UHGV virus genome: UHGV-2025275
From: a virus
Direction: 5' to 3' (one strand)
Length of the DNA: 64,000 nt
Part shown: one piece after another, positions 1 through 64,000 of the stretch
Layout: each line of letters begins with the position of its first letter
How positions within the stretch are numbered: position 1 is the stretch's first letter
Translations under genes and position numbers: made by a program
The notes under the pieces: generated by a model
Told to the model about the DNA's origin: nothing
Databases searched by the model: none
The model's input: only the letters and a program-made list of their open reading frames with translations

Positions 1-390
1 AGCTGCTCTCTAACTTCCGTATCCATCCCCACTCATTGGCCAGTGCCTTTAACTCAGCTGGTATGTTGTCAAATACGGTGGCTATAAGGAGATGATCAGG
101 TAGCTTACCCAGCTCGGCATCACGATCAACAGGAACCACGTCGTAAGCGGCATCCAGTATCATCTTGATATTGGCGATCGCCGCTTCGAAGATGTTGAAT
201 GTACGCAGTTCATCTGCCCAGCTATTGTCACGCATTCCGGCACGAACAATCCAATCATATTCTGTGCCGTGTGCCCAGTTCAGTCCGCGATCGGTGATTG
301 GGTCAAAACAGGCAATTGGCAGTTGTTCAAAGTCTTCCGCGGTAACGTGCGCAGTGCTGATAATAGCTGTCTTGTAGGCTTCAGTAATTT
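1..390 (-). CDS. hypothetical protein, partial (C-terminus runs off window start); no ATG start, possible TTG start near 390
   Basis: Open minus-strand frame from ~390 to position 1 without stops (…KITEAYKTAIISTAHVTAEDFEQLPIACFDPITDRGLNWAHG…); protein-like composition; not in ORF track because no ATG. Confidence 0.3.
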
Positions 391-960
391 TCAATATTAC
401 TTAAATCTCTTAACTAGTTGTTTTCTTATTTTAGTTATTATCAGAGATAAGAATAGGTAGAAAACATTTTGTTTGAAGCAGTGCGGCTGCCTCGATACTG
501 TCATAGCGATAATCAGGCGCATAGTGTCAAAGCTAAGTTCAGATGTTAGGGGCAGGGCAAAGTTGAAATGTCCACTTCGTGCCAGGAGCGGAAGTTGCTA
601 AGTTTGGTCTGCATTAATTTGAAGGGAGCAGAACACATGAGCCAAGAACGAATTTCTGCGAAATTTTTTTCGTGCACCGCGGAGGTGAAAGGTCATAAAT
701 GGTACGCCAGCACCGACTTTACCTAGCTTTTTTTAAGTTCAGCAGCAAAACCTGCCTTGCAGGTTTCCTGCGTCGGGATAATCGATACTGAACCTTGTGC
801 ATACCGTTCTCATCAGTTAAATTAAAGATTCCACACTCTTTACCGATATCACCTTGGTTCTTGCTTGTGATGCGTTCAGTGTTCAGCGCTGTTTGCTGTA
901 GCCCTCCAGACTGATTACAGACTGCCTCTTAAAAGCCAATCCTTACTCTAAAGGGAACTT

Positions 961-1902
961 ATGAGATTAAAATACTCAGCACTCTTACTCGCCGTTGCCA
1001 TTACAGGCTGTGATAACAAAAAAGACGTGATCGGTTGTTCCTCTGAAATGACCCAGTCAGCTCTCATGGATTTAATAAAAAAATCTGCTTATGAAGGTCT
1101 CTCTGAACAGGTCGACAAATACCCTGACGTCACTAATCAGACCAAACGAAGCGCTTTGGACAAGATTAAACTGACCATCTCTGAAATCTCCACAACTTCA
1201 AGTGACACGGGCAGCACAATGAAAACTTGTGAAGGGACCGTGACGATGACCCTACCTGCGAACGAGTACGCACAGCTTTCTGATGCTTACAGAAAGAACT
1301 TTAACCGTAATCTCGACAAGCAAATGGAAAGCCTGTCTTTGGATAACAACGCAAACGCCTTTTCAAAACGCATCTCCTACACCGCACAGGCAACCGACGA
1401 TCAGAAAAACGTTTTTGTGAAAGCTACTTCTAACAACCCAATATCAGTGGGTGCCGCTGCACTGACATCGCTTTCCATCATCAACCCGATCGTTGAGCAG
1501 CAAAAAATCCAGCAGGCTAAGGATGCCCAGCGAAGTCAAATTGAAGCGGAACAACAAGCACAACTCAGGGCGCAGCAACAGGATAAATATGAGGCGGAGC
1601 AGCAGGTTCAGCAAACCATTCAACAACAATCCTACCAGCAGCCTCAGCAACAAAAAGCTGACAACCTTGATCAGTCCCGAATGGCTTTTGCGAATGCTGA
1701 CTCTGATTTGAATACCGCTTGGAGCACATTAACACCAGAGAAGAAAAAAGAGTTGCTGCCTTCTCAGCGCCAGTGGATCAAAACTAAGGACGCTATGTGC
1801 GGCAAAGTTTCAATGCAGGGAACAGATGCTGAAGTCAAGAAAATGGTCGACTGCCAGACGCAAATGACCCTTTCAAGGACCGCGTTCTTCAGAAATCAAT
1901 AG
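961..1902 (+). CDS. lipoprotein with Gln-rich coiled-coil and C-terminal DUF1311/LprI-like (lysozyme-inhibitor-like) domain
   Basis: Signal peptide + lipobox LAVAITGC; C-terminal W…R…W…C…C pattern typical of DUF1311; one of the few plus-strand genes. Confidence 0.7.
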   Translation: MRLKYSALLLAVAITGCDNKKDVIGCSSEMTQSALMDLIKKSAYEGLSEQVDKYPDVTNQTKRSALDKIKLTISEISTTSSDTGSTMKTCEGTVTMTLPANEYAQLSDAYRKNFNRNLDKQMESLSLDNNANAFSKRISYTAQATDDQKNVFVKATSNNPISVGAAALTSLSIINPIVEQQKIQQAKDAQRSQIEAEQQAQLRAQQQDKYEAEQQVQQTIQQQSYQQPQQQKADNLDQSRMAFANADSDLNTAWSTLTPEKKKELLPSQRQWIKTKDAMCGKVSMQGTDAEVKKMVDCQTQMTLSRTAFFRNQ

Positions 1903-2104
1903 CGGAAACTCCCTTCAATCTGGTGGCCAAGGCTAAGCTGGCGCCAGCGTAATGCGGGATAATTTCAGCCGTTGTTCCATGATGCCCCACGCCGGATATT
2001 TTACTCGCGGTTAGAACGGGATTTTGGGACGTAAATATTTCATTAAAGGCGATGACCATCATAGTCATCGACTACATGAATTTTCTGTTAAAGATATGCA
2101 AGTA

Positions 2105-2299
2105 TTAAGACATCTTACTTTCCGTGATTACCAATGATGTTAATCGTTGCAGGCACTCAAAACCGTCCACATGAGTCTTGCCCAACCAATAGCCGCCACC
2201 ATACTCTCTCTCGCTGGAAAAAGACGCACTGGCCAGGTTTGAATGTTTAAGTGTCTCGCCTCTGTAGACGATCTGATAACTGGTGTCTTTTCCGCCCAT
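2105..2299 (-). CDS. small hypothetical protein (64 aa)
   Basis: ATG-initiated ORF in otherwise empty 550-nt spacer; weak SD. Confidence 0.25.
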   Translation of the reverse strand: MGGKDTSYQIVYRGETLKHSNLASASFSSEREYGGGYWLGKTHVDGFECLQRLTSLVITESKMS

Positions 2300-2400
2300 T
2301 TTATCATCCCAAAATACTGTATATTTAAACAGTTACTCTTTGATGAAATGCAGTCAAGTTTGACAGCGGGGATAATAACTTGTTGGTGAAAACAAATTAT

Positions 2401-2424
2401 TTAAGGCTATATCAATAGCCTTAA
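2401..2424 (-). terminator. stem-loop TTAAGGCTAT-ATCA-ATAGCCTTAA followed by T-rich tract on minus strand
   Basis: 10-bp perfect inverted repeat immediately 3' of the 242-aa gene stop. Confidence 0.5.
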
Positions 2425-2449
2425 ATTGGTGAAACCAGTTACGACCTCA

Positions 2450-3178
2450 TCATGATTCGGTGGCGTGTGGGTTTTGCCGCTGCAGTGTCTTGACCTGTTC
2501 TTCAAGCTCACGCACATACTCAACGAGAGATCCGCCTGGCGGTATTTGGCACTCTTCCATGAGTTGATAGTAAACGTCGGCTGCCGCGCGAATGTTTGAG
2601 CCTTTGGTTAACTGATCACTGAGCAGTTCGTCACGCTCTTTCATAAGCCGCACGCATTCCCCATTGCGTTGGTCGACTACAGCCTCAAGCTCTGCGATGC
2701 GCTCGCCTGGCGTTTTGCCATCCTTACGTTGAGTCGTAACCGTGAAACATCCAAGTTCAGGAACGTCGTAGTTCAATTCCAGATAGTTTTTTGCACCGTG
2801 TCGAACAAATTCGCCGGCGAACATGGTGGCGAACATGGCAGAGGCCAGCTCTCCGTTAAACAACGACTCCAGATCTACAGGAGTGCCAGCAGCAAGAGCG
2901 GCGCGCGCAGCCTCTATGACATGCATAAACTCATCATAATGTCTGGCGCGCTTCTCCAGCTCTGCCCACTGCTGACTGTTTCGACGCACCAGGTACTCAA
3001 TAAAAATCAGCGCTGATTCGTCGGCGTCGCCTTCAAATGAGACCTTACCCTTATCGACAATAATCGTGCCCACAGCGGTTGGGTTGTTGCCCTGAAGGCA
3101 AAATCTGAAAGGAGTCCCCGTGTTCATCGGTGATACAGCCTGTATATCCATAGAAGTGGCTTTATTCCTGCTTTCCAT
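2450..3178 (-). CDS. hypothetical protein (242 aa)
   Basis: ATG with AGAGGGA SD 8 nt upstream. Confidence 0.6.
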   Translation of the reverse strand: MESRNKATSMDIQAVSPMNTGTPFRFCLQGNNPTAVGTIIVDKGKVSFEGDADESALIFIEYLVRRNSQQWAELEKRARHYDEFMHVIEAARAALAAGTPVDLESLFNGELASAMFATMFAGEFVRHGAKNYLELNYDVPELGCFTVTTQRKDGKTPGERIAELEAVVDQRNGECVRLMKERDELLSDQLTKGSNIRAAADVYYQLMEECQIPPGGSLVEYVRELEEQVKTLQRQNPHATES

Positions 3179-3239
3179 GTGTTTTTCCCTCTAAGTATCG
3201 CGTCATTATTCTTACATAAAATAAGTATGTGGTTACCTA

Positions 3240-4925
3240 TTATTTTATGCGTTTGAAGACATACACACTGACAGTTATCCCCGTGTCATCAAACTCGCCT
3301 GTGAACGACTTACCTTTGGCGTAGACGAAATTCTCCAGCATCATCCAGTTCAGGGTTGGTGAGTCCCCCGGCAAAACAGCAACAAGGCGCCCGCCGACTT
3401 TAAGATGCTCCAGCGCGGCCAGCGTATGCTCTCTGTGACGGCCAAGAGAGTAGGGCGGGTTCATGACGATTTTGTCGAACTGATAGCCTGCGTTGTCCTC
3501 AGACCACTTCATGAAGTCACAGCAGACCGTATTTGTGTACCCCTTGCCAAGCAGGATATCAGCGAAGAGAGGTGCGACTTCTATGCAGGTAACGTCTTCC
3601 GGATTGGCGTCGATGCAGGCCAACAGATCTCCGCGCCCGGCTTCAGGCTCCAGCAGCTTCTCACCTGGCTTCAGCTCGATGGCTCTGGCAACGTACTCCG
3701 CTATCAAACGTGGGGTAGGGTAGAACTGGTGTGATTTTGTATCCGGTATTAAGCCGGTGGCCACAATCGTATTGAGCGTATGGCCGATCTCATACGGGAA
3801 CTGCCAGTGCTTTTTCTCCTGCACGCCGCCAATGAAGTTCAGTGTGCGCTCAAGCTCTTCCACCTGTGACTTCTGTAGGTTGGAATCAGAGAAGTACCAG
3901 ACGCCTTTGTCTTTGCTGAATCGCCCGTCGCGCAGCGCGGTACGAACCGGCTCGGAGATCGTCTTCTGGATTAACCCGAACTCTTTTGGTGCCCGTATTT
4001 TGGGTGCAGTACGGCATGGCGCCGGGATTGCTGCAGGCATACTGTAAGCCAGCACCTCATTCAGCTTCCAGGCCACGTCAGGATGTATTTCAAAGTGAAC
4101 GTTGCCGTTCTTGAACATCTTCACGCGCATCAGGTTTCCGTCGACATTCATCCAGTCACCGGTCTGGCAGTCGTTTGCCCGGTACGCAGCTGATAGCATC
4201 TCAGTTGTGCGGTTGATGGTGATGAACTCTTTGTGTGCGAAGAAATGAAGCATGACGCGCAGGTCGTCGATGTAGTCCTCTTTCCGGTAGTTCACGCTGA
4301 CGCTGTCCCGCCAGAACTCTGAAATGCAGCTGGCGATGATCAGCCGCTCGCTAAAGCCGTTCGTTTTATTGGTCTTGTGCGCAGGGCTTAGCGCCTTAAA
4401 CAAACCGTACACGCGCTCAGAGAGATATTTATGCCTGTCATTCAGCAGATTGACCATCGTGGGGATGACCGTCTCTGCTTTGAACTCAGGTACGCCAACG
4501 AACTCCTTAACCTTCATCTGGTAGCCGGTTCTGTCAGTCTTGATGGTTTCCTGCTTGCCTTCTATGAACTGTTCGCGCCACTCATCTCGGCGGGAAGCTG
4601 GCATGATCAGCAGAACGTTTGTCATATCTGTGACCTTCTTCCAGTATTCGGCCCAGATATTCTGCTTCACCCACTCAAGATCGACCTTATCCAGCCAGGC
4701 TCTGTTGAAGCGTGTGCGTTCGTCATCCGGCCGGTGGTTGAGTCGAAGCAGGCGGTTAATCATGTTGTGACGCTCATCGCCATAAACGAAGTCGTGAACC
4801 TGATGCATGAATGCGATCTCTTTCTCGCACTCGGCCACAATTTCGTGGATGACGTTCATTTCCTGCCGGTAGTCGATATCAGTGTTTGGGGTGATAGCGT
4901 CAATGATGGAAAGGGCTGTATTCAT
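3240..4925 (-). CDS. putative DNA methyltransferase (N6-adenine/N4-cytosine class, NPPY motif) with ~400-aa N-terminal extension
   Basis: Motif I-like EPEAGRGDL followed by IVMNPPYS near C-terminus; ORF-track start at 4943 is TTG, first ATG at 4925. Confidence 0.6.
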   Translation of the reverse strand: MNTALSIIDAITPNTDIDYRQEMNVIHEIVAECEKEIAFMHQVHDFVYGDERHNMINRLLRLNHRPDDERTRFNRAWLDKVDLEWVKQNIWAEYWKKVTDMTNVLLIMPASRRDEWREQFIEGKQETIKTDRTGYQMKVKEFVGVPEFKAETVIPTMVNLLNDRHKYLSERVYGLFKALSPAHKTNKTNGFSERLIIASCISEFWRDSVSVNYRKEDYIDDLRVMLHFFAHKEFITINRTTEMLSAAYRANDCQTGDWMNVDGNLMRVKMFKNGNVHFEIHPDVAWKLNEVLAYSMPAAIPAPCRTAPKIRAPKEFGLIQKTISEPVRTALRDGRFSKDKGVWYFSDSNLQKSQVEELERTLNFIGGVQEKKHWQFPYEIGHTLNTIVATGLIPDTKSHQFYPTPRLIAEYVARAIELKPGEKLLEPEAGRGDLLACIDANPEDVTCIEVAPLFADILLGKGYTNTVCCDFMKWSEDNAGYQFDKIVMNPPYSLGRHREHTLAALEHLKVGGRLVAVLPGDSPTLNWMMLENFVYAKGKSFTGEFDDTGITVSVYVFKRIK

Positions 4926-4935
4926 GATTGCACCA

Positions 4936-4966
4936 TTAAACAAATTGTTTTCTTGTTGGTGTTATT
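4936..4966. promoter_or_regulatory. motif-2 copy (AAACAA-A-TTGTTT palindrome) just upstream of the 567-aa MTase start
   Basis: ttaaacaaattgttttcttgttggtgttatt; one of >=7 dispersed copies. Confidence 0.5.
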
Positions 4967-5026
4967 TTCCCAAAGTTGAAAAGGCGTAAAAGCAGCATTC
5001 ACAGGCGTTGCAGCTGATTTAAGGCG

Positions 5027-5050
5027 TAAAAAAGGGGGCTTTCGCCCCCT
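5027..5050 (-). terminator. intrinsic terminator after 199-aa gene
   Basis: AGGGGGCTTTCGCCCCCT hairpin followed (minus strand) by T-run. Confidence 0.6.
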
Positions 5051-5066
5051 GTCGGCAGGTGAGAAA

Positions 5067-5666
5067 TTAGTGGTGTACGTGCTGCGTTTTGTGCGGCTGT
5101 TTGTTCAGGTCGTGGCGATGGGTCAGCTCGCGCATCATGTCTTCAAGACGGCTCTTGGTGTCGTCAAGCTGGTCGGCCATTGCCCCCAGCAGCTGGCGAA
5201 CGGCCATCGGATCGTCGCTGTTCAGATCAGGCATTTTGAACCCAGCCTGGGAAGACATCAGTTTGAAGGCGGCCAGCAACATCGCCAGAGAAGACTTCAG
5301 TCCGGCGATTTCGCGATCTTTGCTGGCGTTGGTTTCATCTGCCTTGACTGAATCCGGTGAGCACTTCGGCTTGCTTACCATTTCCAGAGTTGCCTGAAGT
5401 TTGTCGGCGCGTTCTTTCTCTTCCAGATACGCTTCGCCGAAATGACGCGCCAGCATCACAATTTCAATCGGATCATCAATCATGCTTGAGAACTTGAGAA
5501 CGCTGAAAAGGCGGTCGATAGGGGAGGCGTCGTCTTCGTGACCAACCACAAGACCCATGATCTCAACCAGTTCGGCCGCACCAACTTTTTTAATCACGCT
5601 TTCAACTTTGGCATTAGTTTTTTTGCATTTTTCGCACATGTGTTTTTTCCTTATGTTTTTAAACAA
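5067..5666 (-). CDS. hypothetical protein (199 aa)
   Basis: ATG with AAGGAAAA SD; motif-2 copy at 5659-5689 upstream. Confidence 0.6.
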   Translation of the reverse strand: MFKNIRKKHMCEKCKKTNAKVESVIKKVGAAELVEIMGLVVGHEDDASPIDRLFSVLKFSSMIDDPIEIVMLARHFGEAYLEEKERADKLQATLEMVSKPKCSPDSVKADETNASKDREIAGLKSSLAMLLAAFKLMSSQAGFKMPDLNSDDPMAVRQLLGAMADQLDDTKSRLEDMMRELTHRHDLNKQPHKTQHVHH

Positions 5667-5747
5667 GTTGTTTTCTCGATGGCGTTATTGTGGCGTGACT
5701 GAAAAGGTGGGCAAACGCTACGTAAAGGCGGACGCCCACACTGACGG

Positions 5748-6590
5748 TTAATGAAGACGTTTGGATTCCTCCATTTCACGTTCGACATGCTCACGACACG
5801 GCTCATACTCAATGGCGCTGGCGGTAATTTTCCCGGCAGCAATTAGCTTCACGGCAGCAAAGCAAAGTCCTTTAAAGGTGAACTTGGCCTGGTTGCGTCC
5901 GTTTCCGATGACAACGTTTTTGCCATATCCGCGGTCAATGAAGATCTTGAGGAACTGGCGGTTAACAGTGGTGTATTTGCGCTTAACGTACACATCACCC
6001 AGCGAGTCCATCAGCGCACCCAGAACAGCCCCGGACGTTCCGAGAATGCGACCAGCTTCATTCAGCCCATAAAGCTCATCAGCAGTGCCGCAAATGGTGT
6101 CCATGAGAATGGCTTTTGGCCTTGCCACCGACAGCTTGCGCTCAAGATCAGCACGCTGTTCTTCAAGATCGGCTGCCAGTCGAAGTGCTTCTGAAAAGGT
6201 TTCCGGGATGCTGGGGTAGGCACCGTAAAGCGCCCCGCTTGAAACACTCATTTCCAGCTCATGCCAGCGCTCAATGACAGCAGCGCGGTACTTCAACGAG
6301 TAGCCGGTAATGAGAACATCGGTATGCTTTCGGTCGAGCATGTACTCGCCTTCCATTCCCCGGTAATCGATGTTGACAACAATGCCTTCAACAATTGTAA
6401 GCAACTGATTTTTCTCATAACGCAATTTTGCGTTATGGTAATCGTCGGCATACAGCTCATTCAGCACGCTACGGATGTCGCGAAGAATGTCGCTGTGTCG
6501 TTTACCGGTCAGCTTTGAGATTTCTTTTGAGGACATCAATGGTCTGTCCGGGAGCACACCGGGAATCGATAAAGTAGTCATCTCAAACAT
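5748..6590 (-). CDS. phage antirepressor (N-terminal Rha/AntA-like domain, C-terminal KilA-C-like domain)
   Basis: MSSKEISKLTGKRHSDILRDI matches Rha family N-terminus; GGAGAA SD. Confidence 0.7.
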   Translation of the reverse strand: MFEMTTLSIPGVLPDRPLMSSKEISKLTGKRHSDILRDIRSVLNELYADDYHNAKLRYEKNQLLTIVEGIVVNIDYRGMEGEYMLDRKHTDVLITGYSLKYRAAVIERWHELEMSVSSGALYGAYPSIPETFSEALRLAADLEEQRADLERKLSVARPKAILMDTICGTADELYGLNEAGRILGTSGAVLGALMDSLGDVYVKRKYTTVNRQFLKIFIDRGYGKNVVIGNGRNQAKFTFKGLCFAAVKLIAAGKITASAIEYEPCREHVEREMEESKRLH

Positions 6591-6605
6591 ACATTCTCCA
6601 TTCAG

Positions 6606-6635
6606 TGTAAAAAGGGCCGTCAGTGGCCCTTGTTG
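6606..6635 (-). terminator. terminator/attenuator-like hairpin ~25 nt upstream of the antirepressor start codon
   Basis: AGGGCCGTCAGTGGCCCT followed by TTTTT on minus strand, lying between motif-2 copy (6658-6676) and ATG. Confidence 0.45.
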
Positions 6636-6698
6636 TTAACTCTCATTGGTTAATTGGCTAAACAATTTGTTTTAACAGTGCCGAAAATGGATTCGGCA

Positions 6699-6887
6699 TC
6701 AAAAGAACCCGAGAATGCTGCCCACCGGAACAACGAAAATTCCCACGACACGCGCAAGTGTCATTCCGGCATCAAACTGAAGATCACCACCGTTCACGAG
6801 TTTCACTAGATTCATGATCCAGCCACCAAGTAGAAAAATGGCGAGGCCAACAATCATCGCGGTGACTTTCCGGAAGGTCCATTTCAT
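6699..6887 (-). CDS. small two-TM membrane protein (62 aa), holin-like
   Basis: Two hydrophobic helices; ATGA overlap with upstream ORF. Confidence 0.5.
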   Translation of the reverse strand: MKWTFRKVTAMIVGLAIFLLGGWIMNLVKLVNGGDLQFDAGMTLARVVGIFVVPVGSILGFF

Positions 6888-7135
6888 GCAATAGCCTCAG
6901 TCACAGCAGAAGGAAGATCCGGAGTTGCAGGTCGAGTTGGAATCGTGTCCAACAGCATCCCATCCAGAGAGACAGGAGGTCGTTCTGGCAGGGGTGTCGT
7001 CTGCAAGGTTGTGGTGGAAGTAGTTGTGTCCGGTATCAACAGACTCTGACCGGCTGGTACGGCTACCGCTGCCAGGGTTGCTAAAATTACTCCGTAGGCC
7101 ATTGGCTTCAGTCGATTTCGTTGAAAATTTTCCAT
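6884..7135 (-). CDS. small protein with N-terminal TM/signal anchor and Thr/Pro-rich tail (84 aa); alternative frame to 6897..7391
   Basis: ATG preceded by AAGGACAG SD; stop overlaps start of 62-aa membrane protein. Confidence 0.4.
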   Translation of the reverse strand: MENFQRNRLKPMAYGVILATLAAVAVPAGQSLLIPDTTTSTTTLQTTPLPERPPVSLDGMLLDTIPTRPATPDLPSAVTEAIA

Positions 7136-7391
7136 GAGAACTGTCCTTGTGCGTCTGGGATTCACGCAACACACGAGAGGCGACGGAATCACGCACCTTC
7201 TCCATGCCTACTGTCGCACCCAGATTTGCTATGGCGGTAGCTTGCGCATCAATGCGCTTCTCCAGCTCAAACACTCGTTCTTCCAGTTCCGCAAGGCGTG
7301 CAGAAACACGACCGCTAAACAGCTCGGTCAGAACCAGGCGAATTGAACGGGGACGTTTATTGAAAGAAGTGAAAGGCGTTTGACGTGCCAT
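6897..7391 (-). CDS. hypothetical coiled-coil protein (164 aa); C-terminal half low-complexity, overlaps 84-aa ORF in other frame
   Basis: N-terminal 85 aa look protein-like (LAELEERVFELEKRIDAQ); weak SD; C-terminal S/T/G-rich stretch may be non-coding. Confidence 0.35.
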   Translation of the reverse strand: MARQTPFTSFNKRPRSIRLVLTELFSGRVSARLAELEERVFELEKRIDAQATAIANLGATVGMEKVRDSVASRVLRESQTHKDSSHGKFSTKSTEANGLRSNFSNPGSGSRTSRSESVDTGHNYFHHNLADDTPARTTSCLSGWDAVGHDSNSTCNSGSSFCCD

Positions 7392-7521
7392 TTGGATTCC
7401 ATTCAGTGTCAGAAAGAGTTGCGGCTGGCCAAGCCAGCCGCCTTTTGGCGTTCCATCCTGGAACAGTACCTAACCGGTACTTCGTCATCCTGACGAACGG
7501 TAAGATACCTGATTTAAAATG

Positions 7522-7541
7522 ATAGGTAAATACTTACCTAT
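7522..7541. promoter_or_regulatory. motif-1 palindrome ATAGGTAAATACTTACCTAT
   Basis: Near-perfect 20-bp palindrome, one of ~16 dispersed intergenic copies. Confidence 0.5.
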
Positions 7542-7799
7542 CATTTTGTGACAAAAATCCAATATCACGCTTGTGAGGCATATCAGCTGCGGAGTAGACG
7601 GCGATCTTCGACAGGCGGTCACACATTAAGTCGGCTTTGAGCGAGGAGCGGACGTTGACTTAGCCGGATCGCTTAGGGCTTTTAATATTACTGGCGCGGA
7701 TTTCTGGGATACTTTCAAGCTCTTTCCTCAACTAAAACGGAAAATTTCGGCGGACTTTCTACTAGATAGTCCGCCATTATAGTTGCTTTTATATAGTTA

Positions 7800-9482
7800 T
7801 TAATCAACCTTCCAAACGTTGACAGCTTGCTTTGACATCCATTTCTGAAAATCATTGACAGTTTCTAAATTCCACTCTGCATATTCAGTGACTTTTGAAG
7901 CCAGAAAATATCCAGATTTTGTATATTCTTTTTTCTTATCTTCAAATGATGAGCGCTTTAAGTTATCTTTATCCATTAAAATCATGTTTCCAAGCCTATC
8001 TTTTACATCATTAATTCCTTCACCAAAAGAATCGCACCATTCTTTTTCGGGGTGATAAGGACAAATATGTTCTAATGTGGTTTTTTCATAATCACATTGA
8101 TTACCTAAATGCCCCTCAATCTCAGAAAGTAAAAACCGTATTTTTTTTGCCGTTTGCCTACTTGGCATCCTATGAAACTCAAAAGCATTAAAGAATGAAT
8201 TATCATCAGGATACAAGCGTTTAAATTCTTCACTATTTTTTACATGACTAGCTCTTAAAAACTCTCGATTATAAACTTTGTTAGCAATTTGATTGTAAAT
8301 ATTCTCTTGCTCGCTGGGCGATAAGTGGCAAATAACGTTATAACGAATAGATAATACGTATAAATATCTTACGAGTTTAACAAACTCTTCAGGAGAAAAG
8401 TTACCGAAGGCAGCAAGGAATATCGTAAGTGGTTGCTTGATATTGAATAACCTTATTCCATTAAGATAATGCAAAACATTTCTGTATTTCTCATCTTGAT
8501 CTCCCCACCATGCATCATTAGGGTTAATCAATGATGCATAGATAGGTGAGTAGTCAATTAATGATTTTAAATACTGATACGCTTCTTCCGGTTTCGTTAA
8601 TATCTTTCTCATAGAGGAAAACAGGTTGTTCTTAGTGACCATTTTTCTCTGCGAGTTATAGTGATATCTAATGTAATCAGAAACATTGCTTTCGCCAAGT
8701 TGGACGATCATTTCTGACCATTGCTCGTCCAAATCATTGAGTTCATCTTCTCCGATTTGATCATCTTTTGTCACAATTGAGAATAAATAGTTCTTAAGTA
8801 GATCTGGGGTGGAAAGTTGAACACCTCTCGCATTCAAAGTTTCAAAAACTTTATAAGCATTAAGATCATCTTGCACTATTATCTTTGTGAAAACCATGCT
8901 CGAAGAAAAATCTGCAATGAACTGAGCAATATCAGCACCTGTTCTACCAAAATCTTTCTTAGTAAAAAAATCAAAACATTTTCTTATCAATTTATTAGTC
9001 GATGTTATACCTCGAGGATTTTGAGTCTCTAAATGCGATGACATTCTTTGAAAATAACTTTTATTGTTTCTATTTAGTTCTAATTTATTAATCACTTTGA
9101 GCGTAACGAAGTTCTTACTTCCTACAAAGTTTTGAGTTATACCATTGAGTCGCTCAGTGTTTCCCTCTACATCCTCTCCATTATCAATTAAGGTTTTGAT
9201 AGCTTTCATTGCAGCCAGAACTATAATCGATAACGTAACTAAACGTTGTTGCCCATCGATAATTTCATGTTGATACTGTTCTTTTTGCTGAAGGACAATG
9301 TAGCCCATATAATGGAACCCTTCATCATCAAGTGCATTTATATCCCCCCACAAGTCCTCCCATTGCCCCACATCCCATGCGTAGTCTCGCTGGAACCTGG
9401 GTACAATATATTTGTTTGGACCACCAATTAATTCATTAAAATTCTCATTTTTTGGTTCCATCAACATAAATTGCTTTGCCAT
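7800..9482 (-). CDS. DUF262 (ParB-like NTPase/nuclease) + C-terminal DUF1524 (His-Me finger) protein, GmrSD-like type IV restriction-like enzyme
   Basis: PRFQRDYAW … IDGQQRL (DGQQR motif of DUF262); C-terminal LEHICP…H region; gene markedly AT-rich vs neighbours. Confidence 0.65.
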   Translation of the reverse strand: MAKQFMLMEPKNENFNELIGGPNKYIVPRFQRDYAWDVGQWEDLWGDINALDDEGFHYMGYIVLQQKEQYQHEIIDGQQRLVTLSIIVLAAMKAIKTLIDNGEDVEGNTERLNGITQNFVGSKNFVTLKVINKLELNRNNKSYFQRMSSHLETQNPRGITSTNKLIRKCFDFFTKKDFGRTGADIAQFIADFSSSMVFTKIIVQDDLNAYKVFETLNARGVQLSTPDLLKNYLFSIVTKDDQIGEDELNDLDEQWSEMIVQLGESNVSDYIRYHYNSQRKMVTKNNLFSSMRKILTKPEEAYQYLKSLIDYSPIYASLINPNDAWWGDQDEKYRNVLHYLNGIRLFNIKQPLTIFLAAFGNFSPEEFVKLVRYLYVLSIRYNVICHLSPSEQENIYNQIANKVYNREFLRASHVKNSEEFKRLYPDDNSFFNAFEFHRMPSRQTAKKIRFLLSEIEGHLGNQCDYEKTTLEHICPYHPEKEWCDSFGEGINDVKDRLGNMILMDKDNLKRSSFEDKKKEYTKSGYFLASKVTEYAEWNLETVNDFQKWMSKQAVNVWKVD

Positions 9483-10422
9483 TTAATCAATTCCCGTTAT
9501 TTTAAAATGACGTCATCATAAGGCTGCTAATTATTAACAAGGAAATATGACGAAAGTTTGCATAATTTTGATGTACTATGAACAATTCAAGCATTAAAAG
9601 GGACTCTTGACGCTCGACTTCATAAAAGATAATCATCTAGGCAGCCTTGAGCAAGCTATAGAGTTGTTAAAAGTCATCCTATATATCTAAACCACTGTCT
9701 GGAGCAACTGTAACTTAGAGCGCGAACACTCAAGAATCCCCGCTGGTAGTGGCAACTTTTGACAATTCGCTCCCATCGCCGGTTGACTGGCCTGTCCTCA
9801 GTTGATTAACACATTTTGAGGTCAGCTATGTCCGCTTATGGCACATTGAAGACATTGCGATGGGCGATTTTTTTCTCTCGCGCGCGTGCGTGTAAATATT
9901 AAAAATGTTTAGAAAATAAAAACTTACTTCCCAGAACAGGTTTTAATAAAACCTGAACTGAACGAACGAAGTGAGTGAAGTTCACCTCGAACGAAGTGAG
10001 AGGTTGTCTTTTCAGGTAATACTCTCCCAGGGAGGTGAGTACAAAATCTCCTCACCAACCTGGTCGTTACATAACCTGAAAAGTTATGACCTAAGTCTAC
10101 TGCCAGCTTAGGCTTGGGAAGTTATGGATGACAGCACCCCAGAACCGAGATCTTCCCACACTTTATGAAGGGGAGTACTGGATTCAACCTCTCGAAACAC
10201 TCCAGACTCGACAATCATAAAGTGACCCTTCTCTCCGCTCACTTTGGTTCCCCCTTCCCCAACCCCTAAGCGGTGCCGGTTCTACGCTGGTAGTGAGCTT
10301 TTTTAAACCTGACGCCAGTGACGCTATCCCCCACCCATCAGGTCGAGCTGCCGGAATCAATCCGGAAAGCGAGTGGATTTTATCACTGGCGATCTGCGTT
10401 TTAAATGGTAAGTACTTACCGA

Positions 10423-10653
10423 TTATTTCGATTGATTATTTTCTCGACCATGAAGCTGGACGTTCAGGGCAAACACCTCATTGATGAGTTCCCCTAACAG
10501 CTGCTCCACCAGCTCTTTGTGCTCGCCTGAATGAAGACATTTGAGCGACCATTCGTAGAGACTGAAAGCCTTATCGCGATCTTTCATCATGTCGCGCACT
10601 TTGGCCAGAAAATCGCTCTCAACGAGCGCTACGACGTTCGTCGGGTATACCAT
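10423..10653 (-). CDS. hypothetical protein (76 aa)
   Basis: ATG with AAGGAA SD. Confidence 0.5.
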   Translation of the reverse strand: MVYPTNVVALVESDFLAKVRDMMKDRDKAFSLYEWSLKCLHSGEHKELVEQLLGELINEVFALNVQLHGRENNQSK

Positions 10654-10857
10654 GATAGTTTTCCTTACTGTGGTTCATAAAATCGATTCTAGAGCGTCTG
10701 AAGAGGGGTTCCAGTGGGTTCTGGAGGTGTAAAACGGTCTGGGAGTTGTTTGGAAATCACGTCTTAAAAAGCCTGCGTCTGTATATATTAATAATTAGTA
10801 CTTAGTTATTTATATATATACGGAAGCAGGTTCTCAAACTAACTCCCAGACTGGTGT

Positions 10858-11451
10858 TTACGCTGCCTTTTTACGTGGTCTCTTCTTCCTGACAACATTG
10901 GCAGGATCATAACCACCCAGCTTTTTCATCACCGCCAGCGGTATCTTGCTGATGGTGTGCCCAGCTTCCTGACAGTAGCCACGGAAGATAAGCAACATGC
11001 TACCACCAGGGTTGATGTTCACCTCCACCAGCCCAAGTTCAACATCCGGCTCAACGAACGCCACGCGGCCGCCAGACAAGATGACGGTTTCGTTGGCGCA
11101 TTCAGCCGCACGCTCGTACCACTGCGTATCGAGGGATTGTGGTATCAACATGACTGTCGTCACTCCACGCGCCTGCTCGCGAATGGCTGCGTCTATCCAG
11201 GGGGTGATTTTGGAGTAGGGCGGGTTAAGGAACGCCACAGTGCCAGGTTCTCCCCAGCTGCACTTGAGCGCATCACGCTCAACACCGATAAAGTTCGGCA
11301 GGAGGGCATTATCTTTGTTGCAGGCGACGTCCACATCGAACTTTACGCCTATGTAACGTTGGATGGCGACAAACAACCACTGCGGTGTGCGCCAAAGGTC
11401 GCGAAGAGAGGCATCACGCTCTCGCTTTTTGATTTTTTCGGCTGCGATCAT
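10858..11451 (-). CDS. dam: DNA N6-adenine methyltransferase, phage Dam family
   Basis: LWRTPQWLF … AFLNPPYS motif characteristic of phage/T1-type Dam; ORF-track GTG start reads through the palindrome, first ATG at 11451 preferred. Confidence 0.75.
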   Translation of the reverse strand: MIAAEKIKKRERDASLRDLWRTPQWLFVAIQRYIGVKFDVDVACNKDNALLPNFIGVERDALKCSWGEPGTVAFLNPPYSKITPWIDAAIREQARGVTTVMLIPQSLDTQWYERAAECANETVILSGGRVAFVEPDVELGLVEVNINPGGSMLLIFRGYCQEAGHTISKIPLAVMKKLGGYDPANVVRKKRPRKKAA

Positions 11452-11463
11452 TACTTTGCTTTG

Positions 11464-11483
11464 ATAGGTAAACACTTACCTAT
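11464..11483. promoter_or_regulatory. motif-1 palindrome ATAGGTAAACACTTACCTAT 13 nt upstream of dam start
   Basis: perfect palindrome arms TAGGTAA/TTACCTA. Confidence 0.5.
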
Positions 11484-11635
11484 TTTTTCATTTAATCCAA
11501 CGGATAGCAAACAAAGAAGAACGCGCCAGATCCGCAAACGGGAAGCTCTCTGGCGCGTTTATCGATGCTGGGTATGCGATTGGCTTACCCAGCGTCCTAA
11601 AGCTCTCAGGGGGCTTTAGATCGGGTAGGGGAACA

Positions 11636-12478
11636 TCATCCAATGGAATACTCCGCTATGAATTTTTTGACGATCGGCGACTCTTTATTAAGGGTTAGAT
11701 TTCCACCTTCCCTGGTGGCAATGCCAGTAGCTGGAAACACAGCCATCATCTGGCCAGCCTGAGTCGAAGCGGTGTTGAGCGGATATGGTTTTTCCGGGTT
11801 GCTCATTAGCGCCAGTTTAATGCTATTGCTGGTCGCCGTGTTCGCGTCAAGGATATGGCGCATTGCGATTACCGTGTAGACGCTGATTTCCGGCCCACCA
11901 CTAAACCAGTTCAAAAGGTTTAAGATCTTGTCTTTCGCTTTGACTGGCGCCCCTTCGAATGCGGCAGTAAAGCTCTCACTTTCCAGACCGGCTGTCGCAT
12001 AGAACGATTCGTCCTTACCTTCCAGCGTGAAGCGAGGTTTGGCCGGTGTACGCTCTGATTTTGCCTTCTGGCGTTTTGGCTGCTCTTCTTCAGGTTTAGG
12101 CTCTGACGCCACTGAAGGTAAAGGGGTTGGATCTGTACCGGTAGTCTCAGTACTTCGAGCGTCAAGTTCAGGCGCTGTCTCGTTCACTATCTCCGCAACA
12201 AGGTCACGCTCTGGTTCCTCGACCTTCACCGATTCGTGCTCAATCTCAAGCTCTTCCAGAACGCTACTCAGATCGCCGGTAGAGCTGGCATTCATGACTT
12301 CATCCGCCACCGCCTCGACTGGTTTTGCGATTGCATCATCCAGACCAGAGAGAAGATTGTCGATCTCGTCGACACCGCTCATTTTCGCAGCTTTCTGCAC
12401 TGGTTCGTCGAGAGATTGCAACATTGCAGTCAGTTCGTCCAGGTCATCGTTTTTAACAGTGTTTGTAACTGCGCTCAT
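11636..12478 (-). CDS. acidic hypothetical protein (280 aa from ATG with strong SD; ORF extends to 12562)
   Basis: CATAAGGAGTTAAAAATG; D/E-rich. Confidence 0.55.
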   Translation of the reverse strand: MSAVTNTVKNDDLDELTAMLQSLDEPVQKAAKMSGVDEIDNLLSGLDDAIAKPVEAVADEVMNASSTGDLSSVLEELEIEHESVKVEEPERDLVAEIVNETAPELDARSTETTGTDPTPLPSVASEPKPEEEQPKRQKAKSERTPAKPRFTLEGKDESFYATAGLESESFTAAFEGAPVKAKDKILNLLNWFSGGPEISVYTVIAMRHILDANTATSNSIKLALMSNPEKPYPLNTASTQAGQMMAVFPATGIATREGGNLTLNKESPIVKKFIAEYSIG

Positions 12479-12606
12479 TTTTAACTCCTTATGTTTTCGT
12501 TGGTGCGTTTCCGCGTTTTGGTTGAGCGTATTCTGGCAAAACCTATCAGGCGGAAAAGTCATAATTACAGGCAGTTAGAAGAACTGAAGGCAAAGAAAAA
12601 GCGCCA

Positions 12607-13164
12607 TCAGGCGCTTTCGAATGGGAGTTCGAAGAAGCCGTATTTCTCTCGGGCTTTGAAGAAACACTGCATCATCAGGTCAGTATCGTAGAGAGCGCTG
12701 TGGGCCTTCTCACGGTCGTAAGTGAACCCAAGTGAGAACGCCAGCTCTTCCAGGCGTGGGCGCTTCCCATCCTCGGTAGCCCACAAGCCATCCAGCATGG
12801 AGTCAACCAGAGGGATATCTGGCAATTTCACCCCATAGCTACCGAACTCGTGGCGAATGAACGGAAGGTCAAAAGCCTCTCCGTTATGGGCGACTAACGC
12901 GCTACATGCGCCCATGTACGCAGCAATCTTGCCTGCGTGGTCAGCCAGTAGCGGTTCCGTCGCCAGATCTTCCAGTGAAATGCCATGCACTGCCTGCGCC
13001 TTCGGATCGATACTGCGACGCGGGTTGAAGCGCATCTCAAGGCTGTCGATGTGCTTCTGGGTTTCCAGTTCATAACGGGTTATCGCGATTTCGATAATTT
13101 TGTGGCCGGATGTGAAGTCCAGCCCTGTGGACTCAATATCGACGCCACCGACAATCGTGGTCAT
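12607..13164 (-). CDS. DEDDh 3'-5' exonuclease, DnaQ/epsilon-like (putative proofreading subunit)
   Basis: VDIESTGLD (Exo I), HNGEAFDLPFI (Exo II), HSALYDTD (Exo III); AAGGAG SD. Confidence 0.8.
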   Translation of the reverse strand: MTTIVGGVDIESTGLDFTSGHKIIEIAITRYELETQKHIDSLEMRFNPRRSIDPKAQAVHGISLEDLATEPLLADHAGKIAAYMGACSALVAHNGEAFDLPFIRHEFGSYGVKLPDIPLVDSMLDGLWATEDGKRPRLEELAFSLGFTYDREKAHSALYDTDLMMQCFFKAREKYGFFELPFESA

Positions 13165-13173
13165 TGGTACTCC

Positions 13174-13593
13174 TTACAGCTTCTTCGCGCCTTTCAGCAG
13201 TGCGCCACGCACAAACTGAGCAGCCTTTTTCAGTGCGTCCTCGCCACTTTCGCAGACGACCGGCTCGCGCCATTCGCCCGTTGATGTGTTGAGGATCTGG
13301 ATTTGGTTGGTCTCCAGGCAGACGGACACGTACAAAACCGTACCGCCTGAGAGTTTGAGGTGCATAGGAAACAGAGGGCGCTTGGTGCCGCCATTGAACT
13401 GCGACATCGCCACATTGATGGCTTCGCCAACCTCTTCCCCAACAAGCCCTTGAACGGACTCAAACACTGCGCGGATAGCCAGACGTGCTTCACGTTCACT
13501 CATCAAAGAGCGGGATTGTTCGTCAGCAATGCGGATCAGTGCTTCAATCGCTTTACGATCTAATTCATCCGAGAGGGGAAGTTCATCTATCAT
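13174..13593 (-). CDS. hypothetical protein (139 aa)
   Basis: GAGGAAA SD. Confidence 0.55.
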   Translation of the reverse strand: MIDELPLSDELDRKAIEALIRIADEQSRSLMSEREARLAIRAVFESVQGLVGEEVGEAINVAMSQFNGGTKRPLFPMHLKLSGGTVLYVSVCLETNQIQILNTSTGEWREPVVCESGEDALKKAAQFVRGALLKGAKKL

Positions 13594-13656
13594 TCTGTTT
13601 TTCCTCGATTCATTTCGCGTGTCTTATTGTCACACTGCCCAACAGGGGAGCAATAT

Positions 13657-14301
13657 TCAGTGGAAGGTCACTCGTCCTGTTATACGGCGCTCGATGTTTT
13701 CAGCGGCTCTGTCCAGCACTCGCAATACCGATCTGGCTCGCGCTTCAACCGTGCGGCACTTTTCAGAGATAACGAACACCTGCAGATCGCCGGTTTGGGG
13801 AAGCGTGTTGATTTTCGTCAGCTCACCGCACATAAGTGCATCGATGCGAGCAACATAGAGACGGTCAAGCGATCCTCGCTGGGGACGCGCGAGATCTTTG
13901 CTGGAAAGCTCAACGCCCGGGCGAAGACCCGCGATAGCATTGAAGTTGGAAATGGCCGCTTTGTGGCAAAACTGCTCAATGTCGAGAGCCAGCTCGATGC
14001 AGCGGTCTTCGTTGGTCTGGCCGACCAGGTCAAGCGTATAAGCCATGACATCGGCTGGCGTGCGGTCGATAACAAAACCTTCAACGCCGCGGGTGATCAT
14101 CTCGATATGTCTGGCAATCTCCATCTGAACCTGAAGACGTTCGTAAAGGGGCAAACGCTCGCCAACCTTCACCCCCAGACTGCTCATCAGCTTGCCAACG
14201 CCGGCATCCACATACGGAATGCCATAATGCGCATCGATGTATTTTGCCAGGGTTGTTTTTCCACTGCCCTGTGCGCCAGTGATTCCAATCCGGTAATCCA
14301 T
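13657..14301 (-). CDS. P-loop nucleoside/nucleotide kinase (putative dNMP kinase)
   Basis: Walker A ITGAQGSGKTTLA at N-terminus. Confidence 0.65.
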   Translation of the reverse strand: MDYRIGITGAQGSGKTTLAKYIDAHYGIPYVDAGVGKLMSSLGVKVGERLPLYERLQVQMEIARHIEMITRGVEGFVIDRTPADVMAYTLDLVGQTNEDRCIELALDIEQFCHKAAISNFNAIAGLRPGVELSSKDLARPQRGSLDRLYVARIDALMCGELTKINTLPQTGDLQVFVISEKCRTVEARARSVLRVLDRAAENIERRITGRVTFH

Positions 14302-14777
14302 TACGACCTTCTGTATACGATCTGCAAAAAGCCAGGCTCATCCTCATTTGCACGTTGGGTATAAGCCGTTTCGACTGGTACGAACCCTAAAGAACGCATC
14401 ATTGGCGCCGGGAAGAACGCATCCGCGCCCGGCACATCCACGCCAATATGCGACAGCCAGATCTCTTCTACGTGTGGCATAAAGAGCGAGTAAATCTGCC
14501 CGCCACCAATCACCCAGACCGGATCTGGTAGTCTCAAAACGTCATCGATGCCAGCGGGGTAGAACCCATTGGGGATATAGCCACGAGAGCGCGTCAAAAC
14601 GAGGTTATGGCGCTCTGGCAGCGGGCGCTTGAGACTTTCCATCGTCTTACGTCCCATCACGACAGTGGCGTTTTTGGTGAGTTGTTTGAACAGTTTCAGA
14701 TCGGTCGGGCAACGCCAGGGAAGTTCGTTGCCAATGCCGATTTCATAGTTGCGGCCGACACCTGCAATCATCTTCAT
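14301..14777 (-). CDS. folA: dihydrofolate reductase
   Basis: MIAGVGRNYEIGIGNELPWRCPTDLKLFKQLT…VVMGRKT matches DHFR N-terminal fold; stop overlaps next start. Confidence 0.85.
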   Translation of the reverse strand: MKMIAGVGRNYEIGIGNELPWRCPTDLKLFKQLTKNATVVMGRKTMESLKRPLPERHNLVLTRSRGYIPNGFYPAGIDDVLRLPDPVWVIGGGQIYSLFMPHVEEIWLSHIGVDVPGADAFFPAPMMRSLGFVPVETAYTQRANEDEPGFLQIVYRRS

Positions 14778-15187
14778 TGGCTTACCTCATAGATGGTTGG
14801 TCGCTGGTGAGAATCTGCCAGCGCAGAACGCAGACGCGGATCATGAACCAGTGCGGCGATAAGTAAGTCGCCTTTGTGCTCTGCCAGCGTGCGCTTGATA
14901 TGGGTTTCAAAACTGACACCGCGCGGAACTAGGTGGAGCCAGTCATAATCAATGCCGAAGTCCTTCAGCCAGCGTTTGGTTGGGCCTTCGAGCGCTTCCG
15001 GACGACTACTGATAAGCACCACTTCAGCACCGGAGCGAGCAAAACCACGCAACATGCGGCTGGTGGGAAAGATGAGTTCATCACCGGCAATGAGAGCGCC
15101 TGCATCCGCATCAGGCACTGCTTTGCGATGGCTGGCTCTCGCCAGCACACCCTCAATTTCACACAACACATACATCCCTCTGGCCAT
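14774..15187 (-). CDS. HAD-like hydrolase (putative deoxyribonucleotidase/phosphatase)
   Basis: ATG 1 nt after thyA stop; upstream part of ORF-track entry overlaps thyA and is rejected. Confidence 0.5.
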   Translation of the reverse strand: MARGMYVLCEIEGVLARASHRKAVPDADAGALIAGDELIFPTSRMLRGFARSGAEVVLISSRPEALEGPTKRWLKDFGIDYDWLHLVPRGVSFETHIKRTLAEHKGDLLIAALVHDPRLRSALADSHQRPTIYEVSQ

Positions 15188-15188
15188 A

Positions 15189-16304
15189 TCACACCGCCAC
15201 TGGAACCTTGATCCACGGAAGAGGGCTGTAGCCGCACACCTGCACGCCTTCCCATTTGAAGTCGTCCAGTTCGGCCCATTCATGCGGGAAGATGACAACC
15301 GGGTCGGACTCTTTGGGCGGCTCGCGCTTCATCAGTTCCTCAACGCCTTCCATGTGGTTGTCGTAGAGATGAACGTCAAAGCCAAAATGCACGAATGCGC
15401 CAGCCATATGGCCGGTGATCTTCGCGAGGAAGTGGGTGAGAATGCCGTAACCGGCGATGTTGAACGGCATACCAACAAAGGTATCGACGCTGCGTTGAAC
15501 CAGGCATGAGTTCAGAATGCGTTTCGGGATGCCCAGCTCGTCCAGCATGTTCTCAGTAATGCCACCATCTCTTTCCAGAAGACACAGCATCTGGGTGTAA
15601 ATGGACTCGTGGCCGTGGCGGTTGTGCTGGATGCCAATGTCGGTGGCCATAGTCAGTCGGGTCTCAAAGTCCAGCTCGCGACTCCACAGTGAAAACACGA
15701 AATGGCATGGCGGCAGCTTCATATCTTCCAGTTCGCCAACATTCCAGGCATTCAGCAGGATGCGACGATCTGTCGGGTTGGTGCGAAGCGTGTGAACGAT
15801 ACGCTGTAGCTGGTCGATTTCACGGGACAACACAACGCGATCTTCACTTACGCCCAGATACCCCTCGACCTTGTACCCGCGCTCACGGAACGTGTCGATT
15901 TTGCTCAAATACTCGCTATGGCTCACGATGCGGGTATCTTCCCACCGACGCCATTGTTTGCCATAGACCGGGCCTAAATCGCCATTTTCATCAGCCCAGG
16001 CATCCCAGATTTTGACGCCATTGTCTTTCAGGAACTGGATGTTGCCCGTTCCTTTGAGATACCACTCCAGCTCAATCAGTAACGACTTCAGGTTGACGGC
16101 TTTTCCGGAGATAAGTGGAACAGAGCCGCCCGTCAGCATGTAGTAGGAAGGGACATATGAAACGCTTTTTGTGCCGGTTCCGGTGCGATCACCCGCGTGA
16201 ACGCCAGTGTTGAGCACCGTTTCAACCACTTTGGCATACGAACCACTGGCAAACTGACCGTTCGTAAAGTCTCGATTCAGTAGGGTAGACAAAATCAACC
16301 TCAC
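15189..16304 (-). CDS. thyA: thymidylate synthase family enzyme (ThyA fold) with large internal insertion
   Basis: GDRTGTGT, GDLGPVYGKQWR, LPPCH (catalytic Cys), PFNIAGY (Asn => dUMP-type); 371 aa vs ~264 typical. Confidence 0.8.
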   Translation of the reverse strand: MRLILSTLLNRDFTNGQFASGSYAKVVETVLNTGVHAGDRTGTGTKSVSYVPSYYMLTGGSVPLISGKAVNLKSLLIELEWYLKGTGNIQFLKDNGVKIWDAWADENGDLGPVYGKQWRRWEDTRIVSHSEYLSKIDTFRERGYKVEGYLGVSEDRVVLSREIDQLQRIVHTLRTNPTDRRILLNAWNVGELEDMKLPPCHFVFSLWSRELDFETRLTMATDIGIQHNRHGHESIYTQMLCLLERDGGITENMLDELGIPKRILNSCLVQRSVDTFVGMPFNIAGYGILTHFLAKITGHMAGAFVHFGFDVHLYDNHMEGVEELMKREPPKESDPVVIFPHEWAELDDFKWEGVQVCGYSPLPWIKVPVAV

Positions 16305-16481
16305 ACAAGATAAGTAAGTACATACATATTATTTTATACAAGTTTATCTGTCAGAAGTGTGTAAGGCTAGGAGGGGAGTAAAAAAAATGGTGGCTCTTAG
16401 GCCACCATTGCAATGAGCAATTAAGAACTTGGACAATAAAACACGCCCAGGCAATATATAATGATAAGTAGATACTTACAA

Positions 16482-17378
16482 TTATTTTTTTACCATCTCG
16501 TAAAGAGATGAGGCTTTCGCCTTCTCAACAAAGCGAGTCAGATCCACATCGCTGTAGGTTGGGGATTTGAGGATCTTGCCATCAGAAACTCTGAAGCCAA
16601 TCATCATGTCAGTCCCTTCAGCGTGGCGGAAGCCCAGATCTTCCTTGTCGTATTTGCAATTCTCTACCGCCACACGACGCTCTTCGGCGTCAGCCGGCCA
16701 CAGCTTGGTCATGTTGGAACGATGGATTTCTGCCACCAGCTCAACAATATCGATACCGAGAAAATCAGCCAGGCGGTAGGTCATCATGCAGGCAACGTAG
16801 ATTTTATTCATCACGCGGCGCAGCTCCTGCACCAATTCGGAATCGCTAATCGGCTTCGCTTCGAGTTTGTCAGCCAGCGCATTCAGCATTAATGCAGCTT
16901 CTTTTGCTTCTTCAAACGGGATGGCCATGTCGTCAAAGACCGTGTTGCCTGGAACCATGATGGTGTGGATGAAGCGATCAACACTCTGCTCTTGGGTGTA
17001 GTAGCTCATACCTGTAGAGATACCGCCTTTGATGGCCACCATTGTGCCGACGCCCACGTAAAGGAAGTCAGCCATCGCGTCCAGCAGTGCCGTGATATCC
17101 CCATTTTTGGCTGCCGGGATGCCCTCGGTAACTGCTTCTTCGTGGATCAGCTTGGCACGCAGACGCAGTAATGCCGGATCTGGAATGGCACGGCGTGGGT
17201 GCTGAAACAGTGTGTGGAACTGGTCAACCATCAAGTAGATGCTTTCCGTTGCCTTGCCAAAACCAGGATTCAACTCGTAAGGCTCAGGCTTAAATCCCAC
17301 GAGTTTGTCTGCGGCAAGTTTCAGATGATCGGTCAGTTTCGTAAATTTCATGTCTTCTTTCTTTCCTTTGGACTTCAT
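16482..17378 (-). CDS. putative MazG-like/all-alpha NTP pyrophosphohydrolase
   Basis: EE..…DxL-type acidic motifs (IHEEAVTEG, LLDAMADFLYV); ORF-track TTG start at 17417, ATGs at 17378/17351. Confidence 0.45.
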   Translation of the reverse strand: MKSKGKKEDMKFTKLTDHLKLAADKLVGFKPEPYELNPGFGKATESIYLMVDQFHTLFQHPRRAIPDPALLRLRAKLIHEEAVTEGIPAAKNGDITALLDAMADFLYVGVGTMVAIKGGISTGMSYYTQEQSVDRFIHTIMVPGNTVFDDMAIPFEEAKEAALMLNALADKLEAKPISDSELVQELRRVMNKIYVACMMTYRLADFLGIDIVELVAEIHRSNMTKLWPADAEERRVAVENCKYDKEDLGFRHAEGTDMMIGFRVSDGKILKSPTYSDVDLTRFVEKAKASSLYEMVKK

Positions 17379-17433
17379 TTGATGCGTCAATTGTGACCCA
17401 GCAGCGCCAGGCCACAAAGTGGTTAAACTCGGC

Positions 17434-18576
17434 TTAAAGGTCTGCGAACTGGCTCAGTCCGGAGCGATCGACAGCGGAATCAATCTGGCCGACGAGGTAG
17501 TTGCTTTGTTCAGCTTCCTGCGGAGCTATCTGCAGGGTGTCTGACAGCAGCCATTTGTTCATCCATACCAGTGGATCGTCTTTAATTTCCGGGAACAGCG
17601 GTCGCAGCCCCAGACGACGCATTGCCAGGTTGGTGCGGTATTTCACATAGCTTTTGAGGATGTCGGCATTCAAGCCAATCATTGAGCCGTCTTTAAACAG
17701 ATAGTCAGCCCAGCGCATTTCCTGTCCGGCCACGTCCATCATGGTCTGATAGATGAAGCTCTCTTCTTCTGCGGCAATCATCTTCCACATCAGACCTTCA
17801 CGACCGGTACGCATAAAGCGGATCATGCGTTCAGTACCTTCGCAATGCAGAGCCTCGTCGCGCGCGATAAAGCGCATGATCTTCGTGTTGCCCTCCAGCA
17901 GCTTCCGCTCACCAAAGGCGAACGTACACGCAAAGCTCACGTAGAAGCGAATCGCCTCCAGTGCATTCACCGACACCAGTGTTCGGAACAGCTGGCGCTG
18001 GAGAGGGTAGGGCTTGCCATCAAACTCGCTGACATACAGCCGTTCAAATTCGTCTTCGCCAAGATGCTGGCGAGCGCAGGTCATTTCGTACAGTCTGTCA
18101 TATTCGCTTGAGATGCTTACAGCCCGGCTGATGATCTCTTCGTCCGTGACGATGCCGTCGAAAACGATGCTCGGGTCATCCACCATACCGCGGATAATGT
18201 GCGTATAGCTGCGGCTGTGAATCGTCTCGGAGAACGACCAGGTCTCGACCCATGTCTCCAGCTCAGGAATGGAGATCAGCGGCAGCAGTGTTGCGTTAGG
18301 ACTGCGACCCTGAACGGAATCCAACAGCGTCTGGTAACGCAGGTTGCTCAGGAAAATATGGCGCTCGTGCTCTTGCAGCTTGGTATTGAAGTCGATGCGG
18401 TCAGTGGTAATGTCGACTTCTTCAGGGCGCCAGAAGAACGAAAGTTGTTTCTCAATCAGCTTTTCGAAGTCACGGTACTTTTGCTGATCGTAGCGTGCTA
18501 CGTTGACAGATTGGCCGAGGAACATAGGTTCCTTCGTTGCGTCGTTAGCGCCCAAACGGAAAGTAGAATAAGTCAT
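17434..18576 (-). CDS. nrdB: ribonucleotide reductase class Ia beta subunit
   Basis: di-iron ligand pattern [16 protein letters not shown]; adjacent to nrdA. Confidence 0.85.
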
Positions 18577-18605
18577 GTGTTTCCCTCTGAATGTTATCGA
18601 GTTGC

Positions 18606-18641
18606 TTTAAACAAATTGTTATCTTATTGGTTTAAACAAGG
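18606..18641. promoter_or_regulatory. tandem motif-2 copies upstream of nrdB
   Basis: tttaaacaaattgttatcttattggtttaaacaagg. Confidence 0.5.
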
Positions 18642-18649
18642 TGCTCAAC

Positions 18650-18680
18650 TCAAGGAAAAGGTGGGGATTTCTCCCCACGC
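18650..18680 (-). terminator. intrinsic terminator after nrdA
   Basis: GTGGGGA-GAAA-TCCCCAC then CTTTTCCTT on minus strand. Confidence 0.65.
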
Positions 18681-18683
18681 TCA

Positions 18684-20999
18684 TCAGATTTTGCACGCGC
18701 CATCGCACTCATCTTCTGGCTCAACAACCTCCGCAACTGAAGGTTCGGACACCTGATCGTCGTCGTCACGCTTACCAGCGCCATCACGCGTGTTGTGGTA
18801 ATAAAGCGTCTTCACACCTTGCTGATACGCAAACAGCAGATCTTCCAGCAGCTTCATCATTGGAACCTTGTCGCCAGGGAAGCGAGTCGGGTCGTAGTTG
18901 GTGTTCGCAGAGATGGCCTGATCGAAGAACTTCTGAATGATGGCCACCTTAGTCAGATAGCCGCGGTTATCCGGCATATCCCACAGGTACTCGTACTGGT
19001 CTTTCAGTTGCGCGAAGTCCGGAACGACCATCTTCACGATGCCGTCTTTGGAAGACTTCACGGACACCGGGCCGCGGGGCGGCTCAATACCATTGGTGGA
19101 GTTGGTGATCTGGCTGGACGTCTCACACGGCATTTGAGCGGTCAGAGTGGAGTTACGCAGACCATGCTCACGGATACGGCCACGCAGCTCTTCCCACGGC
19201 ATTTTCAGCTCGAAAGAGGTCTCCGGGTTGGTATCCAGTGTTTTGCGATAGTGGTCGACTGGCAGCTGGCTCTGTGCGTATTTGGTGTGGGAGAACCAGT
19301 CACATGCACCCTTCGCTTCGGCCAGTCGGCAGCTCGCATCGAGCAAGTAGTACTGAATGGCTTCGAAGGTCTCATGCACCAGCTGGTTGCCTGCAGCGTC
19401 AGAGTAGTTAAAACCATTCTTCGCCAGATAGTAGGCAAAGTTTGTCACGCCAATACCCAGACTACGACGAGCTTTAGCCGGGATTTCTGCAGCAGCCATC
19501 GGGTAGTCCTGATAGTCGAGCAGAGAGTCCAGTGCCGCCACAGCGTAAAACGCCACGTCTTTCAGTGAGTCCAGCGTGCGGATCGCGCCCAGGTTGAACG
19601 CAGACAGAGTGCAAAGCGCGATTTCCCCGTTCGGATCGTCAGTGAACGCCAGTGGCTTGGTCGGTAGCGTGATCTCCATACAGAGATTGGACTGGTGTAC
19701 CGGTGCAATTTCCGGAACGAATGCGCCGTGATCGTTCATGTGGTCGACGTTGGCAATGTAAACGCGACCAGTAGAGGCACGCTCCTGCATCAGCGTAGAG
19801 AACAGGTCGACGGCCGGGATAGATTTCTTACGAATGCTCTCGTCGGCTTCGTACTTCAGGTACAGCTCTTCGAACTTGTCCTGATCAACAAAGAACGCGT
19901 CGTACAGGCCCGGCACATCGTGTGGGCTGAACAGCGTAATATTTTCGTTGCGCACCAGGCGGCGATACATCAGACGGTTAATCATCACGCCATAGTCGAG
20001 ATGACGAACGCGGTTCTCTTCAATGCCACGGTTGTTTTTCAGTACCAGCAGACTTTCAACTTCCAAGTGCCAGATCGGATAGAACGCTGTAGCAGCGCCG
20101 CCGCGAACACCGCCCTGAGAGCAGGATTTCACAGCTGTCTGGAAGTGTTTCAGGAATGGAATAACGCCAGTGTGGGTGGCCTCGCCATTGCGGATCTCAC
20201 TTCCCAGCGCACGCAGACGCCCAAAGCCAATACCAATGCCCGCGCGACGTGACACGTAGTCAATGATTGCGGAAGACGCAGCGCTAATCCCTTTCAGACT
20301 ATCAGCTGCTTCAATCAGCACGCAGCTGGAGAACTGGCGAGTAGGGGTGCGCACGCCGGCCATAATTGGCGTTGGCAGAGACAGCTTGAATGTACTGGTC
20401 ACATCGTAGAAGCCTTTGACCATCTCCAGACGCGTCTTACCGGCGCAGCCATCTTCCCAATTCTGGAACAGGCACATGCCGACCAGCATGTAGAGTTGCT
20501 GTGGCCCTTCGTAGATAGCGCCAGTTACTCGGTTTTGAACGAGATACTTGCTCGCCAGCTGCACGGTGGCGGCATAGCCGAAGTATTCGTCGCGCTTAGG
20601 CTTGATGTACACGCCCAGCTCGGCAATTTCTTCCTGAGAGTAGTACTTGAGAAGGTCTTCATCGTAAACGCCACGACTGACGTTGCTGACGATGTGATTG
20701 TAGAAATTCGGGTAGTCATACTGGCCGAAGGCGTCCTTGCGGATCTTGAACAGGCTCAGTCGCGCGGCAACCTGCGAGTAGTTCGGGGTTTCCGGAGAGA
20801 TCAGATCGGCAGCGGACTTTACCAGCGCTTCATGCAGCTGGCAGGTGGTCATTCCGTCGAAAATGCTGGCAGCAGCGCCCATAGCGACAGCAGACGCGCT
20901 AACGTTGCGAATGTTTTCGACTCCCCACATCACAACGCGGTTGTATTTTTCCTCTGACAACGGCTCAGTGGAACCGTTACGTTTTACGATGCTTATCAT
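18684..20999 (-). CDS. nrdA: ribonucleotide reductase class Ia alpha subunit
   Basis: N-terminal ATP-cone (VKRNGSTEPL), NLCMEI active-site motif, C-terminal Cys pair. Confidence 0.9.
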   Translation of the reverse strand: MISIVKRNGSTEPLSEEKYNRVVMWGVENIRNVSASAVAMGAAASIFDGMTTCQLHEALVKSAADLISPETPNYSQVAARLSLFKIRKDAFGQYDYPNFYNHIVSNVSRGVYDEDLLKYYSQEEIAELGVYIKPKRDEYFGYAATVQLASKYLVQNRVTGAIYEGPQQLYMLVGMCLFQNWEDGCAGKTRLEMVKGFYDVTSTFKLSLPTPIMAGVRTPTRQFSSCVLIEAADSLKGISAASSAIIDYVSRRAGIGIGFGRLRALGSEIRNGEATHTGVIPFLKHFQTAVKSCSQGGVRGGAATAFYPIWHLEVESLLVLKNNRGIEENRVRHLDYGVMINRLMYRRLVRNENITLFSPHDVPGLYDAFFVDQDKFEELYLKYEADESIRKKSIPAVDLFSTLMQERASTGRVYIANVDHMNDHGAFVPEIAPVHQSNLCMEITLPTKPLAFTDDPNGEIALCTLSAFNLGAIRTLDSLKDVAFYAVAALDSLLDYQDYPMAAAEIPAKARRSLGIGVTNFAYYLAKNGFNYSDAAGNQLVHETFEAIQYYLLDASCRLAEAKGACDWFSHTKYAQSQLPVDHYRKTLDTNPETSFELKMPWEELRGRIREHGLRNSTLTAQMPCETSSQITNSTNGIEPPRGPVSVKSSKDGIVKMVVPDFAQLKDQYEYLWDMPDNRGYLTKVAIIQKFFDQAISANTNYDPTRFPGDKVPMMKLLEDLLFAYQQGVKTLYYHNTRDGAGKRDDDDQVSEPSVAEVVEPEDECDGACKI

Positions 21000-21045
21000 G
21001 TATCACCCAATAAAAAAGGCCACTAAATATAGTGACCTCATGTTA

Positions 21046-21066
21046 ATAGATAAGTACTTACCTATC
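21046..21066. promoter_or_regulatory. motif-1 palindrome ATAGATAAGTACTTACCTATC upstream of nrdA
   Basis: between resolvase stop and nrdA start. Confidence 0.5.
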
Positions 21067-21076
21067 AATTACCGAC

Positions 21077-21646
21077 TTATAAAATTCCTGCAAGAACATC
21101 GCGAACCTGACGGAATTGATCTGTTTGCATACCGGTGTAAATCGACGCGACAGCGTCCGCAAGGTGCTCGTTTTTATTCACCAGCACTTCCTTACCAGAT
21201 TGCTTACGGCGCAACCACGGGGCGTTTGGCTGCTTCTGCGTAGCCCACTGAATGATCTCTTCCTTCGACGTGGTCAGCTTATTCCCGACATAGTGCTTAA
21301 TCTCGTTTGGCGTGACCTGTATCAGTGGCTTATCCACGCACGCCAGTACGCCAATACAGATGCCGTATGAGGTCTGAGAGCGACTCGATTGGCTACCAAC
21401 CGGCAATTCGCAAAACACCATATGAGCCTGCTCGATTATGGGCTTGGCGGTACGCCAGATTTCATTAGCGCGGCGCAGATCGTCGCTGTTTACGCGAACA
21501 GTCTTCTTGTTGCCGCCAGCTTTGGTTTCCACCAATGTCAGGCCATGAATGTCCAGCTTATCCGTTTCCAGATCCAGCGTGCCAATCGCCAGGCCAAAGT
21601 TGCTCATTGAAGGGTCGACGCCGACCACACGAATGGTTTTACTCAT
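21077..21646 (-). CDS. RuvC-like Holliday junction resolvase
   Basis: VVGVDPS…GLAIG and EHLADAVASIYTG motifs; start at ATG with AAGGAG SD (ORF extends to 21682). Confidence 0.7.
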   Translation of the reverse strand: MSKTIRVVGVDPSMSNFGLAIGTLDLETDKLDIHGLTLVETKAGGNKKTVRVNSDDLRRANEIWRTAKPIIEQAHMVFCELPVGSQSSRSQTSYGICIGVLACVDKPLIQVTPNEIKHYVGNKLTTSKEEIIQWATQKQPNAPWLRRKQSGKEVLVNKNEHLADAVASIYTGMQTDQFRQVRDVLAGIL

Positions 21647-21657
21647 TTTTGGTCTCC

Positions 21658-22404
21658 TTACCACGTAGCCCAGGTTGGGCATTCCATTAGTTTCTGTTCA
21701 AGTGTCTTTTCCGGCTCGCGAGTTGGCGGCTTCGGAATGTCGCTAACAACGTGAATGCTATCGTTGGTTAGAACGCCTGCAGCAATGTCTGCATCGATCA
21801 TGCTCTGGCCGATGAAATGCCGCATGATGTCGATCAGATGGCGTGCAGCCGTTTCATTCGCGCTGAATACATGGGGGAGAAGTACTTCAATAATCGCTAC
21901 TTCACATCCCTCCTCGTAAAAGCAGAGTTTCGCCCGCTTTGAAATTGGCGCGTGTCGGTCATAGTCAACAGAGAAGCTGGCGAAAGCAGCACCCGGCATT
22001 GCAACGTGATCCGCGCGTGCGTTAGCGTGTCGAATCAGATTAGTGAATGCGGTGCTGATGTGCGTCTCCATCGCATTGAAGAGCGCATTTTCTTGGATGT
22101 TCAGCGTTCCGGTTTCAGGAATCACAACGAACCCCGGCCCAGAATGTGGGAGATATCCACCTTCCGTAAATGGATTAATAAGGATCGGCGCAGTGCTTCC
22201 TGACGGCAGCATAGACAAACTCGGCATCAACGGAGTCGATGACAACAGACTGGTTAATACCGAGAACTGGTCGTCATTGATGTTTTCGTTTTTCCACAAA
22301 AGTGCAGGCGCAGCTGCTTTTGCCGTATGGTGGTTTATCAGCTTTATAGACTGCATCACGGCAAACATCTGCAAAAACTGCGTTCGGCTCAAGTTAAACG
22401 ACAT
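21658..22404 (-). CDS. hypothetical protein (248 aa)
   Basis: start overlaps sbcC-like stop. Confidence 0.55.
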   Translation of the reverse strand: MSFNLSRTQFLQMFAVMQSIKLINHHTAKAAAPALLWKNENINDDQFSVLTSLLSSTPLMPSLSMLPSGSTAPILINPFTEGGYLPHSGPGFVVIPETGTLNIQENALFNAMETHISTAFTNLIRHANARADHVAMPGAAFASFSVDYDRHAPISKRAKLCFYEEGCEVAIIEVLLPHVFSANETAARHLIDIMRHFIGQSMIDADIAAGVLTNDSIHVVSDIPKPPTREPEKTLEQKLMECPTWATW

Positions 22405-24310
22405 AGCTGCGACCCTCTTTGACTTCGACTGTGATGGTTTCCCGGAACCACGATTTCATCTCTTTGTGGGAAATGATCATCACTGTGCCGCGTTCACGCG
22501 CTTTGGCTTCCAGAATCCCCATGAGACGCTCCAGACCGGCAGTGTCGAGCGCGTCGTCAATTTCATCCCCGATAAACAGCTCGATATTCTTACTGGCGCG
22601 ACTGGCAACCAGATCCTGCAAAGCAAGAGAGCACGCAATGCGTACCTTACGCTTCTCGCCACCAGACAACGTCTGGAAGGATTTGCTGGAGCCTGTTTTG
22701 GTTACGCTGATATTGAATTTGTCGCGATACTCGCCTTTCTTCGTTGTCTCCATTGTCGACCATTCGGCAACGATGTTGCCGTCCGACAGCGTGTTGAGAT
22801 ACTCCGCAGTTCTGATGTTCAGGAAAGGCGTAACAGAGGTCAGGATGTGTGAACGCACACCAGCTGGGGAGTAAACCTGGCGAGCTTTCTCCAGCAACAG
22901 AGCCTGCTCCTGAATACTCTTTAACTCATTTTTAAGTACTGAATGATTAGATTTATTGGCAGCAAGGTTGTCTTCATGACGTTTAATAACGGCCAGAAAT
23001 GGGTTTACCTCTGCCATAATGCGATTCATGTCGGTACGTGCCCGCGCCACCATCGCTTCGACGGCCACAACTTCACGTTCTCGATGACGCAGCGCACTTA
23101 GCTCATTGGTCAGGCGTTCGATTCTGGCGATGATTTCTGATACGTCGGGTGTGGCTGCGACCAGTGCAGACTCGATGTCGAGCGCTTTCTCAAGACGAGC
23201 TTTGTGTTGAGCCACTGCCGCTGCTGATGCCTGCGCCTGGCCGATCTCATTACGCGCTTGTTCAATGAAACTCTCCTTTACGGTGGACAAATCTTCTTCG
23301 CAGTAGGGCTTTCCGCACGTAACACAAGGTGCTCCGACCTTTGTGCCAACCTCTTCTGCTTTGGTTTTAAACGAGCGAGCACGGTTCATCGACTCGTTCT
23401 GTGCTGCTTCTGAAGTGCGGATGCTTGAGCGGATCTCCGTAATCGCACCGCGCACCTTCAGCAGTTTGGCGTCATGCTCTTCTTTGGAGGCCAGCTTGCT
23501 GCGTTCGCCAGCAATCGCGTTTTCCGTATCCCGGATCTGTTCCGGCAGCGAGCGAATTTCCATCACGACTTCGGACAGCGTTACCTCCGCGCCAGCCAAA
23601 TCGACGCGGGCCTTGTCCAGACGTTCGCCGCGATCGCGCTCCCAACTATCAGAGGACGCTTTGGCCGCCTCAATCTCTGACTGCGCGGTCTCGATAAGCG
23701 TGAGACAGGCGTCCATTTTGGATTTGGTAACATCCATGCGTGCGGCAGCTGCATTAGCACGCTCGCGAGCAATGGCATAGGCTCGCGTTAACCGGTCGAC
23801 GCCAGCGGCTTCTTCAACGATGGTTTTGAGGTTCTTGTCGGACATACCCGGCAGATCAGGCATTGCTTCCTGACTGGCGTAGATGGACGCCATGAACACC
23901 TCTTTCGATGCACCAATCAGGCGTTCAACGAACTCCTGCGTCAGTGTGTCTTTGCCTTTGGTCATATCACCGTCTTCGCCACGGACGATCAGCCGGTTCT
24001 TGAACTCTTTGTGTTTGCGGTGGCGAATGATGGCGTAACGCTTTCCTTCATCCTCAACAGTCACCATCACACGACAGTTTTTCTCGTGACCTGTAGACAG
24101 CACGTCGTCACCTTTGACGCCATGCGCAGTTTCGCCATACAGACACCACATCAGGCTGTTCATCAAAGTCGATTTGCCCGCACCATTGCTGGCAGCAGAA
24201 GAGTCGCCACTGTTAACACCCTGAATGAGCACCAGACCGCGTTGGTCTAACTCAACTTCGGCGCTGGCTAACGCCATGAAGTTCTCAACCTGGAGCTTTA
24301 GAAATTTCAT
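22394..24310 (-). CDS. sbcC: SbcC/Rad50-like recombination ATPase (T4 gp46-like)
   Basis: Walker A GVNSG…NGAGKST, coiled-coil middle, C-terminal LSGGEKRK signature and DEIDDALD Walker B. Confidence 0.85.
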   Translation of the reverse strand: MKFLKLQVENFMALASAEVELDQRGLVLIQGVNSGDSSAASNGAGKSTLMNSLMWCLYGETAHGVKGDDVLSTGHEKNCRVMVTVEDEGKRYAIIRHRKHKEFKNRLIVRGEDGDMTKGKDTLTQEFVERLIGASKEVFMASIYASQEAMPDLPGMSDKNLKTIVEEAAGVDRLTRAYAIARERANAAAARMDVTKSKMDACLTLIETAQSEIEAAKASSDSWERDRGERLDKARVDLAGAEVTLSEVVMEIRSLPEQIRDTENAIAGERSKLASKEEHDAKLLKVRGAITEIRSSIRTSEAAQNESMNRARSFKTKAEEVGTKVGAPCVTCGKPYCEEDLSTVKESFIEQARNEIGQAQASAAAVAQHKARLEKALDIESALVAATPDVSEIIARIERLTNELSALRHREREVVAVEAMVARARTDMNRIMAEVNPFLAVIKRHEDNLAANKSNHSVLKNELKSIQEQALLLEKARQVYSPAGVRSHILTSVTPFLNIRTAEYLNTLSDGNIVAEWSTMETTKKGEYRDKFNISVTKTGSSKSFQTLSGGEKRKVRIACSLALQDLVASRASKNIELFIGDEIDDALDTAGLERLMGILEAKARERGTVMIISHKEMKSWFRETITVEVKEGRSYVV

Positions 24311-24498
24311 ACAATGCCTCTAACTTTTTGATTCAAATGCTGGCCTTTTCGCAGTTGAAACTCTGTGTGGGCCGGGAAAGATCTCCGTTTCAGTACGCCT
24401 TGTTTGCTCAGTCTTCCCAGATAAAACGCCACAGGGTTTCCGTTGGGTGGGTAGGGCTTGTGGAACATCACCGTCTGGCCTCGTTCAAGTCTTTTCAT
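24307..24498 (-). CDS. small hypothetical protein (63 aa)
   Basis: ATG MKRLER…; fills gap between sbcD and sbcC; weak SD. Confidence 0.3.
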   Translation of the reverse strand: MKRLERGQTVMFHKPYPPNGNPVAFYLGRLSKQGVLKRRSFPAHTEFQLRKGQHLNQKVRGIV

Positions 24499-24539
24499 CG
24501 TGGAGATGAAGTCCCGAAAGCTCCCAGAATGGCTCGTAC

Positions 24540-25625
24540 TCACATTGCCTCCGCACTCTCCGCTTCGGTCAGGATCTCCTGACACAGCATGTCCAGCTTG
24601 CTCAGGTCGAAGCCGCCGTCAGTGTCGTGAACGATCTTGCAGTACGCCGCGACGGACTCGCCCAGGCTGTCTATTTTGCTGGTCTCCGCAGTACTGGCAG
24701 TGCCTTCCATCATCGATGCCTTGCGGATGAAGTTGCAGACGACACCCTTCGCGCCCATTGTTTTCAGGACGTTCTGGATTTTGATGCCCTCTTCATCGCT
24801 CTCCACAACGGCACGGAAGCGCACGTAGTTACCACGAATTTGGTCGTCTTCCACATCGTCCTCAAGGTTGACGAACTTGGGTGCGGAGGTTTCGTGGTGG
24901 GTGAATGTGCCGTCAGGGTTGACGATCATGAAGCCAGCCAGCGAGCCAACATCGCCCCAATTCTGGTGCGTCAGCGCCCCGATGCTAACCACTCCAGGCA
25001 GCACTTCTTTGTGGTTGTGGTAGTGTCCGGACAGCAACAAACGGAAGCCGATATCTTTCAGTTCCTGTGCGTCGATGCCGACATCAGGCATGGTGGGGAT
25101 CGCTTTGTTGATTGAGGTATGCACAACGACATCGTGGTTGTCGCCATCCAGCCCGGAACGCAGTGTTTTGAGGTCGCTGATAAGCTCTGCGTGGTTATTG
25201 CGCCAGCTAATCAGATGGACGGTAACGTCGCCCACTTTGATGGAGTGAGGACGTTTGCCGCAGACGATTTCCACACCGATTGAGCGCAGAGAGGCCGCTG
25301 CATTGGCGCTGTATACGGAATCGTTGGTTTCGAGGTCGTGGTTGCCGGCCAGCATAACCACTTCGAGGCCCAACTCTTTGATGATCCACTCGTAAGTTTC
25401 ACTCACGAAATGCAGGACGGAAGGTGATATAGCACCACGAACATGGAAAGTATCACCAGCCACCAGCATGTACTTACAGCCCGCAGCTTTCATGGCTTTG
25501 GCTGCTTCTTTCGTGGCGTCCAGTTGGATCTCCAGTCGAGAGTTCAGCCCGTCAGCGTTTGTTGTCGCAAAAGCATCCCAACGATGATAATGGGGATCTG
25601 ATATCACCCCGTATGGCAATGTCAT
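24540..25625 (-). CDS. sbcD: SbcD/Mre11-like nuclease (T4 gp47-like)
   Basis: calcineurin-like phosphoesterase motifs ISDPHYH, GDTFH, GNHD. Confidence 0.85.
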   Translation of the reverse strand: MTLPYGVISDPHYHRWDAFATTNADGLNSRLEIQLDATKEAAKAMKAAGCKYMLVAGDTFHVRGAISPSVLHFVSETYEWIIKELGLEVVMLAGNHDLETNDSVYSANAAASLRSIGVEIVCGKRPHSIKVGDVTVHLISWRNNHAELISDLKTLRSGLDGDNHDVVVHTSINKAIPTMPDVGIDAQELKDIGFRLLLSGHYHNHKEVLPGVVSIGALTHQNWGDVGSLAGFMIVNPDGTFTHHETSAPKFVNLEDDVEDDQIRGNYVRFRAVVESDEEGIKIQNVLKTMGAKGVVCNFIRKASMMEGTASTAETSKIDSLGESVAAYCKIVHDTDGGFDLSKLDMLCQEILTEAESAEAM

Positions 25626-25853
25626 GTGTCTTTTCCTTTGTGGTTATTTTGATACAGATGTTAAGCGTGTTTGAGAGGCGAGCAACCCAGACAACACGGC
25701 ACAGAAGAAAATCTACAGGCACACGATTATGACAAAATATATAAGTAAGTGAATACCTATTTTATGAAGCGACATAGATTTCTAAATGTTACAAGCCACT
25801 CTATAATCGCAGTCACTCATTGATGACAACTAAACGAAAAAGGAGAACGGACG

Positions 25854-26357
25854 GTGAAACGCGTAATTATAGGGACGATGGCCATTGCTCTGATCGGATG
25901 CGTGCCAAAGCCGCCTCAAGATGAAAAGTCAGCTGGCGGGTACGTTGATATTTATTCCACTTCAAGCGTAGCTATTGCCCAAGACAGAGCCGACAAATTG
26001 TGTGGAAGCCATGCCTATTATGTCTCCAACGACAATGATTTAACCAAAGTCATGGGTAAATACGCGCCTTCATTCCCAAAAATCCGTTTCAACTGTGATC
26101 TTGAAATGGCCGCTTATCTCGGTAGCAAAGAGGCAAAGGAGATCAAGATGAAGCGCATAGAGGAAGCCTACAAGGAGATGTACAAGGCCCAATATGAGCT
26201 GAAAGAAGTGCGCCGTAAGAACGCTGATCCGAAGAAGCTGGAGTCCTACACAGAACGCGATCCTGACGGCACTATTCGCAGCTACAGCTTCTTGAACGGC
26301 AAGTCGTGCGAATCCATCGTATACCCAGACGGCACTGGCAAAACAACTTGCGATTAA
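25854..26357 (+). CDS. lipoprotein (167 aa)
   Basis: lipobox ALIGC; plus-strand moron between minus-strand operons. Confidence 0.6.
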   Translation: MKRVIIGTMAIALIGCVPKPPQDEKSAGGYVDIYSTSSVAIAQDRADKLCGSHAYYVSNDNDLTKVMGKYAPSFPKIRFNCDLEMAAYLGSKEAKEIKMKRIEEAYKEMYKAQYELKEVRRKNADPKKLESYTERDPDGTIRSYSFLNGKSCESIVYPDGTGKTTCD

Positions 26358-26388
26358 TTCTTCAGAAGCACCTCATATGGGGTGCTTT

Positions 26389-26883
26389 TTACTTTGGATC
26401 GCGAAACAGCATCTGCGTGCCTTTGGGTGACGTGTCGAAAAGGTGAAAACCTCTGCGTTTTAGCATGTCGGCCATTTGCGAGGATTTGACGTAGCACTTC
26501 GCCATCATCGGCTGGCTCGGGTTTGAATCGATCATGTCGGACACCAGCATTGACCCATAGCCTTTCCCGCGCAGCTCTTTGACGATACTGACGGCACGGA
26601 GTTCAAGTCGTGGCGCACCGGTTGGATCGAGTGCGGCACAGAACCAGATTAGCCCTGCTTTTTTGTCATCAGAACGGCGCAGCAGGATGTAGATATAATG
26701 CCCGGAGTATTGGCCCTGCTCGTTCGTCTGGATGGCCAGCCTGGTCTGCTTCTCAAAGGTTTTACCACCCTTTGATGTGAGGATCTCTTCGTAGAAGTGA
26801 CCCTTGCGTGCGCCGTCTTCGAACTCACCCATGATAAATGGCATGTCTGCCACAGTTGCTGCCCTTGAATAAAATTCACTCAT
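26389..26883 (-). CDS. GNAT-family N-acetyltransferase
   Basis: ELRGKGYGSMLV acetyl-CoA binding motif. Confidence 0.65.
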   Translation of the reverse strand: MSEFYSRAATVADMPFIMGEFEDGARKGHFYEEILTSKGGKTFEKQTRLAIQTNEQGQYSGHYIYILLRRSDDKKAGLIWFCAALDPTGAPRLELRAVSIVKELRGKGYGSMLVSDMIDSNPSQPMMAKCYVKSSQMADMLKRRGFHLFDTSPKGTQMLFRDPK

Positions 26884-26958
26884 GTATTAATCCCTAAAGC
26901 TCTCAGTGTCTTTCTAAGACACCATATTTTATGCCCCGGTAAAACCATGAGTTTACGT

Positions 26959-27603
26959 TTAAAACGTCTCAGAGGGCTTCTGACGCGCTACGCTGATGTC
27001 GATTACCCCAGCTTTTGGGCGAGGGTCGACAAGATTCAACTCTTCAGCACTGTGATACTCCGTATCGAACTCCCGATCGACATGGCGAATGTAGATGGCC
27101 GTAAGAAGGCTGTCGTCGTTCAGGAAGTGTCCGTAGGATTTGCGGATCACTTCGCCAACCTTCTCGATCTTCTCTCCACCCATGCAGAGATGGTTAAACC
27201 GGCTGTGTTTCCGCAGCATCTCATCCACCGGGCCGGAGTAGACCTTATCGACTCTCCCGAACCGGATGATATTTCCAGTATCAGCCTCAACCAGACAAAC
27301 GAGCTTGCCAGGTTCGACCCGGTCTCGCCATGTTACACCAGAGCGGAGTGTGTTGAAGTAGGGTGCGTCTAATCCGATGATCGGTTTACGAAATGCCAGC
27401 AGTGGCACGTAACGTATGCAGCTGTTCAGGTGGAAGTGCGCCCCGGCGTCGTGGAGTTTGAGCCGGGTTTCGTTAATCGGGCACTTCGACGCAATGCCGC
27501 ACAGGTCGCAGAGCAACTTCTGTTTGTTCAGGCTAGTGTTCGATTCAATGGTGTAGGAGCCATCTTCAAGACGGCGAACCCAGCGCGTGCGTTTGAGATC
27601 CAT
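26959..27603 (-). CDS. hypothetical protein (214 aa)
   Basis: long ORF, no recognisable motif. Confidence 0.55.
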   Translation of the reverse strand: MDLKRTRWVRRLEDGSYTIESNTSLNKQKLLCDLCGIASKCPINETRLKLHDAGAHFHLNSCIRYVPLLAFRKPIIGLDAPYFNTLRSGVTWRDRVEPGKLVCLVEADTGNIIRFGRVDKVYSGPVDEMLRKHSRFNHLCMGGEKIEKVGEVIRKSYGHFLNDDSLLTAIYIRHVDREFDTEYHSAEELNLVDPRPKAGVIDISVARQKPSETF

Positions 27604-27689
27604 AATTCTTATTCAAATAGTTTTGTCCGGGGCAACGATAACTGACAAGGCGCACCGATGTTTGCAAATGCCTGTTTTACTTATACCCA

Positions 27690-27780
27690 TTATTCACAGG
27701 ACCGATCCAATAATTAGATCCCCAGAGAGATCCTACAGAAGATCAAAAGAGATCCCCGATCGTCTCCAGCCGTTGCGGTT
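27690..27780. repeat. GATC-rich ~90-bp module, copy 1 (6 GATC sites)
   Basis: direct repeat with 28070-28160; dense Dam sites. Confidence 0.7.
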
Positions 27781-27794
27781 ACTGGCCTGAGAGG

Positions 27795-27900
27795 GGTTTA
27801 CTATCCACTATGGGGAGGAAAGTAACCTCTGTAGAGAGCATAATAACCGCTATGAAGAGCAAAACAACCTCTCTGGAGAGTGGTCGGTATCCACTGTAGT
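27795..27900. repeat. iteron array upstream of rep (5 copies, 21-22 bp period)
   Basis: units like TATCCACTGTAGTGAGTAGGAT / CTATCCACTATGGGGAGGAAAG. Confidence 0.8.
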
Positions 27901-28069
27901 GAGTAGGATACATTGTCTTAACTGGATAACTCAGTGCCTGTTTTTCTACGTCAGGTGGCTGATATTCATAGAGATGTTGGAAGTTTTGCGTTCAGGCGTG
28001 TTTGTTTCGACCACACATTATCCCCAGAAGGGGAGTGATGGCTGGTTTTGCAATTACCTGATTTTTATA

Positions 28070-28160
28070 CACAGGCCCGATCCAGTAATTCAGATCCCAA
28101 AGAGAACCAAAGAGACCCACAAAGACCCAAAAAGATCCCCGCACCCCGCAAACCGTTGTG
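28070..28160. repeat. GATC-rich module, copy 2 (3 GATC sites)
   Basis: direct repeat of 27690-27780. Confidence 0.7.
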
Positions 28161-28184
28161 CCACATGGCCTTAGAGGTGATCGA

Positions 28185-28320
28185 TATCCACTATAGAGAG
28201 AAGATCAGCCACTATGAAGAGCAAGCCAACCACTGTAGAGAGTAGAAAAACCACTATAGGCGGTAGGATAACCGCTGTGATGAGTGCTACTATCCACTGT
28301 AATCAGCAAAGGCCACCAAA
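28185..28320. repeat. iteron array (6 copies, 21-22 bp period) immediately upstream of rep
   Basis: GATATCCACTATAGAGAGAAGA, CAACCACTGTAGAGAGTAGAAA etc. Confidence 0.8.
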
Positions 28321-28347
28321 GCGGTCGAATAAAAAGAGACACTTGGA

Positions 28348-29403
28348 ATGAGCGAAAACGGCAATAAAAACATAGCGATCGTTGAAGCATTCTCAGAAAC
28401 AGACAAAAAGACCGGTGAAGTTGTTACGTTAGTTCCTAACACCAACAACACAGTTCAGCCTGTTGCTCTGATGCGTCTTGGTCTCTTCGTTCCGACGCTG
28501 AAATCGACCGCCAGGGGCAGAAAGGGGCAAATGGTCTCTATGGACGCCTCTGCTGAACTCAAACAGCTGTCTCTGGCCAAAGCCGAAGGGTACGAGGACA
28601 TAAGGATCTCCGGCGTTCGTCTGGATATGGATAACGACTTCAAAACGTGGGTAGGCATCATCCACGCGTTCGCCAAGCACAAGGTTGTTGGCGACACCGT
28701 CACGTTACCGTTCGTCGAGTTCGTCAGGCTCTGTGGCATACCAACGGCCAGATCGTCCGCGAAGTTACGCAAGCGCCTGGACAGTTCTCTAACTCGTATT
28801 GCCACAAACACTATCTCATTCCGCAGTAAAGGCTCTGATGAGTATTACGTGACGCACCTTGTGCAGACAGCAAAGTACAGCACAAAGAACGACACGGTCT
28901 CGCTGCAGGCTGATCCTAAGATTTTCGAACTCTACCAGTTCGACAAAAAGGTTCTTCTGCAACTCCGGGCAATTAACGAACTCTCCAGAAAAGAATCCGC
29001 GCAGGCGCTCTACACCTTCATCGAAAGTTTGCCACCTGACCCGGTACCAATCTCGCTGGCTCGCTTACGCGCCAGACTTAACTTAACCAGCCGCACCATT
29101 ACCCAGAACGCGACAGTCAGGAAGGCGATGGAGCAGCTGCGTGAGATCGGCTATCTCGATTACACCGAAGTGAAGCGCGGCAGCTCGGTCTACTTCATCA
29201 TCCACTATAGGCGGCCGAAATTACGCCCAGCACTGCCACCAACTAAAGCTGCGCCTGAAGAACCAGAAGACATCTTGCCTGGTGATGATCAGGAGGACAT
29301 TATCGATGTTGTTCCTGAAGAAAAAGAGGGTGAGATGGTCATGTTGAGCAAGGAAGAACTGGCGATTCTCGAAGAGCTACGCAAGGCAAAAGCTCGCAAA
29401 TAA
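28348..29403 (+). CDS. repA: iteron-binding plasmid-type replication initiator RepA (RepFIB/P1-RepA-like class)
   Basis: flanked both sides by iteron arrays; N-terminal …[24 protein letters not shown]… recalled as RepFIB-like (from memory, unverified). Confidence 0.75.
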
Positions 29404-29404
29404 C

Positions 29405-29960
29405 CCAACCACTGTAGAGAGTAGAAAGGCTCACTATCCACTGTAGTGAGCCTTTTGTTTATCTGAAATCCGCTATCCACTGTAGTGAGTAACAACAACC
29501 GAAGAGTAACCACTGTAGGCAGTAGCGCTCAAATAACGAAATAAATGTTAGTGGTTACAAACCTAGATGAAACAAGGGCTGCGAGGTTAGTGGTCACTGG
29601 GTATCTTGTTAAATCCTCTCTATAGTGGTTATCGTTGTTCCCGTCGTTATTGGCTATCCACTGTGGAGAGCAGAATCGGTTGGCCGGATTTACTAACCAC
29701 TGTAGTGAGTAGATATCCGCTGAAAACAGTGAAGGTTTACTCTCTATAGTGGATACCCGCTGGAGAGCGCATTCCATCACTCTCTATAGTGGTTGTTTGC
29801 TGCGAATGAACGCCTGTTTACTCCCTACAGTGGATAGCGACGTCGATAATCTCCACTTTACTCACTACAGTGGATACCGGATGTCACGGCAGGCGTTTTA
29901 CTCACTACAGTGGTTATGGGCCGGATACGCACGCGGTGAGCTGGCTACTCACCGCAGTGG
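29405..29960. repeat. downstream iteron field (>=12 copies, both orientations)
   Basis: CCACTGTAG(A/T)GAG direct and CTC(A/T)CTA(T/C)AGTGG inverted copies. Confidence 0.8.
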
Positions 29961-29969
29961 TTAGTGTTA

Positions 29970-30185
29970 TCAGTGGATTTTCTTCAGCAGACCCCAGAGT
30001 GTCCCGGCCTTCGTCGTGAGCTTACCTGTTTCCGGATCGTACATGCGCCATTCGCGACGCTGGTGGACAATGACACCGTCCTCACGTTCCAGACGCTCCA
30101 GCACGCCGGTCTGCTTAAACCCTTTGGCACGCCAGTAGCCACTTGTTTTTTCGATTTCCAGACCTGCCAGTGTAACCGCCATCAA
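29970..30185 (-). CDS. hypothetical protein (71 aa)
   Basis: ATG ORF, overlaps start of next gene by 4 nt. Confidence 0.45.
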   Translation of the reverse strand: MMAVTLAGLEIEKTSGYWRAKGFKQTGVLERLEREDGVIVHQRREWRMYDPETGKLTTKAGTLWGLLKKIH

Positions 30186-30517
30186 CCAACCTCCTTGCAG
30201 TCATCGAAAAGGTAGCTGGCGTTCTTCGCGTGAACGCCGTAGACATCACCTGATTTGTTGTAAACGAACTTATCTTCACCCACGCCAGACAGTTTGCCGT
30301 TACGTTTGGTGAGATAGGGGGAAGACAGGACGCGATCATCGCGAACAACATAAAACTGTTCGCCGCTGTCCACAACCATCGCGCCGTAGCTGGCTTTGAC
30401 GACATTGCGGATCACGTCGTTTTTCACTTCGGCCACTGACATCTCACACTCATAGACGTGCGTGTCCGCGTAGACAGGGAGGGAGAGCAGCGCCAGAGCC
30501 AGGGCTAGTTTCTTCAT
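30182..30517 (-). CDS. secreted/periplasmic protein (111 aa)
   Basis: signal peptide MKKLALALALLSLPVYA. Confidence 0.55.
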   Translation of the reverse strand: MKKLALALALLSLPVYADTHVYECEMSVAEVKNDVIRNVVKASYGAMVVDSGEQFYVVRDDRVLSSPYLTKRNGKLSGVGEDKFVYNKSGDVYGVHAKNASYLFDDCKEVG

Positions 30518-30693
30518 GCCACGACTCCTTTGATAACGCCGAATGCTGAGTCGAATACCAGCACTACGGCCAGCGCATTAACCATCGCGCCATTAACAGG
30601 CGCCAGCGCTTTACGGATTGCTCCGGTGAAGATGCAATCGAGCACAAAAGCTATCGAGACAATAAGTAATAAAGTGTCTAATACAGTTTTCAT
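30514..30693 (-). CDS. small membrane protein (59 aa; below ORF-track cutoff)
   Basis: MKTVLDTLLLIVSIAFVLDC…; TGATG overlap with downstream gene; motif-1 copy 2 nt upstream. Confidence 0.4.
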   Translation of the reverse strand: MKTVLDTLLLIVSIAFVLDCIFTGAIRKALAPVNGAMVNALAVVLVFDSAFGVIKGVVA

Positions 30694-30733
30694 GATAGGT
30701 AGATACTAACTTATATATTTTTTGCTGTAAATA

Positions 30734-31009
30734 TCACTCAAAAGTGCTGATGCCTAAGATACGCTCAAGATGAGCCGCGTCTTCATCGCTTACCGGCATC
30801 GTGTCGCCGACGTACCAGCAACTACCGTTGTGCCAACAAACACCGTCATCATCGACATACACAGAATCTGCATCCATGCCAGTGTACTCAACGAGATTGC
30901 GCTCAATTGCCGCTTGAATTTCTTCATCGTTCAGCCCATCGCACTTGACCATGAATAGCGGGTAAACGTCATAGTCGGTGCTGGCTGAAATTCGAACCAA
31001 AATCTTCAT
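30734..31009 (-). CDS. hypothetical protein (91 aa)
   Basis: ATG with AAGGAGA SD; ORF-track 5' extension to 31072 rejected. Confidence 0.5.
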   Translation of the reverse strand: MKILVRISASTDYDVYPLFMVKCDGLNDEEIQAAIERNLVEYTGMDADSVYVDDDGVCWHNGSCWYVGDTMPVSDEDAAHLERILGISTFE

Positions 31010-31077
31010 GTGTCTTCTCCTTGTTGGTAAGTACTTATTTATATTAATGTGCGCCATGCGGCGCACAATCATTGTGT

Positions 31078-31488
31078 TCAGGCTGGTGGAAAGAACTTCT
31101 CCAGCGTGCGGTCGACAGCTTTATCGATGTGCATCAGATGCCAGACGACCATATCTTTACTTCCCATACCGCGGGTGTAGATCACGTCGAACTTACGCCA
31201 GGCGGCGTGAAACCAGTGCGGTGTATCATTAACCGGCAGATTCTCTCCAGCCTCCTTGAAGTACTTGAGCAGCATGGCCTGTTCAGCGGTGGGCGTCGGG
31301 CCAATCTCTTCCGCGTACATTCTGATGAAACGCTGCCAGTCGGCTTCATCTTCTGAAGGTTCCGGTGCGTTCATCTCTGCAATCGCCTCACGCAGCTGCG
31401 TCGCCCATTCTGGCTCTGGGAAGCCCTGGGCAATTTCGGTATCCACTACATCCAGCGCAGCGTTGGCCGCGTCATACAGTTTCTTCAC
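31078..31488 (-). CDS. hypothetical protein (136 aa)
   Basis: ATG ORF in operon. Confidence 0.5.
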   Translation of the reverse strand: MKKLYDAANAALDVVDTEIAQGFPEPEWATQLREAIAEMNAPEPSEDEADWQRFIRMYAEEIGPTPTAEQAMLLKYFKEAGENLPVNDTPHWFHAAWRKFDVIYTRGMGSKDMVVWHLMHIDKAVDRTLEKFFPPA

Positions 31489-31861
31489 GCTTTTTCTCCT
31501 GCATTAAAAGGAACACGGTCATTGCCGCTCTGAAAGGGTTAGGGTTCTGGATCAGATGTTGTGGCGTTGAGCTATCCACCTTTCTGTGGGCCGCTCTCCA
31601 CTCGCCAGGCTGTCTGGCGGGGATTACGCCGATTCTGTGTCGATAAATAATGTCCCACGCATCTTCCGGATCGTTACACCAGTCGAAGGTTCCGGCTCCG
31701 TTCGGGCCGATGGCGACCACTGCTGTGTAATCGCCTTCCTGTGAGCCTTTCCAGCCATATTGTGAGATAAGCGGTCGATGGCCGGTGGCTTCCGCGACCA
31801 GGCAGTTAATCTCAAAGTCCGTCATCTCGCTGTAATTTTTCATTCCCGATCTCCTTCTCAT
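31472..31861 (-). CDS. hypothetical protein (129 aa)
   Basis: GAGAAGGAGATCGGGA ATG SD. Confidence 0.55.
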   Translation of the reverse strand: MRRRSGMKNYSEMTDFEINCLVAEATGHRPLISQYGWKGSQEGDYTAVVAIGPNGAGTFDWCNDPEDAWDIIYRHRIGVIPARQPGEWRAAHRKVDSSTPQHLIQNPNPFRAAMTVFLLMQEKKREETV

Positions 31862-31962
31862 CCGTTGCCGAACAACTATGTGGCGTTGTCACTTTGTACT
31901 TCTACGGATGCTAATTCCGTATTAGTAACCAATTTGTTTTCTTGTTGGTGATAATACGGAAA

Positions 31963-31987
31963 TAAAAAAGGCGTCCAAGTGGACGCC
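31963..31987 (-). terminator. intrinsic terminator after SPFH gene (GGCGTCCAAGTGGACGCC + T-run)
   Basis: near-identical hairpin recurs at 33101-33127. Confidence 0.65.
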
Positions 31988-32005
31988 GTATCTTTGAAAA
32001 GGCTG

Positions 32006-32836
32006 TTACTTCAACGCGATAAACGGAGTATTAGCCCCTTCAGTCATGTACTGAGGCAACTGGCCATTCCATTTGTTGATGGCTTCCAGCTCCATGACGT
32101 TCGGGTTCTGACGTAATGCTTCACCGCGCAACTTGATGGCATCAGCTTCTGCTTGAGCACGCTTGCGGATAGCGTCGGCTTCACCTTCGGCTTGTTCACG
32201 CAGCATGTTCGCTTCTGCCTTGCGCTGCTCAACTTCCTGCTGGCGCTGGAGCGTTTTCTGGTTCGCGGTCACTTTGGCATTGATAGATTCGATGACAGTG
32301 TCCGGGTAGTCTGGTTTGCCCACCCATGACAGGCTAATAACCTCAATACCTACCGGTGACATTTCTGCCTGAATGTCTTTCAGCGCATTGTCGAGCAGAG
32401 ACGCCTTGCCACCGTCGATGAACGTGTCGGTAGTCATGCGGCTGGCCAGACGGTTCAGTGAGTCCGCAATCTTCTGGCGCAGATCAGTGTCGGTAATGTC
32501 ATCAACACCTTTGCGATAGGTCTGGAATACGGTAGTTACTTTGTCGCGATTAACCAGATATGCCACACCAATTTTGTGGCCGATGGCTGTACCGTCGCTC
32601 ATCTGGAATGTGAACGGCTCATCGTAGGTTTTCATCTGTTTGAAAGTGGGGAAGGTGTACAGCTCGGTATTCAGACCAGTCCACTGACGGCCAACGCCGA
32701 CAACTTCACCGATACCTTTGTCTTCACCCAATTTGTTTACCTTAATGCCAACGTATCCCGGTTCCACGCGATCGCAGCCGGTCAGACCCATTGTGCAAAT
32801 AGCAGCCAAAGCCACCGCCAGTAAACCTTTCTTCAT
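32006..32836 (-). CDS. SPFH/band-7 (stomatin/prohibitin-like) lipoprotein
   Basis: lipobox GLTGC; PHB-domain-like core then Ala/Glu-rich coiled coil. Confidence 0.65.
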   Translation of the reverse strand: MKKGLLAVALAAICTMGLTGCDRVEPGYVGIKVNKLGEDKGIGEVVGVGRQWTGLNTELYTFPTFKQMKTYDEPFTFQMSDGTAIGHKIGVAYLVNRDKVTTVFQTYRKGVDDITDTDLRQKIADSLNRLASRMTTDTFIDGGKASLLDNALKDIQAEMSPVGIEVISLSWVGKPDYPDTVIESINAKVTANQKTLQRQQEVEQRKAEANMLREQAEGEADAIRKRAQAEADAIKLRGEALRQNPNVMELEAINKWNGQLPQYMTEGANTPFIALK

Positions 32837-32839
32837 TAC

Positions 32840-33040
32840 TTACTTCTCCTTAGTTTTGTTGAGTGAGTTGATATACCTGTGGCCAGTTTTTAACAAGGCA
32901 ACCGGGAAGACTACAGCGATGGCAAGTCCGATAAATAAGGCCAGATCGCTTTTAGCTGAGATAAGCGATGGAACCAGTAAACCGTAGATAAAGCAGACTG
33001 ATATCACCGCTGAAACAGCCATGAGATAACCCTTGATCAT
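32840..33040 (-). CDS. small two-TM membrane protein (66 aa), co-operonic with SPFH gene
   Basis: two hydrophobic helices; 4-nt gap to SPFH gene. Confidence 0.5.
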   Translation of the reverse strand: MIKGYLMAVSAVISVCFIYGLLVPSLISAKSDLALFIGLAIAVVFPVALLKTGHRYINSLNKTKEK

Positions 33041-33100
33041 GTGTTTCCTTTTGTCGTTTTGGTGTAGGAATGATAAGTAAGTGCTTATATATTTTCAAGT

Positions 33101-33127
33101 ATAAAAAAGGCGTCCAACGGACGCCTT
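33101..33127 (-). terminator. intrinsic terminator after recA-like gene (GGCGTCCAACGGACGCC + T-run)
   Basis: hairpin + A-run on plus = T-run on minus. Confidence 0.65.
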
Positions 33128-33131
33128 GTGA

Positions 33132-34208
33132 TTACGCTTCTTCTGTCTCTGCTGGGGACGACTCTTTCGCTCGCCGTTCGTCTATCGCCTGGAGTGCTGC
33201 GATGATTTCCGGGAGTGGCTTCTCGCGGTACATCTCGACGATCTGCGATTTGGTGTATTTCTTATCGCCAATTTCTACACGCCCGCTGGCGTTCTTGGGC
33301 AGGTATCCTTCCTCCAGCATGTACTCAACCAGCGATTCGATGACGTCCAGCCCGCGAGTCGGGTCGAAGTAGAATTTCCATGAGCATTTGCCAAACGGAG
33401 GTGCGACTTTGTTTTTAATGCACTCGGCGCCAACGTCCTGTCCGATCTTCTCTTTGCCATCCTTCATAACGGATGCGCCCAGACGGATGCGCACCGACGC
33501 GTAGAACTTCGGAGAGTCGCCACCTGGAGACGTCGTCGGATCGCCAAACATCACGCCAATTTTGGTACGCACCTGGTTCAAGAAGATGATGCACGCGTTG
33601 TACTTACGCGCCCAAAGCGCCAGAGTAGGGAAGTTCGCACTCGTCGCGCGCGCCAGCGCCGTGTTGTCGTTCATGTTCAGCTGATCTTTGTCCTTCGCAG
33701 TGCCTTCTGCCATCTTGTCGAACTTCTCAGCCTTCGAGTTCGGAACCATCGACGCCAGAGAGTCGGCAACGATGCAGATAGGGGCTGTTTCCGGGATAAG
33801 CTCTTCGTCGCGCACCAGCTTGAGGATTGTGCCGATCAGCTCGACGGAGTCTTCGAAGGTATCCGGCTGTTTGTAGACCCACTGACCGTCGTCTTCGTCG
33901 GCGTTCAGTCCGTTCGCTACCGCCAGACCAACGTCGAAACTGTTTTCGTGGTCAAGGAATACGGCCAGACCATCCTGTTTCTGTGCTGACACCATTGCAG
34001 CCGTCGCCAAAAAGGTTTTACCGGCGCTTGGTGGCCCGAAGACTTCAACGATACGCCCACACGGAAAACCACCGTCGTAACGTCCGGAAATGGCTTTGTT
34101 CAGTGGAGGGAAACCGGAGTCAATCCAGTGGGAGACCTTCTGGATCTCGTCATTGCTGCCGATTTTCTTTTTCAGCGCCAGTGCCAGTGCGGATTTGCCT
34201 TTTGCCAT
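33132..34208 (-). CDS. RecA/UvsX-like recombinase
   Basis: Walker A GPPSAGKTFLA; RecA-fold length (358 aa). Confidence 0.75.
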   Translation of the reverse strand: MAKGKSALALALKKKIGSNDEIQKVSHWIDSGFPPLNKAISGRYDGGFPCGRIVEVFGPPSAGKTFLATAAMVSAQKQDGLAVFLDHENSFDVGLAVANGLNADEDDGQWVYKQPDTFEDSVELIGTILKLVRDEELIPETAPICIVADSLASMVPNSKAEKFDKMAEGTAKDKDQLNMNDNTALARATSANFPTLALWARKYNACIIFLNQVRTKIGVMFGDPTTSPGGDSPKFYASVRIRLGASVMKDGKEKIGQDVGAECIKNKVAPPFGKCSWKFYFDPTRGLDVIESLVEYMLEEGYLPKNASGRVEIGDKKYTKSQIVEMYREKPLPEIIAALQAIDERRAKESSPAETEEA

Positions 34209-34210
34209 GA

Positions 34211-34477
34211 TTAGGCTCCTTTTGATTCGTTGATTCGCTTCGAAGCAGCGGCTTCGTCAAACTTAATTGCGTCGTGGTTCAGGTGTTTGGCGACGCGAGC
34301 GATGATCTTCACGACCTGCTCGCTAACCAGCGCGAACTCACGCTCAGTAGCAGAAATGCCAGCAGCGCCCAGAATGTTCGGCAGCGCCACCACAGCGTGC
34401 TCGCCGTGGCAGAATACAATCTCTTTAGCCAGCATGGTTGGCGTAGTTGCCCCGCCATTAATGATGGATTTAAGCAT
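34211..34477 (-). CDS. hypothetical protein (88 aa)
   Basis: tightly packed between recA-like and flap nuclease genes. Confidence 0.45.
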   Translation of the reverse strand: MLKSIINGGATTPTMLAKEIVFCHGEHAVVALPNILGAAGISATEREFALVSEQVVKIIARVAKHLNHDAIKFDEAAASKRINESKGA

Positions 34478-35472
34478 CAGCAGTACCTCTCAAATGGCAG
34501 AACAAACACTTCCAGATCTTCCAGAAACGACCGGAAATTCAGCTCGTAACACATCTGTTCGAAGGCATTCATGTCGCGTGCGCCTTTAATCGACTCGATT
34601 TCGCTGGGTGGGAATTTTGTGTCGATAAGGTTCATCAGCATCATGTTGCGCTTAAAGGCTTCGAGCATCCGGCAGCCCGTCTTCTCGTTGAAGGCGTTCT
34701 TTGCCAGCTTGTTGAATGCCGTCTTATAGCGACCCTTATTGATGACAATGGAGCCGTCGTTAATGCCGCGTACCATTGCGGCCACGCTTCCCCACTCATG
34801 AAGCAGCTCTTTCGCGCCACCATCACCAATGCCGCCGACGCCTTTGATGTTGTCCGAGTTATCGCCCTGCAACGCTTTCGCTTCCAGAAACGCGCGTGGT
34901 GTTGGCAGACCTGTCAGCTCTGCGAACTGTTCGAAGTTCACCTGCTTGTGCTTGGCATCTTCACGCAGGCTTACCCAGCTCACATTCTCGCGAACCAATT
35001 GGAGCCAGTCGCCATCGCCCGTCAGCAGGTAGATGTGATCGACGGTCGGCTGCGGAGCCAGGCGAGAGACCAGCATTCCAGCCAGGTCGTCCGCTTCTGC
35101 GTCCTTTGCAATGAGTTGGTTAACGCCCAGCGCGGTCATCATTTTCAAGATGTACGGCTTCTGGATGGCAAAGCCTTCTTTCATCTTCTTCATATCCGGG
35201 TCGTCATCGCGATTCGCTTTGTACTCCGGGTAGAAGTCGCGACGTTTGTCGCTGAATCCATCCCACAAGATCATTGGCCGGGCATGGAGAATTGAGGCGT
35301 AACGACGAACGTTCTTCACGAAGCCAAAAGCCGCCTGAACTTCCATCTCGCCGTTGTGTAATTTGTCGGATTGCTGGTGGTAATAGCCCAGGCTGTTACC
35401 GTCCACAAAGAGATAATTCACCGGTACACTCCTTCCAAAAAGTAAGGCGTCCGTAGACGCCTTACTGGTCAC
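34477..35472 (-). CDS. 5'-3' exonuclease / flap endonuclease (T5 D15 / T4 RNase H class)
   Basis: LFVDGNSLGYY PIN-like N-terminus, acidic metal-binding clusters. Confidence 0.8.
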   Translation of the reverse strand: MTSKASTDALLFGRSVPVNYLFVDGNSLGYYHQQSDKLHNGEMEVQAAFGFVKNVRRYASILHARPMILWDGFSDKRRDFYPEYKANRDDDPDMKKMKEGFAIQKPYILKMMTALGVNQLIAKDAEADDLAGMLVSRLAPQPTVDHIYLLTGDGDWLQLVRENVSWVSLREDAKHKQVNFEQFAELTGLPTPRAFLEAKALQGDNSDNIKGVGGIGDGGAKELLHEWGSVAAMVRGINDGSIVINKGRYKTAFNKLAKNAFNEKTGCRMLEAFKRNMMLMNLIDTKFPPSEIESIKGARDMNAFEQMCYELNFRSFLEDLEVFVLPFERYC

Positions 35473-35481
35473 GTTATGGGA

Positions 35482-36510
35482 TTACAGAGCGTCCAGTTCA
35501 GCCAGCAGGTCGTCGAGACCTTCGTCAGCTGGTTCAGATGCAGCGGCAGCTGATGCTGAAGCACTTGCAGCTGCGGCGGCTTCCGGAGCTTTAACTTCTT
35601 CCGGTTTAGTTTCCGGTTTGAACTCAGCTTCAGCGGCACGCAGGATCTCTTCATCAACCAGGCTGGTGGACTCTGGAGCCGGAGTGTGTGCTGTAGCGAC
35701 AGCAGCTGCGCCTTCCGTATGACCAGTGATAGATCCAAAACCTGGCAGTTCAGCAGCGGCTGATTTTGCAGCGGAAGAAATGGCCGGAGAGGACATTGTT
35801 GCTGCCGGAGCCGCGATACCAATCAGACGACCCATAGTGCGAGCCGTAGACAGCAGACGGGTTTCGTCAGCCTGGTTCGCGTATGCGATCAGATCGTGTT
35901 GGGTAGTCCAGAGCTTCTCAGGAATGTCGCCTTTGTAGACTTTACGTTTCGGGGATACGTCGTACTTGGTGTCACGACCGGAACCGGTACGCTTAATCAG
36001 GAACGCATAGCCTTCTTCTTTGCTCAGTGGGTTGCCGATATCATCCGCAATATCTTCGGACATCACTTTGCAGATATCGTCGAAGACCGTAGACGGCAGC
36101 TCAATCAGTTGGCATTTCTCTGCGTCCGCAAAGTCTTCACGCGCAGACAGAACACCGTTGACCAGATAACGAGGTGTAGCACGCATACTGTTAATGCGCT
36201 CTTCCATCGCTTTGTTGCCCTTAAAGCGAGCACGACCTTCCATAACCATCTCACACAGCTGGCAAGCGTGGCCGTGGGTGTGCTGTTCGCAGATGTAGGC
36301 GGTGGTTACATCTTTGCCTTCCTCATTCTGATGCTTAACGTAGTGCATACCGAAAGTCTGGAAGAACACGCCATTCGGGTCGTCCTTGTTCGGAAAAATG
36401 CGCAGATAGTTATTGCCGTCTTTCAGACGGGTCAAATCAACGTTATTGCCACGTTTAGAAGCAATATCGCCACGGGTCTTGTTAAGCAGATCAAGTAATG
36501 ACTTAGACAT
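35482..36510 (-). CDS. gp32-like single-stranded DNA-binding protein with Zn-binding motif and acidic C-terminal tail
   Basis: CEQHTHGHACQLC zinc cluster; C-terminal …DEGLDDLLAELDAL. Confidence 0.65.
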   Translation of the reverse strand: MSKSLLDLLNKTRGDIASKRGNNVDLTRLKDGNNYLRIFPNKDDPNGVFFQTFGMHYVKHQNEEGKDVTTAYICEQHTHGHACQLCEMVMEGRARFKGNKAMEERINSMRATPRYLVNGVLSAREDFADAEKCQLIELPSTVFDDICKVMSEDIADDIGNPLSKEEGYAFLIKRTGSGRDTKYDVSPKRKVYKGDIPEKLWTTQHDLIAYANQADETRLLSTARTMGRLIGIAAPAATMSSPAISSAAKSAAAELPGFGSITGHTEGAAAVATAHTPAPESTSLVDEEILRAAEAEFKPETKPEEVKAPEAAAAASASASAAAASEPADEGLDDLLAELDAL

Positions 36511-36629
36511 GTATTTCTCCTTGTTGTGATTGTGGCCATTGGCGCTATGCGCGTTGGGCGTTCGTTTATTCGTGGCTCTTTCGAGCGAGAAGAATGATAG
36601 ATCAGTACTTACTTACGATCTAGCATAAA

Positions 36630-37061
36630 TTAACGGGGAGAGTGGAAACGTTCGGCGCCCAAACGTTCAATCTCCACGATAGCCATTTTGGACGCCTGGA
36701 CAATCATGTCGCGGCGGTGAGAGAAGGCGGCTACAGCGTGCTTGTACAGATCTGCAATGTGCTGGGCATCGTCGAGTTTCTGGCGCTTTGCGAGGTATTG
36801 CGGGTTGGTTCTGACCTTCGCCTCCAGTACGGATTCATTGAACTTTATGCCGTTCATGCTCAGGTTCTTACGCTCATTGTCGTAGATTTTTGCCTCAATC
36901 GCATCGAGGGAGAGTTTTGCATCCGCGACCTCACGCTCTGCCCGCGCCAGCTTAGAGCCATACTCCATCAACAGGCGCGGTTGCTGACGCCAGACTTCCT
37001 CCAGATTGTCGCGGTCGAACTCCAGATCGGACATGATTTTTTTGTAGATATCGGTGCTCAT
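36630..37061 (-). CDS. hypothetical protein (143 aa)
   Basis: ATG ORF. Confidence 0.5.
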   Translation of the reverse strand: MSTDIYKKIMSDLEFDRDNLEEVWRQQPRLLMEYGSKLARAEREVADAKLSLDAIEAKIYDNERKNLSMNGIKFNESVLEAKVRTNPQYLAKRQKLDDAQHIADLYKHAVAAFSHRRDMIVQASKMAIVEIERLGAERFHSPR

Positions 37062-37306
37062 TTTGATAGCCTCTCACTTATTAATGTGTATTGATTATAG
37101 AGATTCAGTTAACGCTAATCCAAGATAGACCGTTATGCTATCTGCTCGAACAACTACTTCTTAGGGCTTGTTAATTGCAGGAGTCTCTCCTATTGTGTTC
37201 GTGAATTTTAATTGAAAGAAATATGGATTTTGAAAGGGATAGAGCCTTCATGTTTCCGCACGGTATTTATCATTAATTATTCAAATTAAAAGGAAATGTT
37301 ATCATC

Positions 37307-37897
37307 ATGTTTGATATTTATAATTTATTAAAGCAAATAGAAGAGAATACGAAACCTGATAATTCTGCTATTTGGATTGCTATAATATCTTCAATATCAG
37401 CTATTGCTGGCGCTGCTATTGGTGCATTTTTGTTATATCGAGGCACAAACAAGCAAATTAAGTCTGCTGCTGCTACTGAAGATAAAAAATTAAAAGCAAC
37501 TATAATTACCGCAGAAAGACTTCGTTGGCTTCAAGAACTAAGATCAAGAAGTAGTGAGTTTTATGCGAATCTCGATATGAATTACAGCTTATTAAAACGA
37601 CAAATAAATCCGCAGACAACCCCGGCATATCAACAAGCTGGGGACGAGTTGGCGAAAACTGTAATGATTGAGTGTAATCAGATAATTTTGTTACTTAATC
37701 CAAAAAAACATAATCAACAAACAATGCGCGATAAATGCAATGAGGCTCTTACTTTTTTTCAGGAATGTGTAGAACTAAGAAATAGAGGTAGTTTTAATTT
37801 TGATGATGTAAAATACGCAGAAATAAAAAGTCAGTATTTTAATGCCTTGACAGAAATTGGCATTGAAACATGGAAGCAGATTAAAGAATTAAGTTAG
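37307..37897 (+). CDS. AT-rich orphan membrane protein (196 aa, one N-proximal TM), opposite strand to flanking operons
   Basis: AAGGA SD; TM IWIAIISSISAIAGAAIGAFLLY; strongly AT-rich codon usage. Confidence 0.6.
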   Translation: MFDIYNLLKQIEENTKPDNSAIWIAIISSISAIAGAAIGAFLLYRGTNKQIKSAAATEDKKLKATIITAERLRWLQELRSRSSEFYANLDMNYSLLKRQINPQTTPAYQQAGDELAKTVMIECNQIILLLNPKKHNQQTMRDKCNEALTFFQECVELRNRGSFNFDDVKYAEIKSQYFNALTEIGIETWKQIKELS

Positions 37898-37961
37898 CAT
37901 CTTACTGGTGTAACATGATTAATAACAATCTCTGCGGTAAGTCTTAAGCTGTTTTCAACAA

Positions 37962-37990
37962 TAAGGCTCGCCATCCGGCGAGCCTTATAA
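37962..37990. terminator. bidirectional terminator GGCTCGCC-ATCC-GGCGAGCC
   Basis: 8-bp GC-rich stem flanked by T-rich tracts on both strands. Confidence 0.7.
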
Positions 37991-38434
37991 TTAAGCGACT
38001 TTCTTCCCAAAAATGTTGGATAGCGTGACTCTGGTCTGGCGCTTCAGCCGATACTGTCTCACATCGCCAATCTTGTTCACTTCCATAAACTCTTTGGCCA
38101 CCTTCAGTACCAGCCGATTGCGGAACACTTTGAACGCCTCCAACTGTTCCTCTGGGTTATCCGATTCGTAGATCTCCAGCAGATACTGGCACGCCTTCGG
38201 ATCTTGCGTTTTAAGCGCCAGCGCTCTGGCACATTTACGTAGGCGACTGATTCTATCGGCTCCATCCAGCCCGGCGAACGCCAGCGCCAAATCTAACGTG
38301 ACCGGGCAGTCGATGATTTCCCAGAACTGCGACCGCATGGTGGCCGCAACTGCTTTATTCTGAAAATCCGCAGGGATAGCCACCAGCGCTTGTGCAATCT
38401 TCTGTGCCTCGTTCATGGTGTTCTCTTTGTTCAT
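37991..38434 (-). CDS. hypothetical protein (147 aa)
   Basis: ATG overlaps dnaE stop. Confidence 0.5.
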   Translation of the reverse strand: MNKENTMNEAQKIAQALVAIPADFQNKAVAATMRSQFWEIIDCPVTLDLALAFAGLDGADRISRLRKCARALALKTQDPKACQYLLEIYESDNPEEQLEAFKVFRNRLVLKVAKEFMEVNKIGDVRQYRLKRQTRVTLSNIFGKKVA

Positions 38435-41400
38435 TTGCTAATAGTCTCCGCTACCTCTGCCAGAATTGCTTCCAGCTTTTCGCCTTCCTCTGGGCGAAAG
38501 TACAAAATGTTCGGGTTAAATCCGTAGAAAACGGTCACATCCAGCTCTGGCAGATACTCTTTGCGTCCAACCAGATCGGATGGTTTGCTCTTGTTGTTGA
38601 AGAGTGACGTCGCCCGGCTGCCACACGTCAGCACATAGGTCGGACGCACCAGATTGATCTCTTCACGCATAAAGTCGGTGAACTGGCCGATCTCGTCTTT
38701 GGTGTAGTCCTTCTCTTTGTCCTTCACCTTTTTGCACACGCCGGTGACGTAGAGATCGCCCATGCGCAAATCGCCTGCAGTAAGCAACTTCGCCTTGAAG
38801 TCGTCGTAGCCATTCTCCATGAAGTAGCCGGTACGCCCATCATTGCCGTTCGCGTGGTCCAGAATGACCATGATTTTCGGCTTAATGCCAATGCTTGGGC
38901 GGATCAGGTCGTCTCCCAGACCCATTTCAGCCGCCATGCGAGTCATCAGTACATTCACTTCAGCAGAGCGCTTAGGGTTCATCTCGAACGGTCGAGAGGC
39001 TTTTACAGCGTCGATCACCAGATTGCCCATCAACTCTGCCTGGTCGCGCAGTCGTTCCGGATCTGTCGCTGGCAGACTGCCAGGCTCAATCGATGCGAAC
39101 GCACCTACTTTTTGCAGTGACTCGCGTACTCGGCTGTTACACGCACGCTTCTCGACCGCTTCCTCAAATTGCTCAAGTGACTCGAATTTGCCGCCAACTT
39201 TCTCACGCGCTCTCATGATGGCCTGGCAACCATTCTCAGAGCAGCCTTTCACAGCAGAGAAGGGCGCATACAGAACCTGGCTGCCGTCTTCCAGCGTGCG
39301 GATCTCAATTCGGTTAGATGACACGTTAACGTCTGGTGGCAATACGCGAATGCCATAGGTCAGCGCATCCTTAACCAGCCCCTGGTGCTTATCCTCGCCC
39401 AGAATGGTGAGCGCAGCAGCGAAGAACTCAGCAGGGTAATGTGTCTTTAACCACATAGACTGATAGCTGATCAGCGAGTAGGCAACGGAGTGTGATTTGT
39501 TGAACTGATACGCACCGTTCTTCTCGAAGGCATCCCAGATCTCCTTAGCTTTCGTCTCAGACAAGCCCGGTTGTGACCCTGTAACGCGTACAGCAGCCAT
39601 AGGCAATTTCACACCTGCCTCCAGCGCTTCTTCGACCGTCCGCAGTGCGCCGTCCTCACATTTGAAGTGTTCCGCGCGGTGAATACGCTGCGTGGTGCCG
39701 TCTTCCATCTCAACGTCGATCCAACCCGCTTGAGCCTGAACGACGAACTTCTCGCCCATGCTCTTCATCTTTTCCATATCCTTTTTACCGATCGCTTTAC
39801 GCACACCATCTGCTTCGGCCATCGTGAAGCCGGCCAGCAATCGTGTCGCGTTCATCGTCTGTTCCTGATACAGAATCACGCCGTTGGTTTCCGCGGTAAG
39901 TTCGTCCAGTACCGGGTGCAGCGACTGTGGAGCCATGAAGCCTTTGGCCACCGAGACATAGTCGTCCAACATGCCGGATTGAATCGGGCCAGGTCGGAAG
40001 AGTGCGGTTGTGGCGACAACGGTTTTGAAGCTCATTGGCTCAATGCCACCGCCCAGATCTTTAAGCAGCTTGCGCATGGGGCCGGACTCCAGCTGGAATA
40101 CGCCCTGCGTGTACCCTGCAGCGAACCCATCCAGAACCTTGCGATCGTCCAGTGGGATAGCATCGAGATTGATGTCTTCCCCGGTACTCTCTTTGATGTA
40201 GCGTTTCGCGCTATCCAGCAGATCGAGCGTTGCCAGACCGAGAACGTCCAGCTTAATCAACCCCATTGCCTCGCAGTAATGTTTATCGAATGCAATACAG
40301 CGAGCATTGCCACGCAGCTCGACGGGCGTGCGCTCTACCAGTGGAACGCCAGCGACGATCATCCCCGCTGCGTGACGGCCAAAACCACGCATCAGGCTTT
40401 GCAGCTTACACGCCGCTTTGAACGCTTCCGGGTTTTTCGTGGCGTATTTGTCCAGGCTGGCCAGTTGCTCGCGCAGCTCTTCCAGCGACAGGCTATCGTC
40501 CTCCAGATTCTTGAACTCTTTGGATACCGCCATATCCGCAGCGTCGACACCGTAAATACGCGCAGTGTCACGCAGCGCCGAAGCAGCGCCCAGATAGGTG
40601 AAGTTCGGAATACCGGCAACGTAATCTTCGCCATAGCGTTCATTCAGATACTCGATCACCTCATGACGACGTGCCTGGCTGAAGTCCAGATCCACATCCG
40701 GCAAGTCGAGACGTTCAGGGTTAATGAAACGCTCAAACAGAAGACCGTGACGGATAGGATCAACGTTGGTTATGCCTATGCACCACGCCACCAGAGACCC
40801 GGCAGAGGAACCACGACCTGGCCCGACAGGAATGCCAGTTTCACGACTGTGATTCATCAGGTCGCGCACCATTAGGAAGTAGCCACAGAAGCCCAGGCGG
40901 GTCAGAGTGTCCATTTCGTACTTCAGGCGATCAACATACACACGGTGCTCAGAAGCCGGTGGTGTGTAGCCAAACTCTTTGGTAGTAAGACGCTTGCGCA
41001 GCCCCGCGACAGCCAGCTTCATCAGCGTTGCAGGCTCGTCGTCTGCCATCTTGGGCAGTGCTGGTGGCAATTCATGCCAGCGCCATGTGCAGGCTTCAAT
41101 AATGGTGTCCTGCGTTGTTGAGGCCATTGCAGCTGTTACCGGCACATCCATTCGAACGGAGAAGGCTTTCAGCGCTTCAAGGAGATGGCGGCGACCATTA
41201 ACGGCGTTATCTCGCTGGTGGGGAATACGCAGACGATGCGGCTGGTCGATTTTGATGTTGTTCGTAACCATGTGCGCAATGTCTTTAATGTCAGCGTCGT
41301 CGACCGCTTCGTAATAAGCGGGATAGAACGCCACTGGCTCTATTTTCAGTGCGCTCGCCACTTTCATCGCCCGGACGTTAATCTGGTCGTAGAATGGGGT

Positions 41401-41949
41401 AGGGTGCGGATAAACCACGCTGTAGAAGTTATCGCGTCCTCCAGCTGTCACCAGCGTCCCGATAATCTTTGCGAAGTCCCGGCGCTGGAATACACTGCCA
41501 ATGTCAGACGTCAGCAGGATGATGTTGCCTTTGGCATATGCGGCCGCCAGCTGGTCAAGCGCCAGACGCGGGACAAAGTAGAATTGCTCGCGCTTGTTGG
41601 CTAAGGTCATCAGTTCGCACACGTCGCGATAACCTTGCTCGTTCTTTATCAGTGCCGTGAAGCAGTAGCTGCGATCACGTACCAATGATTCCATACATCT
41701 CCCTGACTCTTTCGCCAGGCGAGCGCGGTGCTCGTATGTCGGATCGTCGACAACATTCAGCTTAACACCACAAATAACCGCCATGTCGTCGCCAGCGGCA
41801 CGCTGCAGGGGGATCACACTGGCAATGTTCATGCTGTCAGCGGAAATGACAGCGGTGTAGCCAGCGTCTTTCGCGATTTTCACCGCGTTTTCTGCTTTAA
41901 GAGCCGACTCTCCCAGGGAGAAGTCAGTTCTGACCATCAGAGCCTTCAT
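38431..41949 (-). CDS. dnaE: DNA polymerase III alpha-type (DnaE/PolC family) replicative polymerase
   Basis: GPGRGSSAGSLVAWCIGITNVDP…LLFERFINPER…LPDVDLDF palm/finger motifs of Pol III alpha; degenerate N-terminal PHP domain. Confidence 0.9.
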   Translation of the reverse strand: MKALMVRTDFSLGESALKAENAVKIAKDAGYTAVISADSMNIASVIPLQRAAGDDMAVICGVKLNVVDDPTYEHRARLAKESGRCMESLVRDRSYCFTALIKNEQGYRDVCELMTLANKREQFYFVPRLALDQLAAAYAKGNIILLTSDIGSVFQRRDFAKIIGTLVTAGGRDNFYSVVYPHPTPFYDQINVRAMKVASALKIEPVAFYPAYYEAVDDADIKDIAHMVTNNIKIDQPHRLRIPHQRDNAVNGRRHLLEALKAFSVRMDVPVTAAMASTTQDTIIEACTWRWHELPPALPKMADDEPATLMKLAVAGLRKRLTTKEFGYTPPASEHRVYVDRLKYEMDTLTRLGFCGYFLMVRDLMNHSRETGIPVGPGRGSSAGSLVAWCIGITNVDPIRHGLLFERFINPERLDLPDVDLDFSQARRHEVIEYLNERYGEDYVAGIPNFTYLGAASALRDTARIYGVDAADMAVSKEFKNLEDDSLSLEELREQLASLDKYATKNPEAFKAACKLQSLMRGFGRHAAGMIVAGVPLVERTPVELRGNARCIAFDKHYCEAMGLIKLDVLGLATLDLLDSAKRYIKESTGEDINLDAIPLDDRKVLDGFAAGYTQGVFQLESGPMRKLLKDLGGGIEPMSFKTVVATTALFRPGPIQSGMLDDYVSVAKGFMAPQSLHPVLDELTAETNGVILYQEQTMNATRLLAGFTMAEADGVRKAIGKKDMEKMKSMGEKFVVQAQAGWIDVEMEDGTTQRIHRAEHFKCEDGALRTVEEALEAGVKLPMAAVRVTGSQPGLSETKAKEIWDAFEKNGAYQFNKSHSVAYSLISYQSMWLKTHYPAEFFAAALTILGEDKHQGLVKDALTYGIRVLPPDVNVSSNRIEIRTLEDGSQVLYAPFSAVKGCSENGCQAIMRAREKVGGKFESLEQFEEAVEKRACNSRVRESLQKVGAFASIEPGSLPATDPERLRDQAELMGNLVIDAVKASRPFEMNPKRSAEVNVLMTRMAAEMGLGDDLIRPSIGIKPKIMVILDHANGNDGRTGYFMENGYDDFKAKLLTAGDLRMGDLYVTGVCKKVKDKEKDYTKDEIGQFTDFMREEINLVRPTYVLTCGSRATSLFNNKSKPSDLVGRKEYLPELDVTVFYGFNPNILYFRPEEGEKLEAILAEVAETISK

Positions 41950-42127
41950 GTGTTTTTACCTTTCTGGTTTTCTTGATTTTGTCATTGGGGAAGCCAACGA
42001 ACTTCCCATACATCGAAATCGCAACCTCTTTGGCTGACTGGTGGCACTCGGGCCTATCCGGACACGCCAGACAAGCCCGGCCAGTTTCAGACGCTGCGAT
42101 AAGAGAGCCGAAACATCCTTTACGCAC
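41924..42127 (-). CDS. small Cys-rich protein (67 aa; possible Zn ribbon)
   Basis: C5, CLAC, EC-H cluster; overlaps dnaE start by 26 nt. Confidence 0.4.
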   Translation of the reverse strand: MRKGCFGSLIAASETGRACLACPDRPECHQSAKEVAISMYGKFVGFPNDKIKKTRKVKTHEGSDGQN

Positions 42128-42129
42128 GA

Positions 42130-43365
42130 TTAACCGAAGATCTTCTGAACCACTTCACGCGCTGCCTGTGCAGACGTGGATGGAAGTTTATTGATAAACG
42201 ACTTTTCGATGCCGGCAGAGAAATCACCGCGCATCATTCCGATTTTTGCGGACAGCAGCAGCTCGCGAGGGCCGATTGGCTGGCTGATCAGATGCTGTTC
42301 ATAACCTTCACGGACAAGGTTCGCGAATTTCACCATCTTCTCGGCGTATTCGCGGATAACACCAGCCTCAGCCAGCATGTTGACTTCAGCCTTAGTGCTC
42401 ATGTACTTCACGTTCGAAACAATGCCGAAGCGCGAGAAGTTCGCCGCGTTCTGGATGTTCGTACCTTGATAGAGACCCGTTTCGTCGCCAGAGCCGTTAG
42501 TGTTGCCAGTGCCAATGAAGGCAAAGCGTTTATGCGGAGTGATACGGCGCCAGTCCGGAGTTGCCTCTTTGATGATCAGCGGCTCTCCTTCAAGAACTGG
42601 CTGGTACACACCCAGAATCTGCGGGAACGCGAAGTCATATTCATCAGCGAGGTACACCCAGCCATTTTTCATCGCCAGCGCCAGCAAACCAGGCTCGAAG
42701 TAGGTGGAACCATCGCGAGCGAGGATCTGGCCTGTAACGTGTGCCTCTTCCATAGACGCCGTATGCTGTGCGCGGATCAGTGGTCGATTCAGCAGGGCGC
42801 ATAGCTGCGTAGGAAGAGAAGATTTACCGGTTCCTGCATGGCCCCAGAGATAGCCTGGGATTCCGATTTCCAGCATCATGAAGATGTCTTTAATCAGGTC
42901 GAAGTCGCCATACACATAGTTCTTCTTCGCTTCCGGTACGAACTCCGGATATGGCGTGTTGACGTTGACTGTCACCTGTAGTGGTTTTCCGCGTGGCGTT
43001 CCCAGCTCTTTGATCGTTACGCCAAGCAGCTCGTGCGCGGCCACCAGTTCGGTCTTGTATTCGACCGTTCCTGCGTAGCCCGGATGTGCGCTAATGTCCG
43101 CCACTTTTCCTTCACCTGAATGCTTTTCGGCACGCTTCTCATTGAGTTTGGCCAGTGCCGTGCGAGAGATCGTTGGTTCATCCGGAAACGCAGTGGTGTA
43201 CATTTTCACCACCTCGTCCACGTCCAGACCTTTCGCGGACTCAGGAATGTTCTCGCAGCGGCCCATAGAGATATGGGATTTCAGGTAATGAAAGGATTTG
43301 CCACACCACTTGCAGACGATGGCTTCCGGCAAATGTTCTTCTTGCTGTAGTGCAGTAGCGGTCAT
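42130..43365 (-). CDS. cobS: CobS-like AAA+ (MoxR-type) ATPase
   Basis: Walker A GHAGTGKSS, Walker B VYLADEYD; paired with VWA protein. Confidence 0.75.
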   Translation of the reverse strand: MTATALQQEEHLPEAIVCKWCGKSFHYLKSHISMGRCENIPESAKGLDVDEVVKMYTTAFPDEPTISRTALAKLNEKRAEKHSGEGKVADISAHPGYAGTVEYKTELVAAHELLGVTIKELGTPRGKPLQVTVNVNTPYPEFVPEAKKNYVYGDFDLIKDIFMMLEIGIPGYLWGHAGTGKSSLPTQLCALLNRPLIRAQHTASMEEAHVTGQILARDGSTYFEPGLLALAMKNGWVYLADEYDFAFPQILGVYQPVLEGEPLIIKEATPDWRRITPHKRFAFIGTGNTNGSGDETGLYQGTNIQNAANFSRFGIVSNVKYMSTKAEVNMLAEAGVIREYAEKMVKFANLVREGYEQHLISQPIGPRELLLSAKIGMMRGDFSAGIEKSFINKLPSTSAQAAREVVQKIFG

Positions 43366-43461
43366 GTGTTTTTCCTTACTGTTTGTCGTTCGTGGGGTAT
43401 ATCTTATATAAATATATTAGACTGCATAGTAAGTGATTACTTATTTTTACGGGTAAATCCA

Positions 43462-45834
43462 TTACCCAAGAATGATACGAGATAGTTCTGTGACGACTGA
43501 CGGCCCTAACTCTTCTACGCTGTTTACCAGTGCGTAATTTTTGTAGTAACGCCGTGGTGCGTCGGTCAGAACGCCGATAGCCATCAAATCGATGTCACTC
43601 AACGTCTCAATTTCTTTGGTGACGGTTCGCAAATGCTGATGGAACCCGTCGCCTGCAGCACATGGCGCCCCGTCGCTCATAACCAGCATGATCTTCTTGT
43701 CCTCCATTCGCCCTGCAAACAGAGTCGCCAGCTGCGCGACGCTCTCACCATCGACGTTATTGAGCAGGGGGAATGTCTCACACACGCAGCCCATGCGGGC
43801 GCGGATCTCTGGAGAGTTGGCTTTCTCATTCCAGTTTTTGATAATGGGCAGCATTAGCGCCTCGAAACGAGTAAACCCGCGCTTCGATATGGTTTCATAA
43901 TCTGGGCTACCAAACGTGGTAAAGCCGGTGATGATGTTAGGCACATTGATACGATCCAGAGCATCCGCAATGGTGTAGGCGCTTGCGATTGCCAGCTGAA
44001 TCTTCCTGCCGCCCATTGAGCCGGACAAGTCGATCACCTGCTGGACGCACGCGTTCACCGCTCTGTGGTCTTCTTTCTTGCGGAATACGCGGTCGTCGTT
44101 CATTGCCAGACGATACAGGTTCGCGCCATGTATCCGCCCACGTCTCTGGCCTGGGATAAACTGAACTCGGTTGCGGCTGGCGATAGCTCGCTCCAGGTCT
44201 TTGGCCAGAGTCGAAGAAACGCCTGCTGACAGATGTTTTTCGATTTTCAGTTCAAAGAGCTTTCTGCCTTCCGGAACCATGCGGTAGCGATCGACCGGTG
44301 AGTGCATCGGGATTGCGCCGAACGTCTTTCTGGTGCGCTTTACATGCTCTTCAGCCTCATCAATCAACCCGATAAAGTCGTATGAACGATCGTATGGGCG
44401 ATACTCAGAAAGTGAGGTGCTCATAAGCTCTTTGCTGATGGTGGCCGACAGTGCGTCTTCGGTCATTTCGCCTGTTCCGTCTTCCATCTCGTCGAGCGCC
44501 TTGAGTGCGTCCTCCAGAGTCATTTCATCCGGAGCAGGAACAAAGCCTGACTCACTGTCTTCAGGCGCTTCCGCAGCATCCTCATTTTCTTTACCTTCGC
44601 CGTCTGTTTGATCGGCGGCATCATCTTCCTCTTCGCCTTCTCCTTCCGACTCCCCGTGACCGGCATCGGAGTCTTCGCCGTCATCACTATCACTATCCCC
44701 ATCGCCAGCGGCGCCAGAGCCATAACCATCGGAGTCATCGGCGTCTTCGCGAATGCCATCACCAGGCGTTGGAGAGCCAGTGTCATCACTACCACCTTCG
44801 TCATCAGAATCACCTGATTCCATGCCGGCATCATCGGATTCTGAGGTGTCTCCTGATTCCTCTTCGCCTGCTTCTGTATATTTACTTTCTGTATCACTAA
44901 TTTCTTTATCTTCTGTAGGTAAGTTCTTATCTACTGATTCAGGCAAATCAGAATCCCCAGACTCTTCCTCTTCTGAGGCATCATCTTCTTGCTCTTCCTT
45001 GTCGTCGTCTTCGCCTTTGGTACGCTTTGGTGCTGATTCACTATGAGTCGGTTCGTCACCGGCTTCTGGGGTTTCCTCTGACTCATCCTCACTCTTCGAC
45101 GGCTTCCTAGCAGACGATTTAAGCTCTGGTAATTTGCCCTCTGGCTTGTCTTTCATATCCTGCATGATTTGGGCGATAGCAGCTGCTACCTTCACGCAGT
45201 CTTCTGTGTTCGACATATTGCGAACGGCCACGTCGATACCATGCTCTTTGAGCAAGGCCACAGGCTTCTCGATGAGGTGCCAGTGTTCTTCCATAAAGTC
45301 GATGAAAGGGCTTTGGCCATCCCAGGCGCGAACGACCGGGCAAAGGAAGAATTTCAGGAACAATTCACGCTGGTTGCCGTGGCAGATTGAAACCGCCTCT
45401 GAAACTTTGCCCTTGAAGTATTTGTCGATCACCACGTTCTGTGTGGCCAGCAAATTGCGACGAGTTCCGTTGAATACCTGTCCCATTCTGCGTTCAATAA
45501 AAACGTCTTCCAGCGCGTTCCAAAGCCCGGTAGACGGAGCCTTTCCTTTCTCGCGCATCTTCATTGCGACTTTCGGATCAGTAAAGAGGATATGGGCTAC
45601 CTCATGGTCGAGAAAACCACGTACTGCGTTCATGAGGGTTGGTGACGCGTCGTCCGGTATAGATGGGATGTTTACCAGCACTGGTTCGCCGCGCCGGTTG
45701 TAGCGGACATATGCTTCATTACCTCGCTCTGCAACAGGTATCTGTTTGCCTGATAGCATCGCTACAACTCGTTTTACGCAGTCGCGAAAGTCCTGTACCT
45801 CTTTCAGCACAGATCTGGTCATGGCTTTGGACAT
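43462..45834 (-). CDS. cobT: CobT-like protein with long acidic low-complexity region and C-terminal VWA domain
   Basis: MIDAS DLSGSMGG; ~300 aa D/E/S-rich; start at ATG with AAGGAAA SD (ORF extends to 45903 across motif-2 copy). Confidence 0.7.
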   Translation of the reverse strand: MSKAMTRSVLKEVQDFRDCVKRVVAMLSGKQIPVAERGNEAYVRYNRRGEPVLVNIPSIPDDASPTLMNAVRGFLDHEVAHILFTDPKVAMKMREKGKAPSTGLWNALEDVFIERRMGQVFNGTRRNLLATQNVVIDKYFKGKVSEAVSICHGNQRELFLKFFLCPVVRAWDGQSPFIDFMEEHWHLIEKPVALLKEHGIDVAVRNMSNTEDCVKVAAAIAQIMQDMKDKPEGKLPELKSSARKPSKSEDESEETPEAGDEPTHSESAPKRTKGEDDDKEEQEDDASEEEESGDSDLPESVDKNLPTEDKEISDTESKYTEAGEEESGDTSESDDAGMESGDSDDEGGSDDTGSPTPGDGIREDADDSDGYGSGAAGDGDSDSDDGEDSDAGHGESEGEGEEEDDAADQTDGEGKENEDAAEAPEDSESGFVPAPDEMTLEDALKALDEMEDGTGEMTEDALSATISKELMSTSLSEYRPYDRSYDFIGLIDEAEEHVKRTRKTFGAIPMHSPVDRYRMVPEGRKLFELKIEKHLSAGVSSTLAKDLERAIASRNRVQFIPGQRRGRIHGANLYRLAMNDDRVFRKKEDHRAVNACVQQVIDLSGSMGGRKIQLAIASAYTIADALDRINVPNIITGFTTFGSPDYETISKRGFTRFEALMLPIIKNWNEKANSPEIRARMGCVCETFPLLNNVDGESVAQLATLFAGRMEDKKIMLVMSDGAPCAAGDGFHQHLRTVTKEIETLSDIDLMAIGVLTDAPRRYYKNYALVNSVEELGPSVVTELSRIILG

Positions 45835-45847
45835 GAGAATTTCCTTG

Positions 45848-45872
45848 TTATTAAAACAATTTGTTTTCTGAT
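45848..45872. promoter_or_regulatory. motif-2 palindrome upstream of cobT-like
   Basis: ttattaaaacaatttgttttctgat. Confidence 0.5.
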
Positions 45873-45964
45873 GTGCGTAATTTATCACTGTACGAACAGG
45901 CAACTAAGCTGTTCGTACAGGCATCTAAGCTGTTCGTACAGGCATCTATAGGCAGGAATGTATT

Positions 45965-46177
45965 TTAAATGGTTCTCACGGCAAGGGAGCCGCAACCGGT
46001 ATTGATGAGAGTGAAATGTTTATTTTTTAGCTCAAAAGTGAAAACCGTCGTATCAACCATCTCCACGGGAAGCTCTTCAGATTCTAGTTCTGTCAGGATC
46101 GTCGCGACGCCATCCAGTCCAATCGCATATGCGTGTCCAACCTCAAGGGCGGTCAATTTAGAAGTTATATTTTTCAT
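45965..46177 (-). CDS. hypothetical protein (70 aa)
   Basis: ATG ORF. Confidence 0.4.
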   Translation of the reverse strand: MKNITSKLTALEVGHAYAIGLDGVATILTELESEELPVEMVDTTVFTFELKNKHFTLINTGCGSLAVRTI

Positions 46178-46440
46178 TTCATATCATCCAACTGAACACA
46201 TTTGAAAGTTCGGCAATACTACTACCTATTGTATCAATATGGAATGCACCTATATCAGATACGTCTTACTTTTTTCTGTAAGCGAATGGTGACAAATTGC
46301 TTAAAAACCATAGTATAATGGCGGTACACCGGGGTTTTGTGCCTATCGAAATTAAATAGATAAGTCTTTACAACCCTGGCCTTTGCTGTAATATCAGTAA
46401 GCACTTACCAGAGATAAACAAAACACGCAAGGTTCACTAC

Positions 46441-46827
46441 ATGGCTACCAACGAAACAGAGATCAAACAAGGTCGCTACGCAGCTTACATTGACTCGTTA
46501 ATCACAATCTCGCCTAAAAGTCAGGCTACCATTGCCAAAGAGGTTGGGTACAAGAACGCCAACAACCTCTCCCTCATCAAAAGCGGCAAAATCCCACTTC
46601 CAGTCGATAAGGTTCGAGCTTTAGCCGAAGCACTGGAGGCAGATCCGGTTCGACTGATGCTGATGGTTCTGGAAGAACGTCATCCTGAGCTGCTTGAGTT
46701 TTTTCGCGAAGAGGGCACTGCACCTCTCTCCGCTGATGAAAAACTCGTTCTAGAAGCGTTCCGTAACCGTTTTGACGGTCAACAGGGTGCGTCAGAAAAG
46801 GTGGTAGAAGCCATCAAGTCACTGTGA
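46441..46827 (+). CDS. putative HTH (XRE/Cro-like) transcriptional regulator
   Basis: SQATIAKEVGYKNANNLSLIKSGK helix-turn-helix-like; convergent with recombinase gene. Confidence 0.55.
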   Translation: MATNETEIKQGRYAAYIDSLITISPKSQATIAKEVGYKNANNLSLIKSGKIPLPVDKVRALAEALEADPVRLMLMVLEERHPELLEFFREEGTAPLSADEKLVLEAFRNRFDGQQGASEKVVEAIKSL

Positions 46828-47925
46828 GAAATTTACACGAATAAGCTCCGTGGCTAGACGATCTCCCTTGAATTTGTGGTCTATCTCGTCTAAGTCTGTT
46901 TGATTAACGATAGATGCGATGTACGTTGAGAAGTTATTCAAGGCGTCTCGCATCTCATCCATATAATCGTGGCGATCATAGACGCGATCTATCCCTTCAA
47001 GACTGTGGTTCATAATCTTACGGGCCACCTCCTGATTAATCCCCAGAGCAGGGAAATAACTACGCGCTGTACGTCTCAGATCGCGTGGGGTGAATGACTC
47101 AACCTCCATCAACTCAGGTCGTTCCAGTATCCTTCTCAGTGCCTGGGCAATGGCCACCTTAGACATTGGCGTATCCACGCCCTTCTTCTTATTCGAAGGA
47201 ACGAGCCACTGGCTGCCTTTCCCGTACTCAAACAACTCTTCTACGCATTGGCGCATCAATGGGCTTAACGGCAGCGCGTGCTGTCTGGCCGATTTGTTTC
47301 GCGTACCTTGATTCCATACATCACGTTGAAGGTTGAACTCATCCTTTCTGGCCCGGAGCACTTCATCGGGTCGTCTGGCGGCGACAAGACAGAGCCTGGC
47401 CGCCCACTTTGTGCCTTCGCACACATTGAAGTAATCCCAGACGTTCCAGAATACCCAGACCTCGGCGTCGGTCAGCTTACGTTCTCGCGGTACTGGCTTC
47501 GCGCCACCGGCAACTTTATTGAGCGACATATCATTCAACGGCGATGTATTAATCAGCCCCTGAAAAGCGCACCAGCTCAGGAACTGTTTCATTAGGGAGA
47601 ATACGCGTCTGCCCTGGACGATCTTACCTTCCAGTATCAGTGGGTTCACCAGTTGGTTGACCAAGACCCTACTTATATCACTTACCTTTACTTCAGAGAT
47701 ATGCGGCATTACATGTATCAAAACACAATGAACGGCTATTTCAGGTCGACGTCTCGTTATCAGTAAAGATAAGCGAGTGAATAACATGAAGGCGGAAGAA
47801 AACGACATGTCTCCGTCGAAATTGGCGGTCGACACTGCCGACAAACCGGAAGCGCGTTCGAGGTACTCGATGGCTTCCCGAGAGGTGTTTTCTGCTGCGC
47901 GTGCTTTATCAAAGGTGTTTTTCAT
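46819..47925 (-). CDS. tyrosine recombinase (integrase/resolvase family)
   Basis: …RDLRRTARSY… and HSLEGIDRVYDRHDY (R…HxxR…Y catalytic set); true start uncertain (internal ATG at 47709). Confidence 0.7.
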   Translation of the reverse strand: MKNTFDKARAAENTSREAIEYLERASGLSAVSTANFDGDMSFSSAFMLFTRLSLLITRRRPEIAVHCVLIHVMPHISEVKVSDISRVLVNQLVNPLILEGKIVQGRRVFSLMKQFLSWCAFQGLINTSPLNDMSLNKVAGGAKPVPRERKLTDAEVWVFWNVWDYFNVCEGTKWAARLCLVAARRPDEVLRARKDEFNLQRDVWNQGTRNKSARQHALPLSPLMRQCVEELFEYGKGSQWLVPSNKKKGVDTPMSKVAIAQALRRILERPELMEVESFTPRDLRRTARSYFPALGINQEVARKIMNHSLEGIDRVYDRHDYMDEMRDALNNFSTYIASIVNQTDLDEIDHKFKGDRLATELIRVNFSQ

Positions 47926-48097
47926 CGTCCACTCACTGAGTGAAACCTTTTACTGTATGTATGAACAGTATATTAGGCTTAAGTTTTTGTATGATCAACC
48001 ATAAAATAGCCTGTTTTGTACAATGATTCCATACTTAATAGGTATGGAATCATTTAAGGCTGGAAATTTAAATTCTGAGATTTTATTAGCGTGATTG

Positions 48098-48508
48098 TCA
48101 CGGATTAGTGAGAGCTTGAAATGCGGCGGCGTATGCAGCGATATCGGCCATGATTTTTGGATCTTTCGCATACTGATGTGCATTGCCCGGGAAGATTGCT
48201 AATAGACTATACACATCTTGGAAATGTGCATGTTGACTGTAAACGAGTGCGCGGTCGCTTGTGCAATTGAATCTGTTGCGGCTGCTGGTTCGTTCTTGCT
48301 TCGTGAACAAGAGATGAACGTGATAAACGCGGGAGGACACGATAGCACCCGGAGCCGTATACGGGCCATCTTTGCCTAATACGGCTGGGCACATGCCTTG
48401 TTTAAGCGACGTGAAATCGTCGAGTAACGTGATCTTTAAGTCAGGCTTTATATCGAAGGTCGGCTGTAAAAATTGGGCGTAACTATCACTGTTCCATGTG
48501 ACCTTCAT
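48098..48508 (-). CDS. hypothetical protein (136 aa), possible YafO-like toxin
   Basis: size and YHVHLL motif vaguely reminiscent of YafO (weak). Confidence 0.45.
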   Translation of the reverse strand: MKVTWNSDSYAQFLQPTFDIKPDLKITLLDDFTSLKQGMCPAVLGKDGPYTAPGAIVSSRVYHVHLLFTKQERTSSRNRFNCTSDRALVYSQHAHFQDVYSLLAIFPGNAHQYAKDPKIMADIAAYAAAFQALTNP

Positions 48509-48517
48509 CGTTCAACC

Positions 48518-49126
48518 TCAATGGAATGAGAAGTTGGCGAAGACGTCCTCATCAATGAGGCCTGTCTGCGATTCGATGACGTCTACGTCGTTAAAACACT
48601 GATTTAAAATCAATAGCAGATCAGAGATAGCCAAACGATACTCAGTTACAGAATCGCTCAGGCGCTTCAAGTATGGATGAGGTTGCTCAGAGTCACGAAT
48701 CAACTTGTTAACGAATCCCTCCAAACCACGAATGGTCAGGTCAACGTTCTTCAGTTCTTCGTAACGGCTTTCACCGAAGCTGCTGCGAATCTTTTCCGCT
48801 TTCCATCCAGAGATGGCATTAGCCAGGCGAACGTGTTTCGCTGTCAATTCTGCGAGTTTGCTTTCGATCTCTGCCAGCTGTGCCGCATCGCTGTTCTCTT
48901 GAACAGGGATACCTGCGGTTCTCACATAGGCTTGTTCTTTGAATCCAGCAAATTTCGCAGAGTGCTTCACCGTGCCACGGAAGCGTCGATAGCCAAGCGG
49001 CTCAATAAAGGCACGCCCAGATTTAGCTTTAGGCTTTGCAGTTGAAAAGCGCGAGGCGTTAGAGGTCACAGTAGCAAGGGCATTGCTAATGACACTCATA
49101 TCTTCCAGGCAATTTTCTAAACGCAT
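48518..49126 (-). CDS. hypothetical coiled-coil protein (202 aa)
   Basis: ATG ORF, operon with 136-aa gene. Confidence 0.5.
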   Translation of the reverse strand: MRLENCLEDMSVISNALATVTSNASRFSTAKPKAKSGRAFIEPLGYRRFRGTVKHSAKFAGFKEQAYVRTAGIPVQENSDAAQLAEIESKLAELTAKHVRLANAISGWKAEKIRSSFGESRYEELKNVDLTIRGLEGFVNKLIRDSEQPHPYLKRLSDSVTEYRLAISDLLLILNQCFNDVDVIESQTGLIDEDVFANFSFH

Positions 49127-49221
49127 AAAACCTCTTAACTACTCAATGGCTCGTAACTAAGTGTACGCTGTGTTGATGAAAGCGACAAATAATAAACGGC
49201 CCCAAAAGGAGCCGTATTGTA

Positions 49222-49470
49222 TTACAGAGTGCTCGCAAAAGCAGCAAATTCTGTATAGCCGCCGATAGGTTCACCATTAACGAACACCTGCGGTATGGTT
49301 TCCACCGGTTTGCCAACCAGGTCGCTCAACTTCTCTTTGTCGATGCCGGCAGACACAATATCGATGTATTCGTAATCGCCAAAGCCGTGGCCGTACAGCT
49401 GCTTCGCCAGCTCGACCGCACGTTTGCAGTATGAGCAATTATCGCGTCCGTAGATAACGACCTTCATCAC
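49222..49470 (-). CDS. glutaredoxin (NrdH/Grx-like)
   Basis: VVIYGRDNCSYCKRA CxxC motif. Confidence 0.75.
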   Translation of the reverse strand: MMKVVIYGRDNCSYCKRAVELAKQLYGHGFGDYEYIDIVSAGIDKEKLSDLVGKPVETIPQVFVNGEPIGGYTEFAAFASTL

Positions 49471-49832
49471 TTCACCCCGTGCAGCTGCTGCTTGAGAAGA
49501 TAGCCTTCCAGGGGCCAGATTTTGGCAATTGCGTTCTGGCGTGCAATTTTACGCCCGATCTCCGGATCAAAGTTCTCCGGGCTGGCGCACGCAGACTCGC
49601 CGGTTACGGTGTAGCCGTTCTCCAGCACAAGAACGCAGAAGGTCAGCAGTTCGAGTGATTGCGGGGCCGGTTCAGGCTCTTCCTGCTTCAGCCACAACGG
49701 TGAGCTGCGATATCCGTCCGCGCCGGTAAAGTAAAACTCGCCTGAGATAACAGCTTCAATGCGTTCCGGGGTAACACGCGCGGCCGTTTTGCCTTTGGCC
49801 ACAATCTCGTTTTCGATATCCATATCGGTCAT
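49467..49832 (-). CDS. hypothetical protein (121 aa)
   Basis: ATGA overlap with grx. Confidence 0.5.
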   Translation of the reverse strand: MTDMDIENEIVAKGKTAARVTPERIEAVISGEFYFTGADGYRSSPLWLKQEEPEPAPQSLELLTFCVLVLENGYTVTGESACASPENFDPEIGRKIARQNAIAKIWPLEGYLLKQQLHGVK

Positions 49833-49847
49833 TTTGGTTTCCTTACA

Positions 49848-50051
49848 TTAAAAACGAGCGATCCGGGCACGAAGAATTATGTCATACGCCTTCATCGTGT
49901 CCAGCTGCTTAATGAGGATGATGCGGTCGACATACAGCAGGCGAGCAAACTCGTCGCCGGTAATGTACGCCTCCAGTTCTTGTATGCGGCCACACAGTTC
50001 TTCGTGTTCATCCATAACACGTTTCTGGTGTGGCAGGTACTCTTTGGTCAT
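49848..50051 (-). CDS. hypothetical protein (67 aa; ORF-track 5' extension overlapping phoH rejected)
   Basis: MTKEYLPHQ… start. Confidence 0.4.
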   Translation of the reverse strand: MTKEYLPHQKRVMDEHEELCGRIQELEAYITGDEFARLLYVDRIILIKQLDTMKAYDIILRARIARF

Positions 50052-50061
50052 TGGCTTTCCC

Positions 50062-50835
50062 TTACTGATAGGCTTCCAGAGCGACTTTGCATAGCTCAGA
50101 ACGCACGCAGTCTTCGGTCGCAAACTCAATAAGGCCAACATGGGAGGAAGGTTTAAAACGCTCCAGTGCATCTTCCAGACCAGACTTAACATTGCCAGGC
50201 AGGTCGCATTGCGTCACATCTCCGTTCACAATGACGGTTACGTTCTCGCCCATACGGGTCAGGAACATTTTCATTTGTGACGCTGTAACGTTTTGCGCCT
50301 CATCGAGAATGACTACAGCGTTCTCGAACGTGCGCCCACGCATGTAAGCAAAGGGGGCAATCTCTACTTTGGCCACCTCTGGCTTTAAGCAATATTCAAG
50401 GAACGAGCCACCCAAACGCTTCTGTAGCACGTCATAGACGGGCCGGAAGAGCGGAGCGAACTTCTCGCTCATGTCGCCCGGAAGGAAACCCAGATCTTCT
50501 TCTGCTTGCAATACCGGACGCGTCACGATGATCTTCCCGACTTCCTTATCCAGCAGACGCTGCGCTGCGACGGCAGCAGCCAGGTAGGTCTTGCCGCAAC
50601 CGGCTTCACCAGTGGCGAACGTCAGAGGTTTGGTATCGAGGGAGATAAGATAGTGGGCCTGGGCCTCGTTACGCGCTTCGATGGGAGAGTTGTCGCGTTT
50701 AGGTTTTGGTGGCAGAGTAGGGGCTGCAGCCAGCTCGTCAACGATGATTGTGTCAATTTCGTAGCCGTGGATGCGTGGCTTTGACTTCAGTGCCTGACGA
50801 GCTGCGCGACGCGCCTGTTTACGTTTGTTTCCCAT
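50062..50835 (-). CDS. phoH: PhoH-like ATPase
   Basis: Walker A GEAGCGKTYLAAA; ATG with AAAGGA SD. Confidence 0.8.
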   Translation of the reverse strand: MGNKRKQARRAARQALKSKPRIHGYEIDTIIVDELAAAPTLPPKPKRDNSPIEARNEAQAHYLISLDTKPLTFATGEAGCGKTYLAAAVAAQRLLDKEVGKIIVTRPVLQAEEDLGFLPGDMSEKFAPLFRPVYDVLQKRLGGSFLEYCLKPEVAKVEIAPFAYMRGRTFENAVVILDEAQNVTASQMKMFLTRMGENVTVIVNGDVTQCDLPGNVKSGLEDALERFKPSSHVGLIEFATEDCVRSELCKVALEAYQ

Positions 50836-50882
50836 ACTGAGTCCTTTCAAGTGAGTCACTGAAAGAACTATACCCGTAAATA

Positions 50883-50902
50883 ATAGGTAAGTCATTACTT
50901 AT
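50883..50902. promoter_or_regulatory. motif-1 palindrome ATAGGTAAGTCATTACTTAT upstream of phoH
   Basis: intergenic, 48 nt from start. Confidence 0.5.
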
Positions 50903-50955
50903 TATTTGTGGTTCTGGACATCCCCATCTAGGGATGGGAAATCCCATCCAACGGC

Positions 50956-52347
50956 TTATGCTTCATGTTGCTTTTTGAGATCGCTTCTAGCATAGCTCCA
51001 CTCAATAATGTTGTCGGGTCGTTGCTGATCGAAAAGGATTCGGGATTCAATACCATTACCTAAAAAGCTGGTATGCCCATCTACGTAAGAAGCTATCCCT
51101 TGCGAACCAACATGAAGAATATTTTCTAATGGTTGTTTTGTTCTCGCCGTATTGCTAAGGAGAAATAAACCTGGGTACGCTTTGTTAGCACGGTGAAAAA
51201 AAAGTTCATTGTCAAAACACATGACGATGATTATTTGTCCCGACATGAGATCGGAGAGCATTTCAGTTGGCAGATGCAAACTCATAAATGGCCGAGACAA
51301 AGGGTCAAAGAATGAATCGTTTATATTCACAACAGGGCTTTTTATATCGAGGCCATCCATCCATCCATTGAAGGCAACAAAACCCATTTTAGAATCACGG
51401 TACATACCTAAGAACAAACATTCATCAATAGTATCAATTGCCCAATTTTTTCCTCCGCGAATAATCTCCCACATTTTAACTAAACGGTGGGTATAAAACT
51501 CAGATGGATGGTCTATCTCATCGATTTTAACTTTAGATTGATGAAGATTGTCAAAGCCCTCGCCAGTATTAATCGCCTCCAGCACATTCATACCACGAAC
51601 GATTTGCCTTTTTATGCGATTAAATTGCTTAACATCATTTTCAGGCATATTGCTAATGAAGTTTTCTTCAAAGTTCGGACACTCTGAGATAACAGAAAAT
51701 TCGGCAGCTTCATAAAGCTCATTATTCTTTTTGCCTGTTTTAACTTCCACGAGTTGAAAGCCATCCAGTGGATTAAAGGTGACTAAATCCCCCACATGAA
51801 CAAATGTACTCATGTCAGAGACAATCGCTACGGCGTGTTTGTCCTGATTGATAAGATCGGCTGCGACCATAGAATCAATTATGTTATCTTCTGATAGATT
51901 GTCATTGCCTGTATTAATAGGTAAACGCCGCAAACTCGAGTGATCTTCATCAAGTATGCTCCAAATTAGTGAGTCAATACAACGGCGAAGAATAAGAATT
52001 TCAATTTTTTTTAAATTTATTTCATCAATACACTTTTCTTTCTTTTTTTTATCCTTGTTTCGATGATGCTCTTTTTTTTCAACTTCCAATTTTTTTATAT
52101 CTCGCAACCGAAAAATAATCTCAAAAGATATAAGTTTCTGTGCGTCTTTCCAATTTTTGAGACAGATTTCATACTCTTCAAGAAAAATTTCATCATTGGA
52201 AGGTTGTTCTTGAATTGGGTCTTCACCCCTTATCATTTTGGCAAGTGAATGCAGTTGAAATACAAAGTGAGGTGATAAAATTGTCCAAAATTTTCTAAAC
52301 GGTTTGTATTTTTCAATAAAAGTTGATTCGTCAGTATAATTTATCAT
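50956..52347 (-). CDS. AT-rich hypothetical protein (463 aa) with central PD-(D/E)xK-like nuclease motif
   Basis: …VHVGDLVTFNPLDGFQLVEVKTGKK… (D…E-V-K); own TATAAT-like promoter in 89-nt gap; ~30% GC. Confidence 0.6.
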   Translation of the reverse strand: MINYTDESTFIEKYKPFRKFWTILSPHFVFQLHSLAKMIRGEDPIQEQPSNDEIFLEEYEICLKNWKDAQKLISFEIIFRLRDIKKLEVEKKEHHRNKDKKKKEKCIDEINLKKIEILILRRCIDSLIWSILDEDHSSLRRLPINTGNDNLSEDNIIDSMVAADLINQDKHAVAIVSDMSTFVHVGDLVTFNPLDGFQLVEVKTGKKNNELYEAAEFSVISECPNFEENFISNMPENDVKQFNRIKRQIVRGMNVLEAINTGEGFDNLHQSKVKIDEIDHPSEFYTHRLVKMWEIIRGGKNWAIDTIDECLFLGMYRDSKMGFVAFNGWMDGLDIKSPVVNINDSFFDPLSRPFMSLHLPTEMLSDLMSGQIIIVMCFDNELFFHRANKAYPGLFLLSNTARTKQPLENILHVGSQGIASYVDGHTSFLGNGIESRILFDQQRPDNIIEWSYARSDLKKQHEA

Positions 52348-52436
52348 AACTAAACTACCTCTTATCTATTTTTCTTAAGGTACAAACTGCCAGCCTTATT
52401 TTTTTACACAATTATAGTTATAATGTGAAGTCTCAT

Positions 52437-53306
52437 TCAGATATCTTCATACTGCACGTAAGAAATATTTGAGTCTCTGACATCATAATCTTCTAAGCTG
52501 CCTGACTTTTCCTCACCTCTATATAAAGCAACTATCCATCGAGCATTTTCTTGGATGCTTTTATTTATTTCAGCGAAGTATTCACCGTCAACTTCGGCAA
52601 GCGAATGGCCTAAAACAATGACCTCATCCACATTTTTAAGCGACGAGAAAAAAACGCTCTCTTCTTTAATTATGTTTTCGCTGGGCTTGAATGTATTACC
52701 GAAGTATTCGTCTATGCTGTCGTATGCCTCTGCTATTCTTGTATCTTGATCCGGCCCTATATATGGATTTAGTGACTTTTCAACCCTAAAACTGTGACCT
52801 AGTATGAGATCGTCATCGTAAATACAATTGCCGTGAATATGCATGATTTGCGCGTCTGGAACGGCATAGATCTGCTGCAAGGTATTGGTATAATTAAATG
52901 AAAAATAGAGGCTTTCTCTTGATATGGGCGGGATGTATTGCTCAGAATTGCAAGCATCGGTTATGTTAATCCCTTTAACCCAATCAGCGAATTGCTCCTT
53001 CAAGCGAGCTGACAGCATCCGTGTGATTTTATCTACTTCATATTGGTAATCGTGATGATAGGCATCGCTCCAATCATCGGTATTGTACGAAGCCAAAAAC
53101 ATCTCACTGTTTTGAAGGATAAGCTCATAATCAATTGCGCCTAAAGCACTTTCTAACTCGTTCCATTCGTCTCCAGCAGGCAGGTATTCTTCTATCGCGT
53201 CATATAGTTCTTGGTCATGTTTTGCTACATACGACTTAAAGTGCTTGTATCCTGTTGGCAAGCCATGTCGAATATCAAATCCGTTTCCTATTATGTAAAG
53301 CCTCAT
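52437..53306 (-). CDS. AbiH-family (abortive-infection-like) protein
   Basis: N-terminal MRLYIIGNGFDIRHGLPTGY…F, later FNYTNT and HIHG motifs typical of Pfam AbiH; start at internal ATG with AAGGG SD (ORF extends to 53420). Confidence 0.6.
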   Translation of the reverse strand: MRLYIIGNGFDIRHGLPTGYKHFKSYVAKHDQELYDAIEEYLPAGDEWNELESALGAIDYELILQNSEMFLASYNTDDWSDAYHHDYQYEVDKITRMLSARLKEQFADWVKGINITDACNSEQYIPPISRESLYFSFNYTNTLQQIYAVPDAQIMHIHGNCIYDDDLILGHSFRVEKSLNPYIGPDQDTRIAEAYDSIDEYFGNTFKPSENIIKEESVFFSSLKNVDEVIVLGHSLAEVDGEYFAEINKSIQENARWIVALYRGEEKSGSLEDYDVRDSNISYVQYEDI

Positions 53307-53423
53307 CGTTTTTCCCTTAGTCGAATGGTAAAAAGATACTAACCGACTAAAGAAAAACATAAAACCAAAAGTCGCTATCAAATACAACCACGAATTTTCA
53401 ATCTGACTACCAACCTCCATAGA

Positions 53424-53449
53424 CGCAAAAAAGGGGCCGAAGCCCCTTT
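53424..53449 (-). terminator. intrinsic terminator upstream of AbiH cassette
   Basis: AAGGGGCTTCGGCCCCTT + TTTTTT on minus strand. Confidence 0.7.
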
Positions 53450-53601
53450 GGAATTTGCGCTAAAAAGTGTTGATACAATGCTAGGAATCAATGGTTAAGA
53501 ACGTCTGCCGTGTCTATCACAGCGCTGAACGGTCTGGCGACATTTGCGGAGTCTTTCCGTTCGGACGGTGGTGGCGAACTCCAAACCGTTCAGCGCTGTG
53601 T

Positions 53602-53676
53602 TGGCGATGGTGGGTGGACTCGAACCACCGACCAGTTGATTAACAGTCAACCGCTCTACCACTGAGCTACACCATC
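53602..53676 (-). tRNA. tRNA-Asn (anticodon GTT), CCA encoded
   Basis: GATGGTG acceptor/ TAGCTCAGTGGTAGAGC D-arm / anticodon loop CTGTTAA / GGTTCGAGTCC T-arm / CACCATC-G-CCA. Confidence 0.85.
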
Positions 53677-54686
53677 ATTATTCGCGGCGGTACTTGTTCA
53701 TGGACAACCAGGCAACCAAGAACTTTCCCGCAACTTGCACTTTACGTTAGTGCCAGACGAGGCTTGTGGCTCGCTCACATAGAGCGAAGATCTGGAATCC
53801 TTCTCGGCGGTTGATGGCCGCCAGACTCTTCGATCTTATTGTATGTATGGAATCATCCATGTTGTGAAACCAGGGGCTACATAGGCAACAATGATTTCAC
53901 CAGAGGGTTAAAGAATCCTGCTTTCACAACGTTGAGGCCACTGAACCGATTTATGTTCGACCCAACATATTGATCAGTCACTACAGCTCTGTGGAATCAC
54001 CTGTATGATTAAAAGAAAAACAGTGACCTCAACGTTGTGCGCTGGCTAACCAAGCCAGCCGGGTTACGTCGCCGCTTTTAACCCAAAATAAAACGACATA
54101 AGTAATGGAAATGACGTAACAGGATGGGCGGTCAGCTGTCTGAAACCGGGATGATGGAATGGAATGAGGAAACCAGCCGCCCATCCTGTTACTTCATCGA
54201 ATAGGGCATGGGTGGTGCAACATGCCCTATCCTGCGTTCTGCAAGGGGTGAGTTTGGAGATCGGAAATTATTGTACGTTAAGCCTGTTTTTTGAACAGAT
54301 CGCGCTATCGCAATAGGGTGTACTCCTGCACTATACGGCATTTAGCCTGTATGTTTGGGTAATGAGAAAACCTAAATGCGACAGCGTGAGCGCAATAACT
54401 TAAATGCGATAGTCAGTGACAATAAATCAATCAGTTACCAATCAGAAACGGTTAAATTATGTTCTTAACGTACAATAATTTCCGTTTCCCAAACCGACCC
54501 CTGCAATCACACTCGCTCAGTGTGTCCCATTTCGGTGACGAGGCTGGAAACTGACCTCGCTGGTGTTTGGCTTCTTAGGCTACTGCCAGGTACGTATCTT
54601 CGTTTGCAGTTATATTTAACGTTCAAACAGTCGCGTCTCAACGAAAACAAATGAATCTTATACATAATAGATAAGTAAGTAAATAC

Positions 54687-54992
54687 CTATTTTTCTGTAA
54701 CTCGTTCAGTTGCTATCTTTTTGATCAAGCTCACCTTCTGTTCTGGCGTTCTCGTGATGATGGCCGTAAAACGCTTCGCTTGAATAGTGATAGTTTCGTT
54801 CTCCTTCAGTTCGCCGTAGTGAGTCTCCAGCAGAGAACCCAGGCGCCACAGACCGTCATCTATGCGTTTATGGCTGGCAAATCTGATCAGCAGTAGCTTT
54901 ACGATTAACTGACCAATGTAAAAGGCATATCCGAAGCCGGCCGCCACAAGGTAGGTTGCCAGCCACCAGTCGAATGAGGTCAAATTGCTCAT
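54687..54992 (-). CDS. membrane protein (101 aa)
   Basis: N-terminal TM; stop codon embedded in motif-1 copy. Confidence 0.5.
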   Translation of the reverse strand: MSNLTSFDWWLATYLVAAGFGYAFYIGQLIVKLLLIRFASHKRIDDGLWRLGSLLETHYGELKENETITIQAKRFTAIITRTPEQKVSLIKKIATERVTEK

Positions 54993-55141
54993 TTCTGCAC
55001 TCCCGTCTCGTGAACAACCCGATACAGACGCTTACCGATGCGAAGCGTTTTGGTTTTCAGTTCCTGCCTGACCAGATCGCGACAGATACTGAAGCCGAGG
55101 GCCACGCCCCCAGCAAAAGATAATAGGATGTATGGAATCAT
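54989..55141 (-). CDS. small membrane protein (50 aa), paralogue of 55337..55513
   Basis: MIPYILLSFAGGVALGFSI…RIGKRLYRVV; TGATG overlaps at both ends. Confidence 0.4.
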   Translation of the reverse strand: MIPYILLSFAGGVALGFSICRDLVRQELKTKTLRIGKRLYRVVHETGVQK

Positions 55142-55353
55142 CAGAACGCCCCCGCCTCAGTCAATTGCTGCAACAGTGAGTGTCCTTTTTCAGTGAGTTG
55201 ATAGTTCTCCACACATCCCTTTGGCGAAACGTTAGCGACAAGATTCATACGTTCCAGTTTGGCGCGGGTCTTTGGCTTCCAGTTGGCATAGAACTCCTTC
55301 CACTGGCTGATTTCACGCAGAGTTTCTTTCTCCCGTTTACTTAGCATGATCAT
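55141..55353 (-). CDS. hypothetical protein (70 aa)
   Basis: ATG ORF. Confidence 0.5.
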   Translation of the reverse strand: MIMLSKREKETLREISQWKEFYANWKPKTRAKLERMNLVANVSPKGCVENYQLTEKGHSLLQQLTEAGAF

Positions 55354-55513
55354 CCTTAATATCCTTCAGTGTGTACGTGATATCTACAATGCGGTAAATG
55401 CGGCCACGTCTCTGCATGACACCGGCTTTTACGTAATCGTTGATGCAGCTGGACGTAACCAGACTGCCGATAACAATGCCGACGACCAAAAATACAATCA
55501 TCCAGCCGAGCAT
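55337..55513 (-). CDS. small membrane protein (58 aa), paralogue of 54989..55141
   Basis: MLGWMIVFLVVGIVIGSLV…RRGRIYRIV; ATG shares A with ligase TGA. Confidence 0.4.
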   Translation of the reverse strand: MLGWMIVFLVVGIVIGSLVTSSCINDYVKAGVMQRRGRIYRIVDITYTLKDIKDDHAK

Positions 55514-56835
55514 CAGTCTTTATCTCCAATACGGTCTTCGGTATCTCGCAGACATTTCGGCCACTTCAGACGTGGGTGGCGTAAGCTACCGTCTGGCGTT
55601 TTCTCATGGCAGTGAACCTCAACGATGCGTCCACGATACTTCTCCTGATTGTTCCAGATCTCATCCAGGTACTTATGCTTGATACCGCTGGCACGAACGA
55701 TGACGCCGTTCTCCAGACGAATCACTATCTTACCCAGCGTATGCGCAAAGCCAGAGTCCGGGTCGCCTGGCTCGAAGTCGATGATTTCACCGTCTTCGGA
55801 ATCCTCGTCTTTCAGCTTCCACCAGCTGCGGGTGCGTTTGAACTCGTAAACAGAATCCGGATCTTTGCCCATCTCCCCCTCTTCGTTCTCGTCCAGGCGC
55901 TTCATGAAGCGTTCGATAAAGTCTTCATGGCTATGGATGATGTAGAACGGATGCAGGTGGACATCTTGCGCGTAATCTTCCCCGCAAGTGTTGCGGAACA
56001 ACGCCACCAGCATAGCCAGGCGCTCTTTCAGCTTCATGCCGGTCTTCAGGTACTCTTTGCTTTTTGCCTGAGCACGCCACTCCGGTAAGAAGAAATCGAA
56101 GATGTGGTAAACGGCACCAATGGCTTTCACGTTCTTCTTGCGAAGTGCCGACACGGACTGGTTGAACGTACCTGCAGTACCCTCACCATCGAAAAAGATA
56201 TGCTTGAAACCGGAGAGTCTGCCTCGCTCAAGCATGGCTGGTTTAAGGTGATCGAGTGACGTAATCGGATTGCCGGTACGCGTCAGGAAGTTCACCTCTT
56301 CCTCGTCAACGATGACTTCGCAGATAACCCGGAGACCATCGAGTTTGAGGCTGCCGATCATTGGCCACTTGGCCTTTGGATTTGGTTTAAATGGGTATTT
56401 GTCGCCTTTCTCCTTGTACGGAGACGCCAGCTGTACCTCAAACTTCGGAATTGGGTTTTCGAACACCTTGTTGCACAGGCTGATACCGACGCCGGCTTTC
56501 GGATCTTTCAGCAGGAAGCGACGAAACACGTCCTGCCCGTCAGCGCACATTGAGGCAACGAGTGATTCGACAGCAGTAATGGCCGCGTTCCCGGTCAGTT
56601 CGCGCGCCGCCAGCTTCTCCAGCAGCTCGACTACCTTCTGGTCGCTGGGTACGGAAGTATCGAGTGGCTCGGCCACTTTGTACTTCTTCACACCGAATCG
56701 AATGAATGGGTTGAGCATTAGCGAGACCATGCTCTGCTCAAATTCATCAAGGTTGGCCAGTGCCTCTTTCTTGGCGTTGGTTCCCATCGTTTTTATGGCA
56801 TCCAGCTTGTGCTTTAGGGCGATCAGTTTTTCCAT
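55513..56835 (-). CDS. ATP-dependent DNA ligase
   Basis: motif I IGSLKLDGLRVI (KxDG); GGAGG SD. Confidence 0.8.
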   Translation of the reverse strand: MEKLIALKHKLDAIKTMGTNAKKEALANLDEFEQSMVSLMLNPFIRFGVKKYKVAEPLDTSVPSDQKVVELLEKLAARELTGNAAITAVESLVASMCADGQDVFRRFLLKDPKAGVGISLCNKVFENPIPKFEVQLASPYKEKGDKYPFKPNPKAKWPMIGSLKLDGLRVICEVIVDEEEVNFLTRTGNPITSLDHLKPAMLERGRLSGFKHIFFDGEGTAGTFNQSVSALRKKNVKAIGAVYHIFDFFLPEWRAQAKSKEYLKTGMKLKERLAMLVALFRNTCGEDYAQDVHLHPFYIIHSHEDFIERFMKRLDENEEGEMGKDPDSVYEFKRTRSWWKLKDEDSEDGEIIDFEPGDPDSGFAHTLGKIVIRLENGVIVRASGIKHKYLDEIWNNQEKYRGRIVEVHCHEKTPDGSLRHPRLKWPKCLRDTEDRIGDKD

Positions 56836-56841
56836 TAGTGT

Positions 56842-57357
56842 TTAACCTCCATCGGTCGCTCGGGAGTTTTCATGTGTTTTTTTGGTTGCTTCTTCAATGA
56901 GTGCCGCGTACACGTCAGTGACGGGCGCCAGTGAATCGGTGGACGTGGTTTCGGGTTTGGCTGATTCTGTTTTCTTCGTGCGTTTAACCAGACTGTTAAT
57001 CGTCATGGTGTTGCGCTTCCGGGTAAGCGTTCTGGCGTGGTCGTTTTGCTCTTCCACTTCTTTGATAAGCGCAGCCATATCGATGAAGTAGAGTTGTTCG
57101 CCTTTGCGGATCTCTTCGACCATCATCTTCAGCGCCTGGCATTTTCCAGCAGCAATGGCCGCAGCGCAGGACTGGAACGATGTAGCCGGGAGACGCTTCT
57201 CTTTGTAGGCGAGGATGGTGTGCTGGCAGACTGTATAGCTGCAATGGGCCTCATGGCCGTTGATCTTCACTTCCGGGCAGCGCAGCGAATAACCGTTGTT
57301 TCCGGAGATAGACGGGATTTTCGACAAATCTGTTCTTGTGGACATGCTTCTAACCAT
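56842..57357 (-). CDS. hypothetical protein (171 aa) with Cys/His cluster
   Basis: CPEVKINGHEAHCSYTVCQH; start overlaps motif-1 copy so true start may be downstream ATG. Confidence 0.45.
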   Translation of the reverse strand: MVRSMSTRTDLSKIPSISGNNGYSLRCPEVKINGHEAHCSYTVCQHTILAYKEKRLPATSFQSCAAAIAAGKCQALKMMVEEIRKGEQLYFIDMAALIKEVEEQNDHARTLTRKRNTMTINSLVKRTKKTESAKPETTSTDSLAPVTDVYAALIEEATKKTHENSRATDGG

Positions 57358-57425
57358 AGTCGTGTACTTACTTATTGAGCGCAGTTTAAAAAAGCCCCAC
57401 CAGGGGCTAAATGGTTTATCGAGGC

Positions 57426-58220
57426 TTACCAGGTCGCCCAGCCAGTCATTTTGTCCTGAGCGGCTTCGAACCGGTATGGCTCCAATAAATCGTTGGCATG
57501 GTGGACGGCGTAGGATTTTGCCTCCTGTTTAATCATCGGCAGCTCGTTGGCCAGGCGTGCCACCTGCCCTGCAAAACTGGCGAGTACACCGTCACATGCT
57601 TGACCCGCGTCGACAATGATGCGCACCAGGTCTAAGTCGCTGCGGCACATATCGCAGATGATGCCGTATTCCACCTCACGAATGCGCTCAACGGCTTTTT
57701 TGGTATCACCACTGACCACCAACTCCAGCAAACCAGGTGGTGTTGTCAGAGCTGTAACGCGTTCGGTAACTTCAGGCAGTTCGACAATGCTCAGGAACGC
57801 CGCGATGGACGGGTCATCATCTACACTGGCTCTGCCTTTGATCGCGCGAAGAGTCGCGTCAACAATATCCTCAAACCGTTCACCTTCATCGCACACCGCC
57901 TGATTGGTGTAGACAACGCGGCCGTCGTACCATGCACCGGCGCGTACTTCTATCGTTGCATCTTTCATCTCGCGAGTGAACGTGACGAGTGCCGCGCGTT
58001 TCTGCTTAACACCAGGCAGCTCCGGGGACTCTCCAAAACGAACCCAGACCTGCATGTACTTCGAGCCTTCCGCAAGAGGTGCGGTACTCACAGACGTGGC
58101 GATGTGTTCCAGCGCAGTTTGGATCGCCTCATCGATAATGTTCTGGCGCTCTCCTGAATCAATTTCTACGCTTGATTTGTCGATAATTTCGGTAACGGAC
58201 TTCTGAATATCTGCTTTCAT
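57426..58220 (-). CDS. hypothetical protein (264 aa)
   Basis: long ORF. Confidence 0.55.
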   Translation of the reverse strand: MKADIQKSVTEIIDKSSVEIDSGERQNIIDEAIQTALEHIATSVSTAPLAEGSKYMQVWVRFGESPELPGVKQKRAALVTFTREMKDATIEVRAGAWYDGRVVYTNQAVCDEGERFEDIVDATLRAIKGRASVDDDPSIAAFLSIVELPEVTERVTALTTPPGLLELVVSGDTKKAVERIREVEYGIICDMCRSDLDLVRIIVDAGQACDGVLASFAGQVARLANELPMIKQEAKSYAVHHANDLLEPYRFEAAQDKMTGWATW

Positions 58221-58300
58221 AAAGGTTCCTCAATTCCTTCTTCGCGCATATTCTTACAGAAAAATAAGTATATATCTACTTATCATTAGCGGCGTGCAAT

Positions 58301-59422
58301 TTATACAAGAGCTTTAATGCCGAGTACCTTGCTTTGTAGCTCCAACTGTCTGGAGTACGGCTTGGCACGATAATAGGCTTTGAGGATCTGCTCTGGCGTC
58401 GCGTCGCCAGGGTCGAGACCTTCCTCGCCCAGACAGGCCACTTTGACATTTAGTCCGATGCTGGTGAGACGTTTGGCCGCCGACATGGTGTTGCGAATTG
58501 CTTGTTTCTCGCTATCCCACATCATGATGACGTTGCGTAATCCACGCGCCTTGAGCGTCAGGAACGCGCCCAACTGATCTTCAGCGTCCTCATTCATATT
58601 TCCGGACAAGTGCATCCCGAACGTGCCAATTGGCTCCACGTAATCACGCAGCGTCTCTTCGTCGAAGATGGCTCGCTTCACGCCCATTACGTCAAATGCC
58701 CCTTCACACACAACGACCGTTTGCTTTCCGACTGCGTTGTGGCCGTTGTAGAGAAACTTGCCCGACGCCGGCAACTGCATTGGGAAGAGATATCGGCGTT
58801 CTGCTGCGCCGGTGACGTCACGCCCCTGGAATGTCTTCATCACCCCATTCAGATCGTAAATCGGTATCAGGATGCGCATATCGAATGCCTGCCCTTTAAC
58901 CTGATCGGTATATGGGTCGACATAAGCATGTTTTCCCTCGACGCAGTAACGCAGGTCAAAGTATTTGGCCAGTTCCGGGCTAATGTTCCGCTCAACAAGA
59001 TAGTCCGGCAGCCGACCGTCAATTGGTAGTTCATAATGCCGCGGTAAAGCCACCGGGCCTTCAAGTTCCACAGCACTGGCCAGCACAACCTCTTCTTTTT
59101 TTGGCGCCCAACCTTGAGACAGGAGTGCGTTATGTACGTATTCCTCGAAGGCACGACGAGACTTACCGCTGTAGTGTTTGAGGAAAACCAGCTTATTAAA
59201 TTGAATTTCTTCTGGGTGATCACCGGCGAAGCATTTCCCGACGTTGTTGGTCAGGTTGAAATAGACCTTCCAGTTAGTGCTTCCACATACCGGACATTCT
59301 TTGATATTCACTTCGCGGCCGCGGGCGCTTACACCGCCGCGACGATAGATGATGCCTTCCATATCCAGCCATTGTTCGAAATCCAGCTCGGACAGTAACT
59401 CTTTGAGGTCACTCATTGTCAT
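58301..59422 (-). CDS. DnaG-type DNA primase (Zn-finger + TOPRIM)
   Basis: CPVCGSTNW…KCFAGDH zinc ribbon; VVVCEGAFDVMG and MMWDSE TOPRIM acidic motifs. Confidence 0.8.
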   Translation of the reverse strand: MTMSDLKELLSELDFEQWLDMEGIIYRRGGVSARGREVNIKECPVCGSTNWKVYFNLTNNVGKCFAGDHPEEIQFNKLVFLKHYSGKSRRAFEEYVHNALLSQGWAPKKEEVVLASAVELEGPVALPRHYELPIDGRLPDYLVERNISPELAKYFDLRYCVEGKHAYVDPYTDQVKGQAFDMRILIPIYDLNGVMKTFQGRDVTGAAERRYLFPMQLPASGKFLYNGHNAVGKQTVVVCEGAFDVMGVKRAIFDEETLRDYVEPIGTFGMHLSGNMNEDAEDQLGAFLTLKARGLRNVIMMWDSEKQAIRNTMSAAKRLTSIGLNVKVACLGEEGLDPGDATPEQILKAYYRAKPYSRQLELQSKVLGIKALV

Positions 59423-59568
59423 TTACCGCAGTTTTTAAAAGGCAATATCTTGATAAGCCTCGTTTTTTGAATACCATAAAGGCTCATGTGTTTTTCCTTT
59501 TGTGATTAAACAAAAGGTAATTTTTAAGGGCGTGGGGCTGTTATCCGTCTTTGCCCCACGCCTATTTT

Positions 59569-60909
59569 TTAAAGAACTTCCATGATCCGCTCGATGAAGC
59601 GCATCTGTTCGAGGTTCTGCTTAACGCGAATACTCACCCCGCCCTTCTGGTTACGAGAACCAGCAAAATAGAGTCGTGCTTCGCCTTTGGCTTCTTCCTC
59701 CTCAGTCTTGTTGATAGTGATGACTAAGTCGGCAATACGGACTTTTTCGATATTGTCCGCGGCGTGCATCATGGTGGCCACTTCGGATGAACCACCTTCA
59801 CGGTTGGTCTGGGATGCCGTGATTCCTGCAACGTTGTGCTTATCGTAGAGAGCACGCAAATCGGTGTAGATAGAGCGGATGTTCGCCCGGTCGTCACGGA
59901 GGTCGTAACTGGCTCGCATCAAGTCCGCATAGTCGACCACCACCATATCCGGGATCATACCATTCGCTTTCATGCTATTGAGCATACGATCCAAATCTGC
60001 AGGCGACATGCTTCCTGATGGGCGCTCAACCACCCACAGATTCCCTACCCCTTTCGTCGCGCCAAGCTCTGCGAGTTTCCGGTGAACGTCGTCACGCTGC
60101 TCTACCAGCTTTGACATCTCCGTTTCAGACAGCCGTGCATCGAAGCGATCGGAGAGAATCGAGGTATGCACTTCGAGAGAAAGATACAAAACGTTGTAGC
60201 CGGCCAGCGTTGCGTTAATGGAGAACTCCCCCATCGCTGTCGATTTACCTGATTTCGCAAACCCCATGAAGAGCACCATCTCACGTTTCGCCCAACCTTT
60301 TTGATAGAGCATACGATCCAGCAGCGGAAGACCGGTGGTGATGCTGTTCGGCACGTAATCATCAGAGGCTTCATATTCACGGGCCTTGTAACGTTCCGCT
60401 GCAGAGGCGTAATAGTCATAAATGCCCGTCGCTTCGTTAGAACCGATCTGCTGCACTTTGGCCATGATGGCCATCGCCCCCTGGAAGTCGCCCTTCTCCT
60501 TCATCTCGGCCGCTTTAATCAACGCATCGTCGAACGCTACACTTTTAGCGAACGTTGCAACTTGGTCGACCATGTAAGCCGTATCAGAGAGTTTTTCCGA
60601 GAGCACCCGCTTAAATGCCGCCACAACGTCCGGGAACATCTCTTCTCTGATCGTCTTATCGCGTTTAGCACGCTTCAACATATCGAGGATGGCAGCCGAT
60701 GAAGGCGCGCTCTTATACATTCTGAAATAGCCCGATACCATGTTCACCAGTATGGCGTTCGCCGCATTGGAGAATTGGTTGGGGGCAACCAGATCGCCGG
60801 CACGAGTCAGAAACTCATGATCGCGGCAAAAATACGCCGCCAGACGATTCTGGAAGTCGTCGTCGAACTCTTCAGACAACCCTCGTCCCGTGTGGCAAAG
60901 TTCGGTCAT
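59569..60909 (-). CDS. DnaB-family replicative helicase
   Basis: Walker A GFAKSGKST, RecA-like C-terminal domain, N-terminal helical domain. Confidence 0.8.
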   Translation of the reverse strand: MTELCHTGRGLSEEFDDDFQNRLAAYFCRDHEFLTRAGDLVAPNQFSNAANAILVNMVSGYFRMYKSAPSSAAILDMLKRAKRDKTIREEMFPDVVAAFKRVLSEKLSDTAYMVDQVATFAKSVAFDDALIKAAEMKEKGDFQGAMAIMAKVQQIGSNEATGIYDYYASAAERYKAREYEASDDYVPNSITTGLPLLDRMLYQKGWAKREMVLFMGFAKSGKSTAMGEFSINATLAGYNVLYLSLEVHTSILSDRFDARLSETEMSKLVEQRDDVHRKLAELGATKGVGNLWVVERPSGSMSPADLDRMLNSMKANGMIPDMVVVDYADLMRASYDLRDDRANIRSIYTDLRALYDKHNVAGITASQTNREGGSSEVATMMHAADNIEKVRIADLVITINKTEEEEAKGEARLYFAGSRNQKGGVSIRVKQNLEQMRFIERIMEVL

Positions 60910-60927
60910 GTGTTTGTTATCCTTTGG

Positions 60928-60950
60928 TGCTTAAACAAGTTGTTTTCTAA
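60928..60950. promoter_or_regulatory. motif-2 palindrome upstream of helicase gene
   Basis: gcttaaacaagttgttttctaat. Confidence 0.5.
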
Positions 60951-60973
60951 TCGTAAAAATATGGAGCAGGCGA

Positions 60974-61699
60974 TCAACACAGTCGCCGTGCTTCTTCCAG
61001 TTCTTCCGGGTAATGGGCATAGATAACGCGCTCAGGCACCAGCTCCATCAACCAGACAGCAGAGAAGATGGTGCGGATACGCTTATCACGGGTTATGTGT
61101 TTCAAACGCTCCAGAACCCATTCAAAGTAACGTTCCTGAATTGGGTCATGCTGCATGTCTCCTAAGTGCTTAAAACTCACTACAGAGTCATCCAGACGCG
61201 TTCCCGCACGACTGGCGAGTTTGTTTTCGAAGATCTCAATCAGTTCTGGCTGCCAGAGGTGCTGAGGGCGAGGTAATTTGTCCCAGAGCCGGCGCGCAGC
61301 TGCAGAGAGAACGGTTGATATAAAATAGTCATAAGAGCAGCAATATCTATCTGCAAACTGGCGAGCTTTCCAAAGGGATGTTTTGTTCACCGCCGCGAGC
61401 TCTTGGTAAGGCAAGCGTTTCAGGCCAGTACTAAATGGCGCCGTCTCGAAATGCTCGCGGCCATGGGATAGCATGATCTGTGAGTATGAACGCTTATAGG
61501 CTTCTGTGAACAGGCAGGTTGCCATCAGCGGGTGCATGTCGCGATAGTCAAACCACTTTGTATCAAAGAGCTCAGCCTCCCCCTGGCATCGTGAAAGACC
61601 GATGTTTTCCGCAACCCACTTGTCCATGGCAGCTGTGTTCCACTCCATCATGAAGTCGTACTGGCCGTTGTTTATGGTGTCAAAAAAGATCTGGCTCAT
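60974..61699 (-). CDS. hypothetical protein (241 aa)
   Basis: motif-1 copy 10 nt upstream. Confidence 0.55.
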   Translation of the reverse strand: MSQIFFDTINNGQYDFMMEWNTAAMDKWVAENIGLSRCQGEAELFDTKWFDYRDMHPLMATCLFTEAYKRSYSQIMLSHGREHFETAPFSTGLKRLPYQELAAVNKTSLWKARQFADRYCCSYDYFISTVLSAAARRLWDKLPRPQHLWQPELIEIFENKLASRAGTRLDDSVVSFKHLGDMQHDPIQERYFEWVLERLKHITRDKRIRTIFSAVWLMELVPERVIYAHYPEELEEARRLC

Positions 61700-61708
61700 G
61701 CCCTCACC

Positions 61709-61731
61709 GATAGGTAACTACTTACTTATTG
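61709..61731. promoter_or_regulatory. motif-1 palindrome GATAGGTAACTACTTACTTATTG
   Basis: intergenic. Confidence 0.5.
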
Positions 61732-61871
61732 ATTGACAAATCATAGCGACTGGGAAGCTGTTTGGAAAGAGGAATTAGAAGGGTGTGCCCTGGTGTGTTC
61801 TTGTATCAAAGACCTGCTTCTGTATATTATTATACTTCCAGTATTAAAATTACTACAGAAGCAGGCAAATA

Positions 61872-63635
61872 TTAATCAATATCTATCTTTAACAATCTTT
61901 CAACTCTTATTTTATTCAATTGCGAAGTTCTTGCCACTCTTTTAATTGCAGCTATTGCTTTATCAGTTATTTGAGTCTGGCCAGGTATAGGATCAACGTG
62001 GTCGTCAAATTTAAGAAGGCCATGCCTAATCTTATCTAAAACATCTTCGTTACAGGTAACAATCCAGTTGTAATAATCATCTTCACTGTATGCATTTAAA
62101 GCATCAATATGTAATGAAGAGTAATTATTACTGCTCGATAACCGGCCAAGCAACTCATCTAAATCATATTCGGCCTTTCTTATTTGATTTAATTTATTAT
62201 TAATCAATTCATATAAGCCTTTATGCTCAATGGTGCTGTTCATCAATAAATTATATTCTTTATTAAGTGAACCTCTACTAATAAGATCATCAACATATTG
62301 AGTAATATAACTATCGCAGTTAACGCCTAACTCCTCTAGAATAATAAAAATCGAGGAAACCTTGCTAAGAGGTATTCTCGACCTATACTCCTCTATTGCT
62401 CCTTTCAATGCATCAACAAAATCATCTTGGTTTGTATTGAAAGAATCTCTAAAAACACTCCATATTTCATCTAACTTTCTATTTATCGCTATATCTTCAT
62501 AATCTTTATTTTTAGCCTTCACCGCACTTTCAAAACTGAAGTTGGAAGGCAAATATCCATGCTTAAAGTAATAATCAATCCCGTAATCAAATAAATTATC
62601 AGAATTTGTAAATGACATATCTAACTGCTCTATGAATTTTTCAGTGGCTGACATTTCGTCATCATTAGTATGATAACTATCAGCCATTGCTCTGGGTTGT
62701 ATTTTTTTGAAAAATTCATCATAGGGCAACTCATCAGCCCATGAGTAAAATACATATGCAAAAAGAACAACTCTGAAAGTAAAATCTTTCCGCACTTCCC
62801 TGCACGCTGTTGTGAATTCAGACTCATATGCGTAAAGAGTCTTTTTTATTTTATTCAATATTCTAATATTTTTTAAATTTAAAGCATCTGCCGCACTTTT
62901 TATAAATTCAAAATTCGGATCGTTATGTGGAAATATTTTTCTGACATTATCAATGACGTCAGGTTTATACATAATGTCACGATCGACAATTTTTTCTCGA
63001 TATTCTATAAATTGTCTTTCTTCATCATTCTTAGTTAAGTTATTTTCATTGTAAATCAATATTATCTTACATGCTTTTGATCTTGCAAGGTCATCAACTA
63101 ACCCCATGAAGTCTTTTATCTCTAAAGAGCTACCTTTTCTCTCAAGATCGTCAAAACAAATTAAATATTTACTTACATAATTATAACCATCAAAAATTGT
63201 AAATTCGGAGGATTTAAGGCCAAACCCGCTTATCCCTATGCTAAAGTTATTAAAGATCGTTTTACTTACTTTGTTATACCTTACGCACTTATATACTCCC
63301 GAGAAAAACCTCTCCATCATTTGTTGTTTTTTCTCTAGTAAATCCTCTCTATAAAGTTTTTGATTAAGCGGTATAGTGGAAGGGAATAGTTTTTTCTTAA
63401 TTTCTTCAATAGAATTAAGACCAAATAGAGAAACATATGAATATGCAATCTGATCAATTTCTCTTTTATTTCTTTTACCTTCGTAGTAACGGTTCCAAAA
63501 ATGTGTTTTCCCTACTCCCCATTCACCTTTAATTACTGCAACCCTGTCATCAGAAGCCAAAAATTCATCTAAAATTTTTGTTATGGACATAATTAATGCT
63601 CCTAAGAAAAAGGCGCCTAACGCGCCTTCAATCAA
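61872..63635 (-). CDS. KAP-family P-loop NTPase (587 aa), AT-rich
   Basis: Walker A KGEWGVGKTHFW (GxWGxGKT hallmark of KAP NTPases); ~28% GC vs ~50% backbone. Confidence 0.6.
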   Translation of the reverse strand: MIEGALGAFFLGALIMSITKILDEFLASDDRVAVIKGEWGVGKTHFWNRYYEGKRNKREIDQIAYSYVSLFGLNSIEEIKKKLFPSTIPLNQKLYREDLLEKKQQMMERFFSGVYKCVRYNKVSKTIFNNFSIGISGFGLKSSEFTIFDGYNYVSKYLICFDDLERKGSSLEIKDFMGLVDDLARSKACKIILIYNENNLTKNDEERQFIEYREKIVDRDIMYKPDVIDNVRKIFPHNDPNFEFIKSAADALNLKNIRILNKIKKTLYAYESEFTTACREVRKDFTFRVVLFAYVFYSWADELPYDEFFKKIQPRAMADSYHTNDDEMSATEKFIEQLDMSFTNSDNLFDYGIDYYFKHGYLPSNFSFESAVKAKNKDYEDIAINRKLDEIWSVFRDSFNTNQDDFVDALKGAIEEYRSRIPLSKVSSIFIILEELGVNCDSYITQYVDDLISRGSLNKEYNLLMNSTIEHKGLYELINNKLNQIRKAEYDLDELLGRLSSSNNYSSLHIDALNAYSEDDYYNWIVTCNEDVLDKIRHGLLKFDDHVDPIPGQTQITDKAIAAIKRVARTSQLNKIRVERLLKIDID

Positions 63636-63994
63636 CTCTTTTTCATCAGCTCACGCTTTATTTCGTCAGTACGCATCGTCACATCAGCAGCGGTGATCGC
63701 CTCGTTCATCTTTACGATGTCCTCAATTTCCTGCGGGGACTTCTCTGCCAGATGGAAAATGGCTGCTCGTATCACATCAGAACGGGTGAACTTCTCGAAG
63801 CGAGGGATGAACTTCATCATCTCCAGTAATTCGAAATACTCGTCTTCAAGCGACATCGTGCGGCTTTTGATTTTCTCTTTACCACGTGTTGGACGGCCTT
63901 GTGGACGGACAGGCTGGCGCATCGGTGTGCTGCTTTTAGGCGCAGCAGCTTCCGCAGCCGGACGTTTTGCCAGATCACCCATTTTCATGGACAT
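63632..63994 (-). CDS. hypothetical basic/acidic protein (120 aa), possible DNA-binding
   Basis: ATG ORF whose stop overlaps KAP start. Confidence 0.45.
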   Translation of the reverse strand: MSMKMGDLAKRPAAEAAAPKSSTPMRQPVRPQGRPTRGKEKIKSRTMSLEDEYFELLEMMKFIPRFEKFTRSDVIRAAIFHLAEKSPQEIEDIVKMNEAITAADVTMRTDEIKRELMKKS

Positions 63995-64000
63995 TATTCA

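Follow-up and report, generated by a model that had tools for sequence, protein, structure and literature searches.

A 17-base palindrome, GAAAACAAnTTGTTTAA, that recurs between the genes of an SSU5-like phage-plasmid is most likely the site for a putative repressor that silences early genes in the plasmid-prophage. The stretch analysed (the window) comprises 64,000 nucleotides of the virus genome UHGV-2025275. The proposed site, called class B here, is a 17-bp dyad (8+1+8) with the consensus GAAAACAAnTTGTTT(A/T)(A/C). With modest confidence, we read it as a cis-acting DNA operator for a sequence-specific, probably dimeric, element-encoded repressor at sigma-70 promoters. The sites, their enrichment, promoter geometry and conservation, and the absence of RNA-type covariation are observed; from these we infer the binding of a protein to the site and repression itself.

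The core AAACAANTTGTTT has five exact copies in the window (4938, 5661, 6660, 45854 and 60933) against 0.01 expected, and allowing up to two mismatches the 17-mer has nine matches against 0.07 expected. With a symmetrised weight matrix, ten sites score at least 14 (table below) against 0.2 expected in composition-preserving shuffles, which bears out the enrichment that an earlier note on this sequence had proposed to check. Using true ATG starts, all ten sites are intergenic, while the non-coding share of the window is only 10.5%. The earlier note had listed seven copies with the genes they precede. The motif is present at all seven positions, with one core mismatch each in the sites at 18607 and 31925, and the gene assignments are correct. 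Its count of at least seven was an understatement, with three more sites found at 409, 460 and 2388. The copy that it called tandem, at 18606-18641, is a single full copy and a half-site, TTGTTTAAAC (18630-18639), rather than two copies.

Class B sites scoring at least 14 in the window, with their promoter elements, and two candidate binding proteins
Feature	Coordinates	Strand	Start codon; distance from motif	Promoter elements	Remarks
Class B site GAAAACAACTAGTTAAG, CYRAN_101 homologue	409..425	-		-10 GATAAT 437-442, 11 nt upstream	PWM score 14.4
Class B site, inverted orientation	460..476	.		exactly 17 nt upstream of GATAAT 437-442	PWM score 18.3
Class B site	2388..2404	+		GATAAT 2371-2376, 11 nt upstream	PWM score 22.1
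Class B site, DNA methyltransferase/DUF4942 gene	4936..4952	-	ATG 4925; 10 nt	extended -10 TGg-GAAAAT, 4964-4969	orthologous site in SSU5
Class B site, 190/199-aa gene	5659..5675	-	ATG 5639; 19 nt	-10 CACAAT 5687-5692	orthologous sites in SSU5 and Cyrano
Class B site, Rha-domain antirepressor gene (5748-6590; Pfam Phage_pRha)	6658..6674	-	67 nt	no canonical -10	
Class B site GATAACAATTTGTTTAA, nrdB	18607..18623	-	ATG 18576; 30 nt	-35 TTGAGC 18643-18648, 16-nt spacer, -10 TAAGAT 18621-18626	overlaps -10
Class B site GAAAACAAATTGGTTAC, NinX-like 129-aa gene (Pfam Phage_P22_NinX)	31925..31941	-	63 or 81 nt	placed after TATTAT 31951-31956	orthologous sites in SSU5, Cyrano and pFra
Class B site, perfect 17-mer, cobT-like gene	45852..45868	-	ATG 45834; 17 nt	-10 ATAAAT 45880-45885, within GTGATAAAT	orthologous sites in SSU5, Cyrano and pFra
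Class B site, DnaB helicase	60931..60947	-	ATG 60909; 21 nt	TTGATC 60972-60977, 16-nt spacer, TACGAT 60950-60955	
CI-like HTH repressor, 128 aa, candidate binder	46441..46827	+			weak Pfam HTH_31; PHROG 'transcriptional regulator'
70-aa protein, CYRAN_37 homologue ('putative transcriptional regulator'), candidate binder	55141..55353	-

The sites keep a regular position relative to promoters. Among 134 unique leader-type sites, a -10 hexamer (gaTAAT) is found at -17 to -12 from the motif, with T in 85% at -12 and TG in about 40% at -20/-19. This position would place the transcription start near -5 and the class B site at +5 to +21. Another 35 unique sites, in promoters of relatives, are inverted and lie exactly 17 nt upstream of GATAAT or GAAAAT, with none at 16 or 18 nt. 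A strict -10 test was passed by 37% of 288 unique contexts compared with 9% of shuffled flanks; under strict criteria a canonical -10 is missing in 45% of these contexts. Where a promoter can be recognised, the placements (leader, upstream, over the -10, over the start) all fall within the RNA-polymerase footprint (about -55 to +20), as for classical operators. The earlier proposal of an operator that overlaps promoters or 5' leaders thus agrees with the three positions that sites take relative to -10 hexamers: after them, on top of them or exactly 17 nt before them. No recognisable promoter is present at the antirepressor-gene and terS sites, and sites of this promoter-less kind could work only as a roadblock or through the RNA.

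Several sites in the window illustrate these placements. Those at 409 and 460 share one minus-strand promoter, with their centres 51 bp apart: the site at 460 covers its -35 region and that at 409 is the downstream operator. The gene behind them is homologous to CYRAN_101 of Cyrano and runs on the minus strand from about 397 down to 125 (tblastn match 397-125). Paired sites of this kind, with one operator over the -35, another at +5 and the centres again 51 bp apart, could clamp some promoters. At nrdB, the deviation of A3 to T is also seen in SSU5 and Cyrano, a pattern that would be expected were this T the final base of the -10. At dnaB, 2 nt separate the -10 from the site, which therefore covers the transcription start; this site is kept even where DnaB identity is only 70-80%. 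The transcript predicted at 2388 is antisense to a 242-aa gene (2450-3178), and on the minus strand the T-rich half of this site comes after a 12-bp terminator hairpin (2399-2426) found in a terminator scan. The antirepressor site is flanked by two hairpins, and a terminator-like hairpin at 6612-6633 separates it from the gene; SSU5 has the same arrangement.

Conservation at orthologous promoters, on which the earlier note had made its reading depend, holds at dnaB, parA, cobT, nrdB and terS despite diverged flanks. At dnaB and parA, where the flanks have diverged fully, nothing but the motif and a few promoter bases remains conserved, and the site before parA is kept in five lineages. SSU5 has about 20 class B sites, Cyrano about 18, Yersinia pestis pFra/pMT1 7 and a divergent Klebsiella lineage 13 in 40 kb, although cobT of the last is without one. 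A relative from Moellerella (Morganellaceae) has no dispersed sites and a single degenerate copy near parA. This distribution bears on whether the site is read by an enterobacterial host protein instead of an element-encoded one. The motif is invariant in elements from Escherichia, Salmonella, Klebsiella, Kluyvera and Yersinia, and is missing from the sole relative of another family, which a host reader could explain. However, viral contigs with many copies are all SSU5-like, and unrelated viral contigs have only isolated matches, one or two each, at the level of chance for AT-rich DNA. To our knowledge, no enterobacterial regulator has the class B consensus, and we consider a host reader highly improbable.

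The silence of most downstream genes in lysogens comes from published data on a relative, Cyrano. RNA-seq of Cyrano lysogens places most genes behind class B sites at background (PMC9928086, S1 table): normalised counts are 7 for terS, 7.8 for cobT, 12.9 for nrdB, 5.7 for CYRAN_58, 7 for CYRAN_85, 7 for CYRAN_87 and 7.5 for CYRAN_101, with a median of 9.8. The site-bearing genes parA (50) and dnaB (21) are above background, which counts against repression (PMC9928086). Under the operator reading, the regulon would include, in the window, the DNA methyltransferase, the 190-aa gene, the Rha-type antirepressor, nrdB, the NinX-like gene, cobT/cobS/polymerase and the DnaB helicase and, elsewhere in the element, parA, terS and the small genes of a hyperplastic block. 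On naive infection, class B promoters should fire without an activator because most combine a GATAAT-like -10, TG-extended in about 40%, with a weak -35. An occupied operator would then block polymerase binding or promoter escape, turning the genes off in the plasmid-prophage.

A different account dispenses with a dedicated trans-factor. The palindrome would be one element of a mobile promoter cassette, consisting of terminator, site, extended -10 promoter and a further site, that spread by copying through a hyperplastic genome, and its retention would reflect use as a conserved initial transcribed sequence or as recombination microhomology. A unit of about 85 bp, including its spacer (t[ag]cctttt...TGnGATAAT...), does recur with fixed spacing, and such units flank many small, variable genes. 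Homologous cassettes in Moellerella have a -10, 11 nt and then GAAAACAA, with the right half missing; hence the constraint on the left half does not depend on the dyad. Against this account, the full dyad also stands alone at unrelated promoters (dnaB, nrdB, parA and terS) whose surroundings have diverged, and strong conservation of both sides without pairing covariation points to a reader protein. Promoters with good -10 elements that are silent in lysogens also call for a repressor. We regard the cassette account as very unlikely.

The majority of sites are found in 5' leaders, with 9-57 nt (median 18) between site and start codon, a position that a model acting at the RNA level could also explain. 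RNA structure gives little reason to prefer one. In the six inner pairs of 110 unique 17-mers there are 78 one-sided breaks, five G-U changes and only two compensated changes, and the RNA hairpin of the motif has 0 to -1.7 kcal/mol (typically -0.7), with z-scores near 0, no better than shuffled sequence. Because deviations are one-sided without compensating covariation and the RNA hairpin is negligible, a DNA operator fits the class B site best. Half-sites that decay independently, together with dyad symmetry, are what is expected for a dimeric DNA reader.

One RNA model involves an FljA-like protein, which would recognise an A-rich and U-rich element in the mRNA leader just upstream of the ribosome-binding site, block translation and destabilise the message, in the way that Salmonella FljA acts on fliC mRNA. 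The gene lies outside the window (Pfam Flag1_repress, E = 3e-81) and encodes the sole regulator-annotated protein among the ORFs passing a phyletic screen. It is found in four motif-bearing lineages (SSU5, Cyrano, pFra and divergent Klebsiella) and not in the motif-less Moellerella, a test that depends on this one negative lineage. Its AF2 model (pLDDT 83.6) is a tandem Hfq/Sm fold, in which two domains resemble Hfq at Foldseek TM-scores (target-normalised) of about 0.8. The gene is expressed in Cyrano lysogens (PMC9928086), and post-transcriptional action on a 5' leader is known for the FljA family (PMC2652032). The leader sites have a single orientation, and some are inside operons without a promoter. 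However, an RNA target that is single-stranded gives no reason for exact dyad symmetry, including the C6/G12 pair, and the motif hairpin is too weak and lacks covariation. The 35 inverted sites, at their fixed distance upstream of the -10, are outside the leader of the downstream gene, and the placements at nrdB (on the -10) and dnaB (on the start) follow promoter elements rather than the ribosome-binding site. The fliC 5' leader in an E. coli genome has AATCAACGACTTGCAAT, which resembles the motif only loosely and differs in spacing. On balance we find the FljA-like model rather unlikely, and retain the DNA operator.

Candidate binders are the partition protein encoded after ParA, the CI-like repressor, the 70-aa protein and, on RNA, the FljA-like protein. 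Our leading guess, a tentative one, falls on a small protein from outside the window whose gene follows that of the type-Ib ParA and which might regulate genes globally, as RK2 KorB or pSM19035 omega do. It is nearly invariant across about 740 plasmids, its SRTMS strand and FTRSDVIRAAI helix fully so, and its fold is probably ribbon-helix-helix; the AF2 model has a pLDDT of 64, and searches of the PDB by fold and by sequence gave no match. Its gene is expressed in Cyrano lysogens (89; PMC9928086). The par locus combines this protein with a site at the parA promoter, where only TTAGGCTATA and the motif are conserved. Across relatives, however, sites and protein do not co-occur: pFra has 7 sites without this protein, and Moellerella retains it with the same putative DNA-contacting residues yet without dispersed sites. 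The 70-aa protein is a candidate because it is missing, as is the motif, from the Moellerella relative. It has no Pfam match and, judged by its sequence, may be a winged-helix protein.

The earlier note had proposed a prophage master-repressor regulon, with the scattered sites as operators of a CI-like repressor in the way of the C1 operators of P1, and had suggested looking for such a protein. One was found, the 128-aa protein in the table, and no other clear HTH repressor is present in the window. It is 66% identical to CYRAN_45, which the Cyrano authors take as the putative master repressor and which is expressed in lysogens at 96 against a median of 9.8 (PMC9928086). The putative recognition helix, YKNANN(L/I)SLIKSGK, is common to the window and Cyrano and nearly kept in the Klebsiella lineage, whereas that of the motif-less Moellerella differs (YTAHNNISMIKSGK); the site at 45852 is also only about 600 bp from the gene. 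But the 263-bp control region of the gene (46178-46440) contains no class B match with a score of 7 or above. The conserved blocks that the window and Cyrano have in common there differ from the motif and include GTAAGCACTTAC, located immediately downstream of the -10. GTAAGCACTTAC is the core of a second, more numerous palindrome that precedes most other operons. The local candidates for CI-like operators are CTGTACGAACAG repeats, which adjoin the gene. In the few lineages available for comparison, SSU5 has 20 intact sites without a CI-like orthologue, and Moellerella has a diverged repressor and no sites, with no other dispersed dyad found there to take the place of the motif. We therefore consider it unlikely that this protein reads the class B sites. 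The operator behaviour in the earlier reading is supported, the master-repressor regulon is not, and the C1 analogy is a possibility rather than a finding.

Compared with known systems, the class B sites resemble P1 C1 in that a plasmid prophage carries many copies of one 17-bp site at dispersed operon promoters, presumably to keep lytic functions off. Among the operons concerned is that of a DnaB-type helicase, ban in P1. In P1 the operators are asymmetric, and c1 itself is among the genes that carry them; the class B site, in contrast, has perfect dyad symmetry and does not occur in the control region of the CI-like gene, so the autoregulation of a C1-type system, with the same operator before the repressor gene, is not seen here. 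RK2 KorB uses 13-bp palindromic OB sites and pSM19035 omega uses heptad repeats. Class B sites similarly place a 6+1+6 palindrome at many promoters of a low-copy replicon, one of them the par promoter, and the four separate IR centromere sites of N15 illustrate that a phage-plasmid can carry several single palindromic partition sites. The partition protein here, however, shares no sequence relationship with ParB/KorB, follows a type-Ib ParA and is a candidate binder with a predicted fold. T4-type promoter-early stem-loop cassettes are short repeated units around small variable genes, each joining an early sigma-70 promoter to a terminator hairpin. Class B units share the terminator and promoter repeats around small variable genes in a hyperplastic region, but have a strongly conserved dyad that is found on its own, too, at core replication and partition promoters. 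As with Salmonella FljA on the fliC mRNA leader, the element has a true family member and most class B sites precede the ribosome-binding site; the fliC leader, however, is without the motif, and dyad symmetry and upstream sites misfit an RNA target. The repressors of mycobacteriophages L5 and Bxb1 have 20-30 operator or 'stoperator' sites in short intergenic gaps, part of them in promoters and the rest not promoter-associated (PMC6550527), and these stoperators are 13-14 bp, without dyad symmetry and orientation-dependent (PMC6550527). Their non-promoter copies match the class B sites at terS and the antirepressor gene. Unlike stoperators, which are asymmetric, mostly away from promoters and oriented with transcription, class B sites are dyads that are mostly promoter-associated at a fixed geometry, with promoter-less copies in the minority.

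Class B, a dispersed 17-bp palindrome (8+1+8 dyad) at promoters, is far more frequent in the window than expected. Its AAACAANTTGTTT core has five exact copies in the 64-kb window (0.01 expected), and the 17-mer with up to two mismatches matches nine times (0.07 expected). A symmetrised weight matrix, trained on the class B copies of the window and of Salmonella phage SSU5, finds 10 sites scoring at least 14, compared with 0.2 in composition-preserving shuffles. All seven motif positions listed in an earlier note hold a copy, and the matrix adds three more. Every one of the 10 lies between genes, in a window of which only 10.5% is non-coding. The consensus on the transcribed (mostly minus) strand is GAAAACAAnTTGTTTAA, and the motif precedes the start codon by 10 to about 80 nt. 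We regard class B as a real, conserved and operator-like element. It is also previously undescribed; searches of published full texts returned no account of the motif or of regulation in the SSU5 group, including lysis-lysogeny control.

Coordinates of class B sites and of other features in the window and its relatives
Feature	Record	Position	Strand
Class B sites (starts)	window	409, 460, 2388, 4936, 5659, 6658, 18607, 31925, 45852, 60931	
Complete class B promoter, 'wrong' direction	window	2371-2404	plus
Ead/Ea22-like gene	window	2450-3178	
Hairpin between class B and antirepressor gene	window	6612-6633	
Hairpin between second palindrome and nrdA	window	21015-21040	
Second palindrome	window	7523-7540, 10402-10418, 11465-11482, 16311-16328, 16465-16478, 21043-21064, 25742-25759, 30696-30713, 31024-31037, 33074-33091, 36602-36615, 43426-43443, 46394-46407, 50884-50901, 54672-54689, 58265-58282, 61711-61728	
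560-aa ORF	window	7800-9482	minus
587-aa ORF	window	61872-63635	minus
CYRAN_62 homologue	window	29970-30185	
CYRAN_37 homologue	window	55141-55353	
Three roughly 21-bp repeats	window	45885-45950	
CI-like repressor gene	window	46441-46827	plus
Intact class B sites	pFra (NZ_CP151628)	36706, 50840, 62952, 63003, 63495, 72386, 72411	
Example promoter cassettes	Moellerella plasmid (NZ_CP093251)	52997-53130, 51661-51790	
FljA-like gene CYRAN_114	Cyrano (L012)	780-1301	
FljA-like gene SSU5_121	SSU5 (L002)	46897-47343	

By Megablast, the window belongs to the SSU5 phage-plasmid group: it shares 95.8% identity with SSU5 across part of its length and about 80% with Escherichia phage Cyrano and with Klebsiella phage-plasmids. 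Its gene order is that of SSU5 genes 038 to about 098, reversed. Two long ORFs (560 and 587 aa) occupy stretches with a G+C content near 35% (about 50% elsewhere) and have no counterpart at the corresponding SSU5 positions; they look like acquired accessory or defence cargo.

Class B occurs in 20 copies in SSU5 (at most one core mismatch), about 18 in Cyrano, 13 in 40 kb of a divergent Klebsiella lineage and seven in the degenerate Yersinia pestis plasmid pFra/pMT1. Promoters that share it across relatives are those of terS (two copies), parA, dnaB, cobT, a NinX-like gene, nrdB, the antirepressor or its replacement, the methyltransferase and a series of small genes. Conservation at orthologous promoters of related elements, on which the earlier note had staked its proposal, extends to contigs with DnaB only 70–80% identical, where class B is kept before dnaB and parA within unalignable flanks. 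When viral contigs were scanned for the pattern, multi-copy loci turned up in SSU5-like contigs only, and no unrelated second phage group with the dispersed motif was found. Other contigs gave isolated matches in AT-rich DNA, one or two in each, a level compatible with chance.

The SSU5-like Moellerella plasmid NZ_CP093251 has no class B copy. Its homologous promoter cassettes keep the -10, the 11-nt gap and GAAAACAA; the right half is missing. They read cctatctgctggtggCATAAT, 11 nt, GAAAA(A)CAA. The plasmid also lacks FljA-like, CYRAN_37-like and CYRAN_62-like genes, and serves as a natural negative control in the search for the binder.

Promoter architecture was read from 288 sites, each in a unique context and together comprising 110 unique 17-mers, pooled over all loci. 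Many of these contexts are orthologous variants, and they do not count as independent observations. At the 134 sites followed by a ribosome-binding site and start codon, a -10 hexamer gaTAAT stands at -17 to -12 from the motif, with T at -12 in 85% and TG at -20/-19 in about 40%. This profile is that of a predicted sigma-70 promoter, often extended -10. The predicted start lies about 5 nt before the motif, so that the motif would occupy roughly +5 to +21; the median distance from motif end to start codon is 18 nt (n=134). Another 35 unique sites are inverted and lie 5′ of GATAAT or GAAAAT at a distance of exactly 17 nt, never 16 or 18 nt. A second site usually follows 11 nt after the hexamer, so the pair brackets the promoter with centres 51 bp apart, as in the 460/409 pair of the window. 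Under strict criteria, a canonical -10 at the standard distance is found in 37% of the 288 non-independent contexts, and in 9% when flanks are shuffled; upstream-type sites make up another 20%, and 45% are neither. These promoters escape a simple sigma-70 consensus scan owing to their weak -35 elements.

Individual promoters vary. The nrdB site overlaps the -10 (TTGAGC, 16 nt, TAAGAT), which would account for the T at its third base in the window, SSU5 and Cyrano. The conserved dnaB promoter (TTGATC, 16 nt, TACGAT) ends 2 nt before the class B site. The antirepressor and terS copies have no recognisable promoter, and hairpins lie downstream. We rejected class B as a -35 element or activator site, since most copies are 3′ of the -10, and also a leftward promoter at the inverted sites 5′ of the -10, whose mirrored hexamers are, on our reading, poor -10s. 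The plus-strand promoter near the Ead/Ea22-like gene (GATAAT, 11 nt, site) would yield RNA antisense to this 242-aa gene, and its bases double as the T-tract of the gene's terminator.

A second palindrome, with consensus about TGATAGGTAAGTACTTACCTATCA, is more numerous than class B and precedes most other operons. Neighbouring genes alternate: the second palindrome is at nrdA and cobS and class B at nrdB and cobT. In SSU5 it also occurs between structural genes. Its right flank gives a TATCAT -10 with no evident -35, and it may serve either as a promoter that depends on an activator or as a further operator. The core, GTAAGnnCTTAC, is similar to the SlmA-binding site, GTGAGTACTCAC. Two terminator-like hairpins with T-runs separate a regulatory palindrome from its gene, and in SSU5 a hairpin also follows the two class B copies before terS. 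This arrangement hints at attenuation or antitermination control.

Class B could in principle act in DNA or in RNA. Across the six inner pairs of the 110 unique 17-mers there are 78 one-sided breaks, 5 G-U changes and only 2 compensated changes. The RNA hairpin has a predicted energy between 0 and -1.7 kcal/mol, and shuffled sequences fold just as well. With negligible folding energy and no covariation, an RNA hairpin or 5′ stabiliser was rejected. Class B fits a dimeric DNA-binding protein rather than an RNA structure, since both sides are strictly conserved without covariation, the spacing to -10 elements is fixed and some sites are not part of the leader of the gene behind them.

In the published RNA-seq data for the Cyrano lysogen of E. 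coli LF82 (PMC9928086, S1 table), genes directly behind class B are mostly at background (median normalised count 9.8), including terS (7.1), cobT (7.8), CYRAN_58 (5.7), nrdB (12.9), CYRAN_85 (7.0), CYRAN_87 (7.1) and CYRAN_101 (7.5). Only the parA operon (50–89) and dnaB (21) are clearly raised. The promoters have good, often TG-extended -10 elements yet are silent in lysogens, and we therefore infer that they are repressed there.

One candidate binder is the CI-like HTH repressor (128 aa), 66% identical to CYRAN_45, the master repressor in the view of the LF82 authors (PMC9928086). A 70-aa cro-like gene lies divergent to it. The earlier note's reading, a master-repressor regulon of the P1 C1 type, lacks support at one point, autoregulation: the 263-bp control region of the CI-like repressor holds no good class B copy. 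After the conserved promoter there (TTTACA, 16 nt, TAATAT) comes GTAAGCACTTAC, which is the core of another palindrome. SSU5 lacks the CI-like repressor module and keeps all its class B sites. Between the cro-like gene and the cobT promoter lie three roughly 21-bp repeats containing CTGTACGAACAG / CTGTTCGTACAG, the third inverted and overlapping the -35 region. SSU5, Cyrano and pFra have one copy, and Moellerella an inverted pair. The repeats may be where the neighbouring CI-like repressor binds as operators, or they may be a site for the integrase next to them.

A second candidate is the small partition protein encoded after type-Ib ParA, outside the window. Its lysogen count is 89, and it is 90–100% identical across about 740 plasmids, with an invariant SRTMS strand and FTRSDVIRAAI helix. 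The only conserved parts of the promoter ahead of it are TTAGGCTATA and the class B motif. We infer a ribbon-helix-helix fold; the AF2 model is low-confidence, and Foldseek and a PDB profile search gave no match. No homologues were found beyond SSU5-like elements, one match being a truncated remnant beside an insertion sequence. A scan for more distant ParA loci returned close relatives only. Protein and sites do not strictly co-occur: in pFra there are sites and no such protein, and in Moellerella the protein is present but dispersed sites are not. The plague plasmid pFra/pMT1 is a decayed SSU5-like element with P1-type ParAB in place of the type-Ib partition module; it retains the CI-like repressor, cro-like and FljA-like genes.

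A phyletic screen for ORFs present in SSU5, pFra and Klebsiella and absent from Moellerella left one annotated regulator, a FljA-like protein (Pfam Flag1_repress) encoded outside the window and expressed in lysogens (Cyrano RNA-seq). Its AF2 model has two tandem Hfq/Sm-like domains (pLDDT 83.6) and superposes on Hfq at about 1.2 Å rmsd over 57 residues (Foldseek). This predicted fold fits the reported post-transcriptional action of FljA proteins (PMC2652032). Together these points leave room for an RNA-level rival, in which class B is the target of the FljA-like tandem-Hfq protein. We consider it improbable: the fliC leader has no class B motif, and class B geometry favours DNA. In its boldest form, equally improbable, SSU5-like phage-plasmids would run a genome-wide regulon, post-transcriptional or dual DNA/RNA, through this Sm-fold protein, and the Salmonella phase-variation repressor FljA would have been domesticated from a phage-plasmid global regulator.

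The CYRAN_37 and CYRAN_62 homologues, small proteins also missing from Moellerella, have no family assignment, and their counts in the lysogen grown overnight in LB, 6.4 and 13.4, are close to background. The CYRAN_117-like protein (92 aa, lysogen-expressed) was rejected because its N-terminal strand varies among motif-sharing lineages. To our knowledge, none of the host factors PurR, KdgR, IHF and Fis, nor the PhoP box, fits the motif.

Enterobacteriaceae very commonly harbour SSU5-like phage-plasmids; in PLSDB, the marker genes used as queries occur in about 800 plasmids. They include Y. pestis pFra/pMT1 and S. Typhi elements, of which pHCM2 is the named example. They can carry resistance genes (PMC9600943). 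Class B defines a concrete, mutable regulon that spans replication, partition and nucleotide metabolism, together with the antirepressor and a group of small accessory genes. The 17-bp site is a direct bait toward the regulator, and the two-site extended -10 cassette is a compact, portable and probably repressible promoter. If the binder is the partition protein, plasmid maintenance would be tied to prophage silencing; if it is the FljA-like protein, an Hfq-fold protein would be.

By analogy, class B would work most like a dispersed operator set such as the P1 C1 operators, the L5 operators and stoperators or the KorB OB sites. L5 stoperators, however, are asymmetric and mostly outside promoters, and class B has neither feature. 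N15 offers a likeness in its separate palindromic centromere sites. The candidate partition protein would recall KorB and omega, partition proteins that double as global repressors.

What the first reader, a model, noticed from the sequence alone, without database searches (positions are those of the whole stretch)
7392..9800. Phage-borne DUF262/DUF1524 (GmrSD-like type IV restriction-like) nuclease, AT-rich island
The 560-aa protein has the DUF262 DGQQR motif (IDGQQRL), the N-terminal FQRDYAW region, and a C-terminal His-containing block consistent with a DUF1524 His-Me nuclease.
- The gene is much more AT-rich than its flanks.
- It is followed by ~0.9 kb of non-coding DNA.
GmrSD-family enzymes attack modified DNA. 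One encoded on a phage or phage-plasmid would act as a weapon against competing modified-DNA phages.
Basis: partly seen in the sequence, partly recalled or inferred. Interest (0 to 1): 0.65.

Follow-up and report, generated by a model that had tools for sequence, protein, structure and literature searches.

The report
Phage-plasmid HEC-06 defence nuclease cassette
The gene is a real, intact copy of an already validated anti-phage nuclease (HEC-06, a GmrSD relative) on an SSU5-like Salmonella phage-plasmid; the gene is ordinary, but it sits in a small mobile cassette whose end sites match those of the phage P2 defence hotspot.

Summary
Window 7800..9482 (minus strand) encodes a 560-aa protein with GmrSD_N (DUF262) and GmrSD_C (DUF1524) domains, DGQQR at 76-80 and EHICP at 471-475. 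The gene has 34% GC against 49% for the window.

It is a full-length member of PADLOC family HEC-06 (E 2e-215). It is 80% identical to the HEC-06 protein shown by others to defend E. coli; in that protein Q79A, R80A, E471A and H472A abolish defence, and the window protein keeps the same residues at the same positions. HEC-06 on Salmonella SSU5-group phage-plasmids has already been reported, so the finding as stated is not new.

New context found here:
- The gene lies in a 2.2-kb cassette (7630-9853) that displaced the backbone rnhA gene, leaving a 34-codon remnant.
- The same cassette occurs in lambdoid prophages.
- The cassette is bounded by two 24-bp palindromic sites that also end the "inverted repeats" of the phage P2 Z-region hotspot.
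- The "0.9 kb non-coding" stretch lies upstream of the gene, not after it.
- That stretch contains an unannotated, ultra-conserved ~450-nt structured-RNA candidate.

The parts
7800..9482 (-). HEC-06-type GmrSD-like nuclease gene, 560 aa: DUF262/ParB-like NTPase domain (DGQQR 76-80), helical linker, DUF1524 His-Me nuclease domain (EHICP 471-475)
7630..9853 (-). The mobile cassette: site A, 347-nt leader, gene, terminator-like hairpin, site B. It is foreign to the SSU5/pHCM2 backbone. It is 95% identical over 2,215 bp to a K. pneumoniae lambdoid prophage, and 87% identical over 2.0 kb to Klebsiella/Enterobacter P4-like satellites
9830..9853 (-). Site A (GTCTTCAATGTGCCATAAGCGGAC). The left half is shared with other cargo variants at this locus and the right half travels with the cassette. 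Homology breakpoints fall at the GTGCCA core
7630..7653 (-). Site B (GTCCGCTCCTCGCTCAAAGCCGAC, one mismatch to the B consensus), the downstream end of the cassette. In S. Tennessee-type relatives an IS110-family element is inserted inside it
9483..9829 (-). Cassette-borne leader upstream of the gene. About 265 nt are conserved with the Klebsiella prophage and satellite copies. No consensus sigma-70 promoter was found, and the 44-aa ORF here is broken in the satellite copy
7749..7775 (-). Terminator-like hairpin (13-nt arms, 92% complementary) about 25 nt after the stop codon, followed by a T-rich tail
   Evidence: pair I16
7537..7638 (-). Remnant of the last 34 codons of backbone rnhA (RNase HI), 79% identical to pHCM2 RnhA residues 169-202. 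It shows that the cassette displaced rnhA
   Evidence: (rnhA is the usual occupant)
9925..10376 (-). Backbone element, not part of the cassette: an ultra-conserved, unannotated ~450-nt structured-RNA candidate that fills most of the 'non-coding' stretch and ends in a terminator-like hairpin (9932-9960)
10377..10420 (-). Backbone palindrome GGTAAGTACTTACC plus a promoter-like TTTAAA-17-TAAAAT that points into the RNA candidate

Best explanation
Window 7800..9482 (minus strand) encodes a functional single-protein anti-phage nuclease of the HEC-06 branch of the GmrSD family.

Inferred mechanism:
1. The N-terminal ParB-like DUF262 domain binds and hydrolyses NTP through its DGQQR motif.
2. This governs DNA engagement by the C-terminal DUF1524 His-Me (E471/H472) nuclease.
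3. The nuclease nicks or cuts incoming phage DNA. The most likely targets are T-even-type genomes with modified cytosines, while ordinary host and phage-plasmid DNA is spared.

Expressed from the resident SSU5-like phage-plasmid, it would protect the Salmonella lysogen, and so the element itself, from competing phages.

The gene is carried in a self-contained 2.2-kb low-GC cassette (leader, gene, terminator-like hairpin). Two 24-bp palindromic sites, A and B, bound the cassette. It replaced the backbone RNase HI gene and circulates among lambdoid prophages, P2-type hotspots and phage-plasmids.

Shown here: domains, motifs, orthology, purifying selection, cassette limits and shared sites. Inferred: nuclease activity of this copy, its target, and how the cassette moves.
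For: Family and orthology:
- Pfam GmrSD_N and GmrSD_C both match.
- PADLOC HEC-06 model PDLC04154 matches at 2.1e-215 over residues 1-560.
- The protein is 80.2% identical, without gaps, to the E. coli Rac-prophage copy. That copy is 100% identical to the 399 residues published for the tested HEC-06.
- Q79, R80, E471 and H472, whose alanine mutants abolish defence, are present at the same positions and are invariant in 39 homologs.

Selection and spread:
- dN/dS is 0.04-0.09 against the Klebsiella copies.
- The exact protein occurs in 178 sample blocks, always on contigs under 200 kb; every place shown had SSU5-like context.

Structure and target:
- The best structural match is the DUF262/DUF1524 nickase DndI, 9JFL (E 4e-15, TM 0.63).
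- HEC-06 is reported to block T4, and a distant homolog is modification-dependent.

Single-gene cassette:
- Flanks differ completely between the phage-plasmid, lambdoid prophage, Rac prophage and P4-like satellite contexts.
Against: - This copy has never been assayed.
- The phage range of the tested HEC-06 is only in a figure I could not read. The T4 statement is second-hand.
- The modification-dependence data come from a 22%-identical homolog.
- The nearest solved relative, DndI, cuts unmodified DNA and needs a modification partner.
- S46 of the tested protein is G46 here, although the S46A mutant was still active.
- No promoter was identified in the leader.
- The N-terminal half of the AlphaFold model has low confidence.
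Confidence: 0.8

Rival explanations
1. It is a DndI/SspE-like reader of phosphorothioate (PT) DNA modification. It would work only together with a host Dnd or Ssp modification system and would restrict unmodified DNA.
For: - The closest solved structure, and the only significant PDB sequence hit, is DndI.
- PADLOC 'Orf5' and SspE models also match.
- The family is known to use PT for self/non-self discrimination.
Against: - There are no dnd or ssp genes in the cassette or in any of four unrelated contexts.
- The tested ortholog protects E. coli K-12 on its own.
- The PT-sensing tyrosine (DndI Y25, SspE Y30) aligns with an invariant Phe30.
- Identity to DndI is only 20%.
Confidence: 0.07
2. It is an inert passenger: a horizontally acquired gene that is silent or non-functional on this element.
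For: - No consensus promoter was found in the leader.
- The low GC suggests H-NS-type silencing is possible (inference).
- Relatives carry an IS110 element at the cassette end.
Against: - The ORF is intact at the family's standard length of 560 aa.
- All catalytic residues are kept.
- dN/dS is 0.04-0.09.
- The identical protein is found in 178 sample blocks.
- The leader is co-conserved with the gene across hosts.
Confidence: 0.08
3. Its main targets are rival mobile elements (plasmids, other phage-plasmids, satellites) rather than lytic modified-DNA phages.
For: - The cassette lives only on mobile elements that compete within cells: a phage-plasmid, prophages and P4-like satellites.
- The target specificity of HEC-06 is not defined in the text I could read.
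Against: - The only experimental data are anti-phage plaque assays.
- There is no evidence of plasmid restriction.
Confidence: 0.05

Closest known systems
HEC-06 (Hma-embedded candidate 06; PADLOC PDLC04154; tested protein WP_096851903.1 of E. coli MOD1-EC1687; bioRxiv 10.1101/2024.01.29.577857)
   Same: - Same length (560 aa) and 80% identity with no gaps.
- Same DGQQR and EHICP motifs at the same residue numbers.
- A single-gene system.
- Also carried on prophages (Rac-like) in E. coli.
   Different: - 20% of residues differ, including S46 to G46.
- It is carried on an SSU5-like phage-plasmid in place of rnhA, rather than embedded in an Hma system.
- It is untested.
GmrSD type IV restriction enzymes (EcoCTGmrSD, Eco94GmrSD) and BrxU
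   Same: - DUF262 NTPase, helical linker and DUF1524 His-Me nuclease in one chain.
- DGQQR motif and (D/E)H catalytic pair.
- Defence against T-even phages.
   Different: - Very low sequence identity; the HEC-06 authors report 23.7% over 11% coverage to BrxU.
- PADLOC's generic type IV model scores only 6e-13.
- It lacks the BrxU RLFDS motif, according to the authors.
- Substrate specificity is not determined.
DndI (PDB 9JFL) and SspE, phosphorothioate-sensing DUF262/DUF1524 nickases
   Same: - Best structural match (Foldseek E 4e-15, TM 0.63).
- Same two-domain plan and motifs.
   Different: - 20% identity.
- No Dnd or Ssp partner genes.
- Phe in place of the PT-sensing Tyr.
- DndI restricts unmodified DNA and is toxic without its modification partner.
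Gene cassettes of the phage P2 Z-region hotspot (GenBank AJ512676-AJ512683; Nilsson, Karlsson and Haggard-Ljungquist 2004, Mol Biol Evol 21:1; paper not readable here)
   Same: - Low-GC cargo bounded by the same sites.
- The annotated 'left inverted repeat' ends in site A (GTCCGCTnnGTGCCAnnAGCGGAC).
- The 'right inverted repeat' begins with site B (core CCTCGCTCAAAGC, identical to the window's).
- Extra sites lie between neighbouring cargo genes.
   Different: - Here the sites lie in an SSU5-like phage-plasmid and in lambdoid prophages, not next to P2 tail-fibre genes.
- The roughly 90 nt of P2-specific repeat outside the 24-bp sites is not shared.

Membership tests
GmrSD family (Pfam PF03235 + PF07510) | N-terminal DUF262/ParB-like NTPase domain with a DGQQR motif | tested here: met
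   GmrSD_N at 9.6e-36, profile positions 2-199 of 199. DGQQR at 76-80, invariant in 39 homologs.
GmrSD family (Pfam PF03235 + PF07510) | C-terminal DUF1524 His-Me finger nuclease with a catalytic (D/E)-H and a downstream Asn | tested here: met
   GmrSD_C at 2.9e-15, profile positions 1-137 of 138. E471 and H472 invariant, N499 at least 90% conserved. Strand 469-472, strand 500-503 and helix 513-522 in the model. Aligned to the DndI HNH block.
GmrSD family (Pfam PF03235 + PF07510) | Cleavage dependent on modified cytosine (hmC or glucosyl-hmC) DNA | not testable with these tools
   Literature only, for relatives.
HEC-06 (PADLOC) | Full-length match to the HEC-06 profile as the best-scoring defence family | tested here: met
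   PDLC04154 at 2.1e-215, residues 1-560 against profile 1-567 of 569; top of 26 hits.
HEC-06 (PADLOC) | Residues required for defence in the tested protein (Q79, R80, E471, H472) | tested here: met
   The same residues at the same numbers. 80.2% identity to the E. coli copy that matches the published sequence.
HEC-06 (PADLOC) | Acts as a single gene with no conserved partner | tested here: met
   The cassette holds one conserved ORF. Neighbours differ completely in four contexts. The upstream 44-aa ORF is broken in L004.
HEC-06 (PADLOC) | Reduces plaquing of phages | not testable with these tools
   Shown only for the 80% ortholog.
DndI/SspE phosphorothioate-sensing nucleases | Genetic linkage to dnd or ssp modification genes | tested here: not met
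   None are present in the window flanks or in any related locus.
DndI/SspE phosphorothioate-sensing nucleases | PT-sensing tyrosine in the N-terminal hydrophobic patch (DndI Y25, SspE Y30) | tested here: not met
   DndI P23-T24-Y25-Q26 aligns with P28-R29-F30-Q31. F30 is invariant.
P2 Z-region-type cassette (sites A and B) | Cargo bounded upstream by site A and downstream by site B, with a GC content foreign to the backbone | tested here: met
   Window A at 9853..9830 and B at 7653..7630. The same order is seen in Rac prophage L141 and in P2-EC46. No such matches in 20 shuffles.
Integron gene cassette | attC site with RYYYAAC/GTTRRRY core sites and an IntI integrase nearby | tested here: not met
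   The bases after the sites are variable (ATT, GTT, GCT and others) and do not follow GTTRRRY. The arms show no hairpin-preserving covariation. Only ordinary phage integrases appear in the loci. This was a check by inspection, not a formal attC model.

The most novel reading that the evidence does not exclude
The two 24-bp sites that bound this cassette, A (core GTGCCA) and B (core TCGCTC), could be the recombination sites of an uncharacterised cassette-exchange system. That system would shuttle one- or two-gene defence cargos among P2-like phages, lambdoid prophages and SSU5-like phage-plasmids of Enterobacteriaceae, like a phage-world analogue of integron or pdif modules, using a recombinase not yet identified.

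If so, the HEC-06 gene here is one captured cargo, and the breakpoints inside the GTGCCA core are hybrid sites left by exchange.
Probability: 0.3. Interest if true: 0.75.

Novelty: new member of a known kind. Interest (0 to 1): 0.38.

Why it matters
The gene itself adds little. It is another carrier of a validated defence nuclease, relevant to phage therapy and to the typing of Salmonella that carry SSU5/pHCM2-type elements.

The context matters more.
- It gives a clean, dated example of a defence gene displacing a backbone gene (rnhA) on a phage-plasmid.
- The same cassette, with the same end sites, is found in lambdoid prophages and at the P2 hotspot. How defence genes move between phage hotspots was left open by Rousset et al. 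2022. The A and B sites make that question testable.
- The neighbouring ultra-conserved RNA candidate is unannotated in every one of the 687 related plasmid records that contain it.

Tried and rejected
- NCBIfam gave no family.
- The PHROGs hit (phrog_21165) has no known function.
- Rfam gave nothing credible for the whole region or for the RNA candidate, only miRNA/lncRNA noise below threshold.
- The consensus promoter scan found no site in the cassette leader on the gene's strand.
- The 44-aa ORF just upstream of the gene is called in some assemblies. I rejected it as a partner gene because stop codons break it in the satellite copy.
- The AlphaFold model from 39 close homologs was poor in the N-terminal domain (pLDDT below 50). 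I used it only for the C-terminal topology and one Foldseek search.
- I tested whether sites A and B are hairpins (RNA or ssDNA, attC-like). There were 140 single-sided pair-breaking changes against 9 compensatory ones, so they behave as sequence-conserved sites rather than stems.
- I considered dif/pdif (XerCD), loxP, cix and nut/boxA-boxB from memory. No sequence resemblance was good enough to pursue.
- Nilsson et al. 2004 and Odegrip et al. 2006 could not be read. A text search for the site sequences found no paper.
- I did not work out which system the PADLOC 'Orf5' models belong to.
Full report
**1. The observation**

The window holds an ORF at 7800..9482 on the minus strand that encodes 560 aa.
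- FQRDYAW is at residues 30-36, DGQQR at 76-80 and EHICP at 471-475.
- The gene is 34.2% GC against 49.1% for the window, and the sliding profile drops to 32-36% only across roughly 7750-9500.
- Pfam finds GmrSD_N (9.6e-36) and GmrSD_C (2.9e-15, profile positions 1-137 of 138), both far above their curated cut-offs.

Two details need correcting.
- The gene is on the minus strand, so the 940-bp ORF-poor stretch (9483-10422) lies upstream of it.
- The foreign island is 7630-9853, not 7392-9800.

**2. What the element is**

The flanks are 97-98% identical to Salmonella phage SSU5 and to pHCM2 of S. Typhi. 687 PLSDB plasmids share them, nearly all ~105-120 kb and non-mobilizable, and IncFIB in the records I inspected. 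A 25-kb stretch elsewhere in the window is 96.9% identical to SSU5 over 80% of its length. The window is therefore an SSU5-group phage-plasmid.

The exact protein is on record in 178 sample blocks. It is always on contigs under 200 kb, and every place shown lay between the Dam methylase/76-aa ORF and the 164-aa ORF/Rha genes.

**3. What the gene is**

PADLOC's HEC-06 model PDLC04154 matches at 2.1e-215 over the whole protein.

HEC-06 is a GmrSD-like single-gene system. Payne et al. (bioRxiv 10.1101/2024.01.29.577857) showed that it reduces plaquing of coliphages in E. coli K-12 deltaRM. In their hands Q79A, R80A, E471A and H472A abolish defence, and S46A does not.

Their supplementary table gives the tested protein as WP_096851903.1, 560 aa, with 399 residues printed.
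- The window protein is 80.7% identical to those 399 residues without gaps.
- It is 80.2% identical over all 560 residues to an E. coli Rac-prophage copy, which itself is 100% identical to the published 399 residues.
- The four essential residues are present at the same numbers and are invariant in 39 homologs down to 61% identity.

dN/dS against the Klebsiella copies is 0.04-0.09, so the protein is under strong purifying selection.

The AlphaFold model is weak in the N-terminal domain (mean pLDDT 67.7). It does show a strand-strand-helix arrangement around E471/H472 and N499. Its only significant PDB matches are the two chains of DndI, 9JFL, a DUF262/DUF1524 ATPase-nickase (E 4e-15, TM 0.63).

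**4. Mechanism, and how far it is shown**

By homology, the DUF262 domain is an NTPase whose DGQQR motif is needed for defence. The DUF1524 domain is a His-Me nuclease whose E-H pair is also needed.

Which DNA it attacks is not established for this branch.
- A later preprint says HEC-06 blocks T4. It also shows that a 22%-identical Bacteroides homolog stops T-even phages but not unmodified T4-GT7.
- Within the wider family, BrxU and GmrSD need modified cytosines, SspE is switched on by host phosphorothioate, and DndI cuts unmodified DNA unless phosphorothioate is present.
- The DndI/SspE mode is unlikely here. No dnd or ssp genes accompany the gene in any context. The ortholog works alone in K-12. 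The phosphorothioate-sensing tyrosine aligns with an invariant phenylalanine.

I therefore take [quoted passage not shown] as the best reading. Confidence is good for the defence role and moderate for the target.

**5. Prior knowledge**

A survey of phage-plasmids in clinical Enterobacteriaceae reports HEC-06 among the defence systems found only in SSU5-group elements of S. enterica (bioRxiv 10.1101/2025.09.12.675607). The finding as worded is therefore a new member of a known kind, and its occurrence on such elements has already been noted.

**6. The island is a discrete cassette that displaced rnhA**

Backbone homology to pHCM2 stops at window 7627 and resumes at 9865. Homology to pMS-37c stops at 7647 and resumes at 9828.

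In SSU5, pHCM2, phage Cyrano, Klebsiella phage ST13-OXA48phi12.3 and four further plasmids, this locus holds rnhA (RNase HI). In the window only the last 34 codons of rnhA survive, at 7638..7537. Other relatives carry different cargo here: a hypothetical gene plus two GNAT acetyltransferases, or small unknown genes.

The same DNA occurs on other mobile elements.
- Window 9844 to 7630 is 95% identical to a K. pneumoniae lambdoid prophage, where it lies between the replication genes and dinI.
- Window 9746 to 7750 is 87% identical to P4-like satellite islands in Klebsiella and Enterobacter chromosomes.

The cassette thus travels as leader, gene and terminator-like hairpin.

**7. The cassette ends are specific sites shared with the P2 hotspot**

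At the upstream junction lies GTCTTCAATGTGCCATAAGCGGAC (site A). At the downstream junction lies GTCCGCTCCTCGCTCAAAGCCGAC (site B).
- The window and the other cargo variants share the left half of A and diverge right after the GTGCCA core or the right arm. The Klebsiella prophage shares the core, the right half and the cargo.
In those contigs the sequence 5' of the site falls into a few conserved families, and the sequence 3' of it diverges at once.
- One of those families is the end of the P2 tail-fibre assembly gene region. GenBank records AJ512676-AJ512683 ("P2-EC.. proviral Z-region") annotate it as a "left inverted repeat" that ends in site A. The "right inverted repeat" begins with site B, whose core is identical to the window's. 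These records belong to Nilsson et al. [quoted passage not shown] I could not read that paper.
- The order A, gene, B also flanks the tested-type HEC-06 in E. coli Rac prophages.
- In pMS-37c a site separates each cargo gene.
- Of 121 exact A sites, 77 have another A or B site within 6 kb, which defines about 50 distinct cassettes of 0.4-5.8 kb.
- Three of ten sampled cargo proteins hit PADLOC models (PDC-S39, a TIR protein, PDC-S33).
- Matches at up to 4 mismatches were absent from 20 shuffles of the window.
- The arms vary mostly by single-sided changes (140) rather than compensatory ones (9). The sites therefore behave as conserved sequence, as protein-binding or recombination sites do, not as hairpins.

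Whether exchange is site-specific or is homologous recombination on short conserved boundaries remains open. No recombinase was identified. pHCM2, the rnhA-bearing state, has no such sites at up to 4 mismatches, so the first replacement of rnhA was not a simple insertion into a pre-existing site. Rousset et al. 2022 explicitly left the exchange mechanism of P2/P4 hotspots open.

**8. The "non-coding" 0.9 kb**

- 9483-9829 is the cassette's own leader. About 265 nt are co-conserved with the gene.
- 9830-9853 is site A.
- Beyond that is backbone. A palindrome GGTAAGTACTTACC with a promoter-like TTTAAA-17-TAAAAT points into a ~450-nt segment (10376 to 9925, minus strand).

That segment is almost invariant among elements whose flanking genes differ by 15-20%.
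- It is present at 90% identity or more in nearly all of the 687 related plasmids, with no annotation in any listed record.
- A 1-nt deletion in the Klebsiella lineage breaks its longest internal ORF.
- It folds to -170.2 kcal/mol, z = -4.84.
- On eight sequences the consensus structure has 142 pairs with 98.8% of cells paired. Nine pairs carry compensatory changes; 0 of 500 shuffles reach that, and slid controls give 0-4.
- It ends in a hairpin plus a T-run.
- Rfam has no match.

I regard it as a candidate new structured RNA of SSU5-group phage-plasmids. One speculative idea follows from its several G-runs (GGGTGGGGG ... GGGGTTGGGGAAGGGGG) and its position directly upstream of RNase HI in most relatives: an R-loop or primer-type RNA. 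I did not test this.

**9. Verdict**

However, the gene is a member of an already named and validated family, and its presence on this kind of element has been reported.

What is worth a second look is the cassette architecture, with sites A and B shared with P2 and lambdoid prophages, and the neighbouring conserved RNA candidate.

Noticed in passing
window 9925-10376 (minus strand): An ultra-conserved, unannotated ~450-nt element between the 76-aa ORF and the cargo locus. It is nearly invariant across divergent SSU5-group elements. Predicted structure z = -4.84; 9 compensatory pairs; terminator-like 3' end; no Rfam family. It is a candidate novel structured RNA. It is G-run-rich and sits directly upstream of rnhA in most relatives, which suggests an R-loop or primer RNA (speculative).
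   Followed up: partly
window 570-593 (+), 7630-7653, 9830-9853; loci L003, L010, L018, L019, L140, L141: 24-bp palindromic sites A (GTCCGCTnnGTGCCAnnAGCGGAC) and B (core TCGCTC) bound cargo cassettes in this phage-plasmid, in lambdoid and Rac prophages and at the P2 Z-region hotspot. A third site A lies in a second variable region of the window.
   Followed up: partly
window 1-3206: A second variable cargo region, downstream of the DUF4942 gene (3240..4943). Most relatives match only from about 3207 onward and carry other genes here (NYN, GFA, HD-domain, DUF6404, a group II intron, IS elements). The window has an LprI-family ORF (961..1902) and a site A at 570-593.
   Followed up: partly
window 7525-7538, 10407-10420, 11467-11480, 21049-21062 and about 6 more: The palindrome GGTAAGTAnTTACC gives 18 strand-matches at up to 2 mismatches (0.5 expected by chance). 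Two copies bracket the cargo locus, and one (10407-10420) is followed by a promoter-like -10 element. It is probably an operator or promoter motif of the phage-plasmid backbone.
   Followed up: no
L001 3648-5134 (S. Tennessee plasmid NZ_CP014995), equivalent to window 7641-7646: In close relatives an IS110-family element is inserted exactly inside site B, between GTCCGCT and CCTCGC. This suggests that the IS targets this repeated site, much as IS1111-type elements target attC sites or transposon ends.
   Followed up: partly
window 7537-7638 (minus strand): A 34-codon 3' remnant of rnhA, 79% identical to pHCM2 RnhA residues 169-202. This element therefore lacks its own RNase HI.
   Followed up: yes
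L004-L009 (Klebsiella/Enterobacter chromosomes), gene at 8001-9683: A 95%-identical copy sits at the distal end of P4-like satellite islands (integrase, AlpA, D5-type primase), without A or B sites. In L007 a second GmrSD_N-only protein (519 aa) and an AAA_15 gene lie just downstream.
   Followed up: no
window 7800-9482 protein against PADLOC: PADLOC 'Orf5' models also match very strongly (PDLC02687 at 1.2e-172). HEC-06 and 'Orf5' therefore overlap as families. I did not establish which system 'Orf5' belongs to.
   Followed up: no

Follow-up and report, generated by a model that had tools for sequence, protein, structure and literature searches.

A 20-bp palindrome at almost all junctions between lytic-cycle operons of SSU5-type phage-plasmids

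In SSU5-type phage-plasmids, almost all boundaries between lytic-cycle operons carry a repeated 20-bp palindrome, ATAGGTAAGTACTTACCTAT; we found no published description of it in the literature. The DNA analyzed here (the window, 64,000 nucleotides of virus genome UHGV-2025275) shares 97.8% identity with Salmonella phage SSU5 and is an SSU5-like phage-plasmid whose lytic genes are on the minus strand. The reading that we favor, tentatively and at somewhat less than even likelihood, is that these boxes are activator-dependent lytic promoters without a -35 element, working like the Lpa-controlled late promoters of P1.

The palindrome is a real element, with 19–21 copies in the window against 0–0.15 in shuffled sequence. 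Searches allowing three or fewer mismatches gave 8 matches (none in 100 dinucleotide shuffles), and those allowing up to four gave 15 (0.03 expected). A weight-matrix scan of the window identified 21 sites with a cutoff of 15 bits (0.15 expected) and 19 with a cutoff of 18 bits (0 expected). The information content is very high, about 25–38 bits per site. The sequence-only reading, which had proposed about 16 copies, placed them well: a recognizable box lies within 0–4 nt of every coordinate that it listed, and the refined positions are used below. It missed the copies at 3221, 10404 and 16310, an intragenic one at 44915 and a weak one at 63161.

Coordinates are window positions, motif letters are given in gene orientation, and boxes are on the minus strand unless stated otherwise. 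The strongest copy in the window, ATAGGTAAGTATTTACCTAT (7522..7541, 1 mismatch, 38.4 bits), lies about 130 nt upstream of an SSU5_091-like gene and has orthologues at 79904 in SSU5, 79651 in Cyrano and 35408 in a Klebsiella phage. Box ATAGGTAACCACATACTTAT (3221..3240, 30.5 bits; orthologues at 84178, 84620 and 39500 in the same three genomes) is directly 3' of the stop codon of a DUF4942 methyltransferase-like gene, with a conserved block, TTTaTGTAAGAAT, downstream and the next ATG 42 nt on. Another, ATCGGTAAGTACTTACCATT (10404..10423, 28.3 bits; 78709, 78477 and 34240), abuts the stop codon of an SSU5_089-like gene; the small gene downstream of its Cyrano orthologue, CYRAN_81, is expressed in the lysogen. 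The likely ATG of a Dam-like methyltransferase gene is 12 nt downstream of ATAGGTAAGTGTTTACCTAT (11464..11483, 33.9 bits; 77651, 77436 and 33187). The second of two boxes ahead of thyX, ATATGTATGTACTTACTTAT (16310..16329, 35.0 bits; 72511, 72595 and 28355), precedes its start codon by 17 nt. At the stop codon of a mazG-like gene, AATTGTAAGTATCTACTTAT (16464..16483, 27.5 bits, conserved in three genomes) provides a -35-like TTGTAA, found by promoter scan as TTGTAA-17-TATATT at 16481-16453.

Several boxes adjoin other recognizable signals. Copy ATAGGTAAGTACTTATCTAT (21046..21065, 33.6 bits, 1 mismatch, orthologues found) is followed within 7 nt by a terminator-like hairpin (GAGGCCACTA...TAGTGGCCTT plus TTTTT) and lies 46 nt upstream of nrdA. 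Box ATAGGTATTCACTTACTTAT (25741..25760, 28.6 bits), 115 nt upstream of an sbcD-like gene, has a conserved extended -10-like sequence, TGTCATAAT, 7–15 nt downstream and a conserved block, atATTTTGtcataat. A single nucleotide separates ATAAGTTAGTATCTACCTAT (30695..30714, 29.3 bits) from the ATG of a small conserved membrane peptide (SSU5_066-like), whose ATG and reading frame are kept in SSU5, Cyrano and the Klebsiella phage. Box ATAAATAAGTACTTACCAAC (31023..31042, 22.7 bits) has a hairpin, gtgcgccgcatggcgcac, 6 nt upstream and the AAGGAG and ATG of an SSU5_065-like gene immediately downstream. Copy ATATATAAGCACTTACTTAT (33073..33092, 32.4 bits, orthologues found) follows an intrinsic terminator by 12 nt and precedes by 32 nt the ribosome-binding site and ATG of an SSU5_061-like gene. 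Copy GTAAGTAAGTACTGATCTAT (36597..36616, 26.6 bits; 52175 in SSU5, 52659 in Cyrano, 9285 in the Klebsiella phage) is 86 nt upstream of a gp32-like SSB gene, and ATAAGTAATCACTTACTATG (43425..43444, 23.4 bits, right arm offset by one base; SSU5 45124) about 58 nt upstream of a MoxR/CobS-like ATPase gene.

Box ATAAGTAATGACTTACCTAT (50883..50902, 35.3 bits) has symmetric flanks that lengthen the palindrome to about 30 bp, and an ATG 47 nt downstream; ATAGGTATTTACTTACTTAT (54671..54690, 34.8 bits), at the stop codon of an SSU5_048-like gene, is followed by a strongly conserved non-coding block and then tRNA-Asn (53602-53676). An intrinsic terminator (AGCCCC..GGGGCT plus TTTTT) ends 11 nt before ATAAGTAAGTACACGACTAT (57356..57375, 18.0 bits), with the ATG of an SSU5_043-like gene 10 nt after it. 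Box ATAAGTAGATATATACTTAT (58264..58283, 32.0 bits) lies in the divergent region ahead of an SSU5_042-like gene, with a conserved block, TTTCTGTAAGAATA, downstream. Copy ATAAGTAAGTAGTTACCTAT (61710..61729, 30.7 bits; Cyrano orthologue 31296) is 10 nt upstream of the ATG of an SSU5_038-like gene, the first of the replication module, followed by those for DnaB helicase and primase. Two copies have no assigned strand: TTATGTAAGTAAATATTTAA (63161..63180, 15.5 bits), a weak motif-like match in a low-GC accessory region, and the doubtful ATCAGTAAGCACTTACCAGA (46393..46412), which is recognizable but weak (6 mismatches, 14.7 bits) and had no recoverable orthologue in SSU5.

The window also has two longer palindromes. 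What had been described as a degenerate copy near 10791 is the center of a separate 59-bp palindrome found by inverted-repeat search (10772..10830, minus strand; 17-nt arms CCTGCGTCTGTATATAT and ATATATACGGAAGCAGG). Its center is motif-like (10794-10813, 21.4 bits) and a T-run comes next in gene orientation; the whole is a terminator-like hairpin that carries a box at its tip. SSU5 has three copies of this palindrome (33473, 78319 and 103278, the last upstream of terS), and an Acinetobacter plasmid has the same architecture with other arm sequences. The second (61813..61865, minus strand; arms CCTGCTTCTGTA and TACAGAAGCAGG, T-rich tail) is likewise a terminator-like hairpin, heading the replication module.

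The placement of the boxes is far from random. Throughout the complete SSU5 genome, 24 of 26 sites fall outside any CDS, intergenic DNA making up 11.6% of the genome (p = 8e-21). The claim that copies are always intergenic was thus nearly right, an exception in the window being GTAGATAAGAACTTACCTAC (44915..44934, 16.9 bits), which a cobT-like gene reads through in its one stop-free frame and which is conserved at 43661 in SSU5 and 862 in the Klebsiella phage. The sites are largely confined to lytic modules: all sites of at least 18 bits are in structural, lysis or DNA-metabolism modules, and only weak copies were found in the lysogeny and plasmid modules. Boxes are often found in the gap from a terminator to the next ribosome-binding site, or immediately ahead of a terminator. 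The proposed association with terminators is real, although in variable order: terminator then box at some junctions and box then terminator at others. The T-run previously seen after the box belongs to an A/T-rich flank that is symmetric, with AAA on the upstream side and TTT on the downstream side in gene orientation. At 33073, 57356 and 31023, a promoter would have to lie in the 41–64-nt gap from the terminator or hairpin to the ribosome-binding site and ATG, and nothing non-coding is conserved there except the box.

The box holds the same gene junctions in relatives despite diverged flanking DNA. Both refutation tests set by the sequence-only reading, frequency relative to shuffled sequence and positional conservation among relatives, thus speak for a real element. 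We compared the SSU5/Cyrano/Klebsiella group, a 103-kb IMG/VR relative, Acinetobacter ZW85p2, Paraburkholderia and Magnetospirillum, and found cognate palindromes at the same junctions even in the distant last three, with a common core, GT[A/C]A-N4-T[T/G]AC. The conserved junctions are the DEAD-helicase/ParB divergent region, upstream of terS, terL/portal, before the MCP gene, the MCP stop-box-terminator and 011/012; most of these six have a cognate palindrome in every lineage examined. The Paraburkholderia copies have an asymmetric center, AAAC, oriented with the genes in 9/9 cases (p = 0.004).

A perfect copy could form a stem of 8–10 bp, and the sites are intergenic, beside terminators, with T-rich and A-rich flanks, which would suit a nucleic-acid hairpin: a weak or bidirectional terminator, a processing site for RNase III or another enzyme, an mRNA stabilizer or a REP-like extragenic palindrome. 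The arms, however, do not covary. Over 25 sites, 82.0% of cells pair against 81.7% after shuffling (229 of 500 shuffles at least as high), with a covariation score of 0.142 in both, and 67 distinct sites show no excess of compensatory changes (461 Watson-Crick pairs, 471 expected, p = 0.94). A-C mismatches are common at positions 4/17, unpaired in 9/25 sites. Lineage variants retain the half-sites while the center varies freely, as do the central 4 bp in the Magnetospirillum relatives. The stem is also A/T-rich and far shorter than RNase III requires, genuine G+C-rich terminators adjoin the boxes, and the window has no Rfam match except a tRNA. Without covariation between its arms, the box does not function as a hairpin of RNA or DNA, and we consider such a role extremely improbable. 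Of the four candidates that the sequence-only reading left side by side, the weak bidirectional terminator and the RNase III-type hairpin are rejected, since the arms vary independently. The leading explanations are still the two others, a phage-specific promoter and the operator of a dimeric phage regulator. The palindrome is a symmetric double-stranded DNA site for a dimeric protein, and symmetry reaching into A/T-rich flanks is what would be expected of a dimeric helix-turn-helix protein with minor-groove wings. The analysis shows the sites to be real, junction-specific, conserved in position, symmetric and not hairpins.

The remark that the palindrome does not fit sigma-70 -35/-10 spacing was correct. 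Sigma-70-type promoters occur in the region no more often than expected (20 found, 21.6 expected), and a -35 element is absent at most boxes. Two boxes form the spacers of good TTGAAA-N17-TATCAT/TATGAT promoters, TATCAT being the version at 33073. The boxes resemble the late promoters of P1, which consist of AAGTGACTT followed by 4 nt and TAnnnT, without a -35, in 11 dispersed copies; the SSU5 counterpart is AAGTACTT followed by 3 nt and TATcAt, and Acinetobacter has many copies of ...GCGCTTAC-TATAAT. In the SSU5 lineage, TAnnnT adjoins the box without side bias (15/25 versus 15/25), and in Acinetobacter the antisense flank is at least as -10-like as the sense flank. Direction is therefore not detectably encoded in or beside the box, a point against an activator. 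Conserved -10-like blocks lie 0 to 22 nt downstream, a variability that fits an operator better than a geometry-dependent activator. Start codons follow the box by 1–17 nt at 066, dam, portal, thyX and 065, and a transcription start about 10 nt past the box would remove the ribosome-binding sites of these genes.

The main rival to activator-dependent promoters, possible though rather unlikely, is that a global repressor uses the boxes as operators to silence all lytic operons in the plasmid-prophage state, the boxes overlapping weak host-type promoters and blocking them. The dispersed-operator logic would be that of P1 C1, with its many scattered operators, or of KorA/KorB of plasmid RK2. In the Cyrano lysogen, expression of all lytic genes is at background. 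The box also takes variable positions with respect to -10-like elements and start codons, at times abutting or overlapping ribosome-binding sites and ATGs, which is typical of operators. The two spacer boxes fit as well, as does a degenerate copy in the 64-bp divergent control region adjoining the lysogen-expressed helicase/RHH operon, beside which a perfect TATAAT points to that operon. Most boxes, however, lack any -35, and no DNA-binding protein was found to combine expression in the lysogen with a conserved DNA-reading surface. In the syntenic RHH protein (SSU5_123/CYRAN_117), predicted base-contacting beta-strand residues differ even among SSU5, Cyrano and the Klebsiella phage despite the same box; SSU5_121, annotated as a "repressor", is a member of the FljA family (PF03614); and the Cyrano repressor CYRAN_45 adjoins an integrase, at a position where SSU5 has no annotated genes. 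Immunity operators normally diverge between relatives, whereas relatives in alpha-, beta- and gamma-proteobacterial hosts retain the box core. In support of activator-dependent promoters, RNA-seq shows larger expression steps at box junctions than at other junctions (mean |delta| 1.95 versus 1.11 log2, p = 0.014); in the non-induced lysogen, however, these go up at 6/21 and down at 7/21, an about equal split that speaks against an activator.

The information content of the boxes is that of single-factor phage promoters, and the Acinetobacter relative has an annotated sigma-70 family sigma factor adjoining its MoxR/cobS gene (weak Sigma70_r2 match, E = 0.0026; a Cys-rich protein is next). Direct reading of the box by a phage sigma factor or other phage-specific transcription machinery, without an activator, is nevertheless improbable: that protein has no homologue in SSU5, Cyrano or the window, nothing resembling an RNA polymerase or sigma factor appeared in the annotation or among about 60 proteins scanned, and sigma factors read asymmetric elements, whereas the box is symmetric out to its flanks.

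Sites such as parS, KorB OB and those of Noc are 14–22-bp palindromes scattered over a replicon. The boxes share this format, and two ParB_N-domain genes beside the regulatory region are conserved in all lineages, with a box immediately ahead of the first. We consider it quite improbable that the boxes are loading sites for these ParB-like proteins, acting in DNA organization, partition or long-range silencing or anti-silencing in the manner of KorB, Noc or VirB. SSU5_125 matches the ParB N-terminal domain only, with no helix-turn-helix domain by Pfam, and partition has a separate ParA gene at another location. In the plasmid state, CYRAN_119 and CYRAN_120 rank with the least expressed genes (5.0 and 9.5, median 9.8), which misfits prophage partition or silencing.

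The best candidate for the regulator is a conserved MarR/PadR-like winged-helix protein of 85–107 aa (SSU5_130 = CYRAN_123), encoded beyond this window between an ATPase gene and terS, and immediately upstream of terS in 5/5 lineages. Its AlphaFold model (pLDDT 87) best matches AF1382, MexR, MepR, MarR and PadR. Four lineages, from alpha-, beta- and gamma-proteobacteria, share its recognition helix, QFSIRAL, either unchanged or in a closely similar form (QFTLRRM). In the Cyrano lysogen the gene is at background (7.8, median 9.8), which makes it a lytic-phase factor. The protein has no homology to P1 Lpa. The helix does not follow the GTAA/GTCA half-site difference and diverges in Acinetobacter, although the half-site is unchanged there; the pairing of protein and site is thus based solely on co-conservation and synteny.

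We infer the promoter role, the positive control, where transcription starts and which protein binds the boxes. The operator and the phage-specific promoter may be the same thing, an activator box forming part of lytic promoters. One symmetric, dimeric phage-encoded regulator would bind all boxes as double-stranded DNA, each box being the upstream half of a lytic promoter without a -35. Host RNA polymerase would use an A/T-rich -10-like sequence at or just past the promoter-proximal arm only when the regulator is bound. Terminators just before, just after or, in the long palindromes, around the box would block read-through between units; with a predicted start about 10 nt past the box, inside or beyond the left arm of the following hairpin, re-initiated transcripts would escape that terminator. 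Jointly, the boxes would constitute a regulon signal at the start of almost every lytic transcription unit, marking the genes for DNA metabolism, replication, structure and lysis.

The window is 97.8% identical to Salmonella phage SSU5 over 8 kb, and 801 plasmids in PLSDB match it, from Klebsiella, Escherichia, Enterobacter, Yersinia, Salmonella and other hosts; it therefore represents a phage-plasmid of the SSU5/pHCM2 type. The minus strand of the window corresponds to the plus strand of SSU5, which carries almost all lytic genes. Roughly, the window runs over the end of the genome with the tail fibres, the genes for partition, the modules for replication and nucleotide metabolism and some accessory genes; the terminase end and the regulatory region fall outside it. 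Within a backbone of about 0.50-0.55 GC there are low-GC islands at 8001-10000 (GC 0.36), 36001-38000 (0.43), 52001-54000 (0.40) and 62001-64000 (0.35). These coincide with genes that are missing from SSU5 or lie on the other strand, and they probably represent cargo, accessory or defensive, that was inserted between operons of the lytic programme.

A 20-bp palindrome, here called the box, recurs at the junctions of lytic operons. At up to three mismatches from the consensus there are eight matches in the window and none in shuffled sequences, and at up to four mismatches there are 15 matches against 0.03 expected. A scan with a 28-column weight matrix returned 21 sites of at least 15 bits (0.15 expected) and 19 of at least 18 bits (0 expected). 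The sequence-only reading had listed about 16 copies and a degenerate one at 10791; copies are present at all but two of the listed positions, the site at 46393 being marginal and that at 10791 being the centre of a different, longer palindrome. Additional copies lie at 3221, 10404, 16310 and, inside a cobT-like gene, 44915. Complete SSU5 has 26 boxes, 24 of them intergenic in a genome that is only 11.6% intergenic (p = 8e-21). All SSU5 boxes of at least 18 bits fall within structural, lysis, replication or nucleotide-metabolism modules, at locations that include the terL|portal junction, the end of the capsid gene and the starts of the tail fibre and holin genes; in the lysogeny, plasmid and accessory modules the scan found just two weak boxes (93165 and 99798) and, at 103278, a third long palindrome. 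Searches of the literature for SSU5, pHCM2, palindromes and the motif itself turned up no account of the box, which we regard as a dispersed phage regulator box or late-promoter box. Very probably, a single symmetric regulator encoded by the phage recognises the boxes as cis-regulatory sites in double-stranded DNA and organises the units of lytic transcription.

In gene orientation the box reads aAAAwa-ATArGTAAGTACTTACyTAT-cAtt. Its most conserved positions are five TA steps, one every 4 bp, and its symmetry reaches into the A/T-rich flanks, with only two marginal asymmetries (p about 0.01 each). Such a dyad could also act as a hairpin in the transcript, and a weak terminator or an RNase III processing site had been among the initial suggestions. 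Pairing between the arms, however, is at the level of shuffled data: 82.0% of cells pair across 25 sites versus 81.7% after shuffling (229 of 500 shuffles at least as high), the covariation score is 0.142 in both, and 67 distinct sites from four genomes have 461 Watson-Crick pairs where 471 are expected (p = 0.94), with an A-C combination frequent at positions 4 and 17. The stem of the box is A/T-rich, at most 10 bp long and symmetrically flanked by A/T, as opposed to the G+C-rich stem with a U-run on one strand of a terminator or the roughly 20 bp of double-stranded RNA of an RNase III site. Hairpins and terminators near the boxes were located with RNAfold windows, and the terminator scan selects G+C-rich hairpins beside the boxes, not the boxes themselves. 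An Rfam scan of the window matched only tRNA-Asn. Hairpin, terminator and RNase III functions were rejected on the two covariation tests and the Rfam scan, and we consider it extremely improbable that the box works as a hairpin. Changes in the arms are uncompensated, and we therefore take the box to be recognised in double-stranded form by a symmetric protein.

Many boxes have the upstream stop codon at or within a few bases of them, and boxes and terminators are combined in three kinds of layout. In the first (33073, 57356 and 31023), 41-64 nt separate a hairpin or terminator from the next ribosome-binding site and ATG, and nothing in this interval but the box is conserved. The second, seen after the capsid gene, before nrdA and before several tail genes, consists of a stop codon, the box, a G+C-rich hairpin with a T-run and a ribosome-binding site; the capsid-gene example is kept in four of four lineages examined, with the hairpin beginning 8-11 nt past the 14-bp core. 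The third is a palindrome of 55-65 bp with G+C-containing arms of 12-17 nt, usually with a box-like centre in an A/T-rich interior, followed by a T-run in gene orientation. These long palindromes head major modules (replication, terS and gene 089). They occur in the window at 10772-10830 and 61813-61865, each with a T-run in gene orientation, and in SSU5 at 33473 (L001:33440-33530, L001 to L003 being pieces of the SSU5 sequence), at 78319 (L002:28290-28380) and, just upstream of terS, at 103278 (L003:3240-3299, wrapping to L001:1-30). A long palindrome in the Acinetobacter relative has the same architecture and other arm sequences with complementarity kept; the arms thus covary, and they probably form a real terminator hairpin. 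The terminators that adjoin the boxes would insulate transcription units from one another.

The box is conserved far beyond SSU5. The Escherichia coli LF82 phage-plasmid Cyrano and the Klebsiella phage ST13-OXA48phi12.3 have about 77% nucleotide identity to the window and carry the box at the same junctions, although nearby non-coding DNA has diverged. In a 103-kb relative from IMG/VR, whose portal protein shows 55% identity, TTAAGTAAGTACTTACTTAA occurs at terL|portal and at other places. ZW85p2, a phage-plasmid of Acinetobacter baumannii that has about 45 proteins in common with SSU5 at 21-60% identity, contains 30-40 copies of ATTAGTAAGCGCTTACTAAT. These are located at terL|portal, on either side of the major capsid protein (MCP) gene (the copy after it being followed by a terminator), ahead of terS and between the divergent genes for the DEAD helicase and ParB. 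The gene for a winged-helix protein described below led to a Paraburkholderia genome and to Magnetospirillum molischianum, whose syntenic elements carry GAACAGTCAAAACTGACTGTTC and TAAAGTCA-N4-TGACTTTA at junctions that are boxed in ZW85p2. Aligned in register, all lineages have in common the core GT[A/C]A-N4-T[T/G]AC, and each lineage has its own central four bases and its own outer arms. In Paraburkholderia the asymmetric centre AAAC is oriented as the genes are in nine of nine copies (p = 0.004), the sole clear directional signal found. Three low-GC IMG/VR contigs unrelated to SSU5 (L015, L058 and L061) contain GTAAGTAAGTACTTACTTAT followed, after about 27 nt, by ATCAGTCAGCACTTACTGAT; palindromes of the (GTAA)n type therefore occur elsewhere, by chance or for another regulator. 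Separately, a non-coding stretch that follows box 54671 in gene orientation (window 54590-54670), TATgTATAAGATtcaTTTGTTTTCGTTGAGACGCGACTGTTTGAAC, hardly differs between the window, SSU5 and Cyrano. About 0.9 kb separates it from the tRNA-Asn gene (53602-53676) downstream; it has no Rfam match and may be a leader or a small RNA.

Expression of Cyrano in its lysogen changes more at box junctions than elsewhere (mean |delta| 1.95 vs 1.11; p = 0.014), with steps both up and down and no consistent sign. Larger discontinuities of either sign indicate that boxes act as transcription-unit boundaries in the uninduced population. Immediately downstream of the Cyrano orthologue of box 10404 (the corresponding window segment being 9483-10403) lies the small ORF CYRAN_81 (L005:28657-28791 in the Cyrano sequence), one of the few lytic-strand genes that are on in the lysogen (117 vs a background of 9.8). 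CYRAN_81 may be a moron or a non-coding RNA, and a low-GC insertion in the window adjoins the site that matches its position.

We then consider how the boxes relate to promoters. No conserved -35 element was found at the boxes, and sigma-70-type promoter matches are not enriched around them (20 found vs 21.6 expected). In SSU5 the outer right arm and the next three bases form TATcAt, and TAnnnT lies 3 nt past the core in 15 of 25 boxes on the sense side and in just as many on the antisense side. In Acinetobacter, TATAAT often adjoins CTTAC directly (CTTAC-TATAAT), and the antisense flank is -10-like as well. Further -10-like conserved blocks downstream (TGTAAGAAT, TGTCATAAT, TATATT, TATCTT and TAGAAT) lie at varying distances from the box, and several start codons are just 1-17 nt beyond it. 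Sequence alone thus fixes neither the direction nor the start site of transcription. A fixed sigma-70 geometry was rejected because of the missing -35 element, the lack of enrichment and the variable -10-like offsets; a strand-specific -10 hexamer beside the box was rejected because sense and antisense sides are equal in the SSU5 lineage and Acinetobacter is ambiguous. The box might instead be the promoter of a phage-encoded sigma factor. In ZW85p2, the MoxR/cobS and DnaE genes flank the gene of a divergent sigma-70-family protein (Sigma70_r2, E = 0.0026; L085:42323-42988 on that plasmid), after which comes a Cys-rich protein (L085:41592-42272) whose N-terminus matches the 67-aa SSU5_051; the two could be a sigma/anti-sigma pair lost in the SSU5 lineage except for the small Cys-rich remnant. 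A sigma factor like the Acinetobacter one is absent from both SSU5 and the window, and a phage sigma promoter is improbable.

The most likely mechanism, which we propose tentatively, is positive control, in which the boxes would be activator-dependent promoters lacking a -35 element, by analogy with the late promoters of P1. P1 is likewise a phage-plasmid, and its late promoters are activated by Lpa (gp10) with host SspA. About 11 dispersed short inverted repeats, AAGTGACTT or AAGTTACTT, head its late operons, where the repeat replaces the -35 element a few bases (4 nt) upstream of the -10 hexamer; five P1 promoters carry AAGTGACTT, AAGTGACTA, AAGTGATTT, ATGTGACTT and AAGTTACTT, the P1 form being a 9-bp AAGTnACTT (the '-22 region'). 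The half-sites AAGT and ACTT are common to the P1 repeat and to the SSU5 core AAGTACTT, which lies 3 nt before TATcAt. SSU5 boxes have this 8-bp core within the 20-bp palindrome, and the 9-bp P1 form is found only in the centres of long palindromes, two of which are AAGTTACTT and AAGTGACTT. In addition, packaging genes lie directly downstream of the activator gene in P1 (lpa-pacA-pacB), and here terS and terL follow the winged-helix gene, which encodes the candidate activator. The systems also differ: the box is 20-22 bp and symmetric into its flanks, versus 9 bp in P1; its spacing to the -10 is 1-2 bp shorter; and, unlike in P1, about 25 copies precede not only late genes but also genes of DNA metabolism and replication. 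A homologue of Lpa was not detected by tblastn in SSU5, Cyrano or the window, hhalign of Lpa against the winged-helix family gave a probability of 0.1, the Pfam family BPP1_LPA (PF25716) matches P1 Lpa only, and a viral fold search matched nothing beyond winged-helix proteins of a generic kind.

About 60 SSU5 proteins were scanned against PHROG and Pfam, and most came back as 'unknown function'. The regulatory-region neighbours that are syntenic in all lineages are two ParB_N proteins, a ribbon-helix-helix (RHH) protein and the winged-helix protein. The last, SSU5_130 (CYRAN_123 in Cyrano), has 85-107 residues across lineages, and its gene lies between that of a 129-like ATPase and terS. It matches no Pfam family, and its own family comprises 356 clusters at 50% identity. 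Its AlphaFold2 model (pLDDT 87.3) shows helices H1-H2-H3, a beta-hairpin wing and then H4, and Foldseek matches the model to AF1382, MexR, MepR, MarR and PadR with a probability of 1.0 and a TM-score of about 0.75, which predicts a winged helix-turn-helix fold. TK(Q/A)S(M/I/L)QFSIRAL, its recognition helix, hardly changes from SSU5 to Paraburkholderia and Magnetospirillum, in keeping with how deeply the core of the box is conserved. MarR-type dimers on DNA typically leave a footprint of this format: a palindrome of 20 bp, conserved blocks spaced about 10 bp apart and outer flanks rich in A/T. The format of the box and the predicted fold agree with MarR/PadR regulators, which bind palindromes of 16-22 bp; however, the candidate, at 88 aa, is a minimal form that lacks the long dimerisation helices of MarR, and MarR proteins are usually local repressors rather than genome-wide phage activators as proposed here. 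Comparison of recognition helix and box across five lineages gave no clean residue-to-base correspondence. Co-conservation and synteny in these five lineages make the protein a candidate for specific binding to the palindrome and the best candidate among the three syntenic ones. Whether it is also the activator is a more tentative proposal, possible but short of likely.

The other neighbours fit less well. The dispersed boxes might be loading sites of a ParB-type protein. The IncP plasmid RK2 has a dozen or so OA and OB palindromes for KorA and KorB, dispersed at varying distances from promoters, and it resembles the phage-plasmids in having dispersed palindromic sites on a plasmid with ParB-family (ParB_N) genes nearby. 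Here, in contrast to RK2, boxes occupy phage lytic modules instead of plasmid maintenance modules, and the ParB-like proteins have only the N-terminal domain (SSU5_125 is a ParB_N match with no helix-turn-helix detectable by Pfam) and are silent in the plasmid state. They were rejected as box binders on the last two grounds, and ParB-type loading sites are quite improbable. In every lineage checked, the RHH protein, SSU5_123/CYRAN_117 (L002:47912-48190), is conserved at a place that follows the DEAD/UvsW-like helicase, with homologues in five further sequences (L088, L081, L084, L166 and L167). Its fold was assigned by reading the sequence, with a weak Pfam RHH match for the Acinetobacter homologue only. 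The predicted DNA-reading beta-strand differs among SSU5, Cyrano and the Klebsiella phage despite the same box, too variable for a box binder; the protein is plausibly a lineage-specific immunity repressor with an operator of its own. SSU5_121 (L002:46897-47343, outside the window), annotated as 'transcriptional repressor', is a full-length match to PF03614, 'Repressor of phase-1 flagellin' (FljA; E = 3e-81). It was rejected as the box repressor as FljA-like, and the phage-plasmid may therefore use it to interfere with host flagellin rather than as a lysogeny repressor.

The main rival to positive control is that the boxes are operators of a global repressor. Good -35/-10 pairs enclose two or three boxes (16464, 33073 and SSU5 3544), and most boxes have no -35 element. 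As with C1 of P1, one regulator would act at many scattered operators before separate lytic operons, with one at its own control region. The P1 C1 operators, however, are asymmetric 17-mers over recognisable sigma-70 promoters, whereas the box is palindromic; C1 does not directly control structural genes, whereas the box also precedes structural and lysis genes; and, unlike for C1, no matching lysogen-expressed repressor was found. In the published LF82 RNA-seq table for Cyrano in LB lysogens (median 9.8), the winged-helix gene is at background (7.8), as are the ParB-like genes CYRAN_119 (5.0) and CYRAN_120 (9.5), and the helicase (46) and RHH (114) genes are expressed (PMC9928086). At 6 h in macrophages, expression of the winged-helix gene increases to log2 6.6, whereas the genes upstream of it remain at 3.6-5.2. 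With the winged-helix and ParB-like genes at background, SSU5_121 FljA-like and the RHH strand variable, no lysogen-expressed repressor was found that equals the operator in the conservation of its DNA-reading surface, and we consider global repression unlikely.

A broader reading of positive control, which we regard as rather doubtful, would place the whole lytic programme of phage-plasmids in the SSU5 supercluster, whose hosts range from Enterobacteriaceae to Acinetobacter, Paraburkholderia and Magnetospirillum, under one ancient module of about 25 boxes, a winged-helix activator and a self-insulating promoter-in-terminator. The activator, a minimal winged-helix protein whose family is uncharacterised, would bind the symmetric boxes; with the box coupled to or nested in an intrinsic terminator, read-through would stop and transcription would restart inside the hairpin. 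Such a design would be potentially bidirectional and portable across hosts.

Phage-plasmids of the SSU5/pHCM2/pMT1 type are common in clinical Enterobacteriaceae and Acinetobacter, and published work has shown that they carry antibiotic-resistance genes. How they regulate their genes is essentially uncharted, and most of their proteins lack annotation. One easily recognised box before nearly every lytic operon yields an operon map at once, a means to predict and manipulate induction and a concrete candidate protein-DNA pair. If the activator reading is true, these elements would represent a second, independently evolved case of the many -35-less late promoters of P1, and a compact orthogonal promoter/activator set conserved in three classes of Proteobacteria.
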